This document shows positions 1-64,000 of a DNA stretch of 64,000 nt, piece after piece. Positions within the stretch are counted from its first letter, which is position 1. Each line of letters begins with the position of its first letter. The notes under the pieces are model-generated. The model was not told where the DNA came from. It saw only the letters and a program-made list of their open reading frames with translations, and did not search any database. The position numbers were made by a program, and so were the translations under genes. The DNA comes from an uncultured Candidatus Saccharibacteria bacterium (GTDB lineage: Bacteria; Patescibacteriota; CPR2; UBA1875; CAIMLA01), in the NCBI GenBank assembly GCA_964501135.1, contig CAZCRI010000005.1, positions 14,771 to 78,770 on the forward strand, written 5' to 3'.

Positions 1-1
1 A

Positions 2-1171
2 AAAATCGATGAGGGCGAGCGTCTCTTTGAACAACTGGTCCTAGGGCGTCCCTACGAAGATGCGCCTTTTATTACCGCTCGAATCTGTGGCGTCTGCCCT
101 ACCGCTCACGTGCTGGTGGCAATCCAAGCAATCGAGGACGCCTTTGGGGTCACCGTAAACGAGAGGATTATGAGCTTGCGTCGCGCCTTACAAGCAGGGC
201 AGATTATTCAATCTCACGCTCTTCACCTCTTTTTTCTTGCTGCTCCCGACTACCTGGATGTCGTAAATGCCATCGAGCTTCATCACACTAGACCCGAGCT
301 TTACCGCACCGCCGTGGCAATGAAGAAATTGGGCGACAAACTGGTAGAGGTTATTGGAGGTCGAGCAATTCACCCGGTAGCCCCAGCGGTGGGTGGATTT
401 CTAAGCGTCCCCGGAAACGAAGTACTAAAGGAGCTGGTGACTGAGCTAAGAGCCGCTATTCCTATGGCGCTAGAGACGGTAGAACTCTTTGCCTCCTTTG
501 ACTACCCGGCGCTAAAGCGTAAGACCGAGTACCTTGCTACTCAGAAAGATGGCAAACTCACTTACCTCGACGGGGACAGCATCGTCTCAAACTCCAAGTT
601 CAAGGCAACAATTGAGAACTATGGCTATGCATTTACAGAAGAAGTGCGTAAAGACTCCAACACAAAGTATGGTACTCGAGACGGTCACGGCTTTATGGTT
701 GGAGCCCTCGCCCGTCTTTCGCTGGACCAGGAGAACCTCAATCCAAAAGCACTCTACGCCCTACGCAGTATTTGGGGCCAGAAATTACCTTCGTACAATA
801 GTTTCCATAACAATGTTGCTCAAGCAATTGAGATCGTACACCTTATCGAGGAAGCTATAATCCAGCTCGAATCAGCAATCGCAAACTCCAAGGAGCTTGC
901 CCGGGTACCATTTACTGTTCGTGAAGGTGCTGGAGTTGGGGCCATAGAAGCGCCTCGCGGCACCCTGTACCACTCGGTAAAAACGGATAAAAACGGAATT
1001 ATCACAGATTACGACATCGTTACACCTACCGTTCAGAGTCTCGTAAACCTCGAGGAAGATGCCGACGAAATGATGAAGAAATACGGCAAACTACCAGAAA
1101 AAGAACTATATCGACAAATCGAAATGCTAATCCGCGCCTACGACCCCTGCATCACCTGTTCGGTACATTAA
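2..1171 (+). CDS. [NiFe]-hydrogenase large (catalytic) subunit, 5'-truncated at window edge; probably a cytoplasmic group 3 enzyme
   Basis: Frame continuous from nt 2: KIDEGERLFEQLVLGRPYEDAPFITARICGVCPTAH (N-terminal RxCGxCxxxH Ni-ligand motif). ORF ends ...AYDPCITCSVH (C-terminal DPCxxCxxH motif). No start codon before window edge. Confidence 0.85.
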   Translation, partial: KIDEGERLFEQLVLGRPYEDAPFITARICGVCPTAHVLVAIQAIEDAFGVTVNERIMSLRRALQAGQIIQSHALHLFFLAAPDYLDVVNAIELHHTRPELYRTAVAMKKLGDKLVEVIGGRAIHPVAPAVGGFLSVPGNEVLKELVTELRAAIPMALETVELFASFDYPALKRKTEYLATQKDGKLTYLDGDSIVSNSKFKATIENYGYAFTEEVRKDSNTKYGTRDGHGFMVGALARLSLDQENLNPKALYALRSIWGQKLPSYNSFHNNVAQAIEIVHLIEEAIIQLESAIANSKELARVPFTVREGAGVGAIEAPRGTLYHSVKTDKNGIITDYDIVTPTVQSLVNLEEDADEMMKKYGKLPEKELYRQIEMLIRAYDPCITCSVH

Positions 1172-1183
1172 ACTAATTCAAAA

Positions 1184-1214
1184 GACCCTCCTACTGGAGG
1201 GTCTACTATTTTTG
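1184..1214. terminator. Rho-independent terminator (bidirectional hairpin) after hydrogenase large subunit
   Basis: gaccctcc-tact-ggagggtc perfect 8-bp GC-rich hairpin followed by tactatttttgtg. Confidence 0.7.
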
Positions 1215-1232
1215 TGCGGGCTGGCTCCCCAG

Positions 1233-1442
1233 TTAATGGAGAGCCAGCTCGTGATAAGCGCCGTGAAGCAGCCCGTAGAGGGTAATGACCAAGGATATGA
1301 CCAAAACCGACATTGGGGCCAGCATCAGCAAGCGCTGATACCACGTTTTGTGTGCTTGGCAATAATCCCAGACACACATCCCCAGGGCGAGTAGCCCTGA
1401 GAGGACGATGGCGGACATGCACAACTCAAGCGCTGTAGGCAT
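1233..1442 (-). CDS. small hypothetical 2-TM membrane protein (~69 aa from internal Met MPTALELCMSAIVLSGLLALGMCVW...)
   Basis: ORF 1233..1511(-); two hydrophobic helices; AAGGG Shine-Dalgarno-like 7 nt upstream of the internal ATG; ends at the shared terminator hairpin. Confidence 0.3.
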   Translation of the reverse strand: MPTALELCMSAIVLSGLLALGMCVWDYCQAHKTWYQRLLMLAPMSVLVISLVITLYGLLHGAYHELALH

Positions 1443-2058
1443 TGTCTTACCCTTCACTAGAATGAATTGGGGACTTGAGCTAGTACTTCTTCTTGGTTTT
1501 GTAAGCCGCAAAGAAGACCGACGCCCAACCGAGGGCGAAAAGCACCTTATCCATTTCTACACCTCCTGGTATCTAGTGAGCTTGACGTGATGTCGTCTGT
1601 GGTGCGTCATCACTGGTTTCCCAACTTTGACACAAAAGGGGTGCGCTCGGATAGCTGGAGTACAAAACTCCTTGGCTTATCCCCCATGGCTAGCCCTTGC
1701 TGGACTAGGAGCGCGTTTGCCTCACGTCAGAGGTATGGTCGATATAAGAGACCTTGGGGCCAATACATCTACGGTTAGGCCGCTAATCCGACAGTTTTCA
1801 GCCTTGACCCGTAGGCCCTGGGCGCGTTACCACTGTCAAACGCTCCGGAGTAAGGGCTCCGGTGGACCCTGTACGCCCAAGCGCACTGACCCGACAAATG
1901 TCGGGCAATGGACGTCATCACTGGTATTTCCAGATTTGACGCATAATACCCTTTCGTCCTACACATGGACTCATCAGCGCAGCAAGGTAGCTGCGGAGGG
2001 GCGAGACAATCCCCCTGGAACTGTCCCGCAAAAAAGCGCGGGTTGAGAGCGGAGCTGC

Positions 2059-2276
2059 TCAGTAGCAGATAAGCTCATCAATTTGGTCGTAATCGTTTCG
2101 GTGTGACCCTACTTCGATTCCATCCGCCTTGAGAACCCTCTCCAACTCTCCCGTGGGACCATAGTCCACGGCGCGAACCTTGATCGCGTGGCGACCCGTT
2201 TGGAAACGGATCTCTGCGAGGAGGGCTTCTGCCGCGAGCGCTTTTAGGATGCGCTCCACCCGGAGTAGATGCTCCA
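2059..2276 (-). CDS. hypothetical 72-aa protein (MEHLLRVERILKALAAEALL...), second gene of a 2-gene GC-rich cassette
   Basis: ATG 6 nt downstream of the stop of the 148-aa ORF (tightly coupled); no recognisable motifs. Confidence 0.4.
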
Positions 2277-2282
2277 TGACTA

Positions 2283-2729
2283 TCACCCCCTTCCCGAGGT
2301 AATATAACGGGCAATGAATACCTGGCGAAAATCTTCTTCTCCTTCGCGCGCATCCTTCCCGAGATTTGCGGCAACGAAGTGCGAATTGCGCGGATACCGG
2401 CCAAGAGCTTCGTCGATATACGAGTCCCATCTCTGCAGTACCACACGGCGCCCACCACGTGCAGAAGTAAAGCTGGCGTTGACTTGGAAGACAGATCCGT
2501 CTTCGTAGATTACTTCTCCACGAATCTTGATCGGCGCGATGAGAGTCGCCTCCATCGCCTTAACGACAGCATCGGCTTCGGATGAAGTCAGATGCTCTGT
2601 CATCACGAAAATCTCGCGTGAGCCCGGATCGCCATCACCCACCAGTCCCTCCGGGTCAATGACTCCTTCGGAGCCCAAAATACCGATGAACTGATGCGCA
2701 AACTTGCTAACCAGATACCTCTGATGCAT
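2283..2729 (-). CDS. hypothetical 148-aa protein (MHQRYLVSKFAHQFIGILGSEG...), first gene of a 2-gene cassette
   Basis: Clean ORF in ~55% GC DNA, preceded by AT-rich promoter region 2730-2950; no family recognised. Confidence 0.45.
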   Translation of the reverse strand: MHQRYLVSKFAHQFIGILGSEGVIDPEGLVGDGDPGSREIFVMTEHLTSSEADAVVKAMEATLIAPIKIRGEVIYEDGSVFQVNASFTSARGGRRVVLQRWDSYIDEALGRYPRNSHFVAANLGKDAREGEEDFRQVFIARYITSGRG

Positions 2730-2871
2730 GATAGCCTCCTAGGCTAGGTTGGTTGTAATGTACCTCGACTCAGTATTTCTGTTTCCCAAGTCGACTGTGT
2801 ATTGTAAACTCTTACCTTACCTTTGTCAATATAATCCTTGCTTTATTTCCATACTTGGTTTATACTATACT

Positions 2872-2916
2872 TTGTAAATCTATTCTGGTTTGTAAATCTT
2901 AATTTTACAATTTAAC
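2872..2916. promoter_or_regulatory. Candidate operator in divergent promoter region: direct repeat TTTGTAAATCT (x2) and inverted repeat TTGTAAA-N7-TTTACAA
   Basis: ctttgtaaatctattctggtttgtaaatcttaattttacaa lies between the divergently transcribed 148-aa gene and the TrmB-family regulator. Confidence 0.35.
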
Positions 2917-2955
2917 AGATGTGTATAACAACTTCTAACCCCATCGGGAGACTCT

Positions 2956-3699
2956 ATGAAACAAAATTTATTAGAAAAATTGGGCCTAAATGAGAATGAG
3001 GCCATTGTTTACAATCTTCTCCTTTCAGAGGGACCGAAGACACCTCCTGAGGTTGCCACAGCGACCGGCATCACTCGGGCAAACTCCTATTTTGTCTTGC
3101 AATCTCTCATGGGAATGAAGCTAGTAGAGCGCAAGGAGCGCAAAAAGAAATTTCTTTATTCTCCCCTTGACCCACATACTCTTGGGGATATTATCGGAAA
3201 AGAGAAAAGGGAAATCTCAGAAAAAGAGCAAGTACTTCAAGCTGTATTGCCAGAGCTCTCCAGTCTTTTCAATCTGCAAAGTAATAAGCCGAGCGTTTCC
3301 TATTTCGAAGGGATTGCTGGAGTAAAAACCCTATATAACGACTCCCTTCTCCAGAAACCTGGAGAAGTCCTGGTGTTTCGTTCCCCACTAGACGATGACT
3401 ATCTCACAAAGGAATTTGCGGAAAAACAATCTCTAAAGATGAAATCTCTAGGCATTAAACTTCGTATGATTAGTCCGGAGACAAAACCCGGAGTCTTCAC
3501 CACCGTTAATGGCGAGGAAATGCTGCGTGAGATACGTTACATCAAAAAGCACTTATTTGAGTCTGAGATATCGATTTACAATAACCGTGTAGCGATCGTA
3601 ACTTACGGTAAAACGAAGGTAAGTATGCTCGTAGAGAACAAGGAGCTGACAAATACTCTACGTAGTATCTTTGAGCTGCTTTGGTCTACACTAAAATAA
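2956..3699 (+). CDS. TrmB-family transcriptional regulator (N-terminal winged HTH, C-terminal sensor domain)
   Basis: N-terminus LGLNENEAIVYNLLLSEGPKTPPEVATATGITRANSYFVLQSLMGMKLVER matches the TrmB/archaeal-type sugar-regulator wHTH; 247 aa. Confidence 0.7.
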   Translation: MKQNLLEKLGLNENEAIVYNLLLSEGPKTPPEVATATGITRANSYFVLQSLMGMKLVERKERKKKFLYSPLDPHTLGDIIGKEKREISEKEQVLQAVLPELSSLFNLQSNKPSVSYFEGIAGVKTLYNDSLLQKPGEVLVFRSPLDDDYLTKEFAEKQSLKMKSLGIKLRMISPETKPGVFTTVNGEEMLREIRYIKKHLFESEISIYNNRVAIVTYGKTKVSMLVENKELTNTLRSIFELLWSTLK

Positions 3700-3743
3700 T
3701 TATCTAAGACGGCTAAGGCCGGCGCTCCGGATGGAGCGCCGGC

Positions 3744-4394
3744 CTACAAGCCCAGTGCCTCTTTCGCCGCCACGGTTGCTTTCTGCAACCTTGGCGTCTT
3801 GTTGTAGTCGAGTAGGGTGACTCCCACCACGTTCTCTGGAATCCCACATGCGGCTTGCGCCGCCAAGACTCGTGCTGACAGCCCCCCGTCGGGAAGCCAC
3901 ACTAGTCCCGCAAGATGCGCGTAAGGGCTTCCATTCGATGGACCGAACTGTACCAGTCCCCGAATCTCCACGTTCGCTACGCCGTTGTCGTAGTAGTAAC
4001 GACCGCCCACTACTGTCAACGGCAGCAGAGTGTGCGCAAAAGCACGAAGTTCCTCGGGTATCTCTCTGCCCACAATGGTAGGTACTGTCTGAAACTTGCG
4101 AAAGTGCTCCGCACCAGAGAAGTGCAGGATCACGCTAGCAAGGTCCACCTTGCCGGTCGTCTGCTTTGCAGTCTCTGCAATCTCCTCGATAGGACGCAGC
4201 TCACGAACCGGAAGCTCGGCCTCTTTCTCGGTAAGACATCTTCCGAATGGCCCGAGAGCGTCGACAAAGTCCTCTGATGTGTTGCACTTCAGATACTCTG
4301 CCGCCTTCACCATCACGATGTTATCGGTACCGCCGCAGGTAGGAAGCAGATGGACGAGTCCATATCTGCCACCCTTGGTTATTTCCAGGTTCAT
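3744..4394 (-). CDS. hypothetical protein immediately downstream of hypC (position where hypD is usually found, but lacks HypD CGxH/GPGCPVC/CPVC motifs)
   Basis: 216-aa ORF, 12-nt gap after hypC, ~58% GC; sequence MNLEITKGGRYGLVHLLPTCGGTDN...; no diagnostic motif. Confidence 0.45.
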   Translation of the reverse strand: MNLEITKGGRYGLVHLLPTCGGTDNIVMVKAAEYLKCNTSEDFVDALGPFGRCLTEKEAELPVRELRPIEEIAETAKQTTGKVDLASVILHFSGAEHFRKFQTVPTIVGREIPEELRAFAHTLLPLTVVGGRYYYDNGVANVEIRGLVQFGPSNGSPYAHLAGLVWLPDGGLSARVLAAQAACGIPENVVGVTLLDYNKTPRLQKATVAAKEALGL

Positions 4395-4405
4395 GCGCTC
4401 ACCTC

Positions 4406-4624
4406 CTAGTGACTACTGTTGGCCTGGGAAATCAATTGTAGTATTTCTTCTGCGTCTTTACTAGGGATTCTGCTCACCGCAAGTTCACCATGGGCAAGAA
4501 TCCAGTCCCCAACCTGGGGATTGTCTATCAGCGAAAGCTCTACTTTATACTCTTTTCCGCCGTGAACGACATATCCATAGTCACCTTCGACGCGAATCAT
4601 TTGCATTGGTGTTGCGAGACACAT
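4406..4624 (-). CDS. hypC: [NiFe]-hydrogenase maturation chaperone HypC/HupF
   Basis: 72 aa beginning MCLATPMQMIRVEG (canonical MC[LI][AG][IV]P N-terminus with essential Cys2), typical size. Confidence 0.8.
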   Translation of the reverse strand: MCLATPMQMIRVEGDYGYVVHGGKEYKVELSLIDNPQVGDWILAHGELAVSRIPSKDAEEILQLISQANSSH

Positions 4625-4679
4625 AGTTACCTACTTTCGACAGCCACTCTCTGTTGGCTTTAATATCTGAATTAAATTC

Positions 4680-5096
4680 TTAAGCTACAGCTCTGTTTTG
4701 CTGTGCTTCAATGTATTGCCTTGCCTTTTCGACATCTATCGCATAAACCAAGGTTCTCCCGTCTTCTAGAATTCGATAAACAGTCGTAGGACGTACAACG
4801 CGTAGGCCAGGCTCCCCGCCATAAACCGGCATTGCCACCTTGATTGCTGCTTCTTCTGAGACTTCTATATTCCCACCAAGATAAATCAAATTATCTCCAG
4901 CTACTAATATCGTATTTTCTGGATCCATCTCCATCAGATGTTGAACCTCTAGTACGTTTGGCTTCTCCCCTACACCGTATTCGACATGGTAGTTCTGGGC
5001 AGTCTTTTCCGAAGACATTTGCCCGCTATTGTAGCCGCGCCACTCGTTTCGTGGCTGCTGCTCCTTCTCTGGTTGTGGATTATATCCTTCTATCAT
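4680..5096 (-). CDS. hypothetical protein (138 aa)
   Basis: ORF only; no motif recognised. Confidence 0.35.
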   Translation of the reverse strand: MIEGYNPQPEKEQQPRNEWRGYNSGQMSSEKTAQNYHVEYGVGEKPNVLEVQHLMEMDPENTILVAGDNLIYLGGNIEVSEEAAIKVAMPVYGGEPGLRVVRPTTVYRILEDGRTLVYAIDVEKARQYIEAQQNRAVA

Positions 5097-5126
5097 AGTC
5101 TGATTTTACCACAAAATGAGGCGAAA

Positions 5127-5483
5127 TTAGCGAAACATCATATAGCCAACGAATACCGTACCACTCGTGATGGCACTAATAGAATTTACGATCGTTAGCG
5201 GCTTATCTTTGTAGAAAAACCCGTATACGGCCCAGCAAATAGAAACTATTGAGTACCCTGCCCAAGTGATTGGAGAAAGGCCTGCCACTGCTTTTGTCGT
5301 AAAGATGTGAAATATCTGGACACTTGTCATCACGGGACCAAATGTCCCTATAGTTGCCATCGCCCTATCAATTTTCTTTACCGAGTTCTTGTTTTGTCTA
5401 TGCTTCGCAAAATATTTGTCATGTACCGCGGTCATCAATTTTCTTAGCCTAGTCAAAACTTTTCTCCTCATTGGCACACGCAA
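5127..5483 (-). CDS. small 3-TM membrane protein, SemiSWEET/PQ-loop-like
   Basis: ~100-aa hydrophobic core with a Pro...Gln motif in the first helix (GPVMTSVQIFHIF), three predicted TM helices. Confidence 0.4.
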   Translation of the reverse strand: MRVPMRRKVLTRLRKLMTAVHDKYFAKHRQNKNSVKKIDRAMATIGTFGPVMTSVQIFHIFTTKAVAGLSPITWAGYSIVSICWAVYGFFYKDKPLTIVNSISAITSGTVFVGYMMFR

Positions 5484-5598
5484 AAATATGTGTCTGCCCA
5501 GTTATAAAATAAAGTAATTATTGCCCGACTAACCCAACAAGACTCCCGCCGAACGCTTTTCGTAAACTATTTTAGCACTACTTGCCAGCAGTTTCAAA

Positions 5599-6159
5599 TT
5601 ACAGAGAAGCTAAGGCCTTTTGTATTCCTAGATATCCAGCTTCGGCATCCTTGACACATTCCGGGAAAGTAAGGACTGCCTTTTTCTGTTCAAATTTTCT
5701 TTGTACGTAGGCGATAAACTGCTCTTTACTATAGCCACGCGAAAGCAAATCTTCATAATAGAGCCTTAGTTTGTCCCAAGTAATAAATTTGTAGCATTCA
5801 GCATTTTTCATAACCTCGGCTGCCAAAGTTTCTGCTTTCCCTGACTTATGATGATCTCGAATCGACTGCAATATCTCTGTGCTTTTATCCCTTGGGCATC
5901 CCCATTGTTCTAGATAGTTCTCAGCCATACTAGCGCTAAGTTCTGGGTGGTTTTTTTGAACTTCACCACCTACCTCTTTATCAAAGCAAATATGTGCTAG
6001 GTAAAGTGCAACCACTACTGTTTCGGCATCTACCCCGTACTTTTTGGACAATTCCCTTCCTTTTGCTACAGCTGTTTCCGTAAGCTCCCAAACCGGCGCT
6101 CCATTTTCCAATGTCTTTTGATACATCAAGACACGTGCATTTTCTATTAAATCCGTCAT
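5599..6159 (-). CDS. hypothetical protein (187 aa from MTDLIENARV...)
   Basis: ORF 5599..6219; internal Met at 6159 chosen to avoid overlap with the upstream gene. Confidence 0.35.
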   Translation of the reverse strand: MTDLIENARVLMYQKTLENGAPVWELTETAVAKGRELSKKYGVDAETVVVALYLAHICFDKEVGGEVQKNHPELSASMAENYLEQWGCPRDKSTEILQSIRDHHKSGKAETLAAEVMKNAECYKFITWDKLRLYYEDLLSRGYSKEQFIAYVQRKFEQKKAVLTFPECVKDAEAGYLGIQKALASL

Positions 6160-6160
6160 C

Positions 6161-6628
6161 TTAGTAACCCTTCGGCGGTTTAGTTTTCTTATCTGGCTTT
6201 TGAAGATCAAGGGCCGCAAGTTGCCTCATAATCTCACTTACTTCTAGCGATACGGTTTGTGGATGTAACCCCTTGGCCTCTAGAATCATATTTACCTCTA
6301 CAATAGTTTTCTCAAAATCATTCTTATTCTTCTGATTAATGTCCTTCCAGGCGATACCAGCTAGAGCCTCGGCTGTTTCGTTATGGTAAGACAAGATACC
6401 TTTGGCAAAAAGGAGGGCAATCGCTGGATACCCCAAGTAACCGGCAAAGAAAGAGGCATTGTCATTGGCATATATCTGTCTGGTTTCCGGGTTGTATGAA
6501 ATCGTGTAGTACTTGCCACGCGACGATGAATAGAGCTTCGCACTGTCTCCATCAACTTTAATTCGGTCATCGCCAATAGCCCCAAGGGCCTCGTATACCT
6601 TAATTGTTGGTGGCATCGTCCATTTCAT
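6161..6628 (-). CDS. hypothetical protein (156 aa from MKWTMPPTIKVYEALGA...)
   Basis: Six-frame ORF extends to 6790, but that part overlaps the tRNA exon and group I intron core; internal Met at 6628 chosen. Confidence 0.35.
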   Translation of the reverse strand: MKWTMPPTIKVYEALGAIGDDRIKVDGDSAKLYSSSRGKYYTISYNPETRQIYANDNASFFAGYLGYPAIALLFAKGILSYHNETAEALAGIAWKDINQKNKNDFEKTIVEVNMILEAKGLHPQTVSLEVSEIMRQLAALDLQKPDKKTKPPKGY

Positions 6629-6633
6629 AGATA

Positions 6634-6664
6634 TATTATAGCTCAAAAAATAAAAAGAGCCGCA
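6634..6664 (-). terminator. Rho-independent terminator downstream of tRNA-Ile exon 2
   Basis: Minus strand: AGAGCCGCgttGCGGCTCT hairpin followed by TTTTTATTTTTT. Confidence 0.7.
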
Positions 6665-6728
6665 ACGCGGCTCTAATTTCCAATTTGGTGGGCCTGGCTG
6701 GACTTGAACCAGCGACCAATCGGTTATG

Positions 6729-7336
6729 CGTACCACTACAGCTTTCACTGCCCCTTTCGGGTTTGTAATCTGGACTATCCCTTCTTCCACGTGGGAAGTC
6801 TGCCAACTAGTCTCTACACCTTCCCCGACGATGCTGTCGGGACTTGGCTCGGGATTGCCATGACGTTTTCACGCTTTAGGTTTCCCCGAATTTGACAGAA
6901 TATACTAATGGATCGCTCCACTAGCAGCCCTTTGACTACTTGGCCTATCTAGAGTATTATCGGATTATGAAGGACTTCATAAACTGCAAGGTCTGCGGCA
7001 AACAACTATCGGGACGCCAACTGATGTTCTGTTCTGGCAAGTGCAAGAACAAAGTACATCAGTCTTATGGTGCCCAAAAGGAACGCGCCCTAGAGAGAAA
7101 GCTTTACTTTATCCGTTTGCTCGGCGGCAAATGCCAGGAGTGCGGATATAGCGAGAACCTAGCAGCCCTTTCCTTCCACCACAAAAGCGGTAAGGAATAT
7201 AAGCTGGATTCAAGATCGCTTTCCAATAGGGGTTTGCAGACAATGAGAGATGAAGTTGCCAAATGCGAGCTGCTTTGTGGCAACTGTCACATGAGACTTC
7301 ATAACCCTTCTCTGGACTTAGCCAAATTGTCAATTG
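6729..7336 (-). mobile_element. Group I self-splicing intron (608 nt) inserted between U33 and C34 of tRNA-Ile(CAU); core P3-P9 in 6729..~6900, long P1/P2 extension 6901..7336
   Basis: Intron RNA (minus strand) shows P3 UGUCAA/UUGGCA, P4 AAAUUCGGGGAAA / AAUCCCGAGCC (P/Q elements), P6 CCCGAC..GUCGGG, P7 GAGACUA / GGAUAGUCC (R/S elements), P8 CUUCC-cacgu-GGAAG, P9 CCC-gaaa-GGG. The 5' exon ends in U and the intron ends in G (GGUACG|CAUAA). Confidence 0.8.
6940..7336 (+). CDS. HNH endonuclease domain ORF (homing-endonuclease-like) encoded antisense within the intron P1/P2 extension; reads through in frame into tilS with no stop codon
   Basis: CKVCGK...FCSGKC zinc ribbon, then GGKCQECGYSENLAALSFHHKSGKEYKLDSRSL...CELLCGNCHMRLHN (CxxC...HH...N...CxxCH HNH signature). 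The ORF continues across the antisense tRNA exon 1. Confidence 0.6.
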
Positions 7337-7419
7337 AGCCGACTGCTCTAACCACTGAGCTACAGGCCCGCGAAATTGCTACGAATAGCAAGGGAATTAT
7401 AGCAAAAAAAGCACTGTCT

Positions 7420-8748
7420 GTGAAGGAATTTGGCTTTAGACTGACCACACTCGGCATCGAGAGGGAAACCAAGCTGGTTCTCGGCGTTTCTGGCGGTGTC
7501 GACTCCGTAGTGATGCTCGACCTCGTAGCGAGCTGCCTTCCAAAGCAAAACATGGTGATTGCTCACGTTAATCATGGATTCCGGGATGATTCGGACAAAG
7601 ATGAGAGATTTGTCCGTTCCTTGGCTAAGAAGTATGACATTACGTACACCTCTACAAAGCTAAAACCACACAACATGGCTTCAAACGAGTCGGGAAACCT
7701 CGAGGAATATTTTCGGGATAAAAGACGACGATTTTTACAGAATGCTGCCAAAAAATATGATGCGGGTTACGTAGCACTTGCCCACAATGCCGATGATCAG
7801 GCAGAAACAGTGCTGATGAATTTGGTCCGCGGAAGTGGTCCAGCGGGACTCTCCGGAATGAAAGAGCGCGAGGGTAAAATTCTTCGCCCCCTGCTAGGTA
7901 TTACGAAGACTGAGATTATTGCTTATGCAGAGATACACAAACTCAAATGGCACGAAGACACCACCAACACCGATACCAGCTACAACCGCAACTACCTTCG
8001 TCACCGAGTCTTACCGTTGCTTGGGCAACTCAACCCAGAGTACCTGGCAAACATTAGCCGCTCGGCAACGATTCAAGAAGAGATTGATGAATTACTAAAG
8101 GAGCGCGCCAAGTGGCTGGTAGAACAACTCCACACTAACACTTCAGTTTCTGCAGAGGTACCACGGCCAATTCTATACGAGGCCTTGGCGCAGATGTACG
8201 AAAAGGTAAAAGGTGATCGCAAGGAGCTCTCACTCGCCCATCTTGAAGCAGTCGCCCAGCTGGCAAGTGATGACCAAGGTACAAAAACCCTCGATCTACC
8301 GGGAAATGTTACAGCGAGGCGACGCTACAATCACCTTGATTTTGTGCTCAAAATGAGAGATAATAAAGCACCAATTATAGCCCCTCTTGAGCTATCTCTG
8401 GGGCACTCGAATTTTGGAAATTATAACGTAGAGATTACCGAATCTAACAGAGCCGACTCCAAGGACAAGTATTCTATTTTGCTCTCCTCCCTAGAAGGAT
8501 ACGTAATCCGCGCTGTCCTGCCAGGAGATAAAGTAGCAAAGACGGGTATGGAAGGCCATAAAAAGCTGCAAGACCTGTTCGTAGATGCTAAAATAGATAG
8601 GCAAAAACGTTCGCAAATTCCCCTTCTAGTCGGTACCACAAATAATGAAGTTCTGTGGATTCCCGGATTAGCAAAATCAAGAAACCTAGATAACAAAAAA
8701 CCGAAATATAGCATAACCATAAGCGAGGCCAGTCATGAAAACCGTTAA
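7420..8748 (+). CDS. tilS: tRNA(Ile)-lysidine synthetase TilS (likely start GTG 7420; six-frame ORF is continuous from the ATG at 6940)
   Basis: PP-loop LVLGVSGGVDSVVMLDLV (SGGxDS) about 18 aa after the candidate GTG start, total ~443 aa; conserved tilS-ftsH adjacency with 14-nt overlap. Confidence 0.8.
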   Translation: MKEFGFRLTTLGIERETKLVLGVSGGVDSVVMLDLVASCLPKQNMVIAHVNHGFRDDSDKDERFVRSLAKKYDITYTSTKLKPHNMASNESGNLEEYFRDKRRRFLQNAAKKYDAGYVALAHNADDQAETVLMNLVRGSGPAGLSGMKEREGKILRPLLGITKTEIIAYAEIHKLKWHEDTTNTDTSYNRNYLRHRVLPLLGQLNPEYLANISRSATIQEEIDELLKERAKWLVEQLHTNTSVSAEVPRPILYEALAQMYEKVKGDRKELSLAHLEAVAQLASDDQGTKTLDLPGNVTARRRYNHLDFVLKMRDNKAPIIAPLELSLGHSNFGNYNVEITESNRADSKDKYSILLSSLEGYVIRAVLPGDKVAKTGMEGHKKLQDLFVDAKIDRQKRSQIPLLVGTTNNEVLWIPGLAKSRNLDNKKPKYSITISEASHENR

Positions 8749-10555
8749 GAAAAATAAATATACTACCGTAATCGCAATAATCGTTGCCCTACTTGTGCTC
8801 GCTGGAGTTTATACCTATCTTGGCCAAGGCACTACGCCCAAAGCCGTAAGCATTAGTGATCTCGCTGGCGAAGTAAAAGATAATAAGGTTAGTAGCATTG
8901 TTGTTGAGGGTACAAACGTCATTATCACGATGAAAGACAAGACCAAACAGTCCTCGCAGATTGGTGCTAATGAGCAGATTACTACCACACTTAAAGATCT
9001 CGGTGCTGATCCAAGCAAGGTAAATTTGGACATCAAAGCGAGTAGCGACAACTCGATTTGGATTACCCTGCTCACTAGCGTCGTACCATTTATCCTTATC
9101 ATCGGTTTCTTTTACTTTATGCTCAAGCAAGCCCAAGGTGGCAACAACCAAGCAATGTCCTTTGGTAAATCTGGAGCCCGACTGGCGGACAACAAAAAGG
9201 ATAAGATTACCTTTGCCGACGTTGCTGGTGCCGCAGAGGCGAAGCAAGAACTCCTAGAAATCGTTGACTTCCTAAAACATCCCAAGAAATTCCTTGCCCT
9301 CGGCGCCAAAATTCCAAAAGGCGTACTCCTCTTCGGACAGCCAGGAACTGGTAAAACCCTGATGGCACGTGCTGTAGCCGGTGAGGCTGGGGTGCCCTTC
9401 TTCTCGATCTCCGGATCAGAATTCGTCGAGATGTTTGTCGGCGTTGGTGCCTCTCGTGTGCGTGATCTCTTTGCAAAAGCCAAGAAGAACGCTCCTTGTA
9501 TCATCTTTATTGACGAGATTGATGCCGTAGGTCGCCAACGTGGTACTGGTATGGGCGGCTCTCACGACGAACGCGAGCAGACCCTGAACCAGATTCTTAC
9601 TGAGATGGATGGTTTCGAGCAAGATACCAACGTGATCGTGATGGCAGCAACCAACCGACCAGATGTACTAGACCCTGCCCTGCAGCGTCCTGGACGCTTT
9701 GACCGTAAAGTTATTCTCGATATGCCAGACATCCAAGACCGTGAAGCTATTCTTATGGTTCACGCTAAGAATAAACCCCTCGCAAAGAACGTTGACCTCA
9801 AGGTAATCGCCCGCCAGACTCCAGGATTCTCGGGTGCTGACCTCCAAAACATCCTCAACGAAGCAGCAATCCTTGCCGCTCGAGAGAACAAAAAGGAAAT
9901 CTTTGCGATTGATGTTGAACACGCTGTCGAGAAAGTTTACCTCGGCCCAGAGCACAAGGGCGCTGGAATGAACGATAAAGAGAAGAAGATTACCGCTTAC
10001 CACGAGGCTGGACATGCAATTGTCGGCCATCTACTGGCTGGTACCGACCCAATCCACAAGATCTCTATCGTCTCCCGTGGTATGGCGCTCGGTGTTACCT
10101 GGTCACTGCCAGAAGAAGATAAGAAACTCTCTAGCAAATCAGAACTCGAAGATGACATCGCCATGATGCTTGGTGGTCGGGCTGCCGAAAAGATCTTTTT
10201 CTCGGATGTTACTACCGGTGCTAGCAACGACATGGAACGTGCTACCAAGCTGGCTCGCGAAATGGTAACTCGCTATGGCATGAGTGACGTCCTGGGCAAT
10301 CGAGTTTATGGCCGCAAGAACGAAATGGTCTTTTTGGGCCGCGAACTTGGCGAACATGACAAGGACTACTCCGAAAAAGTTGCCGCCCTTATCGACTCCG
10401 AGGTAGACAAGTTTGTTGAAAACGGCTACAAAAAAGCTACCGAAACTATCACCAAAAACAAAAAGAAGCTCGAAACTGTAGCTGCTGAGTTGATTGAAAA
10501 AGAAACCTTAGACGCAGAAGACTTCAAAAAGATTATGGATAAAGCAAAGGCATAA
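8735..10555 (+). CDS. ftsH: ATP-dependent zinc metalloprotease FtsH
   Basis: N-terminal TM, AAA+ Walker A GQPGTGKT, second-region-of-homology, HEAGHA zinc-binding motif; 606 aa. Confidence 0.95.
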
Positions 10556-12171
10556 TGAATCGCGTTAAGAAGTTTTGGTATGACATAAGTAATAAGAAGC
10601 TGACTATCGGAAATGCAGCTCTGATTCTTGGTGGTACCGGCCTGCTTTCCAACATTCTCGGTCTCTGGCGTGAACGCGTGATCGCGGGAACCTTCGGCGC
10701 TTCACATATGACCGACGCTTTCTACGCCTCTTTCCGCTTACCGGATATGATCTTTAATCTTCTGATTCTCGGTGCCCTCTCGAGTGCTTTTATCCCCGTA
10801 TTCGTCGAGAAGATTACCGAAAAGAAAAAAGAGGAAGCCAATGAGCTTGCTAGTTCCTTTATAAATTTTATTACTCTTTCGGCTGGCATCTTTGCGGTTA
10901 TTATCTTTATCCTCGCCCCAAAGCTAGTGCCCTTCCTTCTACCTGGGTTCTTTAACCGACCTGAAGCCAACATCGATATTTATAACGTCACCATAAACCT
11001 CACGCGGATGATGATGGTTTCGCCAATCCTCTTCTCGATTTCTGGGGTATTTGGCGGCATTCTAAACTCGTACAAGCGCTTTGTGGCCTACTCCTTAGCT
11101 CCGCTAATTTATAATCTTTCGATTATCTTAGCGGCAATCTTTTTGGCCCCGCGTTTCCAAACCCCGGTCTATGCCCTCGCAATCGGTGTAATTATCGGCG
11201 CCATGCTGCACGCCCTTATTCAGCTGCCATCTGTAATTTCTACCGGATTCCGTTGGAAGCCTACCCTGAACTTCAAGGAAGGTCAAATTGGGCGCATCAT
11301 TAAGCTGATGCTTCCTCGCACAATTACTATCGGCGTCGGACAGATAAACCTCTTCGTCGATACTATTGTTGCCTCCTTCTTTGTTGGCGGCATTACCGTC
11401 CTAAACTTCGCAAACGACATTCAGACCGCGCCAACCGTTATCTTCGGTATTGCCATCGCAACAGCCATCTTTCCTGTTCTTTCAGAGGCAAAAACCAAGA
11501 ATAATATGACCGAATTTATGAAGAATTTTTCTTGGAGTGCCCGCCGTATCCTTTACTTTACTATTCCGGCCACTATCGGCCTAATCGTTCTCCGCGCTCA
11601 GGTAATACGTTTGGTCTTCGGCGTTGGTAACTTCAGCTGGGACAATACCTACTGGACAACCAAGGCGCTGCTCTTCTTTGCAGTTGGTCTCGTTGCCCAA
11701 GGGCTGATTCCGCTACTACTCAAGGCATTTTATGCGATTCAAGACACCAAGACTCCGCTCTACATCAGTCTATCGGTGATGGCAGTAAACGCGATTCTTT
11801 CCGTTGCGCTGCCGTTTATCTCCCCTCTCGGCCTCGGAGTCGCAGGCATTGCGCTCGCCTTTTCTATTGCCGGCATCATCAACGCCATTGCGCTCTTTGT
11901 CGCACTGCATAACAAGGTTGGAGCGCTCGATCCCGACCACAAAATATTTGAATCCACGGCCAGATTAATAATCGCCTCGGTTATTATGGGAATCGTCGTA
12001 CACTACTCTCTCTATCTTTTTGACCCGCTAGTTAATACCCTCAGTGTCGTCGGCCTCTTTGTCCAGACTATGGGGGCGATTGCCTTTGGCGCAATCACCT
12101 ACTTTTTCTTCAGCTGGTTATTCAAATGCGAAGAAACCAAATTTGTTCTCGATAAACTACGTAGGGCCTAA
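10555..12171 (+). CDS. murJ: lipid II flippase MurJ (MviN)
   Basis: N-terminus RERVIAGTFGASHMTDAFYASFRLPDMIFNLLILGALSSAFIPVF typical of MurJ; ~14 TM helices; 538 aa. Confidence 0.9.
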   Translation: MNRVKKFWYDISNKKLTIGNAALILGGTGLLSNILGLWRERVIAGTFGASHMTDAFYASFRLPDMIFNLLILGALSSAFIPVFVEKITEKKKEEANELASSFINFITLSAGIFAVIIFILAPKLVPFLLPGFFNRPEANIDIYNVTINLTRMMMVSPILFSISGVFGGILNSYKRFVAYSLAPLIYNLSIILAAIFLAPRFQTPVYALAIGVIIGAMLHALIQLPSVISTGFRWKPTLNFKEGQIGRIIKLMLPRTITIGVGQINLFVDTIVASFFVGGITVLNFANDIQTAPTVIFGIAIATAIFPVLSEAKTKNNMTEFMKNFSWSARRILYFTIPATIGLIVLRAQVIRLVFGVGNFSWDNTYWTTKALLFFAVGLVAQGLIPLLLKAFYAIQDTKTPLYISLSVMAVNAILSVALPFISPLGLGVAGIALAFSIAGIINAIALFVALHNKVGALDPDHKIFESTARLIIASVIMGIVVHYSLYLFDPLVNTLSVVGLFVQTMGAIAFGAITYFFFSWLFKCEETKFVLDKLRRA

Positions 12172-13952
12172 TGGATCAAAGCAAAATACGTAATTTCTGC
12201 ATTATTGCCCATATTGACCATGGCAAATCGACGCTCTCGGATCGCTTTTTAGAGGTAACAAACACCATCGATAAGCGTGACATGCACGCTCAACTTCTCG
12301 ATACCATGGAACTCGAACAAGAGCGCGGCATCACCATCAAACTTCAGCCGGCCAGGATGGAATACCAGGGTCACATTCTAAATCTAATCGATACTCCAGG
12401 ACATGTGGACTTTACCTACGAAGTCTCCCGTTCGCTTGCCGCTGTCGAGGGAGCTATCCTTGTAGTTGATGCTTCGCAAGGGATTGAAGCACAAACTCTT
12501 TCCAACATCTACCTCGCCCTCGAGCACAACCTAGAAATTATTCCGGTTCTAAACAAGATTGACTTACCTCATGCCGAGCCCGAGAAAGTAGCGCAGGAAA
12601 TCATTGACCTACTGGGAGTAAAACGCGAAGAGATAATCCTTGCTTCCGGCAAAACCGGCGAAGGGGTCGCTACTATCCTTGAGCGCGTGATCGAAAAAGT
12701 TCCAGCGCCCAAAGGAGAAACAGAGAAACCTTTCCGCGCCCTTATTTTTGATTCTTTTTACGATACTTACAAAGGTGTAGTTGCTTATGTCCGGGTTATC
12801 GATGGCGCCCTACCGAAAGGACAGAAGCTACACATGCTGGGTAGCAAATCTGGGGCAGAAAGTATCGAAATCGGCTATATTACGCCGAAATTTGTGCCAG
12901 AAGACCGGGTAAAAACTGGGGAGATTGGCTATATTGTCACCGGACTTCGTGACGTCTCCGGCGCACCTGTTGGTGATACCGTAACACTCGCTAGCGACAA
13001 AGATGTCGAGATGCTCCCGGGATACAAAAAGGTAAAACCATTTGTCTTTGCCGGGATTTATACTACCGAAGGAGATGACTATCCCCTACTACGCGAAGCC
13101 CTTGGCAAGCTAAGCCTCTCCGATTCATCGCTGGCTTATGAGCCAGAGGTTTCTAGCGCTCTCGGCTTTGGTTTCCGTTGTGGTTTCCTTGGTCTCCTCC
13201 ACATGGATATCGTGAAGGAGAGATTGGAACGTGAGTTCAACCTCGACCTTCTCGTTACCATTCCTTCTGTCGCCTACGAGATTGTAAAAACCAACAAAGA
13301 AGTGACGATCATAAACAGTCCTGCAGAACTACCAAACATTATGCACATTCAAGAAATTCGTGAGCCTTGGGTAAGGGTAGAGATTGTAACCCCAAGCGAC
13401 TATATTGGCGTCATTATGGAACTCATTACTAATCGTCGTGGTATCTTCAAAACTATCGACTACCTCGAAGAAACCAGAGTAATCGTAAAATGCGAAATGC
13501 CACTCTCCCAGATAGTTACTGATTTCTTTGATGTACTCAAAAGCATCTCCTCCGGCTACGCCAGCATGAGTTACGAATTCATCGAATACCGTGCCGGAGA
13601 CCTGGTGAAGGTAGATATTTACATTGCCGAAACCGTCGTTGATACCCTCTCACTCCTCGTGCACCGAAGTGAAGCGCAAACCGTAGGTAAACAGGTAGTC
13701 GAGAAGCTAAAATCACTGATTCCAAAGCAACTCTTCAAGGTGGCCTTACAGGCTGCCATCGGTGGCAAGATTATTGCCCGTGAAGATATCTCCGCAATGC
13801 GCAAAGACGTTACTGCCAAACTCTATGGTGGCGACGTTACCCGTAAGAATAAACTGCTCAACAAACAAAAAGAAGGTAAAAAACGCATGAAGAAGTTCGG
13901 CAAAGTTGAAATCCCCTCGGGCGTCTTCATGGAACTACTAAAGAAAGATTAA
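12171..13952 (+). CDS. lepA: elongation factor 4 (LepA)
   Basis: IRNFCIIAHIDHGKSTLSDR G1 motif, DTPGHVDF, NKID; LepA-specific C-terminal domain; 593 aa. Confidence 0.95.
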   Translation: MDQSKIRNFCIIAHIDHGKSTLSDRFLEVTNTIDKRDMHAQLLDTMELEQERGITIKLQPARMEYQGHILNLIDTPGHVDFTYEVSRSLAAVEGAILVVDASQGIEAQTLSNIYLALEHNLEIIPVLNKIDLPHAEPEKVAQEIIDLLGVKREEIILASGKTGEGVATILERVIEKVPAPKGETEKPFRALIFDSFYDTYKGVVAYVRVIDGALPKGQKLHMLGSKSGAESIEIGYITPKFVPEDRVKTGEIGYIVTGLRDVSGAPVGDTVTLASDKDVEMLPGYKKVKPFVFAGIYTTEGDDYPLLREALGKLSLSDSSLAYEPEVSSALGFGFRCGFLGLLHMDIVKERLEREFNLDLLVTIPSVAYEIVKTNKEVTIINSPAELPNIMHIQEIREPWVRVEIVTPSDYIGVIMELITNRRGIFKTIDYLEETRVIVKCEMPLSQIVTDFFDVLKSISSGYASMSYEFIEYRAGDLVKVDIYIAETVVDTLSLLVHRSEAQTVGKQVVEKLKSLIPKQLFKVALQAAIGGKIIAREDISAMRKDVTAKLYGGDVTRKNKLLNKQKEGKKRMKKFGKVEIPSGVFMELLKKD

Positions 13953-13957
13953 ACGAA

Positions 13958-13987
13958 CGAGGGGCAGCGCCGTACCCCTCGTTTTTG
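13958..13987 (+). terminator. Rho-independent terminator after lepA
   Basis: cgaggggcagcgccgtacccctcg hairpin followed by ttttt. Confidence 0.7.
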
Positions 13988-14000
13988 AAACGAAGAGACG

Positions 14001-14600
14001 TCACTGCCCCTGGCGCTGCTGATGTCTCCAAGAAAACAGCGCATGTGAGAGTCGGTAGGTGTTGTAGCCGTTGTCGAAGCGAACTCCCAGCTTCTTCATG
14101 ATGCCATCGATCGCTTCGCGCTTCGATGCGTCGCAGGACCGCAGGAAGTTTCTCCCGAGGCTGCCGTAACCGCCACCAGCTGGCCAGCTGGTGGCTTCTG
14201 TACACTCCAGGAGCAAATCAAACTCGCTGGGTGTGAGCTTAACTACCTCCTCACGGAGTAGCTCACCAGGACGCGTCGTCCCGTTCTCCTCCTTGGTCAT
14301 CCGGGTGCGCCAGGCCTGAGCTGACTCCAGGCTCTGCATGGTGGTGGTCACAGACCCCCGATTGCCTTCCTCCTGGACCAGGCGCGGGTGGCGCACGATC
14401 AACATATCGCAGTCATCCGAGTCGTACTCAAAGACCCCGGCCTGAACAAGCTTGCGAAGTAGAGTCGAACGGAGAGACCCCGAAACCGAGACCTTGCTTA
14501 GTCGCTCACCCGTGCGGTACTTGGCCTTGTTCCTCACCCAGAGTTCGAACTCATCGGAGGTAAGGTAGACCGGACCGAGCTCCTTCTGCCCCGTAGGCAT
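14001..14600 (-). CDS. hypothetical protein (199 aa) in ~58% GC island
   Basis: Clean ORF, compositionally distinct from flanks; no motif recognised. Confidence 0.4.
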   Translation of the reverse strand: MPTGQKELGPVYLTSDEFELWVRNKAKYRTGERLSKVSVSGSLRSTLLRKLVQAGVFEYDSDDCDMLIVRHPRLVQEEGNRGSVTTTMQSLESAQAWRTRMTKEENGTTRPGELLREEVVKLTPSEFDLLLECTEATSWPAGGGYGSLGRNFLRSCDASKREAIDGIMKKLGVRFDNGYNTYRLSHALFSWRHQQRQGQ

Positions 14601-14728
14601 AATATTCCCCTTTCGATTTGGTACCCAAAATATCGCCTTAGCGAGATATTCGCGAAGCTGATTATATCAGGAAAAGTAAATATCGTCAAGAAAAACCGCC
14701 CTTCTGAGCGGCCTATCTTATATACTAT

Positions 14729-15139
14729 CTATTTTAGTCCGTGCTCATGGAAACAGTCGGCGTAGGCTTGGTCTACGGTGGTGATGTGGTTAGTGAGCCA
14801 ACCCTTCATGAAATCCAGGACTTTCATTGCGTACTTATCTTCGTTACCAACATAGTTTTTCTGAAAATCAGCCACGGTGTCGCGAAATTTCTGGTGGATT
14901 TCCTTGTGAGCGGCAGAGTCAGGATATTCAAATTTATCAAAATATTTCTCTTCGGTCGCAAAATGATAGTTTGCGTATGCAGCAAGCTGATCGAGGATAT
15001 CACCAAGAATAATCTCCTCGCTCCCAACCTCTATAGTGTCATATAAATCGTTTAGTAAGAGAACAAACTTCTTATGCTGCTCATCTATTTCGGCGACTTC
15101 TACTTCGTAATCTGGTAACCAGTCTATATACATATTCAT
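14729..15139 (-). CDS. hemerythrin-like (bacteriohemerythrin) domain protein
   Basis: Spaced His/Glu ligand pattern (IDEQHKKF, YANYHFATEEKYF, AHKEIHQKF, WLTNHITTVD); 136 aa. Confidence 0.75.
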   Translation of the reverse strand: MNMYIDWLPDYEVEVAEIDEQHKKFVLLLNDLYDTIEVGSEEIILGDILDQLAAYANYHFATEEKYFDKFEYPDSAAHKEIHQKFRDTVADFQKNYVGNEDKYAMKVLDFMKGWLTNHITTVDQAYADCFHEHGLK

Positions 15140-15262
15140 ATTTTACACTAAACCAAGGGGAATTCACACAGTCGTTCTTAAAATAACCTTTACACGAAGG
15201 CTTTTTTGTGGTACAATACTGCTCGAAACTACGCACCTACAGTCAACGACCGAGGGGACAGC

Positions 15263-15784
15263 ATGGAAATCACACTAGATATTGCGCTGCTCTGCTTCAT
15301 CCTTTCTCTCAGGTACGGGGTAGTCCCGACCGAAGACATTCCGGAGGAGTGCGAGTACGAGATCTACTTGATTGCCCGCGAACATGCACTAACAACCAAG
15401 AACTACGAGTTCGCACTCCACCTCTCCGATAGCAGAGAGCGCTCACGTTGGATCAAGGAAACCAACAGCGAGAAACTCATGGCTATCTGGGAAGCTCTAG
15501 GCTGGGTTGAAGTCGGCTATCACAGCCCCTTCTGGTCCGGCAAGAAGCGCTATGTATTGCCGCGTCGCTACCGGTCCTATCCTCCTTGCGAAAAGAGGGA
15601 GATGGATCCCAGAGAGCTGGACCAGCGTCTTGAGCAAGCCCGGGAGAGTCTCGAAAAAGGCTCCCGGATCACCTTCTCCGGAGGCTGCTCACGTGAATCT
15701 GCTTGGAGACTCCACGAGGCGGGCATCGTCTCGCATGACCCACCAAGACAACCGAACATGATCCTTCGCGCACCATACCGCTAG
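15263..15784 (+). CDS. hypothetical protein (from MEITLD...; six-frame ORF starts at 15206) in GC-rich segment
   Basis: ORF only; Cys/Arg-rich; no motif recognised. Confidence 0.35.
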   Translation: MEITLDIALLCFILSLRYGVVPTEDIPEECEYEIYLIAREHALTTKNYEFALHLSDSRERSRWIKETNSEKLMAIWEALGWVEVGYHSPFWSGKKRYVLPRRYRSYPPCEKREMDPRELDQRLEQARESLEKGSRITFSGGCSRESAWRLHEAGIVSHDPPRQPNMILRAPYR

Positions 15785-15857
15785 CCACAGGGGGCTACCC
15801 GCACAGCACTCAAAAGAGAGGCTGCCTGCTGGTAGCCCCTCTTTCGTGTCTAATTAA

Positions 15858-17576
15858 TTAATGCGGATATTTATCCGGGCTGTCGTATTTACTCGTAAAT
15901 TTGTCGTTATCGGTAAGCTTTCCAGCCGTATCATAAATGTGTCGATAAAAAACTGCTGTGAAAGACTTTGGTCCACGAGCATCTTGCTCGGTAATGCTCG
16001 AGGTCACTTGCTCAACAAGGTCAACCTGACCTACAGTTTCAGCATTTCCAGAAAAAGTAATTTTCCCCGGCTTCTTGGTGCCATAAAAATCAAAGTACAG
16101 TTTGTTCCCGACCACACTGGTCTGAATCAAAATGTAGTGGCCGGTATCATTCTTGAATCGCATGTCTGGTGTCGGTAAATATATGGTCGCATCCACGCCG
16201 TATGGCTTATAGTAGCCAATTGGATAGGCGTGATTGTGACGCTCGAGGATTGGGAGACCCGCATTGAGAGCGGCACGAAACGCGGTCGAAGAAACCTGAC
16301 AAAGACCACCGCCATACTCGGGAACCGTCTTGTCGGCCAGAATCACCAGTTCCGGCAAATACCCTGTACTCGCTTCAACCGGACCCAGGATAGTGTTGAA
16401 GGAAACCTCCTCGTCTGGCTTGATTAGAACCCCGTTGAACTTACTGGCCCCTGTTTTGTAGTTATGTTGCCTATTTGCCGGAGAACCACTAGCATCTGTC
16501 CACCCGCGTGAAATTTGCTCCAGGATACCAAGCTCGTCCAGATTGGCCTCACTCACTGCCGGATTTTTGACCACAAGTGTAAGTTTTACGCCATGGCCAC
16601 CCTTCACAGCGCCTTGAATATCATTGATTAGTCGGGTAGTATCAAGCTCCTGTCCGATAATAGCTGGCGTTTTCACCACCATCTTGCCATCGACACTGTC
16701 GAGAACCACATTTGCAGCGGCTCTATTTACCTTAGCAGCAATATCCTTCGAATAAATGTAAACCATATTCTGATCCAAGTAGTTGTAGTCATTGTCCTCT
16801 CGTGGAAGCAAAGTCGGTAATTCGACAAGAGTGGTTGCAGCTACTGGCGTAATTTTGAGCCATTTGCGTAGAGATTCGATGCTAATTTGCTCGTCAATCC
16901 CACCTGACACCATCACTGGGCGCTGCAAAGCCTGCTGTACGCTGTCTAGGAGCGCTACGGCGTCATTTGCGGTCAACATCGGTGAGATAGAGGCGATACG
17001 AAGGTCGATAGTACTAGAGAGCCTAGAAAGGCCTTCACGAAGCACCTCGCGACTCTCGGGAAGCAGTAATCGCTGCCCATTCTTCTCGGCAGCCACCAGA
17101 CCGTGTTCCAGACTGGTAATCTGGGCGTCCTCGGGTGCAATTGCCAACGAATCGAAACTATCGAGTAAAACAGCGCTTATACCTTCATTGTTGTAGTCAA
17201 GATCAGCATTGTGACTCATTCCCAAGTATTTCGAAAGCCCAAAATAGCCTCGCTCCTCACGACCTAGTGCTTCCTCGAGAGTTTCATCTACTTTGAGCTC
17301 CTTGACGAAGCTAGAAACCGGTAAATCCTGACCCACCACGCTCACCTCGGCTGCCTGATATTGCTTCCAGCGCTGTTCGAGCAAGGTTTTCGCCGCGGCG
17401 GTAGTTTTGCCAGAAACGCCAATACCGGCGATTTCGCTCCCCAGAGCGAAACGATGCTCAAATATAATCGGCTGCAAGGTTACTAGAACCAAGTAAGCGC
17501 CAAAGGCAAAACCAAAAGCGGCCACGACCCTAGGAAGTAGCCGAGACTCATTCACGTTACTGTTATCCCCTGCCAT
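15858..17576 (-). CDS. VanW-family protein (N-terminal TM anchor, C-terminal VanW domain)
   Basis: N-terminal TM helix; C-terminal region ...GGGLCQVSSTAFRAALNAGLPILERHNHAYPIGYY..GVDATI characteristic of the VanW domain; 572 aa. Confidence 0.7.
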   Translation of the reverse strand: MAGDNSNVNESRLLPRVVAAFGFAFGAYLVLVTLQPIIFEHRFALGSEIAGIGVSGKTTAAAKTLLEQRWKQYQAAEVSVVGQDLPVSSFVKELKVDETLEEALGREERGYFGLSKYLGMSHNADLDYNNEGISAVLLDSFDSLAIAPEDAQITSLEHGLVAAEKNGQRLLLPESREVLREGLSRLSSTIDLRIASISPMLTANDAVALLDSVQQALQRPVMVSGGIDEQISIESLRKWLKITPVAATTLVELPTLLPREDNDYNYLDQNMVYIYSKDIAAKVNRAAANVVLDSVDGKMVVKTPAIIGQELDTTRLINDIQGAVKGGHGVKLTLVVKNPAVSEANLDELGILEQISRGWTDASGSPANRQHNYKTGASKFNGVLIKPDEEVSFNTILGPVEASTGYLPELVILADKTVPEYGGGLCQVSSTAFRAALNAGLPILERHNHAYPIGYYKPYGVDATIYLPTPDMRFKNDTGHYILIQTSVVGNKLYFDFYGTKKPGKITFSGNAETVGQVDLVEQVTSSITEQDARGPKSFTAVFYRHIYDTAGKLTDNDKFTSKYDSPDKYPH

Positions 17577-17809
17577 TAGTCCCTCGCTAGTAACTCGTTG
17601 ATTACGGTCTTTGCTAGCGCTTCTCTATCCTTGCGAGCGTCTTCGTCTCTCTTGGCGACAAGCACCAAGACATCGCCCTCGTGAGCATACTCAGGAAGCT
17701 TGGCCTTGGGCCAAAGTATCTGCTCACCATGATGGGTAAGTACAGCGTACTCCCCCTCGAAGCGGTCTATAGTTGTTTTTAGTTCATTGATGGTCATGAA
17801 TATGTCCAT
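17576..17809 (-). CDS. DUF3006-like small protein
   Basis: 77 aa, FEGEYAVL...LP..AHEGDVLVL pattern typical of the DUF3006 family; start overlaps upstream gene end. Confidence 0.45.
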   Translation of the reverse strand: MDIFMTINELKTTIDRFEGEYAVLTHHGEQILWPKAKLPEYAHEGDVLVLVAKRDEDARKDREALAKTVINELLARD

Positions 17810-18252
17810 CTGATAGCATTTAAAATTATTATTGCTATTAGTGAAATTGAAATTACTCTTGGCATTAGATTTTTGAATGTTTTTAATAGGTTCGGTACCA
17901 ATAAAATTCCTGAGATAATTACGGCAATCATCGCAGCATAAACAACCAATGAACAGCCATAACTACAACCAATGTCTGTAAAACTGCTTTTATATAAAAA
18001 TATTATGTAATGCAGCCCGCTAAGTAACAAAACATTAGCGACAATATTAACGTAGCTGATAACCTTAGCCTCTATCTTACTGGTCAGAACGATAGCCAAA
18101 AAAGCTCCCAGTGCAATCAGCATATATTTTAAAATGGCATTTTGAAAAAAAGAAGACAGCAATAGAACCACTACGATAACTGTTAATACAAATATCACAC
18201 CGACAAGCAGGTCGAGAAAGCTTGCTTTGTTTTTTATTTCTCCCTTAGCCAC
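17794..18252 (-). CDS. hypothetical integral membrane protein (4 TM)
   Basis: 152 aa, strongly hydrophobic; overlaps the end of the large secreted protein gene (operon-like). Confidence 0.4.
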   Translation of the reverse strand: MAKGEIKNKASFLDLLVGVIFVLTVIVVVLLLSSFFQNAILKYMLIALGAFLAIVLTSKIEAKVISYVNIVANVLLLSGLHYIIFLYKSSFTDIGCSYGCSLVVYAAMIAVIISGILLVPNLLKTFKNLMPRVISISLIAIIILNAIRWTYS

Positions 18253-21200
18253 AGAAAATCTCCCTTTATTAAATTATACGCGTGTTCAGGGATTATCTTA
18301 AGCTTTTTATCCATTTCAAGCGCCCTGAGCATATTATCAAGGACCATATTTGACTGTTTAACCAACCCTATGCGCTTGAGCAGTTCAGCGGCTGAAAGCC
18401 TGTTCGAATATTTAATATGCAAACTTATCGGAATCTTCTTTTTTGTTAACAAAGAGAACAAATCCATCTGAGTGCTTGAAAATGTTGAGACTACTCTGAA
18501 TGAAACCATAACGGTCACTTCATTGCCCGCTCTGTCCCTCGACTTAGCTCTTACTTCATAATTACCATTTTTCATCTGAGTCAATTCGATAATCTGGTTC
18601 GCGCAAGGATGGTCTATACCCTCAAAGTTTACAACCGCAGTATCGATTCCAGATATTGAATCAGCGGCAGAACAGAATAGCTTTACTATTTCATAATGCG
18701 TATACTCTGCTTTATTGGTTTTCAAACTAACAATCGGAGGTGATTTATCAATAACAAAACGGCCTGTATTCGTAGGCTCAATATTCCCTGCGTAATCAAC
18801 CGACCTATAATACAATGTACCGTTTCCTTCTTTGGAAATTAAAAAGTCCTCAGAATACGTATTCCAGGTAATACCGTCAAGGCTATACTCTGTACCTCTT
18901 ACACCGCTAATATCATCTTTAGCACTCAGGTGAATAACAACTTCTTTGTTGTAGTAATCTGCTGTCTCAACAGATTGGCTCAAAACTGTAACAGGGGGCG
19001 CTGTATCGACTACCTTCGTATCAATAAGACCCTTATCACTAAGTGTAGCTGTGATTGTTTGTAAACTACCCGACTCAGTAAAACCACTGTATGCGCGTGT
19101 TTCTTCTGTTTTCAGACTTTCATCAATATATGTACTCTCGATTTTGTATCCGCCCGTATCATTTCCCTCCGTAACTATCCGGTAAGCACCGACCTCGGGA
19201 TTAGGAATTACTACAAATTCTGCTGCACTCTCATTACCCGAATAAAAAGCCCCGGATACTTCCTGAAATGTGTCTCCGTTTTTATTGTAGCCAATCCTTT
19301 TTCCGCTTGGTGATTCTACATAAAAATCGACGGGCGAATATGCCTTAATTAGCACATACTTATTAATTGTTTCTGTGATTAGAGGCAGCCCATCAATTTC
19401 TAACTCTTCAAAAATTACCTTGATTGAATTATTTGGGATTTCTCTGTGAGAAACGCCATTTAGTAGAATATTATGGCCACTAATTGCTAACTGACTATTA
19501 TTTGTAACCGTACCATCGCCATGTGCAAAAGTTACACCATCAAAACTATTTGCGGACAAAATATTTTTTGGTATCCCATCCACCCACATAAACGGGTCCC
19601 TACTTTCCACCATGGTGAGTCCAGATAGGGTCGTTACACCTGTTTCCCCATATATATTAGTTACAGCTACACCCCTTTCCTTGATTCTTCCACTTGCGGC
19701 CAGTAGATCTGTTAGGAACAGATTCTGGGGTGGCAGTTTGGGCCCAGAATAATACTCAAAGATTGGAAGGAGCTGACCGACTGATGTTACGCTATGCTGA
19801 ATATACTGCACTATGCCAATATCGCCAAACCTCCCAGTTGCCGCGGCCTCTTCAGCCAAAAATAACCTAAATATTGCTTGAAAAACCAATGAATCACTGC
19901 CACTAACATGTCCACCCTCCCATGTATAATACGAATCCACAGAGCCTAGCTGAGGTGTTCCCAAGAAAAACACCCGATCCACGTCATATTGATAACTATC
20001 CCCCTCCAAATAGACACGTGAAACAATACCCCCCATACTATGCGCGATTATATTAACCTTACTTGAGCCGCTTAAAGCTTTCGCTTCATTAATTTTGCCC
20101 TTTAGCATTACTGCCGTAGTGCGATTATCGTTTCGCCAGTCATATGGAAATCTGAATACCGTCTTATCGGGTTCATACCCAGCATTCACTAAACTAGAAT
20201 ACAAACTATCGTACGTATGAGTGAAGGGATCAAGCTCCCATCGACCAGTAAAAGGAGACCACCAACTTCCCAGAATTCCCGGAACTATGATAATGGGATA
20301 TTTTATAAGGTATTCCGGCTTTGTTGCGATGCCATCGTTCCGCGTAATTCCAGAGGAAGGCGACGCAGAAAACAGAACCCCCTGCGAAATCCTCAACGCC
20401 CCGATAGCCTGAACAGATGAAGCTTGGGTTGTTTTCGTAGGGTCGTTGCCTACAAGCGAGTAGTACGATGTTTCTGGGTCCGCATTTCCCCTGGAACTTA
20501 CGATAAAATTACTCGGGATGTCCGGATTTTGCGCGGATAAATAGGCGTGATTATATTCCAAAGTTACATTTGGGTCTGGGGAACGAAATGCAGACCAAGT
20601 AAACCCACTATCGGTAGAAAATGAAATCCCAGAGTTCAAATGTGTTACCACAAGTGTATTGTTACCGAGAAAGTATAGACCATTTATCCCATTTCTAAAC
20701 TGGATGTCTCTCGAGACTACCGACCAAGACAATCCTCCGTCCACGCTTCGGAATAAGCCATCCCCAGTTCCGGTACGTTGTGCAAACACCTCATTACTAT
20801 TTCCTGGATTTACCGAAATATACGAAACAGTACTGACTGTATTAGGAAGATTTCCACTCTGCCACAATAAACCATCACTAGAGGCATAAACCTGATTACT
20901 ATAGGAGTAATAGATCTTACCGTCATTAGCCGATGTCAAATAATACATACCCGAACCATGATAGCGAGCTAACGAGAATGTTTTGCCACCATCTATCGAA
21001 CGAAGCAAACCACTCGTACAACCCTTCCAATATTCATTTGTCCTTCCTGGATTCTGCAATAATGTATAGCAGATTGATGAACCAGGGGTTGAGGCCGACC
21101 AGGTATTCCCGCCATCCACTGTATAATATCCGTTTTGGCCGTCACCATTACTGTCTACAATAGCTACGATATGTTTATTATCTTCCTTGGCAACTGCAAA

Positions 21201-21323
21201 ATCCTTTACCGTTCTACCAGCAAAACCGATGTTTGACCAATCCGCCGCAAAAGCAACATTCGGCAGAAAAACAAAAAGACCCAACAAACATGTTGCGCCC
21301 AAAATAAACTTCCTCAAGCTCAT
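18234..21323 (-). CDS. large secreted multidomain protein: signal peptide, BNR/Asp-box beta-propeller repeats, alpha/beta-hydrolase lipase/esterase domain, C-terminal Ig-like domains
   Basis: N-terminal signal peptide MSLRKFILGATCLLGLFVFLPNVAFA. Four S-x-D-x-G-x-T-W BNR motifs (TVDGGNTWSAS, SIDGGKTFS, SVDGGLSWS, STDSGFTWSA). Lipase nucleophile elbow IIAHSMGGIVSR (GxSxG). Ig-like segment DDISGVRGTEYSLDGITWNTYS...YYRSVDYAGNIE. 1029 aa. Confidence 0.7.
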   Translation of the reverse strand: MSLRKFILGATCLLGLFVFLPNVAFAADWSNIGFAGRTVKDFAVAKEDNKHIVAIVDSNGDGQNGYYTVDGGNTWSASTPGSSICYTLLQNPGRTNEYWKGCTSGLLRSIDGGKTFSLARYHGSGMYYLTSANDGKIYYSYSNQVYASSDGLLWQSGNLPNTVSTVSYISVNPGNSNEVFAQRTGTGDGLFRSVDGGLSWSVVSRDIQFRNGINGLYFLGNNTLVVTHLNSGISFSTDSGFTWSAFRSPDPNVTLEYNHAYLSAQNPDIPSNFIVSSRGNADPETSYYSLVGNDPTKTTQASSVQAIGALRISQGVLFSASPSSGITRNDGIATKPEYLIKYPIIIVPGILGSWWSPFTGRWELDPFTHTYDSLYSSLVNAGYEPDKTVFRFPYDWRNDNRTTAVMLKGKINEAKALSGSSKVNIIAHSMGGIVSRVYLEGDSYQYDVDRVFFLGTPQLGSVDSYYTWEGGHVSGSDSLVFQAIFRLFLAEEAAATGRFGDIGIVQYIQHSVTSVGQLLPIFEYYSGPKLPPQNLFLTDLLAASGRIKERGVAVTNIYGETGVTTLSGLTMVESRDPFMWVDGIPKNILSANSFDGVTFAHGDGTVTNNSQLAISGHNILLNGVSHREIPNNSIKVIFEELEIDGLPLITETINKYVLIKAYSPVDFYVESPSGKRIGYNKNGDTFQEVSGAFYSGNESAAEFVVIPNPEVGAYRIVTEGNDTGGYKIESTYIDESLKTEETRAYSGFTESGSLQTITATLSDKGLIDTKVVDTAPPVTVLSQSVETADYYNKEVVIHLSAKDDISGVRGTEYSLDGITWNTYSEDFLISKEGNGTLYYRSVDYAGNIEPTNTGRFVIDKSPPIVSLKTNKAEYTHYEIVKLFCSAADSISGIDTAVVNFEGIDHPCANQIIELTQMKNGNYEVRAKSRDRAGNEVTVMVSFRVVSTFSSTQMDLFSLLTKKKIPISLHIKYSNRLSAAELLKRIGLVKQSNMVLDNMLRALEMDKKLKIIPEHAYNLIKGDFLWLREK

Positions 21324-21382
21324 CCCAACCCCTATTTTATGGCTTGATTATGGATTAATCGAAAATTACTGTCAAGTATTTC

Positions 21383-21420
21383 CCTACCATACTATTCTAG
21401 TATTCTATAGAATAGTAGAA
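21383..21420. promoter_or_regulatory. 38-bp imperfect palindrome / repeat-rich operator candidate in divergent promoter region upstream of the ArsR-family gene
   Basis: atactattctagtattctatagaatagtagaatagtat: left arm ATACTATTCTA..., right arm ...TAGAATAGTAT, with internal repeats GAATAGTA x2. Confidence 0.4.
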
Positions 21421-21440
21421 TAGTATGGTACAATACATTT

Positions 21441-21713
21441 ATGGCAAAATCAGAAAAACAATTAGAAAGATATTTTAAAGGGGTTGCTAATCACCACCGT
21501 ATACTTATCTTAAGAACGATTGCAAAGAATGAAAACATTACTTTACAGGGGATAACAGAGATTACTAAACTAGAATTCAAGAATGCTTCTGCTCATACCG
21601 CGAAACTCGTTGCGGCTGGCCTGGTTAATAAAAGATATATGAGTAATTTTGTTGTCCATACCTTGTCTCCCTATGGCAAAAGTATGATAGACGTGCTCGA
21701 CCTCTTTAAATAG
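21441..21713 (+). CDS. ArsR/SmtB-family HTH transcriptional regulator
   Basis: 90 aa; ANHHRILILRTIAKNENITLQGITEITKLEFKNASAHTAKLVAAGLV matches the ArsR wHTH core. Confidence 0.7.
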   Translation: MAKSEKQLERYFKGVANHHRILILRTIAKNENITLQGITEITKLEFKNASAHTAKLVAAGLVNKRYMSNFVVHTLSPYGKSMIDVLDLFK

Positions 21714-21720
21714 CACCTAA

Positions 21721-21766
21721 AACACAACCGCCCCGTATCCTGTAGAGGAAACGGGGCGGTTGTGTT
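21721..21766. terminator. Strong bidirectional hairpin between convergent ArsR-family gene and atpC
   Basis: aacacaaccgccccgt ...14-nt loop... acggggcggttgtgtt (16-bp perfect stem); weak T-tract. Confidence 0.5.
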
Positions 21767-21939
21767 GCATGTTGGTGCGGGATCTAGATGTCGGCGAGGG
21801 TGGCCCAGTCGGTGAGGGAAAATTTTCGTAGCCTGCGACATGCTGCCGACTCAACGTCCGCAATCCTCTCTTCGGAAAATTTGCCTTCTCCAGCCATCAG
21901 ATGTAATTGATATCCACCTAAATTAGGTTCGCCGTTAAT

Positions 21940-22394
21940 TTACTGCTTGAGATCTGAGATATCGGCACCGCGGCGGCGCTTGGTACCAGAGTGCTTGGTG
22001 ATAGAGCGAAGTTGGGTAGTAATGCGAGCCAGCTCTGCCTCGGAAGTTGCAATCAGAGCGTGATCCGTACCTGCACCGGCCTTGGCTTCCTCGACGCGCT
22101 TCTTTGCAGCCATAATTTCTACTTCATTGAGCTCGTGTAGATGCTCGGCGGCATCTGCGAGAATCAGAACTTCGATGCCATCCTTTACATAGACAAAACC
22201 ACCATAAACCACTGCAACCTGCTCTTTGTTCCCCTGTTTGACCACGATATCACCGTGAGAAACCTGAGAAACGAGTGGCTGGTGGTGTGGCAAGATCGCA
22301 ATCTGACCAGTATCGGTAGGCAAGACCACCTCATCAACCATGTCGTCGAGAAGTGTGCGCTCCGGTGAAATAATTGTCAGATGTAATTGTGCCA

Positions 22395-22395
<1 letters not shown>
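21940..22395 (-). CDS. atpC: F1Fo ATP synthase epsilon subunit
   Basis: N-terminus MAQLHLTIISPERTLLDDMVDEVVLPTDTGQIAILPHHQPL typical; last gene of the atp operon; C-terminal basic tail. Confidence 0.85.
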
Positions 22396-23777
<1,382 letters not shown>

Positions 23778-23806
23778 TTATTCTTGTTTATTGATAATTT
23801 GGGTTT

Positions 23807-24652
23807 TTATCCTTCGAGGGTCATCTTGCCTGCCGAAATTTCGGCGATTTCGCGGGTGATACCGGCCTGCCTTGTTTGGTTAAAGGACAAGGTAAGATCA
23901 AATATCAGATCCTCTGCATTCTCGTTGGCGTTCTTCATCGCTACCATACGTGCTGAGTGTTCTGATGCAGCTGACTCTAGAATGTACTGCCAAAGCTGAG
24001 TCTCCATCATGCGTGGTACTATCTGGCTCACGAGCTCGGCTTTGGAAGGATCGAAGATAATGTTATCGCTATCTGTATCGCAATCATTAGTCTCGAAAGG
24101 CAGCAGCTGACTAACACGTGCTTCTTGCGACAGACTAGAAACAAAGTGGGTGTAAACTACCACCACCTGACCATAGTTATCTGCCAAGTATTCCTCAGTA
24201 ATCTGCTGTACTATCGGCTGGATACGCTCGAAGTGCAGTTGGTCGCCAAAAGCGAGATAGCTAGCGATAAGTGAGTGATTGTGATTAATCAGATAATCAC
24301 GACTTTTCTTACCAATAGCGATAAAATCAGTCTCTGAACCCTCGGCTTGTAGAAGCGCCTCCTTGATTACGCGGGTATTTAGGGCGCCGCAGAGACCCCG
24401 ATCTGAAGTAATAACTATTACAAGTTTTTTTGCGCTAGAGCGAGGTGCTAGCAAAGGATGAGTAGCCGAATCAACGCCGTAACAAACCTGGGTAAGTAGG
24501 GTTGTTCCCGCGTCGGTATATTTTCGAGACGACAGGTTCTTCGATACTGCTTTCTGCATCTTTACAACCGAAACAAGCTCCATCGCACTGATGATTTGCT
24601 TCGTATTGCTTACCGAGCGAATTCTGCGTTTTATCTCCTTTGCACCTGCCAA
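23807..24652 (-). CDS. atpG: F1Fo ATP synthase gamma subunit
   Basis: MAGAKEIKRRIRSVSNTKQI N-terminus; 281 aa; positioned between alpha and beta. Confidence 0.9.
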   Translation of the reverse strand: MAGAKEIKRRIRSVSNTKQIISAMELVSVVKMQKAVSKNLSSRKYTDAGTTLLTQVCYGVDSATHPLLAPRSSAKKLVIVITSDRGLCGALNTRVIKEALLQAEGSETDFIAIGKKSRDYLINHNHSLIASYLAFGDQLHFERIQPIVQQITEEYLADNYGQVVVVYTHFVSSLSQEARVSQLLPFETNDCDTDSDNIIFDPSKAELVSQIVPRMMETQLWQYILESAASEHSARMVAMKNANENAEDLIFDLTLSFNQTRQAGITREIAEISAGKMTLEG

Positions 24653-24653
24653 C

Positions 24654-26162
24654 TTACGCTTCCTCTCTCTCCTGGCTTAGCTTCTCGAGGTGTTTCTTGA
24701 GCCCCTTCTCGACAGCATCAGTAAGGTCGAGTTCTTTGGCGAAAATCTTCTGGAATTCCTTATCTTTTGCAATTGCAGCCGAAAGCTCTGTTTCAAAGCT
24801 CTTGATTTCACGAATTGCAACACCGTCTAGAAATCCATTAGTCGCAGCGTAAAGAATAGCAACCTGATCGATAACTGGTCGTGGTAGGTACTGATCCTGC
24901 TTGAGAACCTCTACAATGCGTTTACCACGTTCAATCTGTTTCTTAGTATCCTCATCAAGGTCAGAAGCAAACTGCGAGAAAGACTGAAGTTCGCGGTACT
25001 GAGCCAGCTCCAAACGAAGCTTTCCAGCAACTTTCTTGATTGCCTTCACCTGAGCGGCAGAACCTACACGAGAAACCGAAAGACCTACATTTAACGCTGG
25101 GCGAATCCCCTGATAGAAAAGGTCTGACTCGAGGTAAATCTGTCCATCTGTGATAGAGATCACATTTGTTGGAATGTAGGCAGAAACGTCACCGGCCTGA
25201 GTCTCAATGATTGGCAATGCAGTGATAGAACCGCCGCCAAATTTCTCGTCACGTCGGCAAGCACGCTCCAAAAGGCGTGAATGTAGGTAAAAAACGTCTC
25301 CAGGGTATGCTTCGCGTCCCGGTGGACGTCTCAGCAGCAAAGATATTTCACGATAAGCCCAAGCGTGTTTGGAAAGATCATCATATACAATCAATACATC
25401 TTTGCCTTGGTCCATAAAGTATTCGGCAATCGCAACACCAGAATATGGCGAGATAAAGAGTGATGGTGCTGGATCGGAAGCTGATGCATTCACGATCACA
25501 GTATTCGCCATGGCGCCGTGTTCCTCGAGCTGAGAAACAATACGGGCTACCTTGGAATTCTTTTGGCCGATAGCAACGTAGACACAAATTACTCCAGTAT
25601 CCTTCTGGTTGATAATGGCATCTAGTGCGATGGCTGTCTTTCCTGTTTGGCGATCACCAATGATAAGTTCGCGCTGTCCACGTCCGACTGGGATAACGGC
25701 GTCAATCGCCTTGATACCGGTCTGAAGTGGAACCGTTACCGATTTACGCTCGATAACACCTGGGGCAATCTTCTCTACAGGATAGTTCTTGGTAGCGGTG
25801 AGCTTACCTTTCCCGTCGATTGGATTACCGAGGGAATCGACAACTCGTCCAATAATCTCATCTGAAACTGGGATTTCCAACACCTTACCGGTACAGCGAA
25901 CTTCGTCACCTTCTTTGATAGCTGTCGGATCACCCATGATAACGATACCAACGCTGTCTTCCTCCAGGTTCAAAGCTATACCATAAATGCCACCGGCAAA
26001 CTCTACCATCTCAAAAGACATCACCGCCTGAAGACCAGCTGCCTTAGCAACCCCGTCTCCAACTGAGATAACTTTGCCAATCTTATACGAGCTAACCGAT
26101 GGCTTGTAATCTTTGAGTTGCTCTTCTATTTTTTGAATCAGGATTTCTCTATTACCGTCCAT
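24654..26162 (-). CDS. atpA: F1Fo ATP synthase alpha subunit
   Basis: Walker A GDRQTGKT; 502 aa. Confidence 0.95.
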
Positions 26163-26560
26163 TATTTAGCTCCTGGTGTCAGTTTAGTTTGTTTGATGTG
26201 TTCGGCTAACTGCCCAACACGGCTGCGAAGTGTATTGTCGATTACGGTCTCTCCTCGGCGGATAATAACACCACCAAGCAGATCTTCGTTTATAAGGTAA
26301 GTAACCTGAATCTTGCTCTCAAATTTCTTTTCAAAAATAGTCTCGATAAGTTTTTTTTGAACCTTTGTCAGCTCATTTGCGCTTGTCACCGTGACAAAAC
26401 TGTCACGGAACTCGCGTTCCAGCGACATCTTGCGGAGCAACATGTCGGCCTTCTGTGGAAATCTCTCGACAATCTTCTTTGCCAATCGTTCCACGGCAGC
26501 TGGGTCTTCGTCCTCTGTCATGAGTTGCAATATTTGGATAGCATCAAGAGTAACTGACAT
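26162..26560 (-). CDS. atpH: F1Fo ATP synthase delta (OSCP) subunit, short form
   Basis: Operon position; C-terminal [22 protein letters not shown]; 132 aa. Confidence 0.65.
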
Positions 26561-26561
26561 A

Positions 26562-27065
26562 CTACTTCTTCTCTACAAAGCCCGCTAGAGCCTCATTTAT
26601 CAAAGCGTCGTCATATTTCTTAGTGTCATTCTTGAGCAATGATGTTAGTGAAGACTCTACTAGTTTTGCCACGTCATCCTTGGCGCTCTCGATTATACGT
26701 TCGCGCTCTTTTTGCCCAGTAATCTCGGCGTCAGCAATAATTGTCTTTGCCTTGGTCTCTGCTTCGAAGGTGGCGTTTTTATCAATTTCTTTTGCCTCTA
26801 CCTTTGCGGCGTCAACAATCTTGTCAGCCTCTACTGTCGCTTTGGCGATAAGCTTCTCTTTGTGCTTTTCAATCTCTTCATACTCTTTCTCGATTGCGGC
26901 AGCCTTCTTTAGCGACTCCTCAATCTTCTCAGTACGTGTGTCTAGCATTTTTACAATTGGTTTGTAAAGAAACTTCCAAAGGATCAAAAAAAGCAAAGCG
27001 AAATTTACGCCCTGGGCTATAAGTGCCTGTACGTCAATTCCTAGTTTTGTAAATGCTTCTCCCAT
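26562..27065 (-). CDS. atpF: F1Fo ATP synthase subunit b
   Basis: Single N-terminal TM followed by a long charged coiled-coil; operon position. Confidence 0.8.
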   Translation of the reverse strand: MGEAFTKLGIDVQALIAQGVNFALLFLILWKFLYKPIVKMLDTRTEKIEESLKKAAAIEKEYEEIEKHKEKLIAKATVEADKIVDAAKVEAKEIDKNATFEAETKAKTIIADAEITGQKERERIIESAKDDVAKLVESSLTSLLKNDTKKYDDALINEALAGFVEKK

Positions 27066-27088
27066 TGTGGTTTCCGCCTTTCAGAAGG

Positions 27089-27316
27089 TTAAACGAATTT
27101 GATGATAAGAGCGATAACGAGAGAATACACGGCAATAGCCTCAACAAAAGCACAGGTAAGAATCAGACTTGGCTGAATCTTGTCAGCAGCTTCTGGGTTA
27201 CGACCCATAGCTTCAAGACCTTTACTGGCGATGACTGCGATACCGATAGCTGGTGCGATTGCTCCGAGAGCGATTGTTAGGGCTGGTGCGAGTGATTTTA
27301 CGACTTCTGGTTCCAT
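27089..27316 (-). CDS. atpE: F1Fo ATP synthase subunit c (proton-type)
   Basis: 75-aa hairpin proteolipid, GxGxGxG-like first helix, ion-binding Glu in CAFVEAIAVY; lacks Na+ ligand set (no Gln in TM1, AI instead of S/T-T after Glu). Confidence 0.9.
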   Translation of the reverse strand: MEPEVVKSLAPALTIALGAIAPAIGIAVIASKGLEAMGRNPEAADKIQPSLILTCAFVEAIAVYSLVIALIIKFV

Positions 27317-27364
27317 GTTTTGGGACTCCTTTTATTAATTATTTTACGTTACTAAATATAGGCT

Positions 27365-28108
27365 CTAATGAGCGTCGTGGGAAGCAGCTGCCATCGAGAA
27401 AAAAACGAGAGCTAGCATAGTGAATACGAGAGCTTGGATAAATCCGACAAAAAGCTCCAGAAAATAAAATGGTAACGGAATAATATACGGTGCGATTGCG
27501 CCTAAAACGATGAGTAGTACTTCGCCGGCAAATACGTTACCGAATAGGCGAAAAGCAAATGAGATAATACGAACCAGTTCGGATGCGAGCTCAATAATCC
27601 CTACGAAGAAATTGATCGGATTACTAAAGTTGAAGAACTTCTTGCCGTACTTGAATACGCCGATTGCACCTATACCAAAAACCTGCGTCATAAACACCAC
27701 TACTATGCCGAGCATAATTGTGGTATTGAGGTCAGCAGTGCCGGCTCTCAACAGTGGAACCATGACCGTCTCGTGTTCAACAACCTCATGGAAACCAATA
27801 GTTCCCACCCCCGGGACAAGGCCGAACCAGTTGTTGAACATAATGAAGATGAAGAATGTCGCGATGAGTGGAAAAACCTTGCGTGAGTATGCCTTGTCAT
27901 GAATGACACTATCAGTTAGAGCTACGAGTTTTTCGATGCCCATCTCGGCAATGTTCTGTAAGCCCTTTGGAATTAGGTCCATCTTGCGGGTAGCAAAGAG
28001 AGAAACAATCCAGAGAATGATTAGGACGCACAGGGTTGCCAACATACTATTAGTCAGATGAATTGGTCCGAGCTCAATAACTGGGTTAGCTGCAATAGAG
28101 ATGTGCAT
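27365..28108 (-). CDS. atpB: F1Fo ATP synthase subunit a
   Basis: Conserved Arg in FAFRLFGNVFAGEVLL; 5-6 TM; 247 aa. Confidence 0.9.
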   Translation of the reverse strand: MHISIAANPVIELGPIHLTNSMLATLCVLIILWIVSLFATRKMDLIPKGLQNIAEMGIEKLVALTDSVIHDKAYSRKVFPLIATFFIFIMFNNWFGLVPGVGTIGFHEVVEHETVMVPLLRAGTADLNTTIMLGIVVVFMTQVFGIGAIGVFKYGKKFFNFSNPINFFVGIIELASELVRIISFAFRLFGNVFAGEVLLIVLGAIAPYIIPLPFYFLELFVGFIQALVFTMLALVFFSMAAASHDAH

Positions 28109-28330
28109 TTATTTATCATCCTTTAAGTTATCAATAGTTTTTTTGATTCCAAGAACTGAAGTCACGAGAGAAAGTGCAATACCAGCAAATAGAAACGTGT
28201 GACCGGTGTTGAACTCCTTATCCATCCAAATACCGATAAGGATAAAAACGACCAAAGGAATACTAATACGGAACCCTATTTCTAGAGAATATGCATACAA
28301 ATTAAAATTTTTCTTCTCTTCGTTTGCCAT
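28109..28330 (-). CDS. small 2-TM membrane protein directly upstream of atpB (AtpI/AtpZ-like)
   Basis: 73 aa, two TM helices, immediately precedes atpB. Confidence 0.45.
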   Translation of the reverse strand: MANEEKKNFNLYAYSLEIGFRISIPLVVFILIGIWMDKEFNTGHTFLFAGIALSLVTSVLGIKKTIDNLKDDK

Positions 28331-28409
28331 AATTTTCCATATAAAAATGCGTCATCGTAAGCACTGGTGGCGCACTTTGCGTGTATATTCTATCCTAGTT
28401 CACGCTTAT

Positions 28410-28694
28410 TTACAAGCTTTTGCGCTTGTTTTCGGCCATCGCCTCGCGGGCGGTAACGAGAAGTCCCCAAACCGTAAGGGTAACGGCAAAAATAGCAAAA
28501 CTTATTTTAAAGAATTTATGTAGGTGTAGTGTCCGATCGAGACTATATCCAATAAGCTCAAGTACCACTAGCGGCACGAAAATTCTCCAAGCTAGATTCC
28601 TGTAGGTTATGGGCAAATCGGTTTTTAGTACTTCTTTCATTGCGCTGAATATTGTACCGCGTTTGCTAGCCACATCGCAATATTTTTGTCTCAC
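28410..28694 (-). CDS. small membrane protein, AtpI-like, first ORF of the atp operon
   Basis: 94 aa, 2-3 TM helices, position upstream of atpZ/atpB. Confidence 0.4.
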   Translation of the reverse strand: MRQKYCDVASKRGTIFSAMKEVLKTDLPITYRNLAWRIFVPLVVLELIGYSLDRTLHLHKFFKISFAIFAVTLTVWGLLVTAREAMAENKRKSL

Positions 28695-28806
28695 CCCTCC
28701 CCTGTCATTCCCGCGAATGCGGGGGCCTACTTCCCACGTTGACCAATAATACTTTTTTTGCTATAATTTCCGGGTTATCGTATCTAAATACACAGTAAGT
28801 TTATGT

Positions 28807-28881
28807 TCCCGGGTAGCTCAGTGGTAGAGCAGTTGGCTGTTAACCAATTGGTCGTCGGTTCGAATCCGACCCCGGGAGCCA
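28807..28881 (+). tRNA. tRNA-Asn(GUU)
   Basis: TCCCGGG-TA-GCTC-AGTGGTA-GAGC-A-GTTGG-CTGTTAA-CCAAT-TGGTC-GTCGG-TTCGAAT-CCGAC-CCCGGGA-G-CCA; anticodon GTT; CCA encoded. Confidence 0.9.
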
Positions 28882-28894
28882 AATAGATATATCA

Positions 28895-28926
28895 AAAGAA
28901 GCCTCTAAGGAGGCTTCTTTTATTTA
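28895..28926. terminator. Bidirectional rho-independent terminator shared by tRNA-Asn (+) and the convergent beta-helix membrane protein gene (-)
   Basis: aagaagcctc-taag-gaggcttctt hairpin flanked by A-run upstream and TTTTATTT downstream. Confidence 0.75.
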
Positions 28927-28938
28927 ATCAAAGTCTAT

Positions 28939-30063
28939 TTACGCTTGTTGAGCCTTCAGATAGCCGAAGCCCATTTGAGTTAAAGCCCCAAATACTGTCC
29001 AGCCGACAACTAGGCCAAATACTCCACCGACAAATGGGATTACCGATACTAGAACGTAGAGAACTACGCCCAGTGATGCCGTCTTCCAATTCACCGTGAG
29101 CATCTCTTCTTTACGAAGGTATTTCCAAGCAAACGAACCGACTAGAAGCGCGGAAAGTGTACCGGTGAAGGCAAAAAATGCTAGATAAGCAAGGAATACG
29201 TACCAGAGGACTCCCCAGCCAACAAAAGTAATCAGGAGCAAGAGAAGGGCAAATGGGGTCACAACAATAGCTACAAATCCAACCCAGAAATTTCTGAGTG
29301 GTTTTACCATTGCGGCTTCCAAGACCTGTGCCGAAAACTTCGGAAGCAACTTGATGAATACTAGCAAGGAAATCAGGCCCATCAAAATACTGATTACAAT
29401 TCCACCAGCTCTATCGGCTACGGTCTGTCCCGCTGAATTCATGGTAGAAACTTTAGTAAACTCGGTTTTGCCAACTTTAGCGCCTGAAGCTATCGTAGCT
29501 TCCTGCTCGGCACTATACTTCAGCTTTCCCTCGATAACGGCGGCGGCATCAAGTTTGACTTCACCAGCGTTATACAACTCAACATCGCCAGCAGTCTTGC
29601 CGGAAATCGTTACCGTCCCGCCACTACTGCTCTTGACTGATCCCGAGATAGTGCCGCGCATATTTACCGTGCCGCCAAAGACAATCACATCTCCCGCAAC
29701 TACAGATTTGGTGCCAAGTGTAACCTCTCCGCCAAAGACAACAACGTCACCGCCAACCGTACCGTCCAAGGTAACAGTACCACCAGCAACTCGCAAGTTC
29801 CCCCCAGTAGCGCCAAACACATTCAAGGTTCCACCAGCTGCCAAGATGCTGTCCTCAACATCTCCATTTACGGTTACGGTTCCACCGGCAACGGCGAGGT
29901 CACCCAAGACATTCGCATCTACTGTTGGGTTCTCGCCCGCGAGGTAGAGATTCTTGGTTTTAGTTTCTTTAGATATCACCTCAGCAGACCGAAGGTCAGC
30001 TGCAAATGAGAAGACTGGGAAAACGACTACCAAAGCCGCTACAAGCCATAACATATTTTTCAT
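28939..30063 (-). CDS. secreted/membrane protein: signal peptide, N-terminal Gly/Val-rich beta-helix repeat domain (bactofilin/DUF4097-like), C-terminal 4-5 TM helices
   Basis: MKNMLWLVAALVVVFPVFSFA signal; repeats GDVxDSILAAGGTLNVFG / GGNLRVAGGTVTLDGTVGGDVVVFGGEVTL...; hydrophobic C-terminal third. Confidence 0.5.
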   Translation of the reverse strand: MKNMLWLVAALVVVFPVFSFAADLRSAEVISKETKTKNLYLAGENPTVDANVLGDLAVAGGTVTVNGDVEDSILAAGGTLNVFGATGGNLRVAGGTVTLDGTVGGDVVVFGGEVTLGTKSVVAGDVIVFGGTVNMRGTISGSVKSSSGGTVTISGKTAGDVELYNAGEVKLDAAAVIEGKLKYSAEQEATIASGAKVGKTEFTKVSTMNSAGQTVADRAGGIVISILMGLISLLVFIKLLPKFSAQVLEAAMVKPLRNFWVGFVAIVVTPFALLLLLITFVGWGVLWYVFLAYLAFFAFTGTLSALLVGSFAWKYLRKEEMLTVNWKTASLGVVLYVLVSVIPFVGGVFGLVVGWTVFGALTQMGFGYLKAQQA

Positions 30064-30153
30064 AATTCCCCTTACTATTAACTGATACTAATTATAATAC
30101 AACTGCAAAGAGAAAAAAGGATATTCTGTCGCTATCGAAATCGAAGGATAGTT

Positions 30154-30190
30154 ATTGACGATTTGCCATATTTGTTATAATATACCCTGT
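30154..30190 (+). promoter_or_regulatory. Candidate sigma70-type promoter for the 3-gene GC-rich cassette
   Basis: TTGACG -17 nt- TAATAT (tataat overlapping) upstream of 30243. Confidence 0.35.
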
Positions 30191-30242
30191 TCGTCCAATC
30201 AGAGAGATTTCCGAGTGAAATCTGAGAGGGGAAGGAAAGCAC

Positions 30243-30476
30243 ATGGGAGAGAAGAAGAGGAAGCAGCGCAATCGCAAGCCCGCAGAGGCACCTGCTGGAG
30301 CAACTCAGAAGAAGGTCTTCCGACTGCTCTGTGGGGTACTGCTTGCGGCACTTGCCGGATACATCGGCTTCGTAGCCGTGGCCTACGCACTGCGTAACTA
30401 CAGTGTCGTCGAAGACGCCACCGGCAAGGCCCGCGTCCTGCCGACGGCATCCGCCCTCGCCACCGAGACCAAGTAA
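30243..30476 (+). CDS. hypothetical small membrane-anchored protein (77 aa), GC-rich
   Basis: Lys/Arg-rich N-terminus then one TM helix; ~62% GC. Confidence 0.4.
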   Translation: MGEKKRKQRNRKPAEAPAGATQKKVFRLLCGVLLAALAGYIGFVAVAYALRNYSVVEDATGKARVLPTASALATETK

Positions 30477-30487
30477 GGGGGTTCAAG

Positions 30488-30820
30488 ATGCCCGGCCCGC
30501 TGCTTTGCGGCTTCATGAAGCCGCATCCATACGTTGCCTGCCGTGCTGCTGACCTCGCCGGTGAAGACCCTATCGATGTCATCGTGCGTGCTCGTCTGGC
30601 GGTTGCTACACTCTCCAGCTACCAAGTAATCGAGGCGCCCCTGTCACCGCTCTACGCCAAGATGTGGCAGCACGTCTTGATCGTGCGCAACAAGAACACC
30701 GGCGCCAAGCTGGCGCTATGTACCGACAACGGCGAAAGCTACTTCGCGCTCACAACTCAAGGCATGCGCAACGAGGAAGCTACCATGATTCTGAACACCC
30801 TCGTTGCCGACGACTTCTGA
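30488..30820 (+). CDS. hypothetical protein (110 aa), GC-rich
   Basis: ORF 12 nt after previous gene; no motif recognised. Confidence 0.4.
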   Translation: MPGPLLCGFMKPHPYVACRAADLAGEDPIDVIVRARLAVATLSSYQVIEAPLSPLYAKMWQHVLIVRNKNTGAKLALCTDNGESYFALTTQGMRNEEATMILNTLVADDF

Positions 30821-30844
30821 GTCAACGCCACGAGAGGAGGCAAG

Positions 30845-31210
30845 GTGTTCAATTCAGTGAAAGAGTATCCACGTATCGTTCACCTCTTCAGCGCCACCCG
30901 AGAGGAAGTCGAGAAGATCGAGCCGTTCCTCGCTCCGTACCACGCCTCGAAGGGCCCCGAGAAATACTATCCGAGCCTGGACGACCACGACAAGATTCTT
31001 GCAAACAACGGTTGGATGCTCGGAGGTCCCTTCCACGAGGAGAGGATTGACGGTGAGAGCTACAAGGCCGTCTACGTCGCGGTCAACCGATCCTCGGCAG
31101 TAGTCGTAATCGCTGCATTCGTCGAGCAGCGTACTGAAGCCAAGTTCTACGTTGGGAAGGTCAATCGGGAATATGCATCCCAGCTGGAATATGCCCTTCC
31201 CACCAACTAG
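30845..31210 (+). CDS. hypothetical protein (121 aa), GC-rich
   Basis: GTG start preceded by AGGAGG RBS; no motif recognised. Confidence 0.4.
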   Translation: MFNSVKEYPRIVHLFSATREEVEKIEPFLAPYHASKGPEKYYPSLDDHDKILANNGWMLGGPFHEERIDGESYKAVYVAVNRSSAVVVIAAFVEQRTEAKFYVGKVNREYASQLEYALPTN

Positions 31211-31231
31211 CACACATGTCGTGTGCACCTG

Positions 31232-31275
31232 CCCCGCCTGCATACAGCAACGTCCCGTTGCTCTTGCGAGCGGGG
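31232..31275 (+). terminator. Compound GC-rich hairpin after the 3-gene cassette
   Basis: ccccgc...(inner hairpin agcaacg-tcc-cgttgct)...gcgggg followed by a T-rich tract. Confidence 0.4.
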
Positions 31276-31515
31276 CGTTGTCATTTATGTTCTCTTTTGA
31301 CATGCTTCGAAAGAAGTCGAGGTGCATTACTTCTTCGATACCTTTCTCTTGAAAGAAAGGTACCCTAAAGTTCAAGAAAAATCGAACTCCTTCGACTCTG
31401 TACGAAATTTTGCTAAAGCAATAATTTCTAGCATTCGTCGATAGTCGGGGCTGCGAACCCGAGCGATTTTTAAAGGGCTCAGAACGGTATTTTGCAGGTC
31501 ACGGAAGAGAAGATA

Positions 31516-31797
31516 CTATTTCTTAAAGATATCGCCAAATTTATTTGGAACGGGGTCATTTCCGCCGTGGCTCCAAGGATTACAACGCATGATTCGCCAG
31601 AAGCCGATTATGCCGCCCCTTATAACCCCGTGTCTCACTATCGATTGCTTCGTATATTCTGAGCACGTGGGGTAATACTTGCAGTAGCCATGGGGATATA
31701 ACGGTTTTAAAAAACCGTGATCGGGAGAAATCGTTTTCTGATATAGAGTGATTAAGGCCACAAAAGGCCAACGGATGATCTTATTTAGCGTCTTCAT
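31516..31797 (-). CDS. yidD: membrane protein insertion efficiency factor YidD
   Basis: YCKYYPTCSEYTKQSIVRHG (CxxxPTCSxY motif); 93 aa; follows rnpA. Confidence 0.85.
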   Translation of the reverse strand: MKTLNKIIRWPFVALITLYQKTISPDHGFLKPLYPHGYCKYYPTCSEYTKQSIVRHGVIRGGIIGFWRIMRCNPWSHGGNDPVPNKFGDIFKK

Positions 31798-31893
31798 AAC
31801 TACTTCCCCTTAAATATTCTTCGAACGAAGCCAAATCGCTGAGTCGAGAAGCCTGCGGCTCTCCACAATGTCGAGCAATATCGGCTTTGACGA

Positions 31894-32244
31894 CTATTTT
31901 TCGTCGGTAAAGAGTCCTAACCGTTTAAATGAATTGAGCAGATCCTTCTCCAAAGCTTTGTAGTCAGCGTTCATTGCTGGGGCCTTGATAGAGATGATGA
32001 TGCTCTGACCACCTTTGAGCCGAGGATAGGCCAGCCGAGCTGCCTCACGTACTTTTCGCTTCATGGCATTGCGATCATGGGCTTTCTTCGCCGCCTTCTT
32101 GCTAGCAACTACGCCGATTTTCGTGACGCCATAGCGATTGGGTAATACGTTTACACTAAGAAGCGCGGTCGCATTATAACGACCGCGCCTATATATAGTT
32201 TGAAAATCCTTGTTATCAGTAAGCCTGTGGGCTTTACTTAGCAT
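31894..32244 (-). CDS. rnpA: ribonuclease P protein component
   Basis: 116 aa basic protein, [36 protein letters not shown] (RNR-like motif); directly after rpmH. Confidence 0.85.
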
Positions 32245-32387
32245 AAGCCGTAGGAGTCAGCTTCTTGCGACCCTTGAGACGTCGTGCCTTAAGCACTTTA
32301 CGACCAGCAGCAGTAGCCATACGCACGAGAAATCCGTGAGTCTTGCCGACATGTGCTTTCTTTGGTTGGAATGTTCTTTTGCTCATT
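32238..32387 (-). CDS. rpmH: 50S ribosomal protein L34 (too short for the supplied ORF track)
   Basis: Minus-strand translation [49 protein letters not shown]; overlaps the rnpA start. Confidence 0.85.
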
Positions 32388-32456
32388 TGAAACCTTGTAC
32401 TATGTTATTTGGCGCTTTAACCTAGGTATTCTAGCATAAATTGCCGTCTCGGTCAA

Positions 32457-33383
32457 TTATTTAGAAGCGTTTAGATACTCCTCTATAGCCGGAACAATCT
32501 GTTTCTTGCGCGATAAGACGCCTGGGCAATCTAGAATCGAATCTGTGGTAGTACCACCAAATGCAGCTTCTACAAGAGCTTTTTCGTCTTCGCCAACCAC
32601 TACAAAGTCACCCTTTTGCTCAAGAATATCAATAACGGCAAATAGAATATAATCGAGCTGATCGGCGCTCTTTTTTGTCGCGAGGGCTTCTAGAATCTCG
32701 GCCTTTCGCTCGAACACCACGGCCGGCAAAACTGTTTCCCAAACACCGATACCAACTTTTTTATCAGCAAGATTAAATACCTTATAGTCCTTGCCGATTA
32801 ATTCAGCGGTAGTCATAGCGGAAATATCTGACTTTGCGGCAAAAAGCTCCGTTGCTAGCTCATCAATGTTAACTCCAGTAATAGTTGCGAGTGCCGCCAC
32901 TACTTCCCTATCTCTATCTGTAGTCGTTGGCGAAGTAAGTTTGAGGGTATCGGAGATGACCCCGGAAAGCAGAATTCCAGCCACTTCTTTGCTTGGTGCT
33001 ACATTATGTTTTTCGTAGCTGCCATAAATAATTGTGGCCGTGGAACCAACCGGACGCATCGTCACCGAGATTGGACCGCTAGTTGCAAGCCCACCAAGCT
33101 TGTGGTGATCAAAAATACCAACGATTTGTTCTGTTTCCACGTTTCCGTGGATTTGATCACATTCGTTGTGATCAACGAGAACAACTGACTTCTCTCCAGA
33201 AGGAATTAAAGCAGGGACTGTGAATCCAAACTTCGTAAGTACCAGCAAAGTCTCCTTGTTTAAGTCACCAGCAACAGCCGCCTCAAAGTCTTTACCCATT
33301 GCCTTCTTTAGCTCCGCAAGTGCGACGGCAGAAACCACCGAATCTGTGTCTGGATTTGTATGTCCTACGATATAGGTTTTCAT
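32457..33383 (-). CDS. ppaC: family II (Mn-dependent, DHH-type) inorganic pyrophosphatase
   Basis: HTNPDTDSVVSAVA, VDHNE, FDHHK DHH motifs; 308 aa. Confidence 0.8.
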   Translation of the reverse strand: MKTYIVGHTNPDTDSVVSAVALAELKKAMGKDFEAAVAGDLNKETLLVLTKFGFTVPALIPSGEKSVVLVDHNECDQIHGNVETEQIVGIFDHHKLGGLATSGPISVTMRPVGSTATIIYGSYEKHNVAPSKEVAGILLSGVISDTLKLTSPTTTDRDREVVAALATITGVNIDELATELFAAKSDISAMTTAELIGKDYKVFNLADKKVGIGVWETVLPAVVFERKAEILEALATKKSADQLDYILFAVIDILEQKGDFVVVGEDEKALVEAAFGGTTTDSILDCPGVLSRKKQIVPAIEEYLNASK

Positions 33384-34138
33384 ATTTTCTCCCCTTTTCT
33401 TTCTTGAAATATCCGCTCAACCTCAGCGAGCTGCTCGGGTGTATTTACGCCAAGCGTTTCCTTGGCATTACAAGCTGTAAAAACCCGGATCTTACCACCT
33501 TCATGCTTTATTATACCAAGAACATCTGTAAGATAGTATTCACCCTGAGCATTACCGGTCCCAACACGGTGAAGCGCCTGGAATAATTTACCTGCATTAA
33601 AGGCATAAACACCGGTATTAACTTCTTTGACCAGCTTCTCTTCTGCAGTCGCATCTTTCTCCTCGACAATACGGTCCAGATGCCCCTCTGTATCTCGAAT
33701 AATCCGGCCGTAGGCATATGGATCATCCATCATGGCCGTAAGCACGGTAACGTCTGCCCCGGTCTCCAAATGATAGCTAAGAAGCTTCGTAATAGTCCCC
33801 GGGGAAATTAGAGGTGTATCCCCAGCAAGAACCACTACCGTAGCGTCCGGTTCAGAGATCAAACCCTCCGCCATTAATACCGCGTGTCCGGTACCCTTCT
33901 GTTCTTCTTGTAGAGCATAGCTAACTTTGTGATTAAGCTTCCCCTTTACATGATCAGCTCGGTGCCCAACCACGAGGATATTGTTGTCGATTCCTGCTTT
34001 TTCGGCAGCCAAAATCACATGACTCGCCATCGTGACACCGCCAACGGTATGAAGGACTTTCGGCAGGTCGGAACCCATCCGAGTACCTTTTCCTGCGGCT
34101 AGAATAATTGAATATATTTTCTTCATTTTGCTCTCCAA
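33380..34138 (-). CDS. sugar-1-phosphate nucleotidyltransferase, GlmU N-terminal-domain-like (no left-handed beta-helix acetyltransferase domain)
   Basis: IILAAGKGTRMGSDLPKVLHTVGG (G-x-G-T-R NTP-transferase motif), 252 aa. Confidence 0.7.
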   Translation of the reverse strand: MESKMKKIYSIILAAGKGTRMGSDLPKVLHTVGGVTMASHVILAAEKAGIDNNILVVGHRADHVKGKLNHKVSYALQEEQKGTGHAVLMAEGLISEPDATVVVLAGDTPLISPGTITKLLSYHLETGADVTVLTAMMDDPYAYGRIIRDTEGHLDRIVEEKDATAEEKLVKEVNTGVYAFNAGKLFQALHRVGTGNAQGEYYLTDVLGIIKHEGGKIRVFTACNAKETLGVNTPEQLAEVERIFQERKGEKI

Positions 34139-34189
34139 ATAAAAATGGCCTTTCGGCCGCTTAATTCTACCAAATTAATCAATCAAATT

Positions 34190-35233
34190 CTAGGATTTAA
34201 CCTTCCGTTTGATCTCAATAAGTCCTAGCTTCCAGGCAACCGCGAAGAGGACAGCAGCAGTAATGGCAAAGGTAGTTACGGCCTGAGGGTTTGTCATGTG
34301 GGTAGAAAGAATCGCAATCACGCCAAGAATAATATTAACTCCGTAGATTATAAAGGCGGTTTGCTTATGGCTAAAGCCCTTGTGCATGATTCGGTGATGA
34401 AGATGAGCGCTATCCGGCTCAAAGGGGCTCTTTCCTAAAAGTAAACGACGAACGATTGCAAATCCGGTATCAAAGATTGGAATCGCGAGGACTAGCATTG
34501 GTAACAGCATCGAGAAGGCCGCCGCAACCTTAACCATACCCATGATAGAAACTACGGCCAGCGAATACCCTAGGAAGTTTGAGCCAGCATCTCCCATAAA
34601 CATCTTCCGATTGTGGTCACTCGTAAAGTTAGTTGGCAAGAATGCAAAGGCAGCTGCACCAATAGTAAATGCAAGGACTGCGGCGTCATATCGTCCAGAG
34701 AGAATTGCCACTATCCCCAAGGTCCAAGCCGAAATCCCCGAGACTCCGGCAGCAAGACCATCTAAGCCATCTAGGAAATTGATTGCATTTGCGACGCCCA
34801 CAATCCAGATAAAGGTAAAAGGCAAAGAGAGGAACCCTAGATTAATTAGTCCTCCATCTGCAGGATTACCAACAAACTCAATACGAACTCCAGAATATAT
34901 TACGATGAGCGCTGCTAGAATCTGCCCGAAAAATTTGGTAATTGGAGGCAAGTCAAAAATATCGTCTAGTAGTCCGATGCCGGTGATTACAGTACCGCCA
35001 AGCAAAAAGCCTAAAACCTCGGGGCTAGTGCGGTTAAAAAAGAGAATAGCGATTAAGAATCCAAAGAAAATTGCCACGCCTCCGCTCTGTGGGACGGCGA
35101 AGCTATGCTGCTTACGCTCATTCGGCAACGCCATAGCCCCAACCTTCTCAGAGAGACGACGGACAATCGGTAGAAGTATCATCGTAACTACCGCTGCAAA
35201 TAAGGGTAATATAAATAGTTTTGGAGTAATCAT
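34190..35233 (-). CDS. polyprenyl-phosphate N-acetylhexosamine-1-phosphate transferase (MraY/WecA/TagO family) - initiating enzyme
   Basis: ~10 TM helices, GLLDDIFDLPP, NAINFLDGLDGL motifs; 347 aa. Confidence 0.8.
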   Translation of the reverse strand: MITPKLFILPLFAAVVTMILLPIVRRLSEKVGAMALPNERKQHSFAVPQSGGVAIFFGFLIAILFFNRTSPEVLGFLLGGTVITGIGLLDDIFDLPPITKFFGQILAALIVIYSGVRIEFVGNPADGGLINLGFLSLPFTFIWIVGVANAINFLDGLDGLAAGVSGISAWTLGIVAILSGRYDAAVLAFTIGAAAFAFLPTNFTSDHNRKMFMGDAGSNFLGYSLAVVSIMGMVKVAAAFSMLLPMLVLAIPIFDTGFAIVRRLLLGKSPFEPDSAHLHHRIMHKGFSHKQTAFIIYGVNIILGVIAILSTHMTNPQAVTTFAITAAVLFAVAWKLGLIEIKRKVKS

Positions 35234-35275
35234 CTTCGAGAATTATCTTACCACAACCAGAAGTAATTGAGGATA

Positions 35276-36355
35276 TTAAAATTTAGTCGCAGCTTTAGAA
35301 TAGACGTCTTCAATTTGTTTAATCCATGACTTAATACTAAATCTACGGATGGCATCTTCACGAGCATTTATACCGTAAACTGCCAGATTTTCGTGGCTAT
35401 TAATAGCGAGGTCCATAACAGCGGCAATAGATGCCGGAGACATCCCCTTTGAAATTAGTCCTGTCTCACCGTCTTTGATAAGTTCCGGCAAACTACCTGC
35501 GGGTGTTATTATTATTGGTTTTCCGGCATACATCGCTTCCGCAACGGTTATTCCGAACCCCTCCTCTAAAGAAGGCTGAATATAGATATCTACTTCAGAC
35601 AATGCTTTCGCTACGTCTGTCGTAAACCCTTTTAAGAATACCTTTTCTTCCAAGTGATATCTTTTGATTAACGCCTCCAGTTCGTCCCTCTCGTCACCTT
35701 CACCCCAGATGTATACCTTGAATTCATCTTCTCTTAAAAGACTTGCTGCTTCAATCAGCCCATGATAGCCCTTCTTATAATGTAGCCTACCGAGACTGCC
35801 GAATACTAAAGGCAGATCAACTGATTTTGTTAGCAGAGGGATTTCTTTAACCCCGTTATATATTACTGTTATATGCGAGGGCTTCACGCCGAGCTTTATT
35901 GTTTCTCTTTCCAAGAATTCCGAAACAACTACATATTCCTGAGTTAACCTTCTCAAACTTACAAACGTCGCCCAAAAAAGCAAACGCTTCACCCCTTTAT
36001 AATCAAACTTATAGTCACTGTGGATTGTTATCAGATGAGGAATTTTTGCTTTTTTTGCCGCTAATCGTGAGAAGAAATTTGCTACTAGGCCTTGAGAGGT
36101 AACAAGTTCAAATCTATGGTCTAGCAGTTGTTTCGCAATCATATTTATAGAAAATAATTGATACCATTTGGTATTAAGCTCGACGACATTGTAGCCGCTA
36201 CTTGCCAGCACTTCAGTCAACTGCCACTTACCCATACTGACCAAGGTTAACTCAAGCTTTTTTGGGTCAATAGTTTCAAACATCTGTTTTATATATGTTT
36301 CGACACCACCCCAATTTGCAGCACCTGCATAAAATATTGCTATCTTTTTAGGCAT
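35276..36355 (-). CDS. GT-B glycosyltransferase (CAZy GT4-type, Glycos_transf_1)
   Basis: C-terminal EGFGITVAEAMYAGKPIIITPAGSLPELI; 359 aa. Confidence 0.75.
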   Translation of the reverse strand: MPKKIAIFYAGAANWGGVETYIKQMFETIDPKKLELTLVSMGKWQLTEVLASSGYNVVELNTKWYQLFSINMIAKQLLDHRFELVTSQGLVANFFSRLAAKKAKIPHLITIHSDYKFDYKGVKRLLFWATFVSLRRLTQEYVVVSEFLERETIKLGVKPSHITVIYNGVKEIPLLTKSVDLPLVFGSLGRLHYKKGYHGLIEAASLLREDEFKVYIWGEGDERDELEALIKRYHLEEKVFLKGFTTDVAKALSEVDIYIQPSLEEGFGITVAEAMYAGKPIIITPAGSLPELIKDGETGLISKGMSPASIAAVMDLAINSHENLAVYGINAREDAIRRFSIKSWIKQIEDVYSKAATKF

Positions 36356-37196
36356 TTGTAACTTTCCAGGAGACTATCCTAACTACAAATAACGGCACAG
36401 CATCCCAAACTCTTCGCACTCTGCCTCCCCCGGTTAGATCTTTATTCATAAAAAGACGCCACAACCACTCCAAGCCTAGGCGATTCAGCCAGATTGGCGC
36501 TTTTCTTTTAGGTGAGGCGACTCTATCAAACGTGCCTCCTTCGCCTACAGCTATTTTGACCGTTTCCAACTTATCAAGGTTCTCTTCTATCCAATACTCC
36601 TGCTTCGGAGATCCTAGCGCAACAAATAAAACCTTAGCCCCACTACTATTAATGTTGGCGACCACCTCTTCGGTATCAAAACCGTAACCACTGGTACTGC
36701 CGACTATCTTCAGACCCCTATGTGCCGTCTCTAACCTACGTATAGCCTGATCAAGTATCTCCTGCTGTGCACCAAAAATGTAGACTCCGGATTTTTCCTG
36801 TACAGCCGCTTCTACTATCAGCTCCAAGGCTTCAACCCCAGGAAAACTACAAGGGATAGGAGTCTCGATGAATTTTGGTTTTAGAACGATTAGCATCCCG
36901 CTATAAATCATCTGCAGTATACATTGGGCTACTCTTAGAGGCTTATTCTTTGTAGCAGGCATTGAAAGGTATTTGGCAGCCCAAAGCACCCCGCGTCCAT
37001 CCGCGATATTCAAACGACCGCTTTCAAGAAGTTTTTGGAAATTACTATCCGTCATTGCTCTAGATAGATACTCGGTGTTTATTTTAGCTATCACCAACTT
37101 ACCCGGAGAAACTAACTTTCTTCTAAGCGCTAGTTGAAACTGCTCACGATTATAGCAAGCTATTGGAATGGAAAATATTGAAAATTGATTATCCAT
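36348..37196 (-). CDS. WecG/TagA/CpsF-family (GT26) glycosyltransferase
   Basis: IADGRGVLWAAKYL and downstream conserved core typical of TagA/WecG; 282 aa. Confidence 0.7.
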   Translation of the reverse strand: MDNQFSIFSIPIACYNREQFQLALRRKLVSPGKLVIAKINTEYLSRAMTDSNFQKLLESGRLNIADGRGVLWAAKYLSMPATKNKPLRVAQCILQMIYSGMLIVLKPKFIETPIPCSFPGVEALELIVEAAVQEKSGVYIFGAQQEILDQAIRRLETAHRGLKIVGSTSGYGFDTEEVVANINSSGAKVLFVALGSPKQEYWIEENLDKLETVKIAVGEGGTFDRVASPKRKAPIWLNRLGLEWLWRLFMNKDLTGGGRVRRVWDAVPLFVVRIVSWKVTNA

Positions 37197-37278
37197 CTAT
37201 GTCGTTCCCATCTTATCCCAACAAAACTTACTTATAGTGCCGATTGCTGTGAGCCTTTTTATCACGATTTATTCCCGC

Positions 37279-38469
37279 TTATTGCCACTTATAATCGATA
37301 TCGCAAATCCCTGTGCTCTTCTTGTCTCCAACGACGGAAAACCCTTTCGCTTCAATTATTGCATGTATCCGGTCGGACTCACGCGGTCCCATCAACGTAA
37401 CGTTTAGGTGGTAATTCCCCGGAGCAAGAGGCAATTTGGACAGGTTTAGCTCGATACTTATGCTACCTTCGGCTTTAGCAACGTACTTCATACCGCTATA
37501 GAAGGTATTTGTATCAAAACAATTTACTTCGTCCTTAAAGATACCAACAGCCGCATTCAAGACTTCCTCTTGGTGATTAGGATTATAGCAATCCATAACA
37601 ATCCTGATTGTATCTCCTACCGTAATGGGTCCTGAAACCTCATCTGATCCCTTGAGTATCTTCACACTCTTTATCCTTGGGTAATCAGAGTTCCGACCTT
37701 CTAACTCCCCGGCCTTAACAACTTCGGTAGGTTTATTGTTCAATTCCTCATATGCATTGGTAACAGATTCTGGGTCTCCCCCAGCTGTAATTCTTCCTTC
37801 ATTGATCAGGATAACTTTATTACAGAAACGATTAACGGCCGACATATTATGCGAAACAAAAACTATCGTTCTCCCTTCTTTCTTTAGTCGAACAAAGACT
37901 TCGTCGCATTTCCTCTGAAAATTTGTGTCTCCAACAGCCAAAACTTCGTCCAGAAGAATGATTGGGGCATGAGCGTGAATTGCGACAGAAAAAGCCAATC
38001 TCACTTGCATCCCGCTAGAGTAATTCTTTAGTCTTTGGTCCATAAAATTTAAAAGTTCTGCAAATGATACTATCTCATCATAGCGCGCTTCGATTTCTTT
38101 CTGAGACAAGCCCAAAATTGCACCATTTAAGAAAACATTTTCTCTTCCTGTCAGTTCCGGATTAAAGCCTACTCCGAGCTCGAGAAATGGACTTATCTTG
38201 CCGTTAATCTTTAGGCTACCGGAGTCAAAAGTATAGATACCGGCAAGTATTTTCAAAAGGGTACTTTTACCGCTGCCGTTTTTGCCCACAATCCCGAAGA
38301 AATCACCCTCGTAGATATCAAAACTTACGCCCTTAAGCACATTAAATTCGGTATAGCTCTTCTTCTTGAAAAAGCTGACAACTGCCTGCTTCATAGAGGT
38401 GTGCTTTTCGTGCGGGATCCGAAATGTCTTTTTTATATCCTTTGCAGAAATCACTACATTATGCCCCAT
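37279..38469 (-). CDS. ABC transporter ATP-binding protein, TagH/Wzt-type polysaccharide/teichoic-acid exporter with extra C-terminal domain
   Basis: Walker A GKNGSGKSTLLK, signature YSSGMQVRLAFSVA, Walker B ILLDEV; 396 aa with ~150-aa C-terminal extension. Confidence 0.85.
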   Translation of the reverse strand: MGHNVVISAKDIKKTFRIPHEKHTSMKQAVVSFFKKKSYTEFNVLKGVSFDIYEGDFFGIVGKNGSGKSTLLKILAGIYTFDSGSLKINGKISPFLELGVGFNPELTGRENVFLNGAILGLSQKEIEARYDEIVSFAELLNFMDQRLKNYSSGMQVRLAFSVAIHAHAPIILLDEVLAVGDTNFQRKCDEVFVRLKKEGRTIVFVSHNMSAVNRFCNKVILINEGRITAGGDPESVTNAYEELNNKPTEVVKAGELEGRNSDYPRIKSVKILKGSDEVSGPITVGDTIRIVMDCYNPNHQEEVLNAAVGIFKDEVNCFDTNTFYSGMKYVAKAEGSISIELNLSKLPLAPGNYHLNVTLMGPRESDRIHAIIEAKGFSVVGDKKSTGICDIDYKWQ

Positions 38470-39260
38470 TACACATCCTCCGCAAACTTCGCTGCCATTT
38501 TTTCAAACAGAAAATACCCTGAAACGAAAATTATAATAGGCAATAAGTAGGGAATTATTGCCAACCATGAGGATTGATAAATCGAAGATACCGTAACGGT
38601 CTTGGTTGAGATAATTAAATATCTAAAATCTTGAAGAATCTGTGCAATTGGATTAAGCATCAATATTCTTCGATAACTTTCCGGTAAAGCCATTGGAGAG
38701 TACAGAATTGGCGTTGCATAAAACAGGGCCTGCATTGCAACTTCCCAAATATGAGAAATGTCCCTGAATTTAACGTATAAGGAACTTAGGATAAGCCCTA
38801 CTCCTAAAACAAAAATATATAACTCTATCATAACTAATGGTACTAGAAGTACATTCCATGTCAGTGGCACTCTATTGGCAACCATAAATACGAAAACAAT
38901 TACCAAATTTGCCAAAAATGTCAAAAACGCAGTCATGCTGTTTGAAATAATAAGCACCGCTCGAGGAAAGTATACCTTCCGGATAAGATCCCCCTTCCCA
39001 ACAATAGATAGGAGACATGAGATCGATGTCTCGAGGAAAAATGTCCAGACCACTATTCCCAAAAGCAAATAAACAGGATAGTAAGGGATACCATTGCCCA
39101 GCTTAAACACCCGCGTAAAGACAAAGTACATCACAGTAAAGAGCATCAATGGCTTTACGAGTGACCAAAGATACCCCAAAACTGAACCTTGATACTTCAG
39201 CTTGAAGTCGGTAAGAGAAATCGTTTTTATTAGATTAAAATATTTAAATACATCAAACAT
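38469..39260 (-). CDS. ABC-2 type exporter permease (TagG/Wzm-like)
   Basis: 263 aa, 6 TM, start overlaps the ATPase gene stop (ATGA). Confidence 0.8.
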   Translation of the reverse strand: MFDVFKYFNLIKTISLTDFKLKYQGSVLGYLWSLVKPLMLFTVMYFVFTRVFKLGNGIPYYPVYLLLGIVVWTFFLETSISCLLSIVGKGDLIRKVYFPRAVLIISNSMTAFLTFLANLVIVFVFMVANRVPLTWNVLLVPLVMIELYIFVLGVGLILSSLYVKFRDISHIWEVAMQALFYATPILYSPMALPESYRRILMLNPIAQILQDFRYLIISTKTVTVSSIYQSSWLAIIPYLLPIIIFVSGYFLFEKMAAKFAEDV

Positions 39261-40344
39261 TGCGTTTACTCACAGACAGGTACAGATTATAGTACATATC
39301 GGCCACTTTTTCTATGTTAAATTGAGATTTTGCAATGTTGTAACTTGATTGCTGAAAAGCCGCAAAATCACCCTCGACTATCCTTTTACCGGCAGCTGCA
39401 ATCGCTTCAGCATCGCCATACTCCACAAAATAGCCATTCTTTCCCTCGTTTACCATCTCTGGTATAGCGCCGGTTGCGGTTGCAATTATCGGCTTACTCG
39501 CAGCTATTGCCTCCAAGACTGCCATAGAGAACCCCTCTGATTCGGATGGCATTACGAAGATATCACCTTCGGAAAGCGCCGTTGGGACGTCTTTCACATA
39601 CCCTTTAAAATCAACAAAATTATAACCTTTTGTGCCAACCATTTTTTCGAGAGCAGGCCTATACCAGCCCTCGCCATAGACATTAAACTTCATTTTCGGG
39701 TAGGTGCCCACGAGTTGTGAAAGTCCTTCGATGGCATATTGCACTCCCTTCATGTCGATCAGCCTTCCAATGTACATGAACACGGGGCTCTTTCGGTCAA
39801 ATACCCGGGAGGCGTTTTCATAGCTTTCAATACAAATCGCATTTGGAATTACCTCAATTTTGTCGGCTGGTAGCGCATAGTAAGTAGAAAGGTGCTTTGC
39901 GACCACCTTGGAAACAGCTACTGCTTTCGTTAAATATCTATTTAAAAATTTCTGCTTCCTGCCAGGAAACGTGATGCAATCATGGGAGGTTGTGACCACT
40001 GGTTTCCCCAATAGACCGCCGAGTACCTTTGAGAAATCTTCACCGACGGACAAGTGACCATGTATTACATCAATATCTAAATTTTTTACATATAGCCACA
40101 GCCTGAACCTAAAGTAGGTTTCAAAACGATGAAAAAACCTTCGAAACAAATGATAATTAAACTTTCTATAATTTATAGGAAGTTTTAGAAATTCGCTTTC
40201 CAATTCCCCGTGACCTTCAAGTGAAATCAGATAAATTTCAATGTCATCTCGGTGCGATAGCTCAGTAAGTATGTTTAAAAGAACTCTTTCGGCACCACCC
40301 ACACCAAGATTGTTAATAATATGAAGTACTTTAACTTTACTCAT
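39253..40344 (-). CDS. GT-B glycosyltransferase (GT4-type)
   Basis: ESEGFSMAVLEAIAASKPIIATATGAIPEMV; 363 aa. Confidence 0.8.
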   Translation of the reverse strand: MSKVKVLHIINNLGVGGAERVLLNILTELSHRDDIEIYLISLEGHGELESEFLKLPINYRKFNYHLFRRFFHRFETYFRFRLWLYVKNLDIDVIHGHLSVGEDFSKVLGGLLGKPVVTTSHDCITFPGRKQKFLNRYLTKAVAVSKVVAKHLSTYYALPADKIEVIPNAICIESYENASRVFDRKSPVFMYIGRLIDMKGVQYAIEGLSQLVGTYPKMKFNVYGEGWYRPALEKMVGTKGYNFVDFKGYVKDVPTALSEGDIFVMPSESEGFSMAVLEAIAASKPIIATATGAIPEMVNEGKNGYFVEYGDAEAIAAAGKRIVEGDFAAFQQSSYNIAKSQFNIEKVADMYYNLYLSVSKRNV

Positions 40345-41410
40345 TCAAGAATTCCGCAATACTAGACTCAATTTTTTTCTCCAAAAGTGGCAAGTATTCC
40401 AAAATCTGTTTATTTATCAGTTCATAATTTGAGATCACCTCAGAAATCTTTTCGGAAATCCTAATTGGGCTATCTATGGCAGAAGTAGTCAATAACTCTT
40501 TCAGTTTCGTGGAATATGCGTATACATCCGAAGTATCACTGGCAATTGCTGGGATACCATACTGCATACTTTCTATAAGGGTCATTGGGAAACAATCAGT
40601 AAAACTGACATATAAATTGATGTCCATTTTTGAGAACACTTCCAGAAATTCCTTTTTGGGTAAGAAACCGTGCCTAACCACCCTTTTGTTGTCAATAAAG
40701 TCAATTTCTTTCAATTCATTCACATGAATTTCGGCACCAGGAATCATTAGAGCGGCGATAACCTGGTTTAGGATATTTCGGTGCCACCAGTTATTGCCCC
40801 ATACTCCAATCTTTATGGTCCCTTTGCGGCCATCCTTATGGATGGCTGGGACTGAATCAAAACGGTTCATCAGAAAGGTAGTTCTATATCCTAGGTTTGA
40901 AAAATATACAGCCAAATCATTTTTACAAAAGCCAATTTTTTCCACAATTCCCTGCTTATTTAAATCAAGTACCCTTGAGAAAGTATGGTTCTCGTTTGGA
41001 TAATTATCAAACCAAGTAAAGGAAGAGTGTACAAAAAACAAAATTCTTGTCTCTGGTGAGATGCTTTTTAACTTCTCTGCTATCAAATCATAGCCTTCGG
41101 AATATCCAGAGATTATTACAATTTTTGGTTTGTAGGAGCTAACAATCTTTGCCACCTTTGTAGCCCATAATCCATTTGCAACTTCAGAAATTTCAATTAA
41201 GTTGTCTGTAAGTTTCGCTGTTGCAGATCTAACGCCACGGTAATCTGGATGGCAAATTGCAACGACCTGGGGGCTTTTATCCTTAATACTCAAAATTACT
41301 CTTGGGCCCAAAAGTGATAGATATATCTTTTTGACAGCTGTCTTTAATCCAAAATAGCTGAGGAAATTTACAACGTGTTGTTTCAAAATATTTTTTCCTT
41401 TTCTCCTCAT
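40337..41410 (-). CDS. divergent GT-B-like glycosyltransferase
   Basis: C-terminal FPMTLIESMQYGIPAIASDTS resembles the Glycos_transf_1 donor-binding region; 357 aa. Confidence 0.45.
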   Translation of the reverse strand: MRRKGKNILKQHVVNFLSYFGLKTAVKKIYLSLLGPRVILSIKDKSPQVVAICHPDYRGVRSATAKLTDNLIEISEVANGLWATKVAKIVSSYKPKIVIISGYSEGYDLIAEKLKSISPETRILFFVHSSFTWFDNYPNENHTFSRVLDLNKQGIVEKIGFCKNDLAVYFSNLGYRTTFLMNRFDSVPAIHKDGRKGTIKIGVWGNNWWHRNILNQVIAALMIPGAEIHVNELKEIDFIDNKRVVRHGFLPKKEFLEVFSKMDINLYVSFTDCFPMTLIESMQYGIPAIASDTSDVYAYSTKLKELLTTSAIDSPIRISEKISEVISNYELINKQILEYLPLLEKKIESSIAEFLNE

Positions 41411-41480
41411 ATCTTACGCTAAATTGCACTCAAAATAAACCCTGGTTGCTACGGCGGAGCCTTTTTGATAAGATGAACAA

Positions 41481-42890
41481 ATGAAAATATGGATTGTTTC
41501 TTCGGACCCATTTCTAGATGACTTTACGAGAATAGCCTTTAATTGGCCGGGGGATGATGTTTACATCACTCGGTTATCAAACTACGGGCTTGGTCTTAGA
41601 GGAAATTTGGCATTTCTAAACACCTTTCGTAAGTTCAAGCCGGACTCCATACTGACCGACCACGGATTCCCAGGGTTTTTTTGGACACAAATTTATTCGA
41701 TAATGCTATTTAAGAAGTCTCCGCTACTAAGCGTTCTTCTAAGAGGTAACTATTGGCTTGAATCTGGCCAAAAAAGCATGGCCAAAAGACCAAAAGCAAA
41801 AACCCAAGCTGTGCCGATCCATTCCCTAAAAGGCCTCCTAAAAAGGATTCTCCCTATTAGCCGAAGAAGAAGCTGCGACCTTAGGTTGAATCTACCTCAA
41901 GACACTAGATACTCTCTGGTTGACTCATCTACCGGAATAAAACTCGCCCCAAATTCCATTACTCTAAGCAACGGCGATATGTGCGTATTTTATTCGAATC
42001 TCTGGCTTGGTGACTTTAGCCTTGAGATTTTAGACGATAAAATTAATTTCAATACCAATCACTTCGGTAAGGAAGTTATCAATGACGGAGCCAGCCTAGA
42101 AGTCACACCAAAACGATTACCGGTAATCGAGCTAAGTCCTAGCCCACTTCGGGAAATCTTTCGTTTGGCTAATACCTCGCTCGCAAAGTTTGGCTGGGAT
42201 TATACTCTGAGAAATTGCCAGAACCTTTTTGTTGTTTGTGAATATTTGCAAAAGGCGGTTACAAAGAACATCCATCGACATTCAATGATTATTCCTATTC
42301 CCATTAGCCAAGATGACGTTCCCAAAACTCTTGACGAGATAAAACTAAATCATCCCGCAGCTCTTTTAGTTCAAAATCACCAGATCCGCTTGAAGTCAGA
42401 GGCGTTAATTTCTTTTCGGGAGGTGATCGCCAACCTTCCAGGGGTTACTTTCTACATTTCCGAGGGGCTTCCAGAGAATAGGGGAAATGTTTATCACGAA
42501 GCAGTTATCGACACGCTCTCCCCACTTCAGAATGTTGAATTCTTAGAAATCAATAAAACGAATAAGTATGACTACCTCGCTGCTGCTGACTTTTACATCC
42601 TAAGAAGTGGCCTCGACTGCACCCCTGCAACGATCCTGGAAGCTGGCCTTATGAAGAAACCAGTCTTGGCAAGTGCTGTTGGCGGTGTTCCGGAGATGAT
42701 TCAGGAGGGCAGAACTGGTTGGGCTATTAATAATTCGAATCACGAAGAATGGGAAGCAAAGATTCAACAATTTGCAAATAAGCCCAAATTGGCCGAAGAG
42801 ATGGGTGAAAATAACTATGCTTTTGTCTTAGCTAATTACAACATTGGGCTTATAGCCGAGAAGCTACATTCCCTTATGATTAATAAGTAG
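41481..42890 (+). CDS. GT-B glycosyltransferase (GT4-type) with long N-terminal domain
   Basis: C-terminal LEAGLMKKPVLASAVGGVPEMIQEGRTGW; 469 aa. Confidence 0.6.
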   Translation: MKIWIVSSDPFLDDFTRIAFNWPGDDVYITRLSNYGLGLRGNLAFLNTFRKFKPDSILTDHGFPGFFWTQIYSIMLFKKSPLLSVLLRGNYWLESGQKSMAKRPKAKTQAVPIHSLKGLLKRILPISRRRSCDLRLNLPQDTRYSLVDSSTGIKLAPNSITLSNGDMCVFYSNLWLGDFSLEILDDKINFNTNHFGKEVINDGASLEVTPKRLPVIELSPSPLREIFRLANTSLAKFGWDYTLRNCQNLFVVCEYLQKAVTKNIHRHSMIIPIPISQDDVPKTLDEIKLNHPAALLVQNHQIRLKSEALISFREVIANLPGVTFYISEGLPENRGNVYHEAVIDTLSPLQNVEFLEINKTNKYDYLAAADFYILRSGLDCTPATILEAGLMKKPVLASAVGGVPEMIQEGRTGWAINNSNHEEWEAKIQQFANKPKLAEEMGENNYAFVLANYNIGLIAEKLHSLMINK

Positions 42891-42894
42891 TTCT

Positions 42895-44706
42895 CTAAAT
42901 CCAACCTGCCCAGAACATCTCGACCCCGGTAGACGTCTTTGGATTAATGCAATAGCCAACAGTACAAACAGAAGGCCAGATAGTGTACCCTCCTGGGGCC
43001 AAAGTCTGATACATATTTATGTTCAGCGGAACATTTGGAGTTAAGGTCTGCCCTACAGCGGAATACAGCATTGTATTCCATGCGCCGGTAATATTGTTTC
43101 TAATCGGTACCCCTGCGTCTACAACAATTGGTGTACCCTCTAAATTTGTCAGAGATAGATGGGCGTCGAAACGTTCGTTCGGCCTTGGGGGTAATATGTC
43201 AAAATAATAGTAGTTCATTCGAATGTTCGGTATCCTGACACCATAAGAGAACTGTGCCATTTGTGTGCTCAGGGCTTTAGCGTCATACCAAGTACCGTTT
43301 ACACTGGCGGCTATCCAGGTCCTGTGGGCCCCTGGAGCCTTAACAATCTTCGAGAAAGTAAGATATTTTGACTCACCTGGGGCGAAAACCAGCCCCGTCT
43401 GGGGAGTAAAGCTGTTCCATTGTCCATTATCAGTATTGTTATCAGGAACGGCAACGTCTGAGGTAACCGTAGCTCCAGAAACATTCTTTAGACCGAAACT
43501 AACTGTTAGGGTTTCTCCGGCAGCCGGCGAAACATTAGAAAAATATATAGATGAAGAAACCTTTATAACGTCCCCTGCGTTACCAACGTTATATGAATAT
43601 TGAGTCATCTGATTTACTGAAGGCTTTGCATCATACCAGGTGCCGTTGTAGCCAATCGCAATCCAAGTTCTATGTGGACCCGAATATTGCGCTGTTTTTG
43701 TAAAGTTAAATACTTTCTGTTCCCCAGACGCCAAAGTTATGCCGCTCTGAGGGGTGTAGCTATTCCACTGCCCTGTATTAGTATTCATGTCGGCAAGACC
43801 TGCGTCTATAGTAATACTACCCGAGGTTGTATTCTTAATTGCATACGAAGCAGAGACTTGTTCGCCTGCGACTGGGCTCGTATTCGAAAGCCACAAAGAG
43901 GCGACTACAGGAAATCCGTATTCAACTCCATACGCTCCAGGGAACCAATCCAAGAATCTGGTAACAAAATTGTAATTGCCGTAATAATAAACGCCATCGC
44001 TTGCTGCCGTTCGCCAAGCACTGTCCGGCCTGTGCGGGGTGTAGTTATATAGAGAACCAGTGGAGCAGCTTCCAATATATGTCTGCCTACCATCTATATT
44101 TGCTGTTCTGCCAAGGTGCCTATCATAGGCAATATCACCCCAACCAGGGTATGAAGACATGTTATAGCAGGCCCTATCGTACCCTTCACGCAGTAACATT
44201 GAACCCAAATGCACTTGATTATAGAACCCATAATAACTCGTTTCGCAGCCAGCTGTCTCTGGACACCCATAACCCATCGCCGTGCGGTATTGACTAGCAA
44301 AAGGCCAGCTATCTGTGACTAAGCTATTTTCTTTTTGTAAAGTAACCAAAATTACTTGTGGGTTCAGGCCGTTATTTACCGCTTCTTCATAAATGATCTG
44401 TGATGCCTTCTTGTTTACCTTTGGGTCTACGTAGTCTTTCAGACAGGTCCACGGCGGAACTTCGCTGCCACCAACCGTATTGGCATGCCACGTATCACAT
44501 GTAGGCACCTTTGAGTTCAAAAAATTCTGTACGTCAGCAGCAGACATAGTACCAGTGGCCGTAAAAGCCGTATCACTAATTATGATATTGTTGTAGCTAT
44601 CTGCAATTGGAGCCGTGTTTGCATAAGCCCAAGTATTTCCTGGAATAGTAACGGCTCCCACCAAGAGTAAGCACCATAAGCTCCTTGTAAGTAGCCTTCC
44701 AATCAT
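42895..44706 (-). CDS. secreted protein: signal peptide, ~250-aa Cys-containing N-terminal domain (possible lysozyme-like/glycoside hydrolase), then ~2.5 tandem ~105-aa beta-sandwich repeats
   Basis: Signal MIGRLLTRSLWCLLLVGAVTIPGNTWA. Repeats SPVAGEQVSASYAIKNTTSG...GQWNSYTPQSG...HRTWIAIGYNGTWYDAK and SPAAGETLTVSFGLKNVSG...GQWNSFTPQTG...HRTWIAASVNGTWYDAK. 603 aa. Confidence 0.5.
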   Translation of the reverse strand: MIGRLLTRSLWCLLLVGAVTIPGNTWAYANTAPIADSYNNIIISDTAFTATGTMSAADVQNFLNSKVPTCDTWHANTVGGSEVPPWTCLKDYVDPKVNKKASQIIYEEAVNNGLNPQVILVTLQKENSLVTDSWPFASQYRTAMGYGCPETAGCETSYYGFYNQVHLGSMLLREGYDRACYNMSSYPGWGDIAYDRHLGRTANIDGRQTYIGSCSTGSLYNYTPHRPDSAWRTAASDGVYYYGNYNFVTRFLDWFPGAYGVEYGFPVVASLWLSNTSPVAGEQVSASYAIKNTTSGSITIDAGLADMNTNTGQWNSYTPQSGITLASGEQKVFNFTKTAQYSGPHRTWIAIGYNGTWYDAKPSVNQMTQYSYNVGNAGDVIKVSSSIYFSNVSPAAGETLTVSFGLKNVSGATVTSDVAVPDNNTDNGQWNSFTPQTGLVFAPGESKYLTFSKIVKAPGAHRTWIAASVNGTWYDAKALSTQMAQFSYGVRIPNIRMNYYYFDILPPRPNERFDAHLSLTNLEGTPIVVDAGVPIRNNITGAWNTMLYSAVGQTLTPNVPLNINMYQTLAPGGYTIWPSVCTVGYCINPKTSTGVEMFWAGWI

Positions 44707-45299
44707 ATTCGCACCCCTACGTCAGAGTATCCAAGGCGGGTTGTTCCGTTCATTAGATACACCTCAATCACTGCTGAATCATTGCTTTTAGGCAAGGTGT
44801 CAAAGTTCAACGCAAAAGAATACACTAAACCTTCAGCTCCTGCTGCTATGGTCTGTACCTTAGCATCTACTAGAACCCCGGAGCTAGTACTTTTAACCAT
44901 ATAATACAGATCTCCACCCGTAGTACTAGTAACTGTCCCTGTGATGTTTGTAACACCTGGCTCAACCGTAGTCCCGGCAATCGGTGAGGAAATAGTTATT
45001 CCCCCTGTCTCGATCTTAGTCGCTTTTGTGCTAGCAGTGGAATCATTGCCCGTACTGGAATTTCCTGCCTGAGTATCAGAACTGACTCTGCGGTCTGCCT
45101 TCGGCATATTCCCGGTAATATTTGCCCTTTCGGCGTTGTTCTTATTTACGTAGAAGCCGATAAGCAAAATAGCAGCCCCTAATATAACGATAGTGGATGC
45201 GATTACTATAACCCTGTGTTTTTTTACGAACTTATTTATTATCCCCTCCGATGTTTTGACTAGACAATTATACACCTTTTGAACACAAATTACGAACAA
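44703..45299 (-). CDS. hypothetical membrane-anchored protein with Ser/Thr-rich extracellular region
   Basis: One TM helix; low-complexity S/T/G stretch; 198 aa. Confidence 0.35.
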   Translation of the reverse strand: MFVICVQKVYNCLVKTSEGIINKFVKKHRVIVIASTIVILGAAILLIGFYVNKNNAERANITGNMPKADRRVSSDTQAGNSSTGNDSTASTKATKIETGGITISSPIAGTTVEPGVTNITGTVTSTTGGDLYYMVKSTSSGVLVDAKVQTIAAGAEGLVYSFALNFDTLPKSNDSAVIEVYLMNGTTRLGYSDVGVRI

Positions 45300-45338
45300 A
45301 AGGGGTAGCCCCGACTTATTGCCTTGGTAAAAATAAAA

Positions 45339-46754
45339 CTAGATTTTTTGTTTTCTTTCAAGCAAGTAGACCACCGGCACAAAAGGTGTACAGACGTAAA
45401 CAAAGTAGATATATCTGTAGTCAATCGCTGGAGCAACCGCCATAACAATCGCGAGATTAATAAGAATAAATATTGAGTAAACTCCTAGCCCTGGCAAACG
45501 TTTTTTGAGAGCCCAGAAAATCGCGGCTAAGTTCACTATAACCATTGGCCAGGTTGCCCAGAAAACGTATGATCGGTGCTGGGTAAGCCCACTCCATGCC
45601 AAATAGTTACGCAGCTCTGTCCTGAGAGAAGGATTCAATGAGTCGTAATTGACAACTGGGTGCCAAGAACCGCGAGAATTCGCATCAGTGTACCTAAAAT
45701 TATTCATCTGTGTTATTCCGAGCATATTGTTTGCTTGGCAAGCCCTATCTGTAATGAAACCCATCGGATTTCTAAGCGAAGCACTGATAAAGGCCTCGTT
45801 CCAAGCCTTATTATCTGCGTCGCTTTTCACCAATCTAGGAGAATATGAACCCGTGTTCTGGTGCCTCATCACCGAGTAGACCAAAGCATTTATCGAGGTG
45901 CAATTATAAAGTGATTTCCATTCATTCTCCGTTGTCATTTTCTCGAATATCTGACGTTCTGCGGGGGTTAAATCGGGATTCTTTAGGTGGTATATTCCCC
46001 CAATATTTTTAATCATCAAGCCATCCTTCATGGCTGGGACTTTTTGAACTCCAAGGACGTTAAATAAAAACGATGAAAAGAAAAAATATACAAGTAAGGT
46101 AACACCAAGCAGTTGCCCTGCTTTTTTTTGGTCAAGCCGGCGAAACACAACTAAAGCAAGTGTCGGTAGGACAATAAAGGGCAAGCCATTGTGGCGAAAT
46201 AGGGCGACCATCGCCGCTGCCACTGCCAAAGATACCAACAATACCTTGGAATCTTTCAATTTATCATCGGCAAAAAATACAGCGATAAGCAATCCCATTG
46301 CCAAGGTTGAGATCGAATACATCACATCTTTCCAGATACTTACGCTATAAATTCCGAATTGTGGCCAAACGGCAAAGAAGGCAACTGTAAGCAGGAGCAG
46401 AAACCCGTTAACCCTTTTCTTTGCAGCATAATTAATAAAAAGAGAGATTATAGTTACGAAAAGTAATATCTGGAACATCGCCATCGGTGCTGGGGAGTTA
46501 TGGAATACTCTCAAAAGGGACATGGTATAGGCATAAATGTATGGGCTTGCGTTCTTAAAGTGCGAGGTCAGTACCTCCTGCCACTGATCAAAAGAGTCGG
46601 AGGTCATGATGCCGGGGAAGAAGGCCCACCACCATAAAAAATACACCGAAAACAAGGCCATAAAGGTTCCTATAAATGCCTTATTCAAAAGCAAGAATTT
46701 CTGAACCTTACTTAGAAAGGTTCGGGATAAATCTTTTGCGCTCTCCTTTGTCAT
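45339..46754 (-). CDS. polytopic membrane protein, possible GT-C glycosyltransferase/polymerase
   Basis: ~12 TM, conserved-looking periplasmic loop with DSFDQW; 471 aa. Confidence 0.4.
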   Translation of the reverse strand: MTKESAKDLSRTFLSKVQKFLLLNKAFIGTFMALFSVYFLWWWAFFPGIMTSDSFDQWQEVLTSHFKNASPYIYAYTMSLLRVFHNSPAPMAMFQILLFVTIISLFINYAAKKRVNGFLLLLTVAFFAVWPQFGIYSVSIWKDVMYSISTLAMGLLIAVFFADDKLKDSKVLLVSLAVAAAMVALFRHNGLPFIVLPTLALVVFRRLDQKKAGQLLGVTLLVYFFFSSFLFNVLGVQKVPAMKDGLMIKNIGGIYHLKNPDLTPAERQIFEKMTTENEWKSLYNCTSINALVYSVMRHQNTGSYSPRLVKSDADNKAWNEAFISASLRNPMGFITDRACQANNMLGITQMNNFRYTDANSRGSWHPVVNYDSLNPSLRTELRNYLAWSGLTQHRSYVFWATWPMVIVNLAAIFWALKKRLPGLGVYSIFILINLAIVMAVAPAIDYRYIYFVYVCTPFVPVVYLLERKQKI

Positions 46755-48127
46755 GATATCAACTCCTTTGAACCAGACCGTAATTTAATCTCAATATACA
46801 GTGCCACCACAGTAGTAAAACAAATTGGGAGAAAAGCTAGGACATAGCGTTCGAAAGAGGCCGAGGTTACAATTTCAATCTGAGAAAACATTACTAGGTA
46901 TGCTACCGTCAGATAAGCTACGTTCAAAAATACCAAGGTAGCAACTGCGATGAATATCTTCTTTCGAAACACGATTGACCCAAAAATGATAGCCCCAAAG
47001 GACAGAAACCAAATCGCCGTAAAGTTATAATGATTGTTTAGCACAGCGACCATACTATAAGTCATTTCTGAAAAATGAGTTAATCCGTAATTAAAGAATT
47101 CGAAAGGCTTTGAAATATTGAATGGGCTTGCCATTTCTCCCAGGGCCTTAGAAGCAAGCAACAACAAAGCCTGCAGGACAACCAAAAACAGTGAGGCTGA
47201 TAAATATCGTTTCCAATTCCCGTTCTTAAAAATCGCGCGATAACTCACGAAAGCCAAGCTGAATAGTGATATCAATGACAAGACAGCGCCGCCACGTTTA
47301 ATAAATATGACCGCACTCAAAAGGGCTATCCCCAACCAAAATAAATCATTTTTGGAATTTTGCTTATATATACCAAGGAATACAAGAATTGTCCCTGCAG
47401 AGTAAAAACACATCAAAGGAATATCTGCGTGAAGATAAGTCGCATATTGCAGCAAAGCCTGGCTACTAGAGACAAAAAGTAAAAGAAACAGTAATTTTTC
47501 GTTTAGTTTTATATCGAATCGATCTAAAAATCCAAATAAGTAAGTCACAAAGAAAAGGTACATTGAAAAAGTCAGGAGTTTGACGTAATTTTCTACAAAT
47601 CCCCCTGCAAAAATTGCCATGCTGCCCGTACTGGCCGGCCAAAATACTGGCTGCCCGCTACCTTCAACCGTTACTACCTTGTTGATAAACACATTTTTAT
47701 CAACAAAAGTCATCCGGGCTGCTTTCCCCCAATATGAGAATTCATCCCAGCTAGTAAAGCCGCTGGACATCACTCTGAAAAACATCGCGAAGAATACAGC
47801 ACCAAGTATCAATACAACCACAACTGTCAGCCAATTTACCTTGATTTTCTCGACATTTATTTCAATAAAAGCCCGTTTTAGTTTCCTGTCCCAAAAATAT
47901 ACCACCCCCATTAGAGCCAATAGCGGAAAAAGCATTAAAAACGGCGTAATAGCAACATGAACTGCCGACAAAGATGCCACTACTACAAAGTTCAACATCA
48001 GCCCAATCGAGAGAGCTAAACCGAGGTTCTCAAAAAAATTAATTTTGCCTCTAAACAGGTTGTTGATCAAAACAAAACCCGTAAAGGATAGCCCTGCAAT
48101 AAATAATAAATACAAAACTAAAGTCAT
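46751..48127 (-). CDS. polytopic membrane protein, possible GT-C glycosyltransferase or Wzy-like polymerase
   Basis: ~12-13 TM; 458 aa; translationally coupled to neighbours. Confidence 0.4.
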   Translation of the reverse strand: MTLVLYLLFIAGLSFTGFVLINNLFRGKINFFENLGLALSIGLMLNFVVVASLSAVHVAITPFLMLFPLLALMGVVYFWDRKLKRAFIEINVEKIKVNWLTVVVVLILGAVFFAMFFRVMSSGFTSWDEFSYWGKAARMTFVDKNVFINKVVTVEGSGQPVFWPASTGSMAIFAGGFVENYVKLLTFSMYLFFVTYLFGFLDRFDIKLNEKLLFLLLFVSSSQALLQYATYLHADIPLMCFYSAGTILVFLGIYKQNSKNDLFWLGIALLSAVIFIKRGGAVLSLISLFSLAFVSYRAIFKNGNWKRYLSASLFLVVLQALLLLASKALGEMASPFNISKPFEFFNYGLTHFSEMTYSMVAVLNNHYNFTAIWFLSFGAIIFGSIVFRKKIFIAVATLVFLNVAYLTVAYLVMFSQIEIVTSASFERYVLAFLPICFTTVVALYIEIKLRSGSKELIS

Positions 48128-48825
48128 TACATACTACTCACAATTACGAGTTTACCATCCCTGAATTCGTAAAGGATACTTTTGCCTATAAGCTCTTCAG
48201 GTATCGGCAAGATGTTGTCTTGTACATCATATCTAAACAAGTATTTTATATGGTTTTCACTCATGTTTTTCATAATTAATTTTTCGTCATACTGCTTATC
48301 TTTTGTATCAAAGTAATAGCGAACATTACTATCCATATATAGATGAATATTGTAGTAAATGGACATTCCTCCTGACAACGCTGGTCTATCATTGAGGAAA
48401 AGGATGCTACTTCCATCTTCTACTAATTTACCTAACGACTTACCGTAATTTGGCTGGGCATAAACATAGATCTTTTTATCAATATAAGTTCCCTTTGGAC
48501 TTTGCACTAAAGCCACTAAACCCTTATAAACTCCGCTTTTAACGTTAAAAATAAACGGGCTCGAATACCAAATAACCATAAATAATGAAACCGCTGACAC
48601 CGAAACTAAAAAGATCTGAGGAAAATTTAAATTCAGAAACCATTTAGGGAAATTGTTGGTTTTCATGAGTTTATTGCCCAGCAAATACCCAACCGCAAGC
48701 ACAAAAATAACGAATAATTGGATAAAAAAGGACAACCGCAAAAGAAAAAATAACCCAACAGCTATGCAAAGGGCTGCTAATAAGGACAGGATTTCCTGTT
48801 GATATTTAATCTTCATCATTTCCAT
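48127..48825 (-). CDS. hypothetical membrane-anchored protein
   Basis: 2-3 N-terminal TM helices then soluble domain; 232 aa. Confidence 0.35.
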   Translation of the reverse strand: MEMMKIKYQQEILSLLAALCIAVGLFFLLRLSFFIQLFVIFVLAVGYLLGNKLMKTNNFPKWFLNLNFPQIFLVSVSAVSLFMVIWYSSPFIFNVKSGVYKGLVALVQSPKGTYIDKKIYVYAQPNYGKSLGKLVEDGSSILFLNDRPALSGGMSIYYNIHLYMDSNVRYYFDTKDKQYDEKLIMKNMSENHIKYLFRYDVQDNILPIPEELIGKSILYEFRDGKLVIVSSM

Positions 48826-48973
48826 TTATCATTATTGAGATATTTGCGCTGCCAGACATGGTCATAATCTTAACATCTATCTATACTCAGATAAAGTGTG
48901 AAATAATTGCTCAAAGTCACTTTATTTGGTAAGATACTAGGAGCAATTCAAGCATAAAACAAAGAGGAGCTAC

Positions 48974-50002
48974 ATGTTTAAAGATAAGGTTTTACTTATT
49001 ACCGGTGGTACTGGTTCATTCGGGAACGCTGTTTTAAAAAGATTCCTCGAGACTGACATCAAAGAAATTCGTATTTTTTCTCGTGACGAGAAGAAACAAG
49101 ACGACATGCGCAAAAAATACAAAAACGATAAGCTGAAATTCTACATTGGTGATGTCCGTAATCTAGAAGGGGTTCGAGAAGCCGTAAAGGGTGTTGATTA
49201 TATCTTCCATGCAGCTGCCCTGAAACAAGTACCTTCTTGTGAGTTTTTCCCCATGGAAGCAGTTCGAACTAACGTTCTGGGTACTGACAACGTTTTAACC
49301 GCTGCTATCGATGCCGGTGTGAAGAAGGTCGTTTGCCTTTCTACCGACAAAGCCGCCTACCCGATAAACGCAATGGGCACATCGAAGGCTATGATGGAAA
49401 AGGTTATTATCGCGAAATCACGAACAGTCGACCCTAAGGACACTACAATTTGCTGTACCAGATACGGTAATGTCATGGCATCTCGCGGCTCTGTAATCCC
49501 TCTCTTTGTCGAGCAGATTAAGGCTGGGAACGACATCACGATTACAGACCCTACTATGACCCGCTTCCTAATGAATCTTGACGAAGCTGTTGACCTTGTT
49601 CTTTTTGCCTTTAACAACGCTAATCAAGGCGACCTGTTTGTGCAGAAGGCTCCAGCATCTACTATAAAGGACCTTGCTCAGGCCATAAAGGAACTATTTA
49701 AGGTGGAGACAAAAATTCACATAATCGGTACCAGACATGGCGAAAAGGCGCACGAAACACTGCTCACTCGCGAAGAGAAGGCTAAATGTACTGATCTTGG
49801 GGACTACTTCCAGGTACCAGCCGATACTAGGGATTTAAATTACGAAAAATACTTCGAAATTGGTGATAAAAAAATCGAAGAAGTTATCGAATATACTTCC
49901 AGCAACACTAACAGACTTGACGTAGAAGGAGTCAAGAAGAAGCTACTCACTGTAGATTACTTTGTAGATGAACTAGAAAGCAGAACAGGAGAAGCTCTTT
50001 GA
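48974..50002 (+). CDS. fnlA: UDP-N-acetylglucosamine 4,6-dehydratase/5-epimerase (FnlA/Cap5E/WbjB family)
   Basis: MFKDKVLLITGGTGSFGNAVLKRFLETDIKEIRIFSRDEKKQDDMRKKY is near-identical to the Cap5E/FnlA N-terminus; STDKAAYPINAMGTSKAMMEK catalytic region; 342 aa. Confidence 0.85.
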   Translation: MFKDKVLLITGGTGSFGNAVLKRFLETDIKEIRIFSRDEKKQDDMRKKYKNDKLKFYIGDVRNLEGVREAVKGVDYIFHAAALKQVPSCEFFPMEAVRTNVLGTDNVLTAAIDAGVKKVVCLSTDKAAYPINAMGTSKAMMEKVIIAKSRTVDPKDTTICCTRYGNVMASRGSVIPLFVEQIKAGNDITITDPTMTRFLMNLDEAVDLVLFAFNNANQGDLFVQKAPASTIKDLAQAIKELFKVETKIHIIGTRHGEKAHETLLTREEKAKCTDLGDYFQVPADTRDLNYEKYFEIGDKKIEEVIEYTSSNTNRLDVEGVKKKLLTVDYFVDELESRTGEAL

Positions 50003-51114
50003 AAACTGTCTTAGTTACAGGATCTTCCGGTTTTATCGGTCAAAATCTCTGCAAGAGATTGGAGGAAATTACCGAACTTGAAATCCTACGCTTTGAAAAA
50101 GATAATACTACAGATGATCTTCGGAAATTCCTAAAGGAATCTGATTTTGTTTTTCATTTAGCCGGGATCAACAGACCTAAAGACGAAAAAGAATTCGACA
50201 CTGGTAACCGCGGACTTACAGAGGATTTGCTGTCCTTAATCGAAGAAAGTGGAAGAAAGATTCCCGTCCTTATTACTTCATCAATTCAGGCCGAACTAGA
50301 TAATCCTTATGGGAAAAGCAAAAAAGCAGCCGAAACTGCAATTTTTGAATGGTCTAAAACTACCGGCAATAAGGCCTTCGTATACAGGCTACCTAACGTC
50401 TTTGGGAAATGGTGTCGTCCAAACTACAACTCCGTTGTGGCTACTTTTTGCAATAATATAGCCAACGATTTGGAAATATCCATAAACGATCGCTCCATAG
50501 AACTCAACTTGGTCTATATTGACGATGTGACAAAAGATTTTATTGAGGCGTTCAAAGGAAGAAAGAAGCCAGGTGCAGATGGTTATTGTTATATAGACAG
50601 AACCTTCACCTCGACTCTTGGTAAGCTAGCAGACACGATTCAATCGTTCAAGGAAAACCGCTCATCTTTACTTGTGCCAAACTTCGAAAATATTTTTGAT
50701 AGATTTTTATACGCGACCTTTACTTCATACTTAGACAAAGACGATTTTTCCTACCCTCTAGAAATGAGGCACGATGATAGAGGATGGCTCTCCGAATTTA
50801 TAAAATCAAATCAGTTCGGGCAAATTTTTGTATCAAAAACAAAACCGGGGATTACTCGGGGCAATCACTGGCATCATACTAAAATAGAAAAATTCCTTGT
50901 TTTGTCAGGAAACGCCGAGATTAAATTCCGAAATGTTAACGGTCAAGATACCATCAACTATAAAGTGAATGGAGACGAACTAAAAGTTCTTGATATCCCT
51001 GCCGGTTATACCCACTCAATAAAGAACACTGGCGAAACAGAACTCGTCACACTTTTTTGGTCGGATGAAATCTTCAACCAAGAAGATCCAGATACTTACT
51101 TTCTAGAGGTGTAA
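49999..51114 (+). CDS. fnlB: UDP-2-acetamido-2,6-dideoxy-L-talose 4-reductase (FnlB/Cap5F/WbjC family)
   Basis: MKTVLVTGSSGFIGQNL Rossmann motif; C-terminal cupin-like domain KPGITRGNHWHHTK...PDTYFLEV as in Cap5F; 371 aa. Confidence 0.8.
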   Translation: MKTVLVTGSSGFIGQNLCKRLEEITELEILRFEKDNTTDDLRKFLKESDFVFHLAGINRPKDEKEFDTGNRGLTEDLLSLIEESGRKIPVLITSSIQAELDNPYGKSKKAAETAIFEWSKTTGNKAFVYRLPNVFGKWCRPNYNSVVATFCNNIANDLEISINDRSIELNLVYIDDVTKDFIEAFKGRKKPGADGYCYIDRTFTSTLGKLADTIQSFKENRSSLLVPNFENIFDRFLYATFTSYLDKDDFSYPLEMRHDDRGWLSEFIKSNQFGQIFVSKTKPGITRGNHWHHTKIEKFLVLSGNAEIKFRNVNGQDTINYKVNGDELKVLDIPAGYTHSIKNTGETELVTLFWSDEIFNQEDPDTYFLEV

Positions 51115-51143
51115 CGGAATTTAGTAACAATAAGGAGCCTTTT

Positions 51144-52271
51144 ATGAAAAAACTAAAGCTTGTTACCGTGATCGGTACCCGCCCAGAAATTATTAGATTG
51201 TCAGAGGTAATTAAAACTGCTGATAAATATTTCGACCAAGTCCTAGTGCATACTGGACAAAACTACGACTATGAGCTAAACCAAGTATTCTTTGATGACC
51301 TTGGGCTTCGGAAGCCAGACTACTTCCTAGAAGCGGCAGGCGAAAACTTGGGCGCATCAATGGGAAATATTATCGCTAAAACATACGAAACCTTGGTGAA
51401 AGAGGCTCCTGATGCACTACTAGTCCTTGGAGACACAAACAGCTGCCTATCGGCAATTTCCGCCAAAAGATTGAAGATCCCAATTTTTCACATGGAAGCC
51501 GGGAATCGCTGTTTCGACCAGAATGTTCCTGAGGAAATTAACAGGAAAATTGTAGACCACACAAGCGACATCAACATGGCCTATACCGAACACTCTCGCA
51601 GATACTTAATTTCTGAAGGAATAAGAAAAGACCATATTTTTGTAACGGGCTCGCCAATGGCCGAGGTACTCACAAAAAATGAGGAAAAAATTGCTAAAAG
51701 CAAAGTTCTTTCCGAACTTAAACTTAAAAAAGACAACTACCTCTTAGTCTCCGCCCACCGCGAAGAGAACATCGATAACGAGCAAAACTTCCTCTCTTTG
51801 ATGACAGCCCTAAATAATATTGCTGAAAAGTATCAAATGCCTGTTATCTACTCTACTCACCCTAGATCATGGAAGGTTATCGAGAAGAGAAACTTTAAGC
51901 TTCACTCCTTGATCCAACAGATGAAGCCCTTTGGCTTTTTCGACTATAACTGCCTACAGAAAAACGCTTTCTGTGTTCTTTCTGACAGCGGCACCTTATC
52001 CGAAGAAAGCGCAATGCTCGACTTTAGTGGCGTACTTATTAGAACCTCCACCGAAAGACCTGAAGTACTCGACAAAGGAACCATCATCGTTGGCGGTATA
52101 AAAGGCGACGATATAGAGCAGGCAATCGAGCTGTCTAGAGCGATGAAAGAGAACAAGGAAGTCACCCTACTAGCAACCGATTATAAGGATCTCAATGTTT
52201 CCGTGAAAGTGGTCAAGATTATTCAGAGCTACACTAAAATTATTAACCAAGAAATATGGCGAAAGCAGTAA
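51144..52271 (+). CDS. fnlC: UDP-N-acetylglucosamine 2-epimerase, non-hydrolysing (FnlC/Cap5G/WbjD)
   Basis: MKKLKLVTVIGTRPEIIRLS N-terminus, HMEAGNRCF, canonical 2-epimerase core; 375 aa. Confidence 0.85.
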   Translation: MKKLKLVTVIGTRPEIIRLSEVIKTADKYFDQVLVHTGQNYDYELNQVFFDDLGLRKPDYFLEAAGENLGASMGNIIAKTYETLVKEAPDALLVLGDTNSCLSAISAKRLKIPIFHMEAGNRCFDQNVPEEINRKIVDHTSDINMAYTEHSRRYLISEGIRKDHIFVTGSPMAEVLTKNEEKIAKSKVLSELKLKKDNYLLVSAHREENIDNEQNFLSLMTALNNIAEKYQMPVIYSTHPRSWKVIEKRNFKLHSLIQQMKPFGFFDYNCLQKNAFCVLSDSGTLSEESAMLDFSGVLIRTSTERPEVLDKGTIIVGGIKGDDIEQAIELSRAMKENKEVTLLATDYKDLNVSVKVVKIIQSYTKIINQEIWRKQ

Positions 52272-53512
52272 TTTCAAAGTCCAAACCTAAGATTCTGGTC
52301 ATCTGCCAACACTTTTGGCCAGAGGCATTTAAGATTAATGACATTTGCGATTACTTTGTTGAAAACGACTGCGAGGTAGACGTCCTTTGTGGCATTCCAA
52401 ACTACCCAAAGGGGTCATTCAGTGAAGGCTATGGCTACTTCAAAAAGCGAAATGAAGTCCATAATAAGGTAAATATTCACCGGTCATTTGAGATACCGAG
52501 GGGCGATAACTCAAACCTCAGGATTTTCATCAACTACATTTCCTTCCCCCTTTCCAGTCTGTTTCACATACCAAGACTCCTCCGAAATGATTATGACAAG
52601 ATTTTTATCTACCAATTATCGCCAGTGATTATGGCTGTAGCGGGAATTTTGATTGGGAAAATCAAGAAAGTAGAAACCACAATGTATGTTCTCGACCTGT
52701 GGCCAGAGAACCTTTACTCGGTACTTGAGGTGAAAAACAAGTTTCTTCGCAATATCGCCGAGGGTGTCTCACATTGGCACTACCGAAACGTCGATAAGAT
52801 TATTACTATTTCTGAAAAAATGAAAAAGATGCTCCAAGATATTTCTGGTCTACCTTCGGAAAAAATCATTTTTATTCCTCAACATGGCGAAAAGGTTTAT
52901 GAAAAAATCGAGCACGACAAAGCGCTGGAAAAGCGGTTTTCTAAAGGGTTCAACGTCGTATTTGCAGGCAATATTAGTCCCGCCCAATCATTCGATACCA
53001 TCATCAAGGCAGCTAAAATTATTAAGGACGCTAGGATAAACGACATCAACTGGATTATCGTCGGTGATGGCATGTCGAGGAAATGGCTGGAAGAAGAAGT
53101 TTCAAAAGCGAGACTAAGCGACTCTTTTTTCTTTGAAGGGTTTAAACCCATGACAGAAATGCCTAAATATCAGACAATGGCCGACGCACTTGTGGCTTGT
53201 CTGGTGAAAAGTCCGCTTTTGGACTGCACTATTCCGGCGAAGGTAACTTCATACCTAGCATCCAGCAAGCCAGTGATTCTGGCTATGGACGGCGAGGCTC
53301 AGGACCTGATTAACAACAATCACTGCGGTTACGCTGGTCCTGCGGAGGATAGCAATTCCCTAGCCGAGAACATCACTAGACTATACCACTCCACCCAAGA
53401 GGAACGCATTCAAATGGGGAAAAACTCCAGCCGAGTATATTTTGAAAAATTCGAAAGAAGCGTAAACCTAAAAAACCTATTTACATTTATTTTCACAAAA
53501 AGAAAGGCCTAA
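52256..53512 (+). CDS. GT4 glycosyltransferase, WbuB-like (L-FucNAc transferase candidate)
   Basis: PKILVICQHFWPEAFKIND N-terminus typical of WbuB-type enzymes, located directly after fnlABC; 418 aa. Confidence 0.7.
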   Translation: MAKAVISKSKPKILVICQHFWPEAFKINDICDYFVENDCEVDVLCGIPNYPKGSFSEGYGYFKKRNEVHNKVNIHRSFEIPRGDNSNLRIFINYISFPLSSLFHIPRLLRNDYDKIFIYQLSPVIMAVAGILIGKIKKVETTMYVLDLWPENLYSVLEVKNKFLRNIAEGVSHWHYRNVDKIITISEKMKKMLQDISGLPSEKIIFIPQHGEKVYEKIEHDKALEKRFSKGFNVVFAGNISPAQSFDTIIKAAKIIKDARINDINWIIVGDGMSRKWLEEEVSKARLSDSFFFEGFKPMTEMPKYQTMADALVACLVKSPLLDCTIPAKVTSYLASSKPVILAMDGEAQDLINNNHCGYAGPAEDSNSLAENITRLYHSTQEERIQMGKNSSRVYFEKFERSVNLKNLFTFIFTKRKA

Positions 53513-53513
53513 A

Positions 53514-53888
53514 ATGCTAGAAGTAATTGTCTTAACTATTCTATTCTCTATCTCGACCGTAATTTCGATCCTACTACTTGGAAGCCGCGCAATCATTGGT
53601 GGGGAGATGAATTTTGTCCGTATCGTACAGATCTTATTTAGTTGGCAATTTATCGTCGGAGCAATATTCGCGTTTGCCTCAAGAATGATATTTATGCTCA
53701 TCAACAGCGCCCTTTATAAGATGCCAGCGTTATCTAGTAGCTCAACAACTATCACTACCCTAATAACAACTGTTTCTCTAATTTTCGTGATTATTGCAAA
53801 CTATCTATTTTTGCACGAAAAAATCTCACTCATCCAAGGAGTTGGGGCCCTCGTAATACTTCTGGGTATTTTTCTAATTACGAAATAG
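53514..53888 (+). CDS. small 4-TM membrane protein, GtrA/ArnE-like (candidate lipid-linked sugar translocase subunit)
   Basis: 124 aa, four TM helices, ATG overlaps the preceding stop. Confidence 0.4.
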   Translation: MLEVIVLTILFSISTVISILLLGSRAIIGGEMNFVRIVQILFSWQFIVGAIFAFASRMIFMLINSALYKMPALSSSSTTITTLITTVSLIFVIIANYLFLHEKISLIQGVGALVILLGIFLITK

Positions 53889-53890
53889 CC

Positions 53891-55774
53891 TTAGTCTTCC
53901 TTTACTAACTGAGATAAGGGATTACTTTTGAGAATATAGGCAGAAAAATAATTCTGGTCTGCCCTTTTTTTGAGAATATTCGCACAGCTGGATTCCTCCA
54001 CCTCTTCCGAATTCGAAGTAAGAAAGCACTTACTTATACCTCCTTCTTGTGTAGTGTAATATTTGTCATCTATTGTAAATCCTGGCTTATAAGAGTTTAC
54101 CGAAGAGAAGAATCCGGCCTCGCCACCCAAAAGATCGCGACCCAAGACAAGCCCCGTATTTTTTATCCCCAGTAAATTCATGATTGTGGGCATAATATCA
54201 AGATTGTTTGAAATTTTATGATCGACTCTTCCGATAGTACTGTTGGGTAATCTAACCAGCAGCGGAACCTTATTACCCAGATCTGATTTTGTGTCTACAT
54301 AGCCCTCGTCGTCACTATATGAAGGAACCACGGGGGTGTGGTCACCCAAGAGAATAAATAGACTATCTTCATACAGCCCCTCCTTTCTAAGCCTTGCTAT
54401 AAAATTCCCTAAGGCAGAGTCTGTGTAATGTATCGCATTCAAGTATCTGGCTGACATTTCAGGCAGCTCTTTACTACTTACTGCAATTTCTGACTCTCCT
54501 CCTGCTAATGTAAATGGGGCATGGCTAGTAAGTGTAATCGCGTAACTAAATCTTGGCTTCTTCTGTGCCTTAATATATGCCACCGTTTTTTCTAAAAAAT
54601 CCCTGTCATTTACCCCCATACTAATATTTGCGGCCCCTAAATACTTTTCGGAAGTAAAAAACTTCTCAAAGCCTAGTTTTCTATAGGCGTTTTTTCTATT
54701 CCAGAAGTCGCCATTGTAGCCATGATAGGCATATGTACTATAACCATTCTCTTTTAATATTTTTGGTAAGGCGTAAAAATCATTATTGCCGTATTTTGTT
54801 AATGCTGCCACCTCGTTAGATGGAGCTAAAGACGTGTAGGCTCCGTATTCAATGTCTGACGTACCTCCTAGTCCGTATGAGAAAAAATTATTATCAAAAT
54901 ATTGAGACTCTTTGACTAGCCTATTCACATTTGGTGTAATTTCTGTTCCATTTATCTTTCTATCAACCACAGCTTGTGCTAATGACTCAACCTGGATAAT
55001 ATAGATATCTTTTCCTGCTGCATGACCTGTGAAGCCGTTTGGTGCAATTTCTTTTTTGGCTGATATATATTTACTCTTAAATGTCTTGTCTTCACCTTTA
55101 TCATTCGCCGAAAATAATGAACCAACCGTTTTAACTGAATCAATTACGTTATAGCCCAATACCCCATAATTTCTTGCCACGGCTAAATAGTCATAACCCT
55201 GCCTAAAGAATGTACTGACAGCAAATTTATAGTCATTGTTATATATACATACCACCAAAAACAAAGCTAACGCAAAGGGTCTCCAATTCTGTTTTCTATA
55301 TGGCCAAGGATAATTGTCTTTTATTTTATATAGATAAATACAAGTTATTACGATTAGATCAAAGAAAAATATAAAATCACCAAAATGAATAAGACCCAAT
55401 ACTGAACCATAAACATCGTCTACCTGGTTAGCTAAGGTTAGCGACGAAACTCTAGGCAAAGAACCATAGTACCTAAAATAAACCTGGTTAACAAACAAAA
55501 CAATCGCATAAAGCCACGCTATAAGTATATGTATCCCGGCCCTAAATTTTCCCCCCCGTAGAAAATACCCAAGGGCAAATAATGGCAAACTTATAAGAAG
55601 GATGAAGACCAGTGGCAGGGGGTCAGAAATTAACTTTTTGAAATCTAATACCTGAACATTAAATAATAGGTACAAACTCTTTATGTAGACAAAAGCTACC
55701 GCCCAGATTAAGTAAACTGTATCAGGATACCTGCGGTTTATGTTAGAGAAATATTTGTCTAATTTTTTATTCAT
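53891..55774 (-). CDS. LtaS-like sulfatase-family membrane protein (polyol-/phospho-transferase type; 5 N-terminal TM + extracellular alkaline-phosphatase-superfamily domain)
   Basis: N-terminal 5 TM, extracellular domain with ILLGDHTP and metal-binding-type motifs; 627 aa. Confidence 0.65.
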   Translation of the reverse strand: MNKKLDKYFSNINRRYPDTVYLIWAVAFVYIKSLYLLFNVQVLDFKKLISDPLPLVFILLISLPLFALGYFLRGGKFRAGIHILIAWLYAIVLFVNQVYFRYYGSLPRVSSLTLANQVDDVYGSVLGLIHFGDFIFFFDLIVITCIYLYKIKDNYPWPYRKQNWRPFALALFLVVCIYNNDYKFAVSTFFRQGYDYLAVARNYGVLGYNVIDSVKTVGSLFSANDKGEDKTFKSKYISAKKEIAPNGFTGHAAGKDIYIIQVESLAQAVVDRKINGTEITPNVNRLVKESQYFDNNFFSYGLGGTSDIEYGAYTSLAPSNEVAALTKYGNNDFYALPKILKENGYSTYAYHGYNGDFWNRKNAYRKLGFEKFFTSEKYLGAANISMGVNDRDFLEKTVAYIKAQKKPRFSYAITLTSHAPFTLAGGESEIAVSSKELPEMSARYLNAIHYTDSALGNFIARLRKEGLYEDSLFILLGDHTPVVPSYSDDEGYVDTKSDLGNKVPLLVRLPNSTIGRVDHKISNNLDIMPTIMNLLGIKNTGLVLGRDLLGGEAGFFSSVNSYKPGFTIDDKYYTTQEGGISKCFLTSNSEEVEESSCANILKKRADQNYFSAYILKSNPLSQLVKED

Positions 55775-55907
55775 TTCTGTATTTTACTTCAATAGTCTGG
55801 TGAATGGCCGCTCAGCCCATCCAAGGAACATAGATGCGTCTTGTAAGTATGCCCCTACAAGCTTAGCGCTTTTTGAGTCTAGCTGTCTAAACAACAGGTG
55901 TGTTATA

Positions 55908-56792
55908 TTAATTTTCTTCAGGCGTATCGTGTCTAACTATCGGCTTATTTACCCTATACCTTCCTGCTTTTATATCTTCTAGTCCCTTTGCTTCTGAAGC
56001 TACTGTCCTTTGGTATTCAGGCAATTCGGCGACCTTATCCAAATAGCTCTCAAAACGCTTGCTCATAGCCCTCATAACGTCATCTGCGGCAACAAAAGAG
56101 ACTTCTCCACCCTTTGCCTGGAAATAGCTATAAACCTCTCTCAAGAGCTCGTCTTCAACAATTTCCGGAAGGCGTTCATACATTTCTCTCATACGTGGAA
56201 TATGGTATGAGTTTGTAACAACTGCCAGGTGGTGCCAGTCTTTCTCTACTGCAAGCTTCACCATCTCAATGACTTCGGTTATAGTACTGATTGATTTTTC
56301 TTCATAAACAATTCTATTTGAGTCAACACCTCTAGCGATTAGCTCTTCGGCAATAACTGCCGCGTGGGTAGGTTCATCGTCAAAAACCTTACTTGTTGCG
56401 ACGATTGGGATTTCCGGGTAGATATTTGCGATTTCTGTAGTTGCAATTATTCTTGGCTTGCTACCCGTAACATGTCCTGTATCGGTTTTTTGATCAAATG
56501 CGGTGCTCCCGTAATAGTCCCCCCTGGGGTCTGTTTTCTTTGCGATTCCCCCGCTCATGGAGAAAACCACATCAGGTGTAGCTCCTTCGCTGAACCCGTT
56601 GGTGACAATACCCCTGATCTTCTTCTCTCTGGCAGTATCGAGTGCTTCTCCTGTCTCTGCATCGCCCTCTATCTCGGCCAAGACCTCGACGTCAGTCTCC
56701 GCTCTTTCATTTTCTCCGTGTGTCTGCCCGTTCTCTGGGAAAGAAGATATACCAGATTCTCCGATGGGTCCCCCGTGTCCTGTTTCTGCCAT
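55908..56792 (-). CDS. DUF218 (SanA/YdcF/ElyC-like) domain protein with acidic Gly-rich N-terminal extension
   Basis: HLAVVTNSYHIPRMREMYER matches the DUF218 core; 294 aa. Confidence 0.6.
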   Translation of the reverse strand: MAETGHGGPIGESGISSFPENGQTHGENERAETDVEVLAEIEGDAETGEALDTAREKKIRGIVTNGFSEGATPDVVFSMSGGIAKKTDPRGDYYGSTAFDQKTDTGHVTGSKPRIIATTEIANIYPEIPIVATSKVFDDEPTHAAVIAEELIARGVDSNRIVYEEKSISTITEVIEMVKLAVEKDWHHLAVVTNSYHIPRMREMYERLPEIVEDELLREVYSYFQAKGGEVSFVAADDVMRAMSKRFESYLDKVAELPEYQRTVASEAKGLEDIKAGRYRVNKPIVRHDTPEEN

Positions 56793-56816
56793 TTTGTGTC
56801 TCCTGCCTTTCCGGTA

Positions 56817-57167
56817 TTATTGCTTCTTTTCGAGGTCTGATATTCTCTTCTCAAGCAAGGCTTGTTTTTGCGTTAGTACAATTACCCTATCCGTTTGATG
56901 GGAAACAATAACCGAAAGCATGAGTGTGAGCAAAAGTAGCCCAAGTATGGCTGCCAAGAAGACCATTGTCGGTGGATACTGAATCCCCACAAAGTGAGAT
57001 GCCCATGTTATCAGGGGCACATCTAGGAATCCGATTGGCATCGCTAAGACAATAACCAACCATAAAATCGCGTATTTTTCTCGCAGGTGATTCTTTTTCA
57101 GTAACCAGATAACAGTTCCGAGCAAAACAACACATACCGTTGCGGTTAGAAGGTAGTAATTCTGCAT
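56817..57167 (-). CDS. DUF2304-family small membrane protein (commonly paired with GtrB-like GT2)
   Basis: 116 aa, 3 TM + C-terminal coiled-coil (LTQKQALLEKRISDLEKKQ); sits 1 nt after the GT2 gene. Confidence 0.5.
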   Translation of the reverse strand: MQNYYLLTATVCVVLLGTVIWLLKKNHLREKYAILWLVIVLAMPIGFLDVPLITWASHFVGIQYPPTMVFLAAILGLLLLTLMLSVIVSHQTDRVIVLTQKQALLEKRISDLEKKQ

Positions 57168-57168
57168 T

Positions 57169-57864
57169 TTATCCTCTTAATTTCTGCATAAGCATTGAGC
57201 TTATAACTTTTACCATATAATAGACCGACTTAAGGGGGGTAATAGATGACTTTCCTCCCTGTCTTTCGTGCATTTTAACGGGTGTCTCAGAAACTTTAAG
57301 TCCATGGTTCTTTAGATACACAATTACTTCTGGCTCTGGATAGTCGCTAGGGTAGTACTTGGTGTAAAGTTCTATCACTTTCCGGTCTGCCAGTCTGAAC
57401 CCAGAGGTAGCGTCCGTTATCTTCTGCCCGGTCAGTAAGTACGAGGTAAGAGCAAAAATATTTATTCCAATCCTTCGAGCGAATGAAGACCTAAAACTTC
57501 GTTCCCCCATAAACCGAGAGCCTATGACAAGATTTGCCCCTGTTTCTTGTTGCGCCTGAACTAGGCGTTTAATTTCTTTTGGCTCATGCTGGCCATCGCC
57601 GTCAACTTGAACTGCAAAGTCATAGCCATTATCGCGAGCGTACTTATAGCCAGTTTGCATGGCACCACCAATCCCTAGATTTACAGGGAGGCACAAATGA
57701 CTAATCCCGGATTCTAGAAGCACCTGCTCGGTCTTGTCGGTGGAGCAGTCATTTACAACCACAGTATCATATGCGCTATCTGCTGCACTGATCGAAGTAG
57801 CAACCTTTGCAATTGACATCTGCTCATTGTAAGCCGGTACTATAACCAATATTCGCTTATCCAT
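57169..57864 (-). CDS. GT2 polyprenyl-phosphate glycosyltransferase (GtrB/DPM1-like)
   Basis: ILVIVPAYNEQMSIAKV...VVNDCSTDKTEQ...DGDGQHEP GT-A DxD-type motifs; 231 aa, no TM tail. Confidence 0.85.
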   Translation of the reverse strand: MDKRILVIVPAYNEQMSIAKVATSISAADSAYDTVVVNDCSTDKTEQVLLESGISHLCLPVNLGIGGAMQTGYKYARDNGYDFAVQVDGDGQHEPKEIKRLVQAQQETGANLVIGSRFMGERSFRSSFARRIGINIFALTSYLLTGQKITDATSGFRLADRKVIELYTKYYPSDYPEPEVIVYLKNHGLKVSETPVKMHERQGGKSSITPLKSVYYMVKVISSMLMQKLRG

Positions 57865-59413
57865 TTATCCCCCTTCGGAACTGATTAATCCTGTTTCTCG
57901 ATTTATTGAAAATCAAGGAGCCCCAATATTCTAGGTATCCGAGGCCTCCCACTGCTCCGTAGGCAACCAAGGGTATTACTATAACCCTGTATCGTGGTTG
58001 TGACTCCACTAATAGTAGCACAAGAGCCATCAGTGTAGTAAAGAATACAATAAAAACATTATCGGCACTTTCATCTCTCTCTTTAAGCATTCTTAAGATA
58101 TTCATACTGTAAAGAAAAGAAATTGCGAGAAAAAACGCTTTCGATAAATTCTTCACAACATCCTGATCCAAGAATGGTGGAAGCTTAGGCAGAGTGTAGA
58201 ATTCCTTACTATATAAAGACATGTTATTTATGGGGTCGTCATTTGACCACATCATATTGAACTTGTCCAAGAACAATTTAGGATACCCTTGTTGTTTAGC
58301 GATATTTTCTTCCAAGAGACTGATAAACCTTGCGTCTTCCCTCTTGTAGCTACCATCGGTTAGGGTTCCTTCCAGAGCCTCCTTGCTTAGTCTTTCATAA
58401 TAGGGATAGTAATAATTGTAGGTAATCAAACCATCTCCCCTGGGGTTAAGCCCCGTTGCCAAAGTATAGGCAAGTATACTCTTATTTACTGGACCCCGTG
58501 CATAGAACCCAAGTAACGCGTATATCGGTAATGGTACCAGCATAAACACAATAAAGAATGCGCCGATGACAGGTAAAAACAACTTGAGTTTATTCTCTAC
58601 AATAAGCTTTCTTAATACGATTATAATAAAAATTGGAACTAAAATTATGGCTGTTTGTTTGAATAAATTTGAAAGAGCTAGAACTAATGCAAGCACCAAA
58701 ACCTCGAGTATGAGTACTTTTGTCTGGGCACTTCTCTGTATTAGAAACAGCAGAAGTACTGCACAACTGATAAGCCCAATGATTAACGAGTCTGTCCCGG
58801 GAAAATTGGAATAGAGAATATAGGTTGGGTATAAAGCCAAAATAAATATTAAGGGCGAGACAAGAGACTTCTTCCCTTTTATCTCAAGCAGAATTGAGAA
58901 CAACACCGACGGTAATGCTATCGCAACTAGTCCTAGTAGTTTGACTAGTGCCACTTTGGACCCAAAAAATTTGAATGCTACCAGTAATAATAGACCGAAG
59001 ATCCCCCAGTGACTAAAGATTAGGGCATGCGGGGTAACCGAGGGGCCGCTTTGCAGCCAGTGTTTAGCATATTCGAAAGAGTACAGAGGCTCGACAACCA
59101 AGGGGGTCTTCAGGACAAATATTATATAACTACATACTGCTAGTCCAATGGCTGCCATTAAGAAAATTAGAACAACCTTAATGGGGGGGCTGATAATCTT
59201 CGTGAGAACCAGCAGAATTAACACCACAACAACAGCAAAAACAAAAGACATATATGACTTATTCACAGCAAGGTATACAACCTGTGAAAGCACGATGCAA
59301 AAAGACAAAACAAACCCACCCAATAAGCCAACCTTAACCAACACACCCAGCAGTCGTAAGGCGTGGCTCGAAAGACTATGCTTTTTTGTTTTTTGCATTA
59401 TATATCCTATCAA
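57857..59413 (-). CDS. GT-C fold membrane glycosyltransferase (ArnT/PMT, GT39/GT83-like)
   Basis: ~12 TM, 518 aa, directly upstream of and coupled to the GtrB-like gene; annotated start overlaps the upstream GT2 gene, so the true start may be internal. Confidence 0.5.
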   Translation of the reverse strand: MIGYIMQKTKKHSLSSHALRLLGVLVKVGLLGGFVLSFCIVLSQVVYLAVNKSYMSFVFAVVVVLILLVLTKIISPPIKVVLIFLMAAIGLAVCSYIIFVLKTPLVVEPLYSFEYAKHWLQSGPSVTPHALIFSHWGIFGLLLLVAFKFFGSKVALVKLLGLVAIALPSVLFSILLEIKGKKSLVSPLIFILALYPTYILYSNFPGTDSLIIGLISCAVLLLFLIQRSAQTKVLILEVLVLALVLALSNLFKQTAIILVPIFIIIVLRKLIVENKLKLFLPVIGAFFIVFMLVPLPIYALLGFYARGPVNKSILAYTLATGLNPRGDGLITYNYYYPYYERLSKEALEGTLTDGSYKREDARFISLLEENIAKQQGYPKLFLDKFNMMWSNDDPINNMSLYSKEFYTLPKLPPFLDQDVVKNLSKAFFLAISFLYSMNILRMLKERDESADNVFIVFFTTLMALVLLLVESQPRYRVIVIPLVAYGAVGGLGYLEYWGSLIFNKSRNRINQFRRGING

Positions 59414-60305
59414 TAATATACCTCGGCCTGTTGAGGGCCTCTTTATATATTTTATCTATATAGATTCCTACCAACCCAAGGGAAACCAGAATCAAGCTGA
59501 TACAGAGCCCGAACAATGGAAGAAGCAGCTTGTCACTTATTAGAACGCGGCCTGTGGCCATTTGTGCTATTGACAGTGCAAATAGAACCAAGGGCACAAC
59601 CGCAAAATAATATGCCAGAGATAGGGGCAAAGAAGAGAAACTCACAATACCAGATACCGCCAACTTAATCATCTTCTTCAGCGGATATTTAGTTTCACCA
59701 GCCATCCTTTTTGATCGATCAAACAATACGTTGTCATTTCTGAATCCCACAAACGCAACAAGGCCGCGAACAAAGGGGTCTTTTTCCTTCATACCTCTTA
59801 GGGCCATTACAACTTTTTTATCAATAAGGCGAAAATCCCCGACATCGCTCGGTATATCTACGGTTGTTAAGGTCCTAAGAATTCGATAAAACCAATAGGC
59901 TGTGAACTTTTTAAAGGCCCCGTCTTGTCTTTTCTTCCTTTTAGCATAAACAACCTCCCCACCCTTTTCCCACGATTTGATTAAGTCCAAGATCACCACA
60001 GGTGGGTCTTGAAGGTCTGCATCCATTGTCACCACACAATCACCATTCGCATAATCCATGCCTGCGGTAATCGCATATTGATGTCCAAAATTCCTTGAAA
60101 AGTGAATGACGGTAATTCGGTTATCTTTATTAGCAAGGTTTTCTAAAATATCTCCGGAACCATCACTGCTGCCGTCGTTAACGTATATGATTTCGAGTCT
60201 GTATTTTTCTTCGAGAAACCGGAGGCTGGATGACAGTTCTTTGTGGAATCCCAAGATGCCTTCTTTTTCGTTATAGACAGGCGCCACTATGGACACTAAT
60301 TTCAT
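59376..60305 (-). CDS. GT2 polyprenyl-phosphate sugar synthase (ArnC/GtrB-like) with C-terminal 2-TM tail
   Basis: VSIVAPVYNEKEGI...VNDGSSDGS...TMDADLQDPP; C-terminal hydrophobic helices; 309 aa. Confidence 0.85.
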   Translation of the reverse strand: MKLVSIVAPVYNEKEGILGFHKELSSSLRFLEEKYRLEIIYVNDGSSDGSGDILENLANKDNRITVIHFSRNFGHQYAITAGMDYANGDCVVTMDADLQDPPVVILDLIKSWEKGGEVVYAKRKKRQDGAFKKFTAYWFYRILRTLTTVDIPSDVGDFRLIDKKVVMALRGMKEKDPFVRGLVAFVGFRNDNVLFDRSKRMAGETKYPLKKMIKLAVSGIVSFSSLPLSLAYYFAVVPLVLFALSIAQMATGRVLISDKLLLPLFGLCISLILVSLGLVGIYIDKIYKEALNRPRYIIDRIYNAKNKKA

Positions 60306-61288
60306 ACTCGCTCCTTATGTTGCTTCTTTTCCCACTCCCAAGCTGTCTTAATTATTGTCTCCATATTACTATATTTCCTGTCCCAATCCATCAGCCCCCT
60401 TGCCTTTTCTGAAGAGGCAATAGAAATAACAATATCGCCAGCTCTCCGTTTACCCTCTCTAATAAGGAAACCCGAGCCAGTGACCTGCTTCGTAATTTCG
60501 GCAATTTCCCTCACGGTAAAACCCTCCTCGCTACCGAGGTTAACTATGACAGGCAGCCCTCCATTTTCGAGGTACTGTAGTGCTTTTACGTGCGCACTGG
60601 CCAAGTCACTAACATGAATCATGTCGCGAACACAGGTGCCGTCCTTGGTGTCATAGTCGGTGCCCAAGATAGTGAAATCCTTTTCCTCAATTGCTGCCCG
60701 CATTAGGATTGAGATCAGATCCTCTCCTTTTTCGTGATTGTTCCCCAATTCACCCTCGGGATCCGCACCGCCAGCGTTGAAATATCTAAGCGAAACGTGC
60801 TTCATAGGGTGAGCCGCTGAGCTGTCTTGGAGAATTTGTTCAAACATAAGTTTTGACCAGCCGTAAGGATTAGTTGGTATGGTTGGAAAATCCTCGGTAA
60901 TAGGACTACCTTGGACATCTCCGTAAACTGCGGCTGAGGAAGAAAAGATGAGGTTACTTACCTCTCCCTGAACACACATCTTAAGCAGTTGGATGCTCTT
61001 AGACACATTGTTTTCATAGTATTTTTCAGGGTCGGCAACAGATTCAGGAGCTATTTTTGATGCCGCAAAATGAATCACTGTATCAACTCCTCGCTCAAAA
61101 GTTGAGGACAATAGATCCACGTCGGCAAAGTCTCCCTTTAGGAAATCCACACCACGTGGGATTCGGTTCTGGTCGCCGGCTGACAAATCGTCAACAACTA
61201 CAATATCTTTGCGCCCCGCTTTGATTAGTTCCTTTATCGTATGGCTACCTATATACCCAGCCCCGCCAGTTACTAGTATTATACCCAT
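60302..61288 (-). CDS. galE: UDP-glucose 4-epimerase
   Basis: MGIILVTGGAGYIGSH, YxxxK SDR catalytic pattern; 328 aa. Confidence 0.85.
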   Translation of the reverse strand: MGIILVTGGAGYIGSHTIKELIKAGRKDIVVVDDLSAGDQNRIPRGVDFLKGDFADVDLLSSTFERGVDTVIHFAASKIAPESVADPEKYYENNVSKSIQLLKMCVQGEVSNLIFSSSAAVYGDVQGSPITEDFPTIPTNPYGWSKLMFEQILQDSSAAHPMKHVSLRYFNAGGADPEGELGNNHEKGEDLISILMRAAIEEKDFTILGTDYDTKDGTCVRDMIHVSDLASAHVKALQYLENGGLPVIVNLGSEEGFTVREIAEITKQVTGSGFLIREGKRRAGDIVISIASSEKARGLMDWDRKYSNMETIIKTAWEWEKKQHKERV

Positions 61289-61564
61289 TTAGGCCTGCAA
61301 CTCTATCGCTGCGTCTGAGCACATATTTTCACAAATTCTACACATTACACAATTGCCAATTTCACATTTTATAGTTGGTTCACCTTTAGCATTGAGCTGT
61401 TCATTGTCCCACTCCAAAGCATTTTGGGGGCACATATCTACACAAAGTCCGCAGCCTTCGCACTTATTCACCAGCTGTACCCAACTAATCTTTTCATTTG
61501 TATATGTCTTTTTTATGTCGCTCATAGCTCCCCTTTCCGGGCACAAAAAATTGTTAGTTTTCAA
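61289..61564 (-). CDS. 2x[4Fe-4S] ferredoxin-like small protein
   Basis: CEGCGLCVDMCP and CVMCRICENMCS cluster-binding motifs; 91 aa. Confidence 0.7.
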   Translation of the reverse strand: MKTNNFLCPERGAMSDIKKTYTNEKISWVQLVNKCEGCGLCVDMCPQNALEWDNEQLNAKGEPTIKCEIGNCVMCRICENMCSDAAIELQA

Positions 61565-62420
61565 GAGTTCTTAGATATTTACGGAATTCTTGCCCAAGTT
61601 TGTCGTGCTGGAGCGCCATATGAACCGTCGCCTTCAAAAAGCCCAGCTTATCGCCTGTATCAAAACGCTCATCAGTAAGCTTGTAGGCGTGCATTCCATC
61701 GTTTTTTATTAGCTCTAAGATACCGTCTGTAAGCTGGATTTCGTCACCTGCCCCCGGTTTAGTCTCTTCGAGGTAGCTGAATATCTCTGGCTTTAGTACA
61801 TAGCGCCCAATAACCGCGAAGTTCGATGGGGCATCGGCTCTTGCCGGTTTTTCGATAATTCCCTTTAGGGCAAACGAAGATTCCTTACTCCCATCAACTG
61901 GGTCCACGATTCCGTAAGAGGAAACCTTGTCCTCTGCCACTTCCTCAGTCAGAATCACTGACTTACCCGTCTGTTCGAAAACCTCAATCATTTGATCGAT
62001 ACAAGGCTTGGCGCCGACCACCAAATCGTCAGGTAGAATAACCGCAAAGGGCTCTTCGCCTATAAAATCCTTGGCACGAAGCACCGCGTGACCGAGACCT
62101 AGAGGCTCTTTTTGTCGAATGTATACGATATTTGCCATGTCCGAGATGCTCTTAACCTCGGCTAGTACATCGAGCTTCCCTTTGAGCTCAAGGGTATGTT
62201 CTAGCTCATAAGAGTGGTCGAAATAGTCCTCAATGGAGTTTTTACCACGACCAGTGATGATAATAATGTCGGTAATTCCAGATTTTACCGCCTCTTCGAC
62301 AGCATAATGGATTGCAGGTCGGTCAATAATCGGTAGCATTTCCTTGGGCATTGATTTGGTGGCTGGTAAGAACCGGGTTCCGAAACCCGCAGCTGGAATA
62401 ACGGCTTTGCGTATCTTCAA
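61554..62420 (-). CDS. galU: UTP--glucose-1-phosphate uridylyltransferase
   Basis: KAVIPAAGFGTRFLPATKSMPKEMLPIIDRP; 288 aa. Confidence 0.9.
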   Translation of the reverse strand: MKIRKAVIPAAGFGTRFLPATKSMPKEMLPIIDRPAIHYAVEEAVKSGITDIIIITGRGKNSIEDYFDHSYELEHTLELKGKLDVLAEVKSISDMANIVYIRQKEPLGLGHAVLRAKDFIGEEPFAVILPDDLVVGAKPCIDQMIEVFEQTGKSVILTEEVAEDKVSSYGIVDPVDGSKESSFALKGIIEKPARADAPSNFAVIGRYVLKPEIFSYLEETKPGAGDEIQLTDGILELIKNDGMHAYKLTDERFDTGDKLGFLKATVHMALQHDKLGQEFRKYLRTLEN

Positions 62421-62422
62421 AT

Positions 62423-62887
62423 CTACTCTCCTGATTTTGGTTTAATCACAAGTACCCTCTCTTTTCCTACGCCTGATGAGTCGGAGGTAAGCCCTTCTCG
62501 GTCGACAATACTATGAACCAAGCGCCTTTCGTAAGAGTTTAATCCAGTGAGACGCTCGGGAAAACCGCTGGTTTGCACTTTCTTAATCGCGGCAAGTGCC
62601 ATAGTTTCAGTTCGGGAGTCCTTATTTTTCATATAATCGCCGGCATCGATACGAAGCACAAAATCCTTATCTATCTGGTGCCGAACCATAATCCCTAGGA
62701 GATAGGAAAAGTCGGCTAGCGTTTCACCATGGAATCCGATGATAATCGAGGTGTCTTTGCCAACAAGTTTAACCCGAACGGCCTCGGTGTCTGCACTAAC
62801 TTCTGGATGCAAAGAAAGTTTCATCCCACGTAGTAACTCTACGGTGATGTCTTCGATAATCTTTAAATCGCCGTGTGTGATTGCCAT
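62423..62887 (-). CDS. jag: Jag/KhpB RNA-binding protein (KH + R3H domains)
   Basis: C-terminal R3H LNSYERRLVHSIV; position immediately after yidC; 154 aa. Confidence 0.8.
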   Translation of the reverse strand: MAITHGDLKIIEDITVELLRGMKLSLHPEVSADTEAVRVKLVGKDTSIIIGFHGETLADFSYLLGIMVRHQIDKDFVLRIDAGDYMKNKDSRTETMALAAIKKVQTSGFPERLTGLNSYERRLVHSIVDREGLTSDSSGVGKERVLVIKPKSGE

Positions 62888-62889
62888 CG

Positions 62890-63741
62890 CTATTTCTTGC
62901 CCTTTGCTGGCTTCTTTGTCTTGGTATCTTCGGATGCCACCTCTATCGCTGCTTCTTTATCTAGCTCCACAACCTCTTCTCTCATTGATAACCACTGTTG
63001 AAGGTAAGCCACCGCTGTGGTTACCGTCCAATATAGAGGCAAAGCCGCCGGCCAGATAAGCCCGATGTATAGAATCATTAGGGGCATCATGTAGGAGAGC
63101 ATCCCCAGGGTTTGTGCACTTTGGTTGTTCTTCTGGTCTTTTGGTACCATCAGTCGCATCTGGAAGAACTGCGCCACCGCTGCAACAACGGCAAAAATTA
63201 TTTCCTTATTTATTACGAGGGGCTTCGTGCTTGCGAGCGCCTTCTGGGAAAGGTCAAAGAATCCGAGGAAATGAGTGTTAAAAGTCCCTGAGAGAGCACT
63301 TTTCACAAAACCCAGACCATCTACCCAATCGTATAGATAGTGCCAGATACCGGCGTCTTTATTCACCAGATTAATGAATGCTGGCGCGCTAAATTTAATA
63401 ATTGAGTAGTAGAGCGCAATCATCAGCGGTAATTGGATCAGAGAAGGTAAACAAGAAGAAAGAGGGTTAACCTCCTTCTCTTTATAGAGCTCCAGTGTCA
63501 TCGCCTGAACTTTCTGCGGGTCATTCTTATACTTTTCACTTATTTTTTTGATCTCAGGTTGTAGGGCAGTAAGCGCTTTCTGGTTTTTCATTGTCGTTGC
63601 CTGTAGGGGCCAGAGAATCGCTCGGATCAGGAGGGTAAGCAAGATAATAGCGAGTCCAAAGTCGTGAAAAGGGATAATGCTATAAAGCAAAACCAAGACA
63701 TTTACTAGCGGTTGGATAAGAATCGTCTCAAAGATGTTCAT
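62890..63741 (-). CDS. yidC: membrane protein insertase YidC (short, Gram-positive/CPR-type)
   Basis: LIQPLVNVLVLLYSIIPFHDFGLAIILLTLLIRAILWPL 60-kDa_IMP motif; 5 TM; 283 aa. Confidence 0.9.
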   Translation of the reverse strand: MNIFETILIQPLVNVLVLLYSIIPFHDFGLAIILLTLLIRAILWPLQATTMKNQKALTALQPEIKKISEKYKNDPQKVQAMTLELYKEKEVNPLSSCLPSLIQLPLMIALYYSIIKFSAPAFINLVNKDAGIWHYLYDWVDGLGFVKSALSGTFNTHFLGFFDLSQKALASTKPLVINKEIIFAVVAAVAQFFQMRLMVPKDQKNNQSAQTLGMLSYMMPLMILYIGLIWPAALPLYWTVTTAVAYLQQWLSMREEVVELDKEAAIEVASEDTKTKKPAKGKK

Positions 63742-63846
63742 ATATTTCTTTCTCTAATTACAATACGTCAGTGACCATTTTAGCACAGAATACCACCGCG
63801 GTTAAGTACTGTAGGCGCAGCCCCGTTTTGCCAGCCTTATCCCCTT

Positions 63847-63890
63847 AAATGTGGATAAGATAAAGGGGTTGTGGAAAACTATTTTTAGTA
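63847..63890. promoter_or_regulatory. DnaA-box cluster upstream of yidC (perfect TTATCCACA on minus strand at 63860..63868 plus two 7/9 matches)
   Basis: ccTTATCCCCTtaaaTGTGGATAAgataaaggggtTGTGGAAAac. Confidence 0.45.
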
Positions 63891-64000
63891 CTATAATGAG
63901 CACAGATTTGACTAAATACTGGGTCTTGGGCGGCCCAAAAGGGGTGGAAATTGGAAAAAGAACAGGTCTGGAAATCAGTCCTTGGCGAACTTGAGGTTTC

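Follow-up and report, generated by a model that had tools for sequence, protein, structure and literature searches.

Predicted HNH endonuclease gene antisense within a tRNA-Ile2(CAU) group I intron continues in frame into tilS in a Candidatus Saccharibacteria genome

Results

Locus Architecture and the Intron-Split tRNA Gene

The DNA analyzed here, a stretch of 64,000 nt referred to as the window, contains a tRNA-Ile2(CAU) gene on the minus strand that is split by a group I intron, and the strand opposite to this intron carries an open frame for a zinc-ribbon/HNH nuclease domain (Table 1). On the plus strand, the frame leaves the zinc ribbon/HNH part, passes antisense to the 5' end of the intron, to tRNA exon 1 and to the tRNA promoter, and enters TilS. 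The tilS gene lies 50 nt past the tRNA 5' end, on the strand and in the frame of the HNH gene, and no stop codon separates the two. The original prediction had started this ORF at 6940. A single open frame of 602 aa indeed extends from 6940 to 8748 (+) in the ORF listing; the likely product, however, starts at ATG 6967 and comprises 593 aa, because all homologues begin at that Met. The in-frame connection to TilS had been read correctly, with the PP-loop motif SGGVDS starting at 7489 and not at about 7486. Since the start of ftsH overlaps the stop of tilS, both genes probably form one operon. The gene order tilS-ftsH-murJ was also present in relatives.

Table 1. Features of the locus, with positions in the 64,000-nt window.
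Feature	Position	Strand	Basis
Intrinsic-terminator-like hairpin followed by a T run, directly past the tRNA 3' end	6656..6674	-	Promoter/terminator scan
tRNA-Ile2(CAU) exon 2, nucleotide 34 to CCA	6686..6728	-	ARAGORN with introns
Group I intron, 608 nt, tRNA position 33/34	6729..7336	-	Rfam RF00028 and ARAGORN boundaries
Intron catalytic core	6748..6944	-	Rfam RF00028
Intron 5' part, holding the antisense ORF	6945..7336	-	ORF list, Rfam and ARAGORN
Peripheral helix, 3' strand (pairs with 7320..7327)	6938..6945	-	Complementarity with compensatory changes
Peripheral helix, 5' strand (intron nucleotides 10-17)	7320..7327	-	Same covariation test, 78 loci
tRNA-Ile2 exon 1, nucleotides 1-33 (plus-strand reading ..SIEPTALTTELQA..)	7337..7369	-	ARAGORN
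tRNA gene promoter, sigma-70-type, near-consensus	7396..7424	-	Consensus match
HNH ORF promoter-like site, inside the intron, antisense strand	6932..6960	+	Consensus match
Zinc-ribbon and HNH nuclease domain, aa 1-113 of 593	6967..7305	+	PHROG matches, conserved family, purifying selection, AF2
Linker, aa 114-151	7306..7419	+	No in-frame stop; AF2 pLDDT <50
TilS part, candidate internal start GTG 7420 to stop	7420..8748	+	Pfam and NCBIfam; N-termini of unfused homologues
ftsH, start overlapping the tilS stop	8735..10555	+	ORF list

The Rfam covariance model RF00028 matched the intron core with 58.9 bits (gathering score 50), and ARAGORN in intron mode placed tRNA(CAU) at c[6686..7369], interrupted by an intron of 608 nt that separates nucleotides 33 and 34. 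As read from the sequence, exon 1 ends in ..GGCU with U and the intron ends in ..UACG with G at the splice sites. The covariance score and these end bases fit a group I intron, which is predicted to be self-splicing. ARAGORN folded the spliced tRNA into a cloverleaf with a CAU anticodon. Its full-length identity of 89.5% to E. coli genes annotated as tRNA-Ile indicates that it is tRNA-Ile2 and, as originally proposed, the substrate of the TilS encoded on the other strand. As originally claimed, the HNH ORF is antisense to both the intron and tRNA exon 1.

The start of the HNH ORF and its nuclease domain lie inside the intron, in the loop of a peripheral helix (Table 1). Covariation of this loop-closing helix was assessed in 78 loci: a mean of 7.1 bp formed within a locus, compared with 5.8 ± 0.1 bp when partners were swapped between loci. 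Hand assignment of P1 and the internal guide sequence gave no confident pairing, and the loop-closing helix was the sole supported one.

The HNH and TilS Domains

The zinc ribbon and complete HNH motif claimed for the plus strand were borne out. The motif CxxC ... HH ... N ... CxxCH ... H is complete in the window ORF, and its residues C56, C59, H71, H72, N87, C104, C107, H108 and H112 do not vary across the aligned family members. Profile searches gave a divided answer to the original prediction. The TilS N- and C-domains scored above their cut-offs (TIGR02432, 186.4 bits vs 93.6; TilS_C/TIGR02433, 41.5 bits vs 20.2), and PF01171 matched with an E-value of 1e-51. In the N-terminal part, however, Pfam and NCBIfam revealed no HNH match at E <= 0.1-1, and a PDB sequence search gave no match. 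The PHROG HNH families phrog_2255 (E 5e-21) and phrog_3106 (E 4.5e-17) did match. Judged from substitution rates, the HNH part is under purifying selection (dN 0.15-0.24, dS saturated). In the AF2 model, both the HNH and the TilS domain were folded (HNH domain pLDDT 76) and the linker was disordered, with residues 120-146 below a pLDDT of 50; the linker includes ..LSIEPTALTTELQAREIATNSK.. Fused TilS proteins of this kind are annotated as ordinary TilS, e.g., MEI6266289.1.

In bacteria and phages, the endonuclease ORF usually occupies the intron's own strand. The locus departs from this pattern: its ORF is encoded on the plus strand, opposite to the minus-strand intron and tRNA, an arrangement that was rightly called unusual. 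The HNH family was found antisense in tRNA introns of 80 species-level genomes from several phyla, in different tRNAs, whereas two distant relatives (L080 and L081) carry the HNH ORF in sense orientation. Two further copies (L079 and L083) are truncated and lie in 447-nt introns. Based on its sequence, the HNH gene of the window is an intact, predicted homing endonuclease gene of a mobile group I intron.

Promoter and Start Signals

Promoters were called as consensus matches only. By this measure, the promoter-like site of the HNH gene consists of TTGACT, a 17-nt spacer and TATTAT, and ends 6 nt before ATG 6967. Among 83 related loci, 72 have a -10 hexamer that ends exactly 6 nt ahead of the ATG, and this spacing suggests a leaderless mRNA. 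The tRNA promoter consists of TTCACA, a 17-nt spacer and a TG-extended TATAAT; its -35 element is the reverse complement of the TGTGAA containing GTG 7420, so that this codon sits within the -35 of the tRNA promoter. The same promoter element occupies the corresponding position in four of the five loci with read-through described below, and the -35 of the fifth, L091, reads TTTTCA.

The scan found no plus-strand promoter-like site between the HNH promoter and tilS, and no SD-like sequence was found upstream of GTG 7420. We infer that expression of tilS-ftsH depends on the promoter inside the intron. GTG 7420 aligns with the N-termini of unfused TilS proteins and is conserved in four of the five read-through loci. 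This conservation is uninformative because the codon also represents a conserved Val and the tRNA -35. GTG 7420 may provide a predicted second initiation route to TilS.

The Read-Through Junction in Relatives

Full read-through from the HNH gene into tilS was present in five lineages (the window, L087, L089, L091 and L092). From exon 1 to the SGG codon, these loci span 116-218 nt; all are in frame with 0 in-frame stops, and the other frames of the same stretch contain 1-5 stops each. For the window (7370..7488, exon 1 end to SGG codon), the reading frame contains 0 stops and the two alternative frames contain 3 and 2. In L091, no ATG, GTG or TTG occurs between the HNH part and the PP-loop.

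Trees were built by NJ on Kimura-corrected distances with bootstrapping, not by maximum likelihood. In these trees, the HNH parts of the read-through loci (73-81% identical) were monophyletic at 98.5%, whereas the TilS parts (44-53% identical) were not (0% bootstrap). Instead, the TilS of the window paired with P0086 and that of L089 with P0097, each with 100% bootstrap. Thus, the HNH phylogeny is discordant with that of the adjacent TilS, as is expected of sequences that spread horizontally.

Most family members (A-stop loci) have a stop directly after the tRNA. Among them, L004, L005 and L006, two of which are identical in sequence, and L093 from a metagenome scan have kept tRNA-tilS synteny and encode a separate TilS of 436 aa, which indicates that TilS has no general need for an HNH domain.

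Because the query that identified the five read-through loci was itself a fusion, this set carries an ascertainment bias. Fusion-agnostic scans at the DNA level revealed no unfused member of the read-through HNH clade; the known fused members were missed as well. A metagenome scan with the alignment of this clade as query yielded no further member, the best match being 69% identical. Word-index searches with domain-only queries were unusable for counting because they missed all long fusion proteins.

Intronless Alleles and Fusions with a Dead HNH Domain

Sister lineages possess fixed genes, here termed HNH*-TilS, adjoining an intronless tRNA-Ile2 gene. Empty-site alleles, proposed as a check of the original prediction, were found in L086, L088 and L090, where an intronless tRNA-Ile2 lies upstream of tilS at the same position. 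In HNH*, all 8 Cys are kept and the catalytic His are lost (FHH to SFYD; CxNCH to CRNCxEE), and the domain is therefore predicted to be catalytically dead. The -10/6-nt/ATG geometry of these genes is that of the intron-borne HNH genes, and the HNH* N-domain is conserved as much as TilS and co-varies with it. The dead-HNH-TilS fusions comprised at least 24 cluster representatives.

The anticodon stem is GUCGG/CCGAU in the intron-bearing alleles (GGCGG/CCGCU in L091), as opposed to GGGGA/UCCCU in the intronless sisters. The dead domain was 37-39% identical to all intron clades. A search of the linkers of L086, L088 and L090 for traces of tRNA exon 1 or of the tRNA promoter in the DNA gave scores that did not exceed those of shuffles. 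Thus, direct descent of the dead fusions from the read-through state was unsupported.

A fusion unique to the window genome was also considered and rejected, homologous fusions having been found in other lineages. As relatives share the same merger or a fusion with the dead nuclease, the merger is probably not an accident of one genome.

Discussion

A Probable Translated HNH-TilS Fusion and Its Alternatives

Translation of an HNH-TilS fusion from the intron-borne promoter is taken here as the most likely reading, with moderate confidence; that the protein is made is deduced from comparison of sequences. In this reading, a mobile group I intron splits tRNA-Ile2(CAU) and carries on its antisense strand the zinc-ribbon/HNH homing-endonuclease gene. 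This gene would have its own promoter inside the intron and, as judged from the geometry, a leaderless start at ATG 6967. Because the HNH gene and tilS share strand and frame without a stop between them, transcription from the intron promoter and translation from ATG 6967 would result in the 593-aa protein, in which a disordered tether of about 35 aa joins the HNH nuclease to TilS. The coding sequence of the tether would be the complement of tRNA exon 1 and of the tRNA promoter, and some TilS may also be initiated at GTG 7420. The nuclease presumably homes into intronless tRNA-Ile2 genes.

The read-through might instead be incidental, the HNH gene and tilS being functionally separate, TilS being made from GTG 7420 and the long product being rare and irrelevant. 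Unfused TilS homologues do begin within about 3 residues of 7420, and in L004-L006, which form the outgroup nearest to the read-through HNH clade, a stop directly follows the tRNA and tilS has a start of its own. Moreover, the probability that a junction is in frame and free of stops by chance at one locus was about 0.1-0.15, as derived from the stop counts. However, all five known members of the HNH clade are in frame and stop-free despite their different junction lengths and saturated synonymous divergence, and L091 has no canonical internal start at all. The lack of an SD-like sequence and of a plus-strand promoter-like site before 7420 also speaks against separate expression, and the fixed HNH*-TilS genes of the sisters indicate that such N-terminal domains are translated and conserved. 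Incidental read-through is therefore considered less likely than the translated fusion, though plausible.

A second alternative, also raised in the original prediction, is that a homing-endonuclease gene in decay has left the HNH segment behind and that loss of stop codons makes the long ORF a mere artefact of annotation. The missing Pfam and NCBIfam matches and the truncated copies elsewhere would agree with decay, but the Cys, His and Asn residues of the motif are all intact and invariant in the clade, dN is low relative to the saturated dS, the PHROG match is strong and the promoter/start geometry is conserved; this makes decay very improbable. In-frame continuity caused by a sequencing or assembly error is the least probable explanation of all, since an independent Logan assembly of run ERR3839025 was 100% identical to window positions 6124..8996 (2873 nt) and the architecture recurs in four other genomes.

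A literal fusion, one of the two options first put forward, is thus favored by the comparative data, i.e., the four additional in-frame lineages, the absence of a TilS start in L091 and the fixed sister fusions. The read-through is presumably under selection.

Possible Capture of the Endonuclease by TilS

Beyond the translated fusion, it is conceivable, as a tentative proposal, that in a clade of Saccharibacteria the endonuclease gene of the tRNA-Ile2 intron was captured by tilS, to which it supplies the promoter, the start codon and the sequence for an N-terminal domain. The window would then represent a live state, in which an active and still mobile nuclease doubles as TilS N-terminus. The sister lineages would represent a fixed state, with the intron lost and a nuclease that is dead yet conserved. 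The module of the dead domain that recognizes the tRNA-Ile2 anticodon arm might be reused for tRNA binding, tRNA-gene binding or protection of the intronless site.

Homing endonucleases are usually seen as selfish passengers that degenerate after fixation. If the proposal is true, such a selfish element is bound through the fusion to tilS and ftsH, both of them essential, and this tie would shield the element from the usual cycle of degeneration and loss. An endonuclease gene that is repeatedly continuous with the gene of the enzyme modifying its interrupted tRNA, and a dead version that is permanently fused to TilS in related lineages, together offer a concrete, testable series of states through which a mobile-element nuclease is built into an essential host protein. 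A further question that they pose is whether a tRNA-modifying enzyme can make use of a module that recognizes the DNA of a tRNA gene. Surveys based on Pfam miss this single HNH family, which lies antisense in tRNA introns of several phyla and has a promoter of its own; bacterial mobile tRNA introns are therefore probably under-counted.

Comparison with Known Systems

The TilS of the window shares with canonical TilS the PP-loop N-domain, the substrate-binding domain, the TilS_C domain and tilS-ftsH synteny, and differs in that about 150 aa, including the HNH nuclease, are added at its N-terminus. A literature search found no published description of an HNH-TilS architecture. Yeast HO and the LAGLIDADG-derived maturases are domesticated homing endonucleases. 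They parallel the dead-HNH-TilS proteins in that the host keeps a homing-endonuclease fold after its original role is lost. They belong, however, to different nuclease families, and the fusion partner of the domain described here is the very enzyme that acts on the RNA product of the endonuclease's target gene. The tRNA-Ile intron of Azoarcus interrupts the same tRNA as the window intron and is ORF-less.

Among bacterial tRNA introns, the cyanobacterial tRNA-fMet(CAU) 33/34 intron carries a PD-(D/E)XK endonuclease, and HNH genes are described from Patescibacteria, within tRNA-Asn introns, and from Bacteroidota, within tRNA-Leu(UAA) introns (Nakagawa et al. 2026, PMC13011429). Like the window intron, these are group I introns in the anticodon loop of a bacterial tRNA with an endonuclease ORF in a peripheral region, and the 33/34 site is shared with the tRNA-fMet and the Acidobacteriota tRNA-Ile2 introns of that survey. 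The sense-strand HNH in a tRNA-Asn intron of Paceibacteria, listed in its tables, is a visible relative of the window HNH, whereas the window family is invisible to the Pfam search used there. No HNH-bearing tRNA-Ile2 intron from Patescibacteria was found in PMC13011429. In contrast to the introns described in PMC13011429, the ORF of the window is antisense, has its own promoter-like site and exits the intron through the 5' exon into a host gene.

Antisense homing endonuclease genes are known from nuclear rDNA group I introns at position L2066 (Mob DNA 2022, PMC9548176). As in the window, the endonuclease is encoded on the strand opposite to the intron RNA and thus needs expression signals of its own. 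The L2066 genes differ in encoding eukaryotic His-Cys box enzymes, residing in rDNA and containing spliceosomal introns, with neither a host-gene fusion nor an exon overlap (PMC9548176).

The Acidobacteriota IC3 introns of tRNA-Ile2(CAU), which are ORF-less and 243-244 nt long (PMC13011429, Table S5), occupy the same site of the same tRNA as the window intron. Their core sequence is clearly similar (..AAAUUCGGGGAA.CCUAA.. ..GAGCCAAGUCCCGA.. ..GGUGUAGAGACU..), and the window intron differs by about 360 additional nt, which hold the antisense gene.

Architecture of the HNH-TilS Locus

As originally predicted, an HNH-like ORF lies antisense to the intron and tRNA exon 1 and continues in frame into TilS, which was confirmed by the ORF listing, Rfam, ARAGORN and PHROG matches. 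Counted from ATG 6967, the product comprises 593 aa. The last 442 aa are unambiguously TilS (TIGR02432, 186 bits; TilS_C above cut-off), with the PP-loop SGGVDS at 7489, and the tilS stop codon overlaps the ftsH start. The profile searches bore out the TilS domains but not a Pfam HNH domain: Pfam and NCBIfam scans of the N-terminal part gave no HNH match. This part matched PHROG HNH families (E 5e-21) and contains a 4-Cys zinc ribbon and a CxxC..HH..N..CxxCH..H motif, in which every residue is invariant within the family. A frameshift introduced by assembly was ruled out as the source of the unbroken frame, since window 6124..8996 is matched at 100% identity by a contig assembled independently from run ERR3839025.

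Features of the window locus and examples of tRNA-Leu loci with an antisense HNH intron (positions in the window or in the locus named)
Feature	Position	Strand	Remarks
HNH-TilS ORF	6940..8748	+	one uninterrupted frame in the ORF listing, 602 aa
Group I intron core	6748..6944	-	Rfam, 58.9 bits (gathering score 50)
tRNA, anticodon CAU	c[6686..7369]	-	ARAGORN, intron mode
Intron, 608 nt	6729..7336	-	ARAGORN; interrupts the tRNA between nucleotides 33 and 34
Promoter-like site of the HNH ORF	6932..6960	+	TTGACT, 17-nt spacer, TATTAT
tRNA promoter, near-consensus	7424..7396	-	faces the plus-strand promoter-like site 6932..6960
tRNA-Leu locus, L036	3710-4408
tRNA-Leu locus, L044	3730-4407
tRNA-Leu locus, L049	3714-4407

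The intron borders match the expectation for group I, with U ending exon 1 and G ending the intron. Across its full 76 nt, the spliced tRNA shares 89.5% identity with genes annotated as tRNA-Ile in E. coli, which, together with the CAU anticodon, identifies it by sequence as tRNA-Ile2(CAU), the substrate of TilS, in line with the original prediction. Intron nucleotides ~10-17 pair with the RNA segment just past the ORF start, and changes in the two strands compensate each other from locus to locus (mean of 7.1 bp within a locus versus 5.8 ± 0.1 bp with partners swapped between loci). This places the HNH ORF in the loop of a peripheral intron helix. In 72 of 83 loci, the HNH ATG is preceded by a -10-like hexamer whose end lies exactly 6 nt away, and this conserved spacing suggests that the HNH gene has its own promoter and a leaderless mRNA. 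A promoter scan of the window locus detected no further plus-strand promoter-like site upstream of tilS.

On the minus strand, the mechanical listing includes a 209-aa ORF (6161-6790) that extends over tRNA exon 2 and the intron core; the actual gene probably starts at ATG 6625 and encodes 154 aa. The Logan annotation gives the 209-aa form, marked PF27709 (UCP014422), while Pfam on the 209-aa ORF and NCBIfam on the 154-aa version returned no match.

Read-Through Loci in Related Genomes

In L004, L005 and L006, three loci with the tRNA-tilS-ftsH synteny of the window, TAA directly follows the tRNA, and a separate 436-aa TilS begins about 107 nt later in a different frame. The first impression that the merger was peculiar to the window genome was overturned when the complete 593-aa product was used as the query, which yielded about 28 further proteins (507-638 aa, covering 79-100% of the query) that alignment divided into two kinds. 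In the read-through type, the order of intact HNH, exon-1-antisense peptide, linker and TilS recurs in L087, L089, L091 and L092. The full ORF was verified at the DNA level in these four loci, three of which have the intron-containing tRNA (L092 without exon 2).

The stretch from exon 1 to SGG (116-218 nt) is in frame in all five read-through loci and contains no in-frame stop, versus one to five in each other frame. It includes the minus-strand tRNA promoter (TTCACA, 17-nt spacer, TGCTATAAT; -35 of TTTTCA in L091), the -35 of which, read on the opposite strand, gives the GTGAA that contains the candidate TilS start. In L091, GAA occupies the position of this GTG, and no ATG, GTG or TTG was found from the nuclease domain to the PP-loop; hence, its TilS could be made only as a fusion or from a non-canonical start.

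Within 7370-7424 of the window, as in the linkers of L087, L089 and L092, the TilS N-terminal GTG-AAG (Val-Lys) doubles as the divergent tRNA promoter -35 (TTCACA), and Ile-Ile-Ala-Lys is the -10 TGCTATAAT read from the opposite strand. The IIAK(K) peptide also occurs in N-terminal extensions of some ORF calls of the second kind (P0091, P0093, P0216). Run ERR3839025 holds two distinct read-through-type genomes in one sample (L099 and L091; TilS parts 48% identical).

Catalytically Dead HNH-TilS Fusions

The N-domain of the second kind is homologous to the intron HNH: all 8 Cys are retained, and its profile matches intron HNH proteins (E 1e-32). FHH is changed to SFYD and CxNCH to CRNCxEE, which removes the catalytic His residues. 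No tRNA-antisense peptide was present in the alignment of the fusion proteins. The genes have the TGnTATAAT / 6-nt / ATG geometry of the intron HNH genes, and the empty sites sought in related genomes were found beside them as intronless tRNA-Ile2 genes, 74-95 nt away on the opposite strand. In an exhaustive HMMER search, the dead motif was confined to TilS fusions and one truncated ORF. Mean identity was 57% for the N-domain versus 51% for TilS (Spearman 0.57 between them); this comparable conservation and tracking of TilS indicate, at the sequence level, that the dead domain is inherited together with TilS and under constraint.

Eight proteins of 250-360 aa (P0211-P0215, P0217-P0219), in which two to four tandem zinc-ribbon modules are combined with one or two HNH modules of this family that are intact, outscore the TilS fusions themselves against the dead-domain profile. 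The short dead-fusion contigs L086 and L090 start within the intronless tRNA-Ile2 (1-34 in L086, 1-45 in L090), L086 a single nucleotide away from where the intron would insert; these starts could be assembly-graph breaks from intron presence/absence variation in the population.

Phylogeny and Probable Horizontal Spread

Each of the two types forms its own clade in a tree of the N-domains, the dead type with 96.5% bootstrap and the read-through type, sister to the L004-type HNH, with 98.5%. The read-through lineages do not group together in the TilS tree (monophyly 0%), where the window forms a pair with dead-fusion P0086 (67% identity) and L089 one with dead-fusion P0097 (82% identity), both with 100% bootstrap. 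Among read-through loci, HNH domains are 73-81% identical, whereas TilS parts are 44-53% identical. The anticodon stem of intron-bearing tRNA-Ile2 is GUCGG/CCGAU (GGCGG/CCGCU in L091) and that of the intronless sisters GGGGA/UCCCU, the rest of the tRNA body being identical. Taken together, these observations fit homing with exon co-conversion that would have spread the intron horizontally into lineages with dead-fusion relatives. No locus combining intron-HNH and dead-HNH-TilS was found, nor were remnants of tRNA exon 1 or its promoter in the linkers of L086, L088 and L090. Purifying selection acts on the HNH part, as dN is 0.15-0.24 and dS is saturated.

Proposed Expression and Selection of the Fusion

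A leaderless mRNA would start at ATG 6967, cross the tRNA precursor region antisense and continue into tilS-ftsH. Ribosomes initiating there would meet no stop until 8746, giving HNH-linker-TilS, with GTG 7420 as a possible additional TilS start. In an AF2 model, both domains are folded and residues 120-146 disordered, as expected for a tether derived from the antisense of tRNA and promoter. The nuclease presumably cleaves intronless tRNA-Ile2 genes; the catalytic residues may have been lost where the intron is absent because an active enzyme would cut its own chromosome there.

By chance alone, a single locus would have a junction that is in frame and free of stops with a probability of ~0.1-0.15, which leaves room for incidental read-through with TilS made from GTG 7420. 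This reading is rather unlikely given such a junction in all five loci, L091 without an internal start and the existence of fixed fusions. The case for a selected fusion therefore rests on the 5/5 recurrence, in which retrieval of fused relatives with a fused query introduces ascertainment bias, on in-frame linker length changes, on L091 and on the fixed fusions. Fusion-agnostic scans found no unfused member of the read-through HNH clade, but missed known fused members too. The literal HNH-TilS fusion, one of the readings first proposed, thus gains comparative support, and the protein is probably made and maintained.

An Antisense HNH Family in tRNA Introns

A domain-only search yielded 84 protein clusters from Candidatus Saccharibacteria, nearly all of 135-145 aa and 62-71% identical. 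In all of them, the reading frame crosses tRNA exon 1 on its antisense strand (..LDLAKLSIEPTALTTEL..) and ends 2-15 codons beyond it. A scan that took a single genome from each species gave 80 loci in Saccharibacteria, Peregrinibacteria, Gracilibacteria, Moranbacteria, Anaerolineae, Bdellovibrionales, Latescibacteria and Acidobacteria, with the HNH ORF antisense within a ~600-nt intron of tRNA(CAU) or tRNA-Leu genes (context by ARAGORN, and by Rfam on a sample of 17). The tRNA-Leu variant (L030-L078; anticodons UAA, CAA, CAG and UAG; introns also of ~600 nt) occurs in Peregrinibacteria, Gracilibacteria, Moranbacteria, Anaerolineae, Bdellovibrionales and others, and its ORF ends close to the 5' splice site without passing through the exon.

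Among more distant relatives (39-44% identity), L080 (3217-3856) and L081 (2947-3607) lie in sense orientation within tRNA-Thr and tRNA-Asn introns, and L082 (4001-4703) is free-standing directly upstream of an intron-containing tRNA-Asn, the latter recalling free-standing endonucleases aimed at a neighbouring intron site. The 447-nt introns of L079 (3728-4250) and L083 (3727-4250) contain HNH ORFs that lack the N-terminal part and cover only query residues 52-134; these are probably degenerating copies. L041 has adjacent tRNA genes with a group I intron in each: a tRNA-Leu with an HNH intron (3714-4406) and a tRNA-Phe (4442-4761) with a 247-nt ORF-less intron (second Rfam match at 4493-4738).

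Comparison with Known Systems

Group I introns of tRNA genes were surveyed in 2026 in a study that reports ORF-less IC3 introns at tRNA-Ile2 33/34 in Acidobacteriota and, by Pfam detection, HNH genes only in tRNA-Asn (Patescibacteria) and tRNA-Leu(UAA) (Bacteroidota) introns; strand orientation is not discussed in the excerpts considered here, and the study concludes that tRNA introns with homing-endonuclease genes (HEGs) are rare (PMC13011429). The family of window 6967-7368 is recognised by PHROGs and by neither Pfam-A nor NCBIfam, so Pfam-based counts of intron-encoded endonucleases will miss it, and the abundance implied by the survey is probably an underestimate. Our literature search found no paper connecting TilS with an HNH domain, and NCBI annotates one dead-fusion protein as plain TilS. 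The antisense HEG family and the dead-HNH-TilS fusions appear not to have been described previously. Antisense HEGs are known from nuclear rDNA introns (PMC9548176), and the window feature is a variant combining known kinds, the intron-encoded homing endonuclease and domain capture.

Follow-up and report, generated by a model that had tools for sequence, protein, structure and literature searches.

A three-gene cassette in the genome of an uncultured member of the Patescibacteria, located in the 64,000-nt stretch of DNA that was analyzed here (the window), probably represents a conserved expression frame that is kept at a fixed locus and filled with fast-changing, GC-rich genes. The cassette forms an accessory operon of the chromosome that is restricted to one Patescibacteria subclade and is convergent to yidD-rnpA-rpmH. 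Comparisons within a set of four genomes of the subclade and three genomes of a sister clade, all from uncultured Patescibacteria, indicate that its genes change, by evolution or by replacement, much more quickly than the genome around them and are GC-rich in all lineages examined. The alignments point to an inherited frame made up of the promoter, a leader of ~60 nt with a Shine-Dalgarno sequence, the segment running from the ORF1 tail through its stop codon to the next Shine-Dalgarno sequence, and a two-hairpin terminator.

Organization and coding status of the cassette

The three genes are all located on the + strand and encode proteins of 77, 110 and 121 aa, as had been stated in a preliminary description of the sequence. 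ORF1 (30243-30476) and ORF2 (30488-30820) start with ATG and ORF3 (30845-31210) starts with GTG. The spacers between the genes were previously given as 12-24 nt; the upper value, between ORF2 and ORF3, was correct, and the lower value, between ORF1 and ORF2, was measured as 11 nt. Each gene is preceded by a Shine-Dalgarno site, these being GGGGAAGGA for ORF1, GGGGG for ORF2 and, as originally noticed, AGGAGG for ORF3, where it lies 6 nt ahead of the GTG codon. The GC content had been put at ~62% for the cassette, which proved to be an overestimate: the coding block (30243-31210) has 58.2% GC and the region 30150-31300 has 56.5%, and ~62% is attained only by ORF1 (61.5%) and by single 200-nt windows (63-64.5%). 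The composition is indeed the most extreme in the window, the cassette being its highest ~1-kb GC stretch (z about 3.3), and codon-usage analysis gave a GC3 of 0.70-0.72 for the cassette versus 0.46±0.07 for the remaining 57 ORFs of the window. GC-rich orphan units also exist elsewhere in the window, and the cassette is not the sole one.

In AT-rich genomes, GC-rich islands are often a sign of structured RNAs, and there are long shadow ORFs on the minus strand of the region, which could be taken to mean that it is a GC-rich structured RNA rather than a set of genes, or else an assembly chimera or contaminant. We consider the probability of this to be negligible. The three-base periodicity of GC content by codon position was strong, with no equal among 20,000 shuffles in the case of either ORF2 or ORF3 and 249 equals among 20,000 in the case of ORF1; the protein sequence of ORF3 is conserved; and Rfam covariance models run against 30150-31300 at E values up to 1 produced only a chance snoRNA fragment (E = 0.32). 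Given that a Logan contig from an independent assembly (ERR3839025) was 100% identical to window positions 28856-31037, its end lying inside ORF3, and that the junctions of the cassette recur in three other genomes, the cassette is not an assembly artefact. It is a genuine protein-coding three-gene unit.

The promoter, leader and terminator

A consensus scan confirmed the sigma-70-type promoter that had been noticed ahead of ORF1, TTGACG-N17-TAATAT at 30155-30183 (+ strand), an alternative reading being TTGACG-N15-TATAAT plus a TGn extension. The TTGAC element and a TGnTATAATAT block were kept in L002, L024 and L027 as well as in L011 and L015 (alignments A8 and A1), and the promoter is apparently a strong one. 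We propose that it drives one tricistronic mRNA in which each cistron has its own Shine-Dalgarno site. The 5' leader (30184-30242, + strand) contains blocks that are conserved across six genomes (alignment A8), including CCTGTTCGT at 30186-30194, and a purine-rich Shine-Dalgarno region, GAGAGGGGAAGGAA, at 30224-30237. The possibility that the leader is a riboswitch or another structured element was considered and rejected, as it showed no significant fold of its own (z = -0.16 and z = -0.7) and no match in Rfam.

The compound GC hairpin that had been described downstream of the genes was borne out by folding. Hairpin 1 (31210-31226, + strand; GCACAC...GUGUGC) begins at the stop codon of ORF3, and hairpin 2 with its U-rich tail follows at 31230-31300 (+ strand), the long nested stem occupying 31230-31277. 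Together the two hairpins fold at -39.8 kcal/mol (z = -5.1), and none of 200 shuffles was equally stable. Hairpin 1 was kept in four genomes with one compensatory pair (alignment A7), and hairpin 2 was 88-93% identical to its counterparts in L002 and L027, with a 30-nt block identical in L002 and an invariant stem base, GCCCCGC/GCGGGGC. The consensus fold of the terminator has 21 pairs, 4 of which were changed on both sides, and these compensatory changes show that the fold has been maintained. The long conserved hairpin would terminate the transcript and probably stabilises it as well. A metagenome scan with the terminator block of the window returned no matches.

The same locus in related genomes

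Three other genomes, L002, L024 and L026/L027, were found to carry the framework of the unit, again convergent to yidD-rnpA-rpmH, and conservation of the frame was supported by alignments A1, A2, A7 and A8. The collinearity of L002rc and the window was broken only by the interior of the cassette, which could not be aligned (630 bp versus 961 bp), and L024 and L027 were syntenic with the window on the yidD/rnpA/DHH/NTP-transferase/GT4 side. The contents of the flanks are the ATP synthase operon, a DUF8173 gene, yidD, rnpA, rpmH, and genes for a DHH/DHHA2 phosphoesterase, an NTP-transferase and a GT4 glycosyltransferase. The proteins of the flanks were 82-100% identical between the window and L002 (yidD 72%), whereas ORF1-3 had no tblastn match there; similarly, rnpA was 82-90% identical between the window and L024 or L027, but ORF3 only 33-38%. 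As had been suspected, gene content is variable between close relatives: the closest relative, L002, has no member of the family to which ORF3 belongs (family C, below) and has another family (family B) in the slot of ORF2, and ORF1 is a pseudogene in L027. In the cassette genes of the relatives GC3 was 0.66-0.80, versus 0.35-0.48 in the genes that flank them.

In the preliminary description, the cassette was taken for a mobile island inserted beside a tRNA gene. The proteins are orphans, their composition looks foreign (GC3 of 0.70-0.72 versus 0.46) and a tRNA gene is 1.3 kb distant, and as a compositionally deviant orphan block that close to a tRNA and variable between relatives, the cassette does resemble the tRNA islands of tyrosine integrases. 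We nonetheless regard a recent integration beside tRNA-Asn by site-specific recombination as very improbable. The position of the cassette between tRNA-Asn and yidD-rnpA-rpmH was correct with respect to yidD but not with respect to the tRNA (28807-28881), from which the cassette is separated by a conserved host gene; this gene (28939-30063, - strand) encodes a 374-aa, weakly bactofilin-like membrane protein assigned to DUF8173 by Pfam (86% identical in L002), lies outside the unit and is divergently transcribed. At the L024 locus neither a tRNA nor DUF8173 adjoins. The flanks contain no integrase or transposase, Pfam identified no recombinase domain in the three proteins, no direct repeats were found to bracket the cassette, and when 25-nt and 16-nt segments of the tRNA-Asn 3' end were searched against the window at up to 3 mismatches only the tRNA itself matched, leaving no sign of an att duplication. 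There was also no empty site among the close relatives, since L002, L024 and L026/L027 all carry the framework there, accompanied by ORF1 in L002, L024 and L027 and with equal GC richness. Both this pattern and the lack of repeats and of an integrase had been named in the preliminary description itself as speaking against an insertion.

Proteins encoded by the cassette

The remark that the three proteins have no recognizable motifs was upheld by searches of Pfam, PHROGs, PADLOC, NCBIfam and the PDB, none of which gave a family match for ORF1-3; the proteins of the relatives were searched too, likewise without a match other than one cargo protein belonging to phrog_1229. For the window proteins, PHROGs returned nothing better than E = 0.16, and PADLOC-DB v2 had no match at E values up to 1 for these three or up to 0.1 for 10 proteins of the relatives. 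One BrxC fragment was matched in PADLOC at chance level. When 5.8 billion clusters were searched by a word index, ORF2 and ORF3 matched only themselves, and tblastn of the window proteins against 50,697 phage records gave no match. Six short matches in IMG/VR covered 18-25 residues and were attributed to chance, and searches of viral, phage and plasmid collections by proteins, profiles and DNA patterns identified no true relative and no GC-rich donor, phage or plasmid bearing the frame. A literature search for hypervariable or GC-rich loci of Patescibacteria/CPR, and for DUF8173, yielded nothing relevant. The characterization of the cassette as self-contained in its transcription, with orphan proteins and a foreign-looking composition, was retained. 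The three families referred to below (ORF1, family B and family C) were defined within this analysis.

ORF1 was described as a basic protein with a single transmembrane segment, and our analysis agrees: it has a pI of 10.2, a long basic N-terminus, one strongly hydrophobic helix at about residues 28-46 (Kyte-Doolittle 19-residue maximum of 2.43) and a Thr/Ser/Ala-rich tail, ...KARVLPTASALATETK. It has all the features by which the family was delimited, namely a position as first gene, a single hydrophobic helix and the tail [KR]-V-x-P-[ST]-x-S-A-x-x-T-x-[TK]-K followed by the stop codon and a G-rich Shine-Dalgarno sequence. The tail is conserved across clades (alignment A4), and the ORF1 of L024, with which the window protein shares the motif VLPT[AM]SA, was the top outside match of a profile built without it (E = 0.009). 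A lipoprotein-signal model, TIGR03726, matched ORF1 below threshold (E = 7e-4). ORF1 looks like a signal anchor or a signal peptide; it would either insert N-in/C-out according to the positive-inside rule or be cut after AYA, and by either route the conserved tail of ~15 residues would be exposed or released outside the cell. In L026/L027 ORF1 is a frameshifted pseudogene, showing that at least one lineage can do without the membrane peptide.

It could be argued that ORF1 is a regulatory or communication peptide, either a putative SecM/MifM-like arrest peptide that would monitor secretion and control translation of the next gene or a Phr/AimP-like exported precursor in which the variable C-terminal pentapeptide (ATETK, TTDTK, TTATK or ATPTK) is the signal. 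The ORF is small and has an N-terminal signal or transmembrane segment that would target it to the membrane, and its conserved C-terminal stretch stops just ahead of the next Shine-Dalgarno site, an architecture resembling that of SecM, MifM and VemP. Its cross-clade conservation is limited to the last ~15 residues, whose end is 8-11 nt away from the next start codon, and the K-stop-GGGGG junction is conserved; there are also possible AxA-type cleavage sites after the helix. The genes that follow, however, encode neither Sec/YidC or other translocon components nor TPR receptors, no RRNPP-type protein was found with Pfam or NCBIfam, and L027 retains families B and C although its ORF1 is a pseudogene, so that we judge a signaling or arrest function to be quite unlikely.

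ORF2 is a soluble, mildly acidic singleton whose slot holds family B in the relatives. Members of family B have ~142-151 aa, are the second gene of the unit and share the motifs (P)DG-Y-Y, G-[IL]A and FY. Leave-one-out profiles recovered family B in L002, L024, L011 and L015 (E = 5e-5 to 4e-4) but neither ORF2 nor a 144-aa protein of L027. We also examined whether ORF2 is a diverged member of family B and rejected this, as hhalign gave E = 0.72 and jackhmmer was negative as were the leave-one-out searches; the only similarity was a local match of 17 residues to the B protein of L002 (pairwise E = 0.038), and a six-frame translation of the window contained no frame-shifted remnant of B. The ancestral gene order was likely ORF1, family B, family C, and it appears from these comparisons that in the window family B has been replaced by the unrelated ORF2. 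Derivation of ORF2 from family B by gradual hyper-divergence is conceivable but less likely.

ORF3, which is also soluble and mildly acidic, belongs to family C, the three members of which have ~121-123 aa, are encoded by the last gene and share the motifs NGW[MLV]LGGPF, NR and F[YH]...V (alignment A6). An exhaustive phmmer search of 1.84 billion representatives identified two homologues, P0124 (E = 7.6e-17) and P0125 (E = 2e-13), both in the same slot of the unit. A third match, P0126, was discarded as a low-complexity tandem-repeat artefact. Membership in family B as a diverged protein was considered for ORF3 too and rejected: a B profile of five members had E = 0.052 against the profile of the ORF3 family, and a thin one of three members had E = 0.48 against ORF3 by itself. 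As a lead only, families B and C may be distant paralogues.

ORF2 and ORF3 are predicted to be soluble cytoplasmic alpha/beta proteins, their structure models being of low to moderate confidence. The combination with ORF1 is one in which a membrane effector could be joined to a soluble sensor or antitoxin, i.e., a toxin-antitoxin, abortive-infection or other anti-phage module whose variability would reflect an arms race. We find such a module rather unlikely, given that none of 13 proteins tested matched PADLOC, Pfam or NCBIfam, that the structural matches were all generic or below significance, and that ORF1 is dispensable in L027. A type II system of the RelE/ParE kind would be recognized by a sequence match or a confident structural match together with a basic toxin, a combination that the cassette proteins do not provide; the pI values of ORF3 and its homologues are on the acidic side (5.6-6.0), in contrast to RelE-type toxins.

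Sister-clade arrays

In the sister clade the cassettes are found at a different place, convergent to DUF8173 homologues, which adjoin the arrays. Since the location differs, homology of the whole unit between the clades rests on ORF1, family B and the promoter and leader motifs. The sister-clade cassettes form tandem arrays in which one promoter/terminator unit is reused around unrelated GC-rich cargo. In L015 a promoter/leader unit of ~110 nt stands ahead of two unrelated genes, and a homologue of this unit stands ahead of a third gene in L011, while a terminator of ~50 nt is present in two or three copies per array and nowhere else. A metagenome scan with the pattern of this terminator recovered only two contigs that were already known. 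The cargo proteins are mutually unrelated, and one of them, a 171-aa protein of L013, matched phrog_1229 (E = 1e-15) and has homologues in 67 phage records.

These arrays of tandem unrelated orphan genes, each followed by the same imperfect palindrome and exchangeable inside a conserved frame, are reminiscent of integron and CALIN arrays. They differ from them in that each module has its own promoter and leader, where integron cassettes are promoterless, and in that a U-run comes after the repeated palindrome, giving it the look of an intrinsic terminator; moreover, no attC core of the GTTRRRY type was seen by eye, IntI is absent from the flanks, and the window holds a single module.

Turnover of the cassette genes and its possible role

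It might be supposed that the cassette is an ordinary, vertically inherited structural or envelope operon of the clade whose GC content arose from selection, for instance on mRNA stability or translation, and whose differences between genomes arose from relaxed constraint, without gene exchange. Its position and regulatory signals are conserved, its promoter and Shine-Dalgarno style is native to the genome, and families B and C are each kept in several genomes, all of which would be expected of such an operon. It is difficult to reconcile with the presence of a recognizable family B in L002, despite the 82-100% identity of its flanking proteins (yidD 72%), where the window has an unrelated gene, when B stays recognizable between much more distant genomes. 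In addition, highly expressed housekeeping genes in this genome have a GC3 of only ~0.45-0.51, and the sister-clade arrays set unrelated cargo behind duplicated regulatory units. We consider purely vertical inheritance to be unlikely.

From the pattern of conservation we propose that the cargo is swapped by homologous recombination across the conserved frame, with incoming alleles supplied by the DNA uptake of these organisms. The lasting GC richness would then result either from re-seeding by a GC-rich and partly phage-borne pool of accessory genes or from GC-biased conversion at a recombination hotspot. A stronger version, which we regard as fairly unlikely, is that the locus is a gene-exchange slot that operates without an integrase, in which the frame provides both the expression signals and the homology arms or recombination sites, and unrelated external GC-rich genes from phage or a high-GC host would be exchanged into it time and again, multiplied into arrays and expressed immediately. 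Such a slot would be integron-like in function but different in mechanism, and the GC3 of ~0.7 would be the footprint of the external pool or of biased conversion.

Hypervariable allelic loci with conserved flanks that are maintained by recombination are familiar from agr and from the comCDE and comQXP pherotype loci. The cassette resembles these in that its flanking promoter and terminator are conserved while the interior has diverged beyond alignment between close relatives, and in that a gene for a small exported peptide (here the predicted ORF1) belongs to the unit; it differs in having no recognizable histidine kinase, processing enzyme or receptor family. The fast turnover of small orphan genes with their own promoter and terminator at a fixed site, together with the membership of one sister-clade cargo gene in the widespread phage family phrog_1229, is also reminiscent of defence-island and phage-moron hotspots, but there was no PADLOC match, no phage structural or integration gene nearby and no match to viral contigs. 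With respect to function, the leading candidate, although a doubtful one, is a strongly expressed cell-surface module, or a conflict module directed against phage or a host bacterium, that evolves fast under diversifying selection.

The majority of genes in the Candidate Phyla Radiation (Patescibacteria) are hypothetical, and there are few ways into the question of how accessory functions are gained and used by these reduced bacteria, which depend on hosts. The locus described here offers a unit that can be compared between genomes, with a fixed place, a conserved and apparently strong frame, proteins that turn over despite neighbors that are 82-100% identical, and a GC3 ~25 points above that of the genome in every lineage sampled. 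If exchange mediated by the frame is true, it would mean that episymbionts sample foreign genes without the machinery of classical mobile elements, and the locus would be a natural test case for distinguishing GC-biased gene conversion from import out of a GC-rich pool. Even if it is not, the analysis has still delimited the ORF1 peptide, B and C as three new families of small proteins, along with a terminator element that is conserved in this uncultured lineage.

Organization and composition of the cassette

The three genes of the cassette all lie on the + strand and encode, as first described, proteins of 77, 110 and 121 aa: ORF1 (30243–30476), ORF2 (30488–30820) and ORF3 (30845–31210), the last with a GTG start. 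The gaps between them are 11 nt (ORF1/ORF2), rather than the 12 nt claimed previously, and 24 nt (ORF2/ORF3), as claimed. Each gene has a purine-rich Shine-Dalgarno site, GGGGAAGGA for ORF1, GGGGG for ORF2 and the AGGAGG already noted ahead of ORF3. The promoter proposed for the unit, TTGACG-N17-TAATAT, was matched on the + strand at 30155–30183, where N15-TATAAT with a TGn extension is an alternative reading, and the compound hairpin proposed to follow the genes was found as two + strand hairpins (31210–31226, beginning at the ORF3 stop codon, and 31230–31277) with a U-rich tail after them and a combined folding energy of -39.8 kcal/mol (z = -5.1).

The cassette has the highest GC among all ~1-kb windows of the 64-kb stretch (z about 3.3), in agreement with its description as the most extreme in the window, but the ~62% GC ascribed to it is attained only in ORF1 and in single 200-nt windows, the coding block having 58.2% GC versus a window mean of 44.5%. 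The deviant composition was upheld at third codon positions (GC3 of 0.70–0.72 versus 0.46±0.07 in 57 other window ORFs). A GC1>GC2<GC3 periodicity was matched by none of 20,000 shuffles for ORF2 and ORF3 and by 249 of 20,000 for ORF1; this identifies ORF1–3 as coding and the long ORFs of the minus strand as shadows.

The window holds three further GC-rich orphan genes, at 14001–14600 (- strand, GC3 0.72, promoter-like TTGACG-N17-TATAAT), 15264–15784 (+ strand, GC3 0.65, weaker TGGTACAAT -10) and 3744–4394 (- strand, GC3 0.62), and on this basis such units appear to be a genome-wide class in this organism. None of the three matched Pfam or NCBIfam. The first two are solitary units, each having a promoter-like site, a GGGGA Shine-Dalgarno and a hairpin terminator of its own, and they lie between housekeeping genes such as lepA, hemerythrin and VanW; the 15264–15784 gene is missing at the corresponding place in L024, a related Patescibacteria locus (GCA_964511435.1).

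Genomic location

The cassette is not an assembly artefact: the Logan assembly of run ERR3839025, made independently, matches window positions 28856–31037 exactly. That contig begins within tRNA-Asn and ends within ORF3 at 31037, which could reflect assembly-graph branching from co-existing strain variants; the run also contains a relative whose cassette differs (L024/L025).

The preliminary description placed the cassette between tRNA-Asn and yidD-rnpA-rpmH and pointed to a mobile island inserted next to the tRNA. The gene order is correct, but tRNA-Asn (28807–28881) does not adjoin the cassette, a DUF8173 membrane-protein gene (28939–30063, - strand, 374 aa) lying between them. A search for the tRNA-Asn 3' end allowing up to 3 mismatches gave no second copy in the window, and no direct repeats bracketing the cassette were found. 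Both flanks consist of housekeeping genes, the ATP synthase operon to one side and, to the other, yidD, rnpA, rpmH and genes for a DHH phosphoesterase, an NTP-transferase and GT4; neither contains a recombinase gene. Given also that the unit occupies the same site in relatives, the island reading is refuted by the criteria that the preliminary description itself had set.

The DUF8173 protein (homologues P0005–P0023) combines a signal-like N-terminus with a region of bactofilin-like repeats and several transmembrane helices towards the C-terminus. Of the seven genomes examined, five have its gene beside GC-rich cassettes, though on differing sides; this may be coincidental or reflect a functional link.

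A conserved structured element of ~135 nt (31337–31471) lies after the cassette terminator and before the yidD stop codon. It shares 84% identity with L027 5137–5265, where its orientation with respect to the neighbouring genes is reversed, and L002 lacks it. On the + strand it finishes in a hairpin and U-run (fold z = -3.4 on + and -4.3 on -), and an inner hairpin has changed in sequence with the structure kept. The element, which Rfam did not match, is a candidate for a small RNA or for an invertible or mobile mini-element.

A conserved frame around changing genes

L002, a locus of the Patescibacteria MAG JTS-AC303 found by a GTDB scan with the neighbouring DUF8173 protein, has flanking proteins 82–100% identical to those of the window, except yidD (72%). 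The two are collinear outside the stretch that runs from the start codon of ORF1 to the stop codon of ORF3, whereas the interiors (630 bp in L002 versus 961 bp) cannot be aligned. The L002 interior is as GC-rich as that of the window and holds an ORF1 of 63 aa that has diverged and one gene for a 144-aa protein resembling neither ORF2 nor ORF3. The two loci share the promoter, a CCTGTTCGT block in the leader, the Shine-Dalgarno region and the end of ORF1, where the K-stop-GGGGG junction is common to both. Their terminators are 88% identical; a stretch of 30 nt is unchanged, and the apical stem has changed in a compensatory way.

In L024 a promoter, leader, ORF1 (63 aa, tail ...KVLPTMSAAPTPKKK), 151-aa protein, ORF3 homologue and terminator of the same family are followed by yidD-rnpA-DHH-NTP-transferase-GT4. 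Two loci from JGI metagenomes (L026 and L027) have the same cassette order, are fully syntenic between the ATP synthase genes and DHH, and carry a terminator 93% identical to that of the window. The yidD-rnpA side is the conserved anchor, while the other flank differs: DUF8173 (window, L002), a lipase-like gene (L024) or a 358-aa orphan (L027). In a gene-free region of ~790 bp upstream of the L024 promoter there is a perfect 31-nt inverted repeat (6808–6838 and 7169–7199), between whose arms lies a segment (7083–7161) homologous to window 21426–21504 in reverse orientation.

Throughout, the cassette genes have a GC3 of 0.66–0.80, versus 0.35–0.48 in their neighbours. Since this richness outlasted housekeeping divergence to about 70–85% nucleotide identity, it is not the leftover of a single old transfer, and its persistence calls for selection, biased conversion or a continuing import of genes from some GC-rich pool.

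Long sister-clade contigs were reached via DUF8173 homologues (52–58% identity). Here DUF8173 is convergent with a variable slot, which two contigs (L016, L021) leave empty and three (L011, L013, L015) fill with one to three tandem modules; these modules have a GC of 0.53–0.57 versus 0.43–0.48. The first module opens with an ORF1-family peptide (49–62 aa), its promoter, leader and Shine-Dalgarno motifs aligning with those of the window; its second gene encodes a family B protein in L011 and L015, and in L013 a 171-aa protein matching phrog_1229 (E = 1e-15), with homologues in 67 phage records. Every module closes with the same nested-hairpin terminator of ~50 nt, confined to the slot. Near-identical or identical elements of ~40–50 nt occur two or three per slot (L011 7278–7325 and 8395–8464; L015 7282–7324, 8360–8400 and 9731–9800) and nowhere else in these 13-kb loci. 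In L015 the promoter/leader unit of ~110 nt that follows such an element is doubled as well (~97% identity), ahead of unrelated genes, and its homologue in L011 stands before a third; the cargo proteins bear no relation to one another.

Protein families

ORF1 is, as described, a basic protein (pI 10.2) with one strong hydrophobic helix. Its family comprises signal-anchor-like peptides in which the N-terminus and helix vary freely and the last ~15 residues follow a conserved pattern, roughly [KR]-V-x-P-[ST]-x-S-A-x-x-T-x-[TK]-K; the L024 ORF1 was the top outside match (E = 0.009) of a profile made without it. ORF1 is a pseudogene in L026 and L027 (3822–3960), frameshifted so that the start codon and tail (ARSVPSMSSVATPTK*) are in different frames, with the helix mostly deleted and the two downstream genes intact. 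The remnant is identical in these contigs, which come from two samples. ORF1 would be membrane-inserted or exported, its conserved tail displayed outside the cell; it may instead be a leader peptide or signalling peptide, and the whole may be a plain, vertically inherited envelope operon.

ORF2 and ORF3, both soluble and mildly acidic, would act in the cytoplasm. A word-indexed search with them returned self-matches only, but exhaustive phmmer against 1.84 billion representatives gave two ORF3 homologues, P0124 (122 aa, 38% identity, E = 7.6e-17) and P0125 (123 aa, 34% identity, E = 2e-13), whose genes occupy the ORF3 slot in L024 and L026/L027; of the proteins called orphans, ORF2 remains one and ORF3 is not wholly so. 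These three proteins form family C. Family B, a weak family of 142–151 aa encoded by the second gene of the unit, was upheld by leave-one-out profiles in L002, L024, L011 and L015 (E = 5e-5 to 4e-4); the L027 144-aa protein and ORF2 were not validated as members. By an hhalign comparison (E = 0.052), B and C might be distant paralogues. As family B is recognisable between distant genomes and present in the much closer L002, but missing from the window even in six-frame translation, we infer that ORF2 most likely arrived by replacement, not gradual divergence.

The absence of recognisable motifs was borne out, with no match for the cassette in Pfam, PHROGs, PADLOC, NCBIfam, PDB sequences or Rfam. 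Single-sequence AF2 models were modest (ORF2, pLDDT 62.6 and pTM 0.56; ORF3, pLDDT 55). Our best guess at a role, a doubtful one, is conflict or surface interaction; the unit may instead be a defence or TA module.

A probably exchangeable operon

The comparisons show the cassette to be an operon particular to its lineage, in which a strong-looking expression frame is conserved while the content changes fast and stays persistently rich in GC, and they support its cassette-like, exchangeable nature. Content would be swapped by homologous recombination across the frame. Hypervariable loci with conserved flanks are a known theme, which the cassette resembles; what differs here is the new small protein families and the uncultured lineage. 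A minority reading is that of an exchange slot that works without an integrase, through the frame, which, if true, would be considerably more interesting than a hypervariable locus.

Follow-up and report, generated by a model that had tools for sequence, protein, structure and literature searches.

A cluster at positions 33380-62420 of the stretch of DNA analysed here (the window, 64 kb) had been described in a first-pass annotation as a single ABC-transporter-dependent pathway for a wall-teichoic-acid-like or lipoglycan polymer, which raises the question of what these genes build and whether they all serve one product. Using Pfam and NCBIfam HMMs, PDB matches and direct pairwise comparison, we found that the cluster is real and fairly ordinary: it builds, exports and decorates a surface sugar polymer. 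It comprises 28 tightly packed genes (g2-g29, ~29 kb; GC 41.7% versus 46.9% upstream), and its ends coincide with gene boundaries, 33380 being the stop of a GlmU-N gene and 62420 the start of galU. The proposed families were recovered by the HMM annotation (WecA, TagA/WecG, Wzm/Wzt with a C-terminal domain, DUF218, LtaS-type, GalE and GalU). The FnlA, FnlB, WecA, LtaS, PpgS and PgfS matches are top-scoring, yet all fall below the NCBIfam equivalog cut-offs. Gene identities come from these tools; we infer the chemistry of each proposed step from the named families, and the donor and acceptor of every transferase by analogy. Genes g2, g11-g15, g20 and g28 lay beyond the earlier description.

Priming, chain assembly and export

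Genes g2 to g9 lie on the minus strand. The product of g2 (33380..34138) is only the N-terminal, uridylyltransferase half of GlmU (252 aa, covering model positions ~2-245 of ~450); its counterpart in a close relative, L011 (GCA_041738615.1), has 248 aa. It would supply UDP-GlcNAc and, with GalU and GalE, provide a pool of UDP-GlcNAc, UDP-Glc and their 4-epimers. Und-PP-GlcNAc would be made by g3 (34190..35233), a WecA/TagO/GacO-type polyprenyl-phosphate GlcNAc-1-P transferase with 10 predicted transmembrane (TM) segments (PF00953, the WecA/MraY family, 127 bits; TIGR02380 WecA 171.7 bits, below the cut-off of 326), and a second sugar would be added by g5 (36348..37196), a TagA/WecG/CpsF (GT26) transferase (PF03808 146 bits; TIGR00696 109 bits, above the cut-off of 69; TarA model 108 bits). 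No second, MnaA-type 2-epimerase for the TagA donor was found in the 64-kb window.

Five GT-B enzymes are encoded. Two are complete GT4 enzymes, g4 (35276..36355; PF00534 128 bits, PF13439 71 bits) and g8 (39253..40344; PF13692 114 bits, PF13439 76 bits). Another two are recognisable only by a C-terminal GT1 domain: g9 (40337..41410; PF00534 33 bits, above the cut-off of 26.4) and the 469-aa g10 (41481..42890, plus strand; PF00534 58.7 bits at residues 349-446), whose ~340-aa N-terminal part has no family. The fifth is the GT4 enzyme g19, discussed below. Together these would build the chain at the cytoplasmic face, with g19 contributing L-FucNAc.

The finished chain would leave the cell through g7 (38469..39260), a Wzm-type ABC-2 permease (PF01061 51.5 bits; galactan Wzm/RfbD model 63 bits), and g6 (37279..38469), a Wzt-type ABC ATPase with a C-terminal carbohydrate-binding domain (ABC_tran 80 bits; Wzt_C 46 bits, cut-off 30). 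Residues 26-390 of g6 match Aquifex Wzt (8DKU/7K2T) full-length at 231 bits; TagH matches are confined to the nucleotide-binding domain (165-178 bits). Such a carbohydrate-binding domain is a feature of polysaccharide exporters, and its presence suggests that the exporter recognises some feature at the chain terminus; no chain-terminating enzyme turned up in the 64-kb window. These genes are most naturally read, as first proposed, as encoding ABC-dependent export and then decoration of the chain outside the membrane. The related locus L007 carries counterparts of g7 (85% identity), g8 (63%), g9 (66%) and g10 (46%), and a Saccharibacteria MAG contig, L001, encodes a g7 match of 83% over 59 aa and weaker matches (24-32%) to other cluster proteins.

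The L-FucNAc block

The plus-strand genes g16-g20 begin with fnlA. Its product, g16 (48974..50002), is a UDP-GlcNAc 4,6-dehydratase/5-epimerase rather than a PseB/PglF-type dehydratase, matching the FnlA model TIGR04130 at 559 bits versus 338 bits for PseB, and is 70.6% identical to Escherichia coli O172 FnlA over its full length. It is followed by g17 (49999..51114), an FnlB/WbjC/Cap5F-type reductase (NF047837 417.8 bits, full length; 43.8% identity to O172 WbjC), and g18 (51144..52271), the non-hydrolysing UDP-HexNAc 2-epimerase FnlC (PF02350 298 bits; TIGR00236 FnlC/WecB 241.6 bits, above the cut-off of 210; 55% identity to O172 FnlC). The assignment of an fnlA-fnlB-fnlC set holds, and the order fnlA-fnlB-fnlC-GT4 is identical in three E. 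coli O-antigen loci. These enzymes would convert UDP-GlcNAc to UDP-L-FucNAc, and the polymer probably contains this rare sugar.

The GT4 enzyme that follows, g19 (52256..53512), belongs to a WcaI/WbuB-like subfamily (NF007640 123 bits, full length, below the cut-off of 276). Its description as WbuB-like holds for gene position and for the broad subfamily, NF007640 being the top model also for the three E. coli post-fnlC GT4s (~85 bits, below its cut-off), but identity to the O172 enzyme is only 21% over 167 aa. Its position is kept in L008 and L017 at 70-78% identity. We take g19 as a candidate L-FucNAc transferase. The last gene, g20 (53514..53888), encodes a 124-aa EamA/SMR-like protein with 4 TM segments (EamA 28.0 bits, cut-off 28.2; ArnF at only E 0.21). 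It directly follows the GT4 gene in L008 (89%), L017 (73%) and L018 (94%, partial), and is a candidate flippase for Und-P-sugars; the 64-kb window contains no GtrA/Wzx flippase family match.

Proposed decoration outside the membrane

Lipid-linked sugar donors may be made by two routes encoded among g22-g29, all on the minus strand. In one, the soluble GT2 polyprenyl-phosphate HexNAc synthase g24 (57169..57864; PpgS/GacI type; PF00535 80.7 bits; top model PpgS 104.6 bits, below its cut-off; no predicted TM; 59-66% identity in four related loci) would be activated by g23 (56817..57167; PF10066 73.5 bits), a small DUF2304 membrane protein of GacJ/Rv3632 type. The DUF2304 gene immediately follows the GT2 gene in L008, L017, L018 and L019, and g23 is a putative activator partner of g24 by analogy with GacI/GacJ and PpgS/Rv3632. 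The cluster layout matches those of streptococcal group A carbohydrate (GAC) and mycobacterial arabinogalactan modification, for which GacO/GacI/GacJ/GacL (10.1101/180810) and PpgS/Rv3632/Rv3779 (PMC3485146) are published precedents. The other route would use g26 (59376..60305), a membrane-anchored GtrB/ArnC/PgfS-type polyprenyl-phosphate sugar synthase (PF00535 110 bits; ArnC 151 bits) that matches the GtrB structure 5EKP over its full length at 215.6 bits and has two C-terminal TM segments; it has a counterpart in L017 (42%) and none in L008 or L018. Both GT2 genes had been ascribed to GtrA/B/C-type modules, a description that suits g26/g25 but not the GT2-DUF2304 pair, which is of GacI/GacJ or PpgS/Rv3632 type.

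Flanking these genes are g22 (55908..56792), a DUF218 (SanA/YdcF-like) protein (PF02698 49 bits) whose counterpart follows DUF2304 in L008 (80%) and L018 (72%) and is absent in L017; g27 (60302..61288), a GalE-family UDP-hexose/HexNAc 4-epimerase (TIGR01179 384 bits, above the cut-off of 262) whose counterpart is the first gene of the GT2-DUF2304 operon in L008, L018 and L019 (72-74% identity); g28 (61289..61564), a small 2x[4Fe-4S] ferredoxin (Fer4_7 41.5 bits) with no evident pathway role; and g29 (61554..62420), the UTP-glucose-1-phosphate uridylyltransferase GalU (TIGR01099 372.9 bits, above the cut-off of 326.8).

Beside g26 lies g25 (57857..59413), a divergent PMT_2/ArnT-like membrane glycosyltransferase for which direct HMM searches gave no match. 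Its 65 relatives among 1.84 billion representatives include 37, of 55 aligned, that match PMT_2; its AlphaFold model has a pLDDT of 92.9 and a pTM of 0.92; and the best 10 Foldseek hits in the PDB are all GT-C enzymes (STT3, ArnT, ALG3, AglB, Pmt4; probability 1.00, TM 0.31-0.46). These transitive Pfam matches, the model and the fold search show that g25 is, at the level of its predicted fold, the GT-C enzyme it had been called. Its relatives adjoin GT2 and DUF2304 genes in L017, L018 and L019.

Further membrane transferases may be encoded by g11-g15, a conserved orphan module on the minus strand that adjoins the GT/Wzm/Wzt block in L007. The polytopic, DUF6020-like g13 (45339..46754; 27.2 bits, cut-off 28.3; 75% identity in L008, 47% in L007) aligns with the N-terminal core of the g25 GT-C family (hhalign probability 91%), its TSDSF matching the SDF motif, and is a probable GT-C-type transferase. 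The orphan g14 (46751..48127), with 13 TM segments and no match in family searches, has a WDEFSYWG loop motif that is invariant in 6 sequences, some of them from Bacteroides and Caldisericia MAGs. It aligns with the GT-C family at an hhalign probability of 86% over only 68 columns, and its AlphaFold model is unusable (pLDDT 47.5); g14 is possibly GT-C-like. With them are g11 (42895..44706), a secreted protein made up of a signal peptide, an N-terminal domain of ~250 aa and three repeats of ~113 aa each (A and B 49% identical), which gave no match in Pfam, NCBIfam or PDB searches and is conserved in L007 (48%), L008 (66%) and L018 (62%); g12 (44703..45299), which has one predicted TM segment, a linker rich in serine and threonine (S+T fraction 0.29, residues 56-100) and a small beta domain (weak match to Gmad2 Ig-like, E 0.0024; 47% identity in L008); and g15 (48127..48825; 232 aa, 2 predicted TM), without a match in family searches and with 69% identity to its L007 counterpart over the portion encoded there. 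We propose that g25, probably g13 and possibly g14 would transfer sugars onto the exported polymer.

The same enzymes could instead modify proteins. If g27-g26-g25, perhaps with g13/g14, form a Pgf- or GtrB/PgtC2-like O-glycosylation system, the region would be a mosaic of independent pathways, with the polysaccharide coming only from the WecA-TagA-GT4-Wzm/Wzt and fnl genes and the targets being S/T-rich extracytoplasmic parts of surface proteins such as the co-located g12, with its linker, and g11, which always accompanies g13/g14. PgfS is indeed the top NCBIfam match of g26, but its 225 bits fall far below the cut-off of 500, and the acceptors of GtrB/ArnC-type enzymes include polysaccharides, lipid A and proteins. 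Epimerase, GT2 and GT-C genes lie side by side here as in the pgfS-pgfM1-pgfE-pgfM2 operon (PMC5856776), and streptococcal GtrB with a GT-C enzyme glycosylates S/T-rich disordered regions (PMC12041528). Some g25 relatives match the protein-mannosyltransferase families PMT_2 and PMT, although PMT_2 also takes in ArnT-like lipid and glycan transferases. Modules are exchanged among loci and therefore need not all serve one polymer; however, they consistently sit amid polysaccharide genes, converging on fnlABC-GT4, and GT2-DUF2304 pairs have so far been documented in polysaccharide decoration (GAC, 10.1101/180810; arabinogalactan, PMC3485146). We regard protein O-glycosylation as rather unlikely.

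It is improbable that the externally added sugar is L-FucNAc itself, with FnlABC feeding g24 (and g23) to yield Und-P-L-FucNAc, g20 flipping it, g25 or g13 transferring it as a side chain, and g19 using another donor. Such a route would fit the convergence of fnlABC-GT4-EamA and GT2-DUF2304 in all related loci seen, but in E. coli an equivalent GT4 gene comes after fnlC at loci whose L-FucNAc addition is cytoplasmic. The size and topology of g20 would suit a flippase like ArnE/F, which flips Und-P-L-Ara4N, but neither its EamA nor its ArnF score exceeds the threshold. Moreover, GalE heads the GT2-DUF2304 operon, just as galE1 is located near ppgS in M. tuberculosis, and UDP-GalNAc or UDP-GlcNAc is therefore the favoured donor for g24.

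The LtaS-type enzyme and the mosaic locus

The minus-strand gene g21 (53891..55774) encodes an LtaS-family phosphoglycerol transferase (PF00884 149 bits) whose TM domain is N-terminal and whose sulfatase-fold domain is extracellular. Its catalytic positions (E, T, H/W/R, H, DH) are conserved in the alignment, which predicts an active-type enzyme, and precomputed annotation places LtaS_N on an identical protein. It scores 144-164 bits against LtaS/LtaP in the PDB versus 36 bits for GacH, and 278 bits against the LtaS model, far below the cut-off of 970. GacH adds glycerol-phosphate to its polymer; g21 may do likewise to the cluster polymer or may make a separate lipoteichoic-acid-like polymer. 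The family assignment stands, but its place in the pathway does not: an LtaS gene is absent at the equivalent junction in L008, L017 and L018, and is stand-alone in the genomes of the closest relatives. With the lowest GC of its neighbourhood (37%), g21 is, judging from these comparisons, an accessory insertion and not a conserved pathway component.

A strict teichoic acid reading, in which WecA-TagA-ABC would make wall teichoic acid and g21 would act as synthase for a poly(glycerol-phosphate) lipoteichoic acid within the same envelope programme, is very improbable: WecA, TagA and a TagH-like ATPase (TagH models 177-185 bits) do correspond to linkage-unit and export genes, and g21 resembles true LtaS enzymes far more than GacH, with LtaS_N and all catalytic residues, but LtaS is unlinked to the cluster in relatives, the ATPase is Wzt-type, five GT-B enzymes plus FnlABC point to a sugar polymer, and no TagB/TagF-type glycerophosphotransferase, TagD/TarI/TarJ CDP-polyol gene or LCP ligase was found in a scan of the cluster proteins and of the larger ORFs elsewhere in the window. 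Because polyol-phosphate genes and an LCP ligase did not turn up in that scan, we read the cluster as not one for teichoic acid, and the wall-teichoic-acid-like label applies to the linkage-unit enzymes only.

On independent contigs (L008/L015, L017, L018), as in the window, galE-(GT2)-(GT-C)-GT2-DUF2304-(DUF218) always converges on fnlABC-GT4-EamA. These two blocks travel together, with LtaS and, to some extent, the GT-C/GtrB pair as add-ons. In L011, WecA is 95% identical, yet other genes follow wecA directly; the adjacent GT4 (53%), TagA (38%), Wzt (41%) and Wzm (49%) are far less alike, and the remaining genes differ. The locus is hypervariable on this evidence, and shares with serotype loci such sharp differences in gene content among close relatives. 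The genes of the proposed single pathway are confirmed, but the region looks like a mosaic of modules in which one linear pathway is not demonstrable. The small-genome host suggested earlier is plausible, on indirect support; it is probably a Saccharibacterium, judging from the L001 matches given above and from relatives located on a 721-kb contig. We favour, with moderate confidence, a heteropolysaccharide that depends on the ABC transporter for export, is primed on Und-PP-GlcNAc and receives its decorations from Und-P-sugars on the outer side of the membrane, and we read this region as a hypervariable envelope glycan locus in a monoderm bacterium with a small genome.

Layout and chromosomal site of the glycan locus

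The region at window 33380-62420, whose limits in the first-pass annotation proved to be gene ends, contains 28 closely packed genes (g2-g29) in five alternating transcription blocks: g2-g9 (-), g10 (+), g11-g15 (-), g16-g20 (+) and g21-g29 (-). Many of the intergenic gaps or overlaps across the cluster measure just a few bases, and as the convergent pairs g20/g21 (53888-53891) and g10/g11 (42890-42895) are 2 bp and 4 bp apart, intergenic terminators have no room there. GC content is 41.7% in the region versus 46.9% in the 33 kb upstream. The first gene, g2 (33380-34138, -), encodes the N-terminal uridylyltransferase half of GlmU (252 aa), without the acetyltransferase domain, and shares 4 bases with ppaC, the gene for a family II pyrophosphatase. 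Towards the other end of the cluster, g28 encodes a ferredoxin.

The gene pairs rnpA-yidD and yidC-jag (KhpB) are normally neighbours near the replication origin. In the window, rnpA-yidD (31516-32244, -) and yidC-jag (62423-63741, -) lie on opposite sides of the glycan locus together with ppaC and glmU, which places this 29-kb locus inside the usual rnpA-yidC neighbourhood. No rRNA was found in the window.

We recovered related contigs through homologues of g14, g25 and WecA and compared them by tblastn. A close relative, L011 (GCA_041738615.1, JBGSPL010000003.1), shares the flank, with its ATP synthase operon and rnpA, and has the same N-terminal-half-only GlmU (248 aa). Identity between this contig and the window is 82% for PpaC, 84% for GlmU-N and 95% for WecA, but beyond wecA, in the comparison with window 32457-39260, it falls to 53% for the GT4 enzyme, 38% for TagA, 41% for Wzt and 49% for Wzm. 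Gene content past wecA is also changed in L011, with GT2 enzymes and a DUF2142 protein, and the contig stops within the locus. Judged from sequence, this identity break past wecA marks a putative hypervariable glycan locus, comparable to a serotype locus, that occupies a fixed position in the chromosome. A contig from a Saccharibacteria MAG carries the start of a Wzm gene that is 83% identical over 59 aa, plus g14-, g11- and g24-like genes. This contig and the very compact gene packing point indirectly to Saccharibacteria or another small-genome lineage as the probable source of the window.

Features elsewhere in the window deserve mention. A group I intron interrupts a tRNA gene at 6692-7369 (-); the intron core matches Rfam RF00028 at 6944..6748 (58.9 bits). 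The tRNA has a canonical 5' half starting from position 7369, and its 3' half, which includes the T-arm and CCA, runs to about 6692; removal of ~608 nt leaves a 76-nt tRNA that ARAGORN calls tRNA-Met with anticodon CAT, and neither ARAGORN nor the Rfam tRNA model detected the split gene on the unspliced DNA. As listed, the tilS ORF (6940-8748, +) is extended at its N terminus by 178 residues, which overlap the split tRNA and intron on the opposite strand; since its PP-loop domain begins at residue 179, translation probably starts at about 7400 instead. The position of a tRNA(CAU) gene next to tilS is suggestive of a meaningful pairing. In a low-GC stretch (~40%), 18234-21323 (-) encodes a 1029-aa protein that combines an LCAT/alpha-beta-hydrolase domain with a weak match to the Sortilin-Vps10 repeat; secretion and a lipase or acyltransferase activity are possible. 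Finally, the match of the ORF at 110-1171 (+) to PF00374, the large subunit of NiFe hydrogenase, is confined to the C-terminal part (profile positions 371-508); either this hydrogenase gene is short or fragmentary, or its start has been mis-set.

Genes for priming, predicted L-FucNAc synthesis and export

Pfam and NCBIfam searches confirmed the initiating WecA/MraY-family transferase (g3) and the TagA/WecG GT26 enzyme (g5). The predicted GT4 enzymes were also found: g4 and g8 are complete and g19 follows fnlC, while g9 and g10 match through a C-terminal GT1 domain only. The exporter likewise has the proposed composition, with g7 an ABC-2 permease (PF01061) and g6 an ABC ATPase fused to a Wzt_C domain (46 bits versus a cut-off of 30.4). 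Residues 26-390 of g6 align with residues 22-385 of full-length Aquifex aeolicus Wzt (8DKU; 231 bits), and TagH structures match it over the nucleotide-binding domain only. The best NCBIfam model for g7 is the mycobacterial galactan Wzm; the corresponding galactan Wzt model ranks third for g6, close behind TagH models. A Wzx/Wzy pathway was rejected, as a Wzx-family protein is absent and an ABC exporter is present.

The combination of Wzt carrying a C-terminal domain with an ABC-2 permease resembles the Wzm/Wzt systems of E. coli O9a and Aquifex. Unlike those systems, the window locus encodes no recognisable WbdD-like kinase/methyltransferase or Kdo transferase. A profile search for a chain terminator found no methyltransferase, kinase or Kdo-transferase family in the cluster, in which g9 and g10 each have an N-terminal region without family assignment. 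The organism itself probably has neither an outer membrane nor a WaaL-type ligase.

The polymer had been proposed to be wall-teichoic-acid-like. The TagO/WecA and TagA enzymes and the ABC-2 exporter agree with this proposal, but the genes for the rest of such a pathway do not: among the cluster proteins and the larger scanned ORFs of the window we found no match to TagB/TagF (PF04464), a TagD/TarIJ-type cytidylyltransferase or LytR_cpsA_psr. Given that TagB/D/F, CDP-polyol genes and an LCP ligase are missing from the scanned proteins, the logic of this locus is not that of true teichoic acid.

In the L-FucNAc block, fnlA, fnlB and fnlC (g16-g18) are contiguous and in that order. A PseB/PglF-type 4,6-dehydratase had been named in advance as the alternative to FnlA, and this identity was rejected for g16 on a score of 559 bits to the FnlA model TIGR04130, which lies below its 730-bit equivalog cut-off, versus 338 bits to PseB. 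The FnlA assignment thus stands, with 70.6% identity to E. coli FnlA. The g17 product is a FnlB/WbjC-type reductase (NF047837, 418 bits, full length) and g18 is the FnlC 2-epimerase (TIGR00236, 242 bits, above cut-off). Compared with the annotated E. coli O172 proteins, g16, g17 and g18 are 70.6, 43.8 and 55.1% identical over their full length. FnlC and a WbjC-type reductase are features of the established UDP-L-FucNAc pathway, and their presence here favours L-FucNAc over L-PneNAc, L-QuiNAc and L-RhaNAc as the predicted product.

The three Fnl enzymes are encoded in the same order, with a GT4 gene next, in E. coli O172/O26, S. aureus cap5/8 E-F-G and P. aeruginosa O11 wbjBCD. We verified the proposed kinship with E. 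coli wb-type loci in three of them, in all of which the order fnlA-fnlB-fnlC-GT4 is identical to that of the window; a DNA search showed that 468 E. coli genomes carry a related locus. The E. coli loci are of the Wzx/Wzy type, whereas the window has an ABC exporter, and the GT4 enzyme is distant. The description of this enzyme, g19, as WbuB-like is accordingly supported by its position after fnlC and by its broad subfamily, with little from pairwise similarity: g19 is 21% identical to the O172 GT4 over 167 residues only, and its best NCBIfam model is NF007640 (WcaI family; 123 bits, below cut-off), which is likewise the best model for the three E. coli counterparts (~85 bits, below cut-off). 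Where E. coli has the cupin gene wbuC, the window has g20, an EamA-like protein of 124 aa and 4 TM that scores 28.0 bits versus a cut-off of 28.2 and matches ArnF at E 0.21. With no Pfam match to PF04138, the GtrA flippase family, g20 is the sole flippase candidate.

Polyprenyl-phosphate sugar synthases, GT-C proteins and variable genes

The locus encodes two polyprenyl-phosphate sugar synthases. The g26 protein is a GtrB/ArnC/PgfS-type GT2 that matches the full length of GtrB (5EKP) with 215.6 bits and has two C-terminal TM helices (228-246 and 261-279). In comparison, g24 is a soluble GT2 (PF00535) with no TM, for which mycobacterial PpgS is the best model, and is followed by g23 (DUF2304, 73.5 bits) and then g22 (DUF218). 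The GT2-DUF2304 pair formed by g24 and g23 is kept in four related loci. In the GacI/GacJ and PpgS/Rv3632 pairs, the partner of the synthase is a small membrane protein that binds it and raises its activity (10.1101/180810; PMC3485146). By analogy, the g24/g23 pair is the same arrangement, and a complex with stimulation of the synthase is predicted here.

Between the two GT2 genes lies g25, a protein with 14 predicted TM that had been annotated as a GT-C membrane transferase. It has no HMM match of its own and no useful PDB sequence match, and a word-indexed homologue search found g25 itself only. An exhaustive search of 1.84 billion representatives found 65 relatives; we aligned 55 of these, and Pfam PMT_2 is matched by 37 of the 55 and PMT by 6. 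An AlphaFold model that used the alignment of these relatives as input was confident (pLDDT 92.9, pTM 0.92), and the best ten Foldseek matches to this model in the PDB are all GT-C enzymes (STT3, ArnT, ALG3, AglB and Pmt4), each with a probability of 1.00 and a modest TM-score (0.31-0.46). An acidic residue, E108, occupies the family's near-invariant Asp position. The transitive PMT_2 matches, the confident model and the uniformly GT-C fold matches together bear out the earlier assignment and identify g25 as a divergent GT-C.

The same genes had been proposed to form a Gtr-type modification module. GtrB-like g26 beside GT-C g25 does resemble GtrA/GtrB/GtrC, CsbB/YfhO and S. mutans Pgf, so this part of the proposal is retained. 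However, no GtrA-family flippase is present, the GT-C comes from a very small divergent family (~65 relatives), and the GT2+DUF2304 pair is of the GacI/GacJ and PpgS/Rv3632 type.

The orphan block g11-g15 encodes five proteins. The g11 product, for which a PDB sequence search returned nothing useful, is secreted and has three ~113-aa repeats, and g12 is a single-pass protein with an S/T-rich linker. The g13 protein is DUF6020-like, a family on which our literature search found no paper; hhalign matched it with 91% probability to the N-terminal core of the g25 GT-C family, loop Asp motif included, and a metagenome scan returned the already known contig and one distant match only. With 13 TM, g14 carries an invariant WDEFSYWG motif common to Bacteroides and Caldisericia proteins. 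Its relatives in genome contigs are only 24-26% identical (one is in a Saccharibacteria MAG), and the distant ones have no Pfam match. Against the GT-C family, hhalign gave 1% for the single g14 sequence and 86% for a six-sequence profile; because the latter match spans just 68 columns, we treat the GT-C likeness of g14 as suggestive only. An AlphaFold model of g14 from a three-sequence alignment was too poor to use (pLDDT 47.5). The last member, g15, has 232 aa, 2 predicted TM and no family match.

We asked which of these genes keep company in related loci. In L007, g15-g14-g13-g12-g11 is followed by three GT genes and Wzm/Wzt (46-85% identity), and then by a pyruvyl transferase at the place of the window's TagA. 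This polysaccharide pyruvyl transferase gene (PF04230; L007 11278-11720) lies directly after Wzt, and pyruvylation is possible as a terminal or SLH-ligand modification in that strain. In L008/L015, g14-g13-g12-g11-galE-GT2-DUF2304-DUF218 converges on EamA-GT4-fnlC-fnlB-fnlA (47-92% identity), without LtaS, g25 or g26. The layout of L018 is the same with the addition of a g25-like GT-C between galE and GT2, and in L017 a GtrB-like GT2, a GT-C, a GT2 and DUF2304 converge on EamA-GT4-fnlCBA. From these layouts, the fnl-GT4-EamA and (galE)-GT2-DUF2304 blocks are constant neighbours. The constant partner of the GT-C is GT2+DUF2304, and the g26-like, DUF218 and LtaS genes are variable.

The LtaS-like gene g21 illustrates this variability. 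Its product has an N-terminal multi-TM LtaS_N region and an extracellular sulfatase-fold domain, and alignment with 2W5Q and 2W8D showed conservation of vESl, GGTSD, HG..FWNR, LTSHaPF and GDH, which we take to be the metal ligands, Thr nucleophile and GroP-binding residues of S. aureus LtaS. GacH is reportedly the sulfatase-fold glycerol-phosphate transferase of the group A carbohydrate (GAC) locus; a GacH-type identity for g21 was rejected, with 36 bits versus 144-164 bits for solved LtaS/LtaP. The closest homologues of g21 (34-38% identity) lie among unrelated genes in two other contigs (L004, L005), one of them 721 kb long, and the gene is absent from the DUF218/DUF2304-EamA junction in L008, L017 and L018. 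No other gene of the neighbourhood has a GC content as low as that of g21 (37%), and 133 bp separate it from the upstream gene. On these four grounds, g21 appears not to be a fixed part of the glycan system. The earlier placement of an LtaS-like sulfatase-family protein in the pathway is therefore sound as to family, with the catalytic residues conserved, but not as to genomic coupling to the locus, since the gene is absent from three related loci.

Predicted polymer and its relation to known pathways

In the synthesis of GAC, GacI/GacJ (GT2 + DUF2304) makes Und-P-HexNAc and the GT-C GacL transfers it outside the membrane (10.1101/180810). The window locus, like streptococcal GAC and S. mutans SCC, combines WecA-type priming on Und-PP-GlcNAc with cytoplasmic assembly and ABC-2 export, and like GAC it encodes a GT2+DUF2304 pair, a GT-C and a sulfatase-fold enzyme. 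A test for an Rha-CWPS pathway found no RmlABCD/GacA or rhamnosyltransferase family among the cluster proteins and the larger scanned ORFs of the window. Unlike GAC and SCC, the window has FnlABC in place of rhamnose genes, a TagA/WecG second-sugar enzyme, an exporter ATPase with a Wzt carbohydrate-binding domain, a second, GtrB-type synthase and extra GT-C-like proteins. Its sulfatase-fold enzyme, unlike that of GAC, is LtaS-type (164 versus 36 bits for GacH-type) and is not conserved in the locus.

The galactosamine modification of mycobacterial arabinogalactan uses the PpgS Rv3631, Rv3632 and the GT-C Rv3779 (PMC3485146). The mycobacterial galE1-PpgS-Rv3632-Rv3779 set is mirrored in the window by g24 with its DUF2304 partner, an epimerase in the operon and a GT-C. 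In contrast to the mycobacterial system, scores in the window fall below equivalog cut-offs, galactofuranosyl and arabinosyl transferases are lacking, and both the backbone and the organism are different.

We favour reading these established gene identities as the genes for a primed, Wzm/Wzt-exported and GT-C-decorated polysaccharide, for which we infer the donors, acceptors, anchoring and coupling of the modules. The polymer would be primed on Und-PP-GlcNAc, built in the cytoplasm with L-FucNAc and carried across the membrane by Wzm/Wzt. Once outside, it would be decorated by GT-C enzymes from the Und-P-sugars made by g24/g23 and g26, with g20 as candidate flippase, and g21 may add glycerol-phosphate to the polymer or make a separate LTA-like polymer. 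By analogy, the logic of this putative pathway is that of group A carbohydrate and of mycobacterial arabinogalactan modification.

In the main rival explanation, S/T-rich surface proteins are what the GT2/GT-C modules glycosylate, in the manner of streptococcal Pgf and GtrB/PgtC2; g12 and g11 are the candidate targets under that explanation. A further reading, which we consider rather improbable, is that g11-g15 form an undescribed extracytoplasmic machine of Saccharibacteria-like bacteria for glycan assembly or surface-protein glycosylation. It would carry out steps that lack a known gene here, either attachment or polymerisation, replacing an LCP ligase or Wzy, or the glycosylation of a surface-layer protein. 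If this reading were true, the machine would help to give each strain of an episymbiont its own surface identity.

All enzyme families in the favoured polysaccharide pathway are already known, and so is its overall scheme, of which streptococci, lactococci and mycobacteria offer well-established examples. The g11-g15 module, the very small g25 family and this particular combination of genes are new details, and the literature that could be searched yielded no account of a locus of this type from Saccharibacteria. The locus offers testable gene sets for L-FucNAc synthesis, a GacI/GacJ-type donor synthase and a GT-C with a confident model, and the strain-variable region beside wecA might be used as a serotype-like marker. 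Should the organism be a Saccharibacterium, surface glycans of this kind are candidates for recognition by host bacteria, phages and the immune system on ultrasmall episymbionts.
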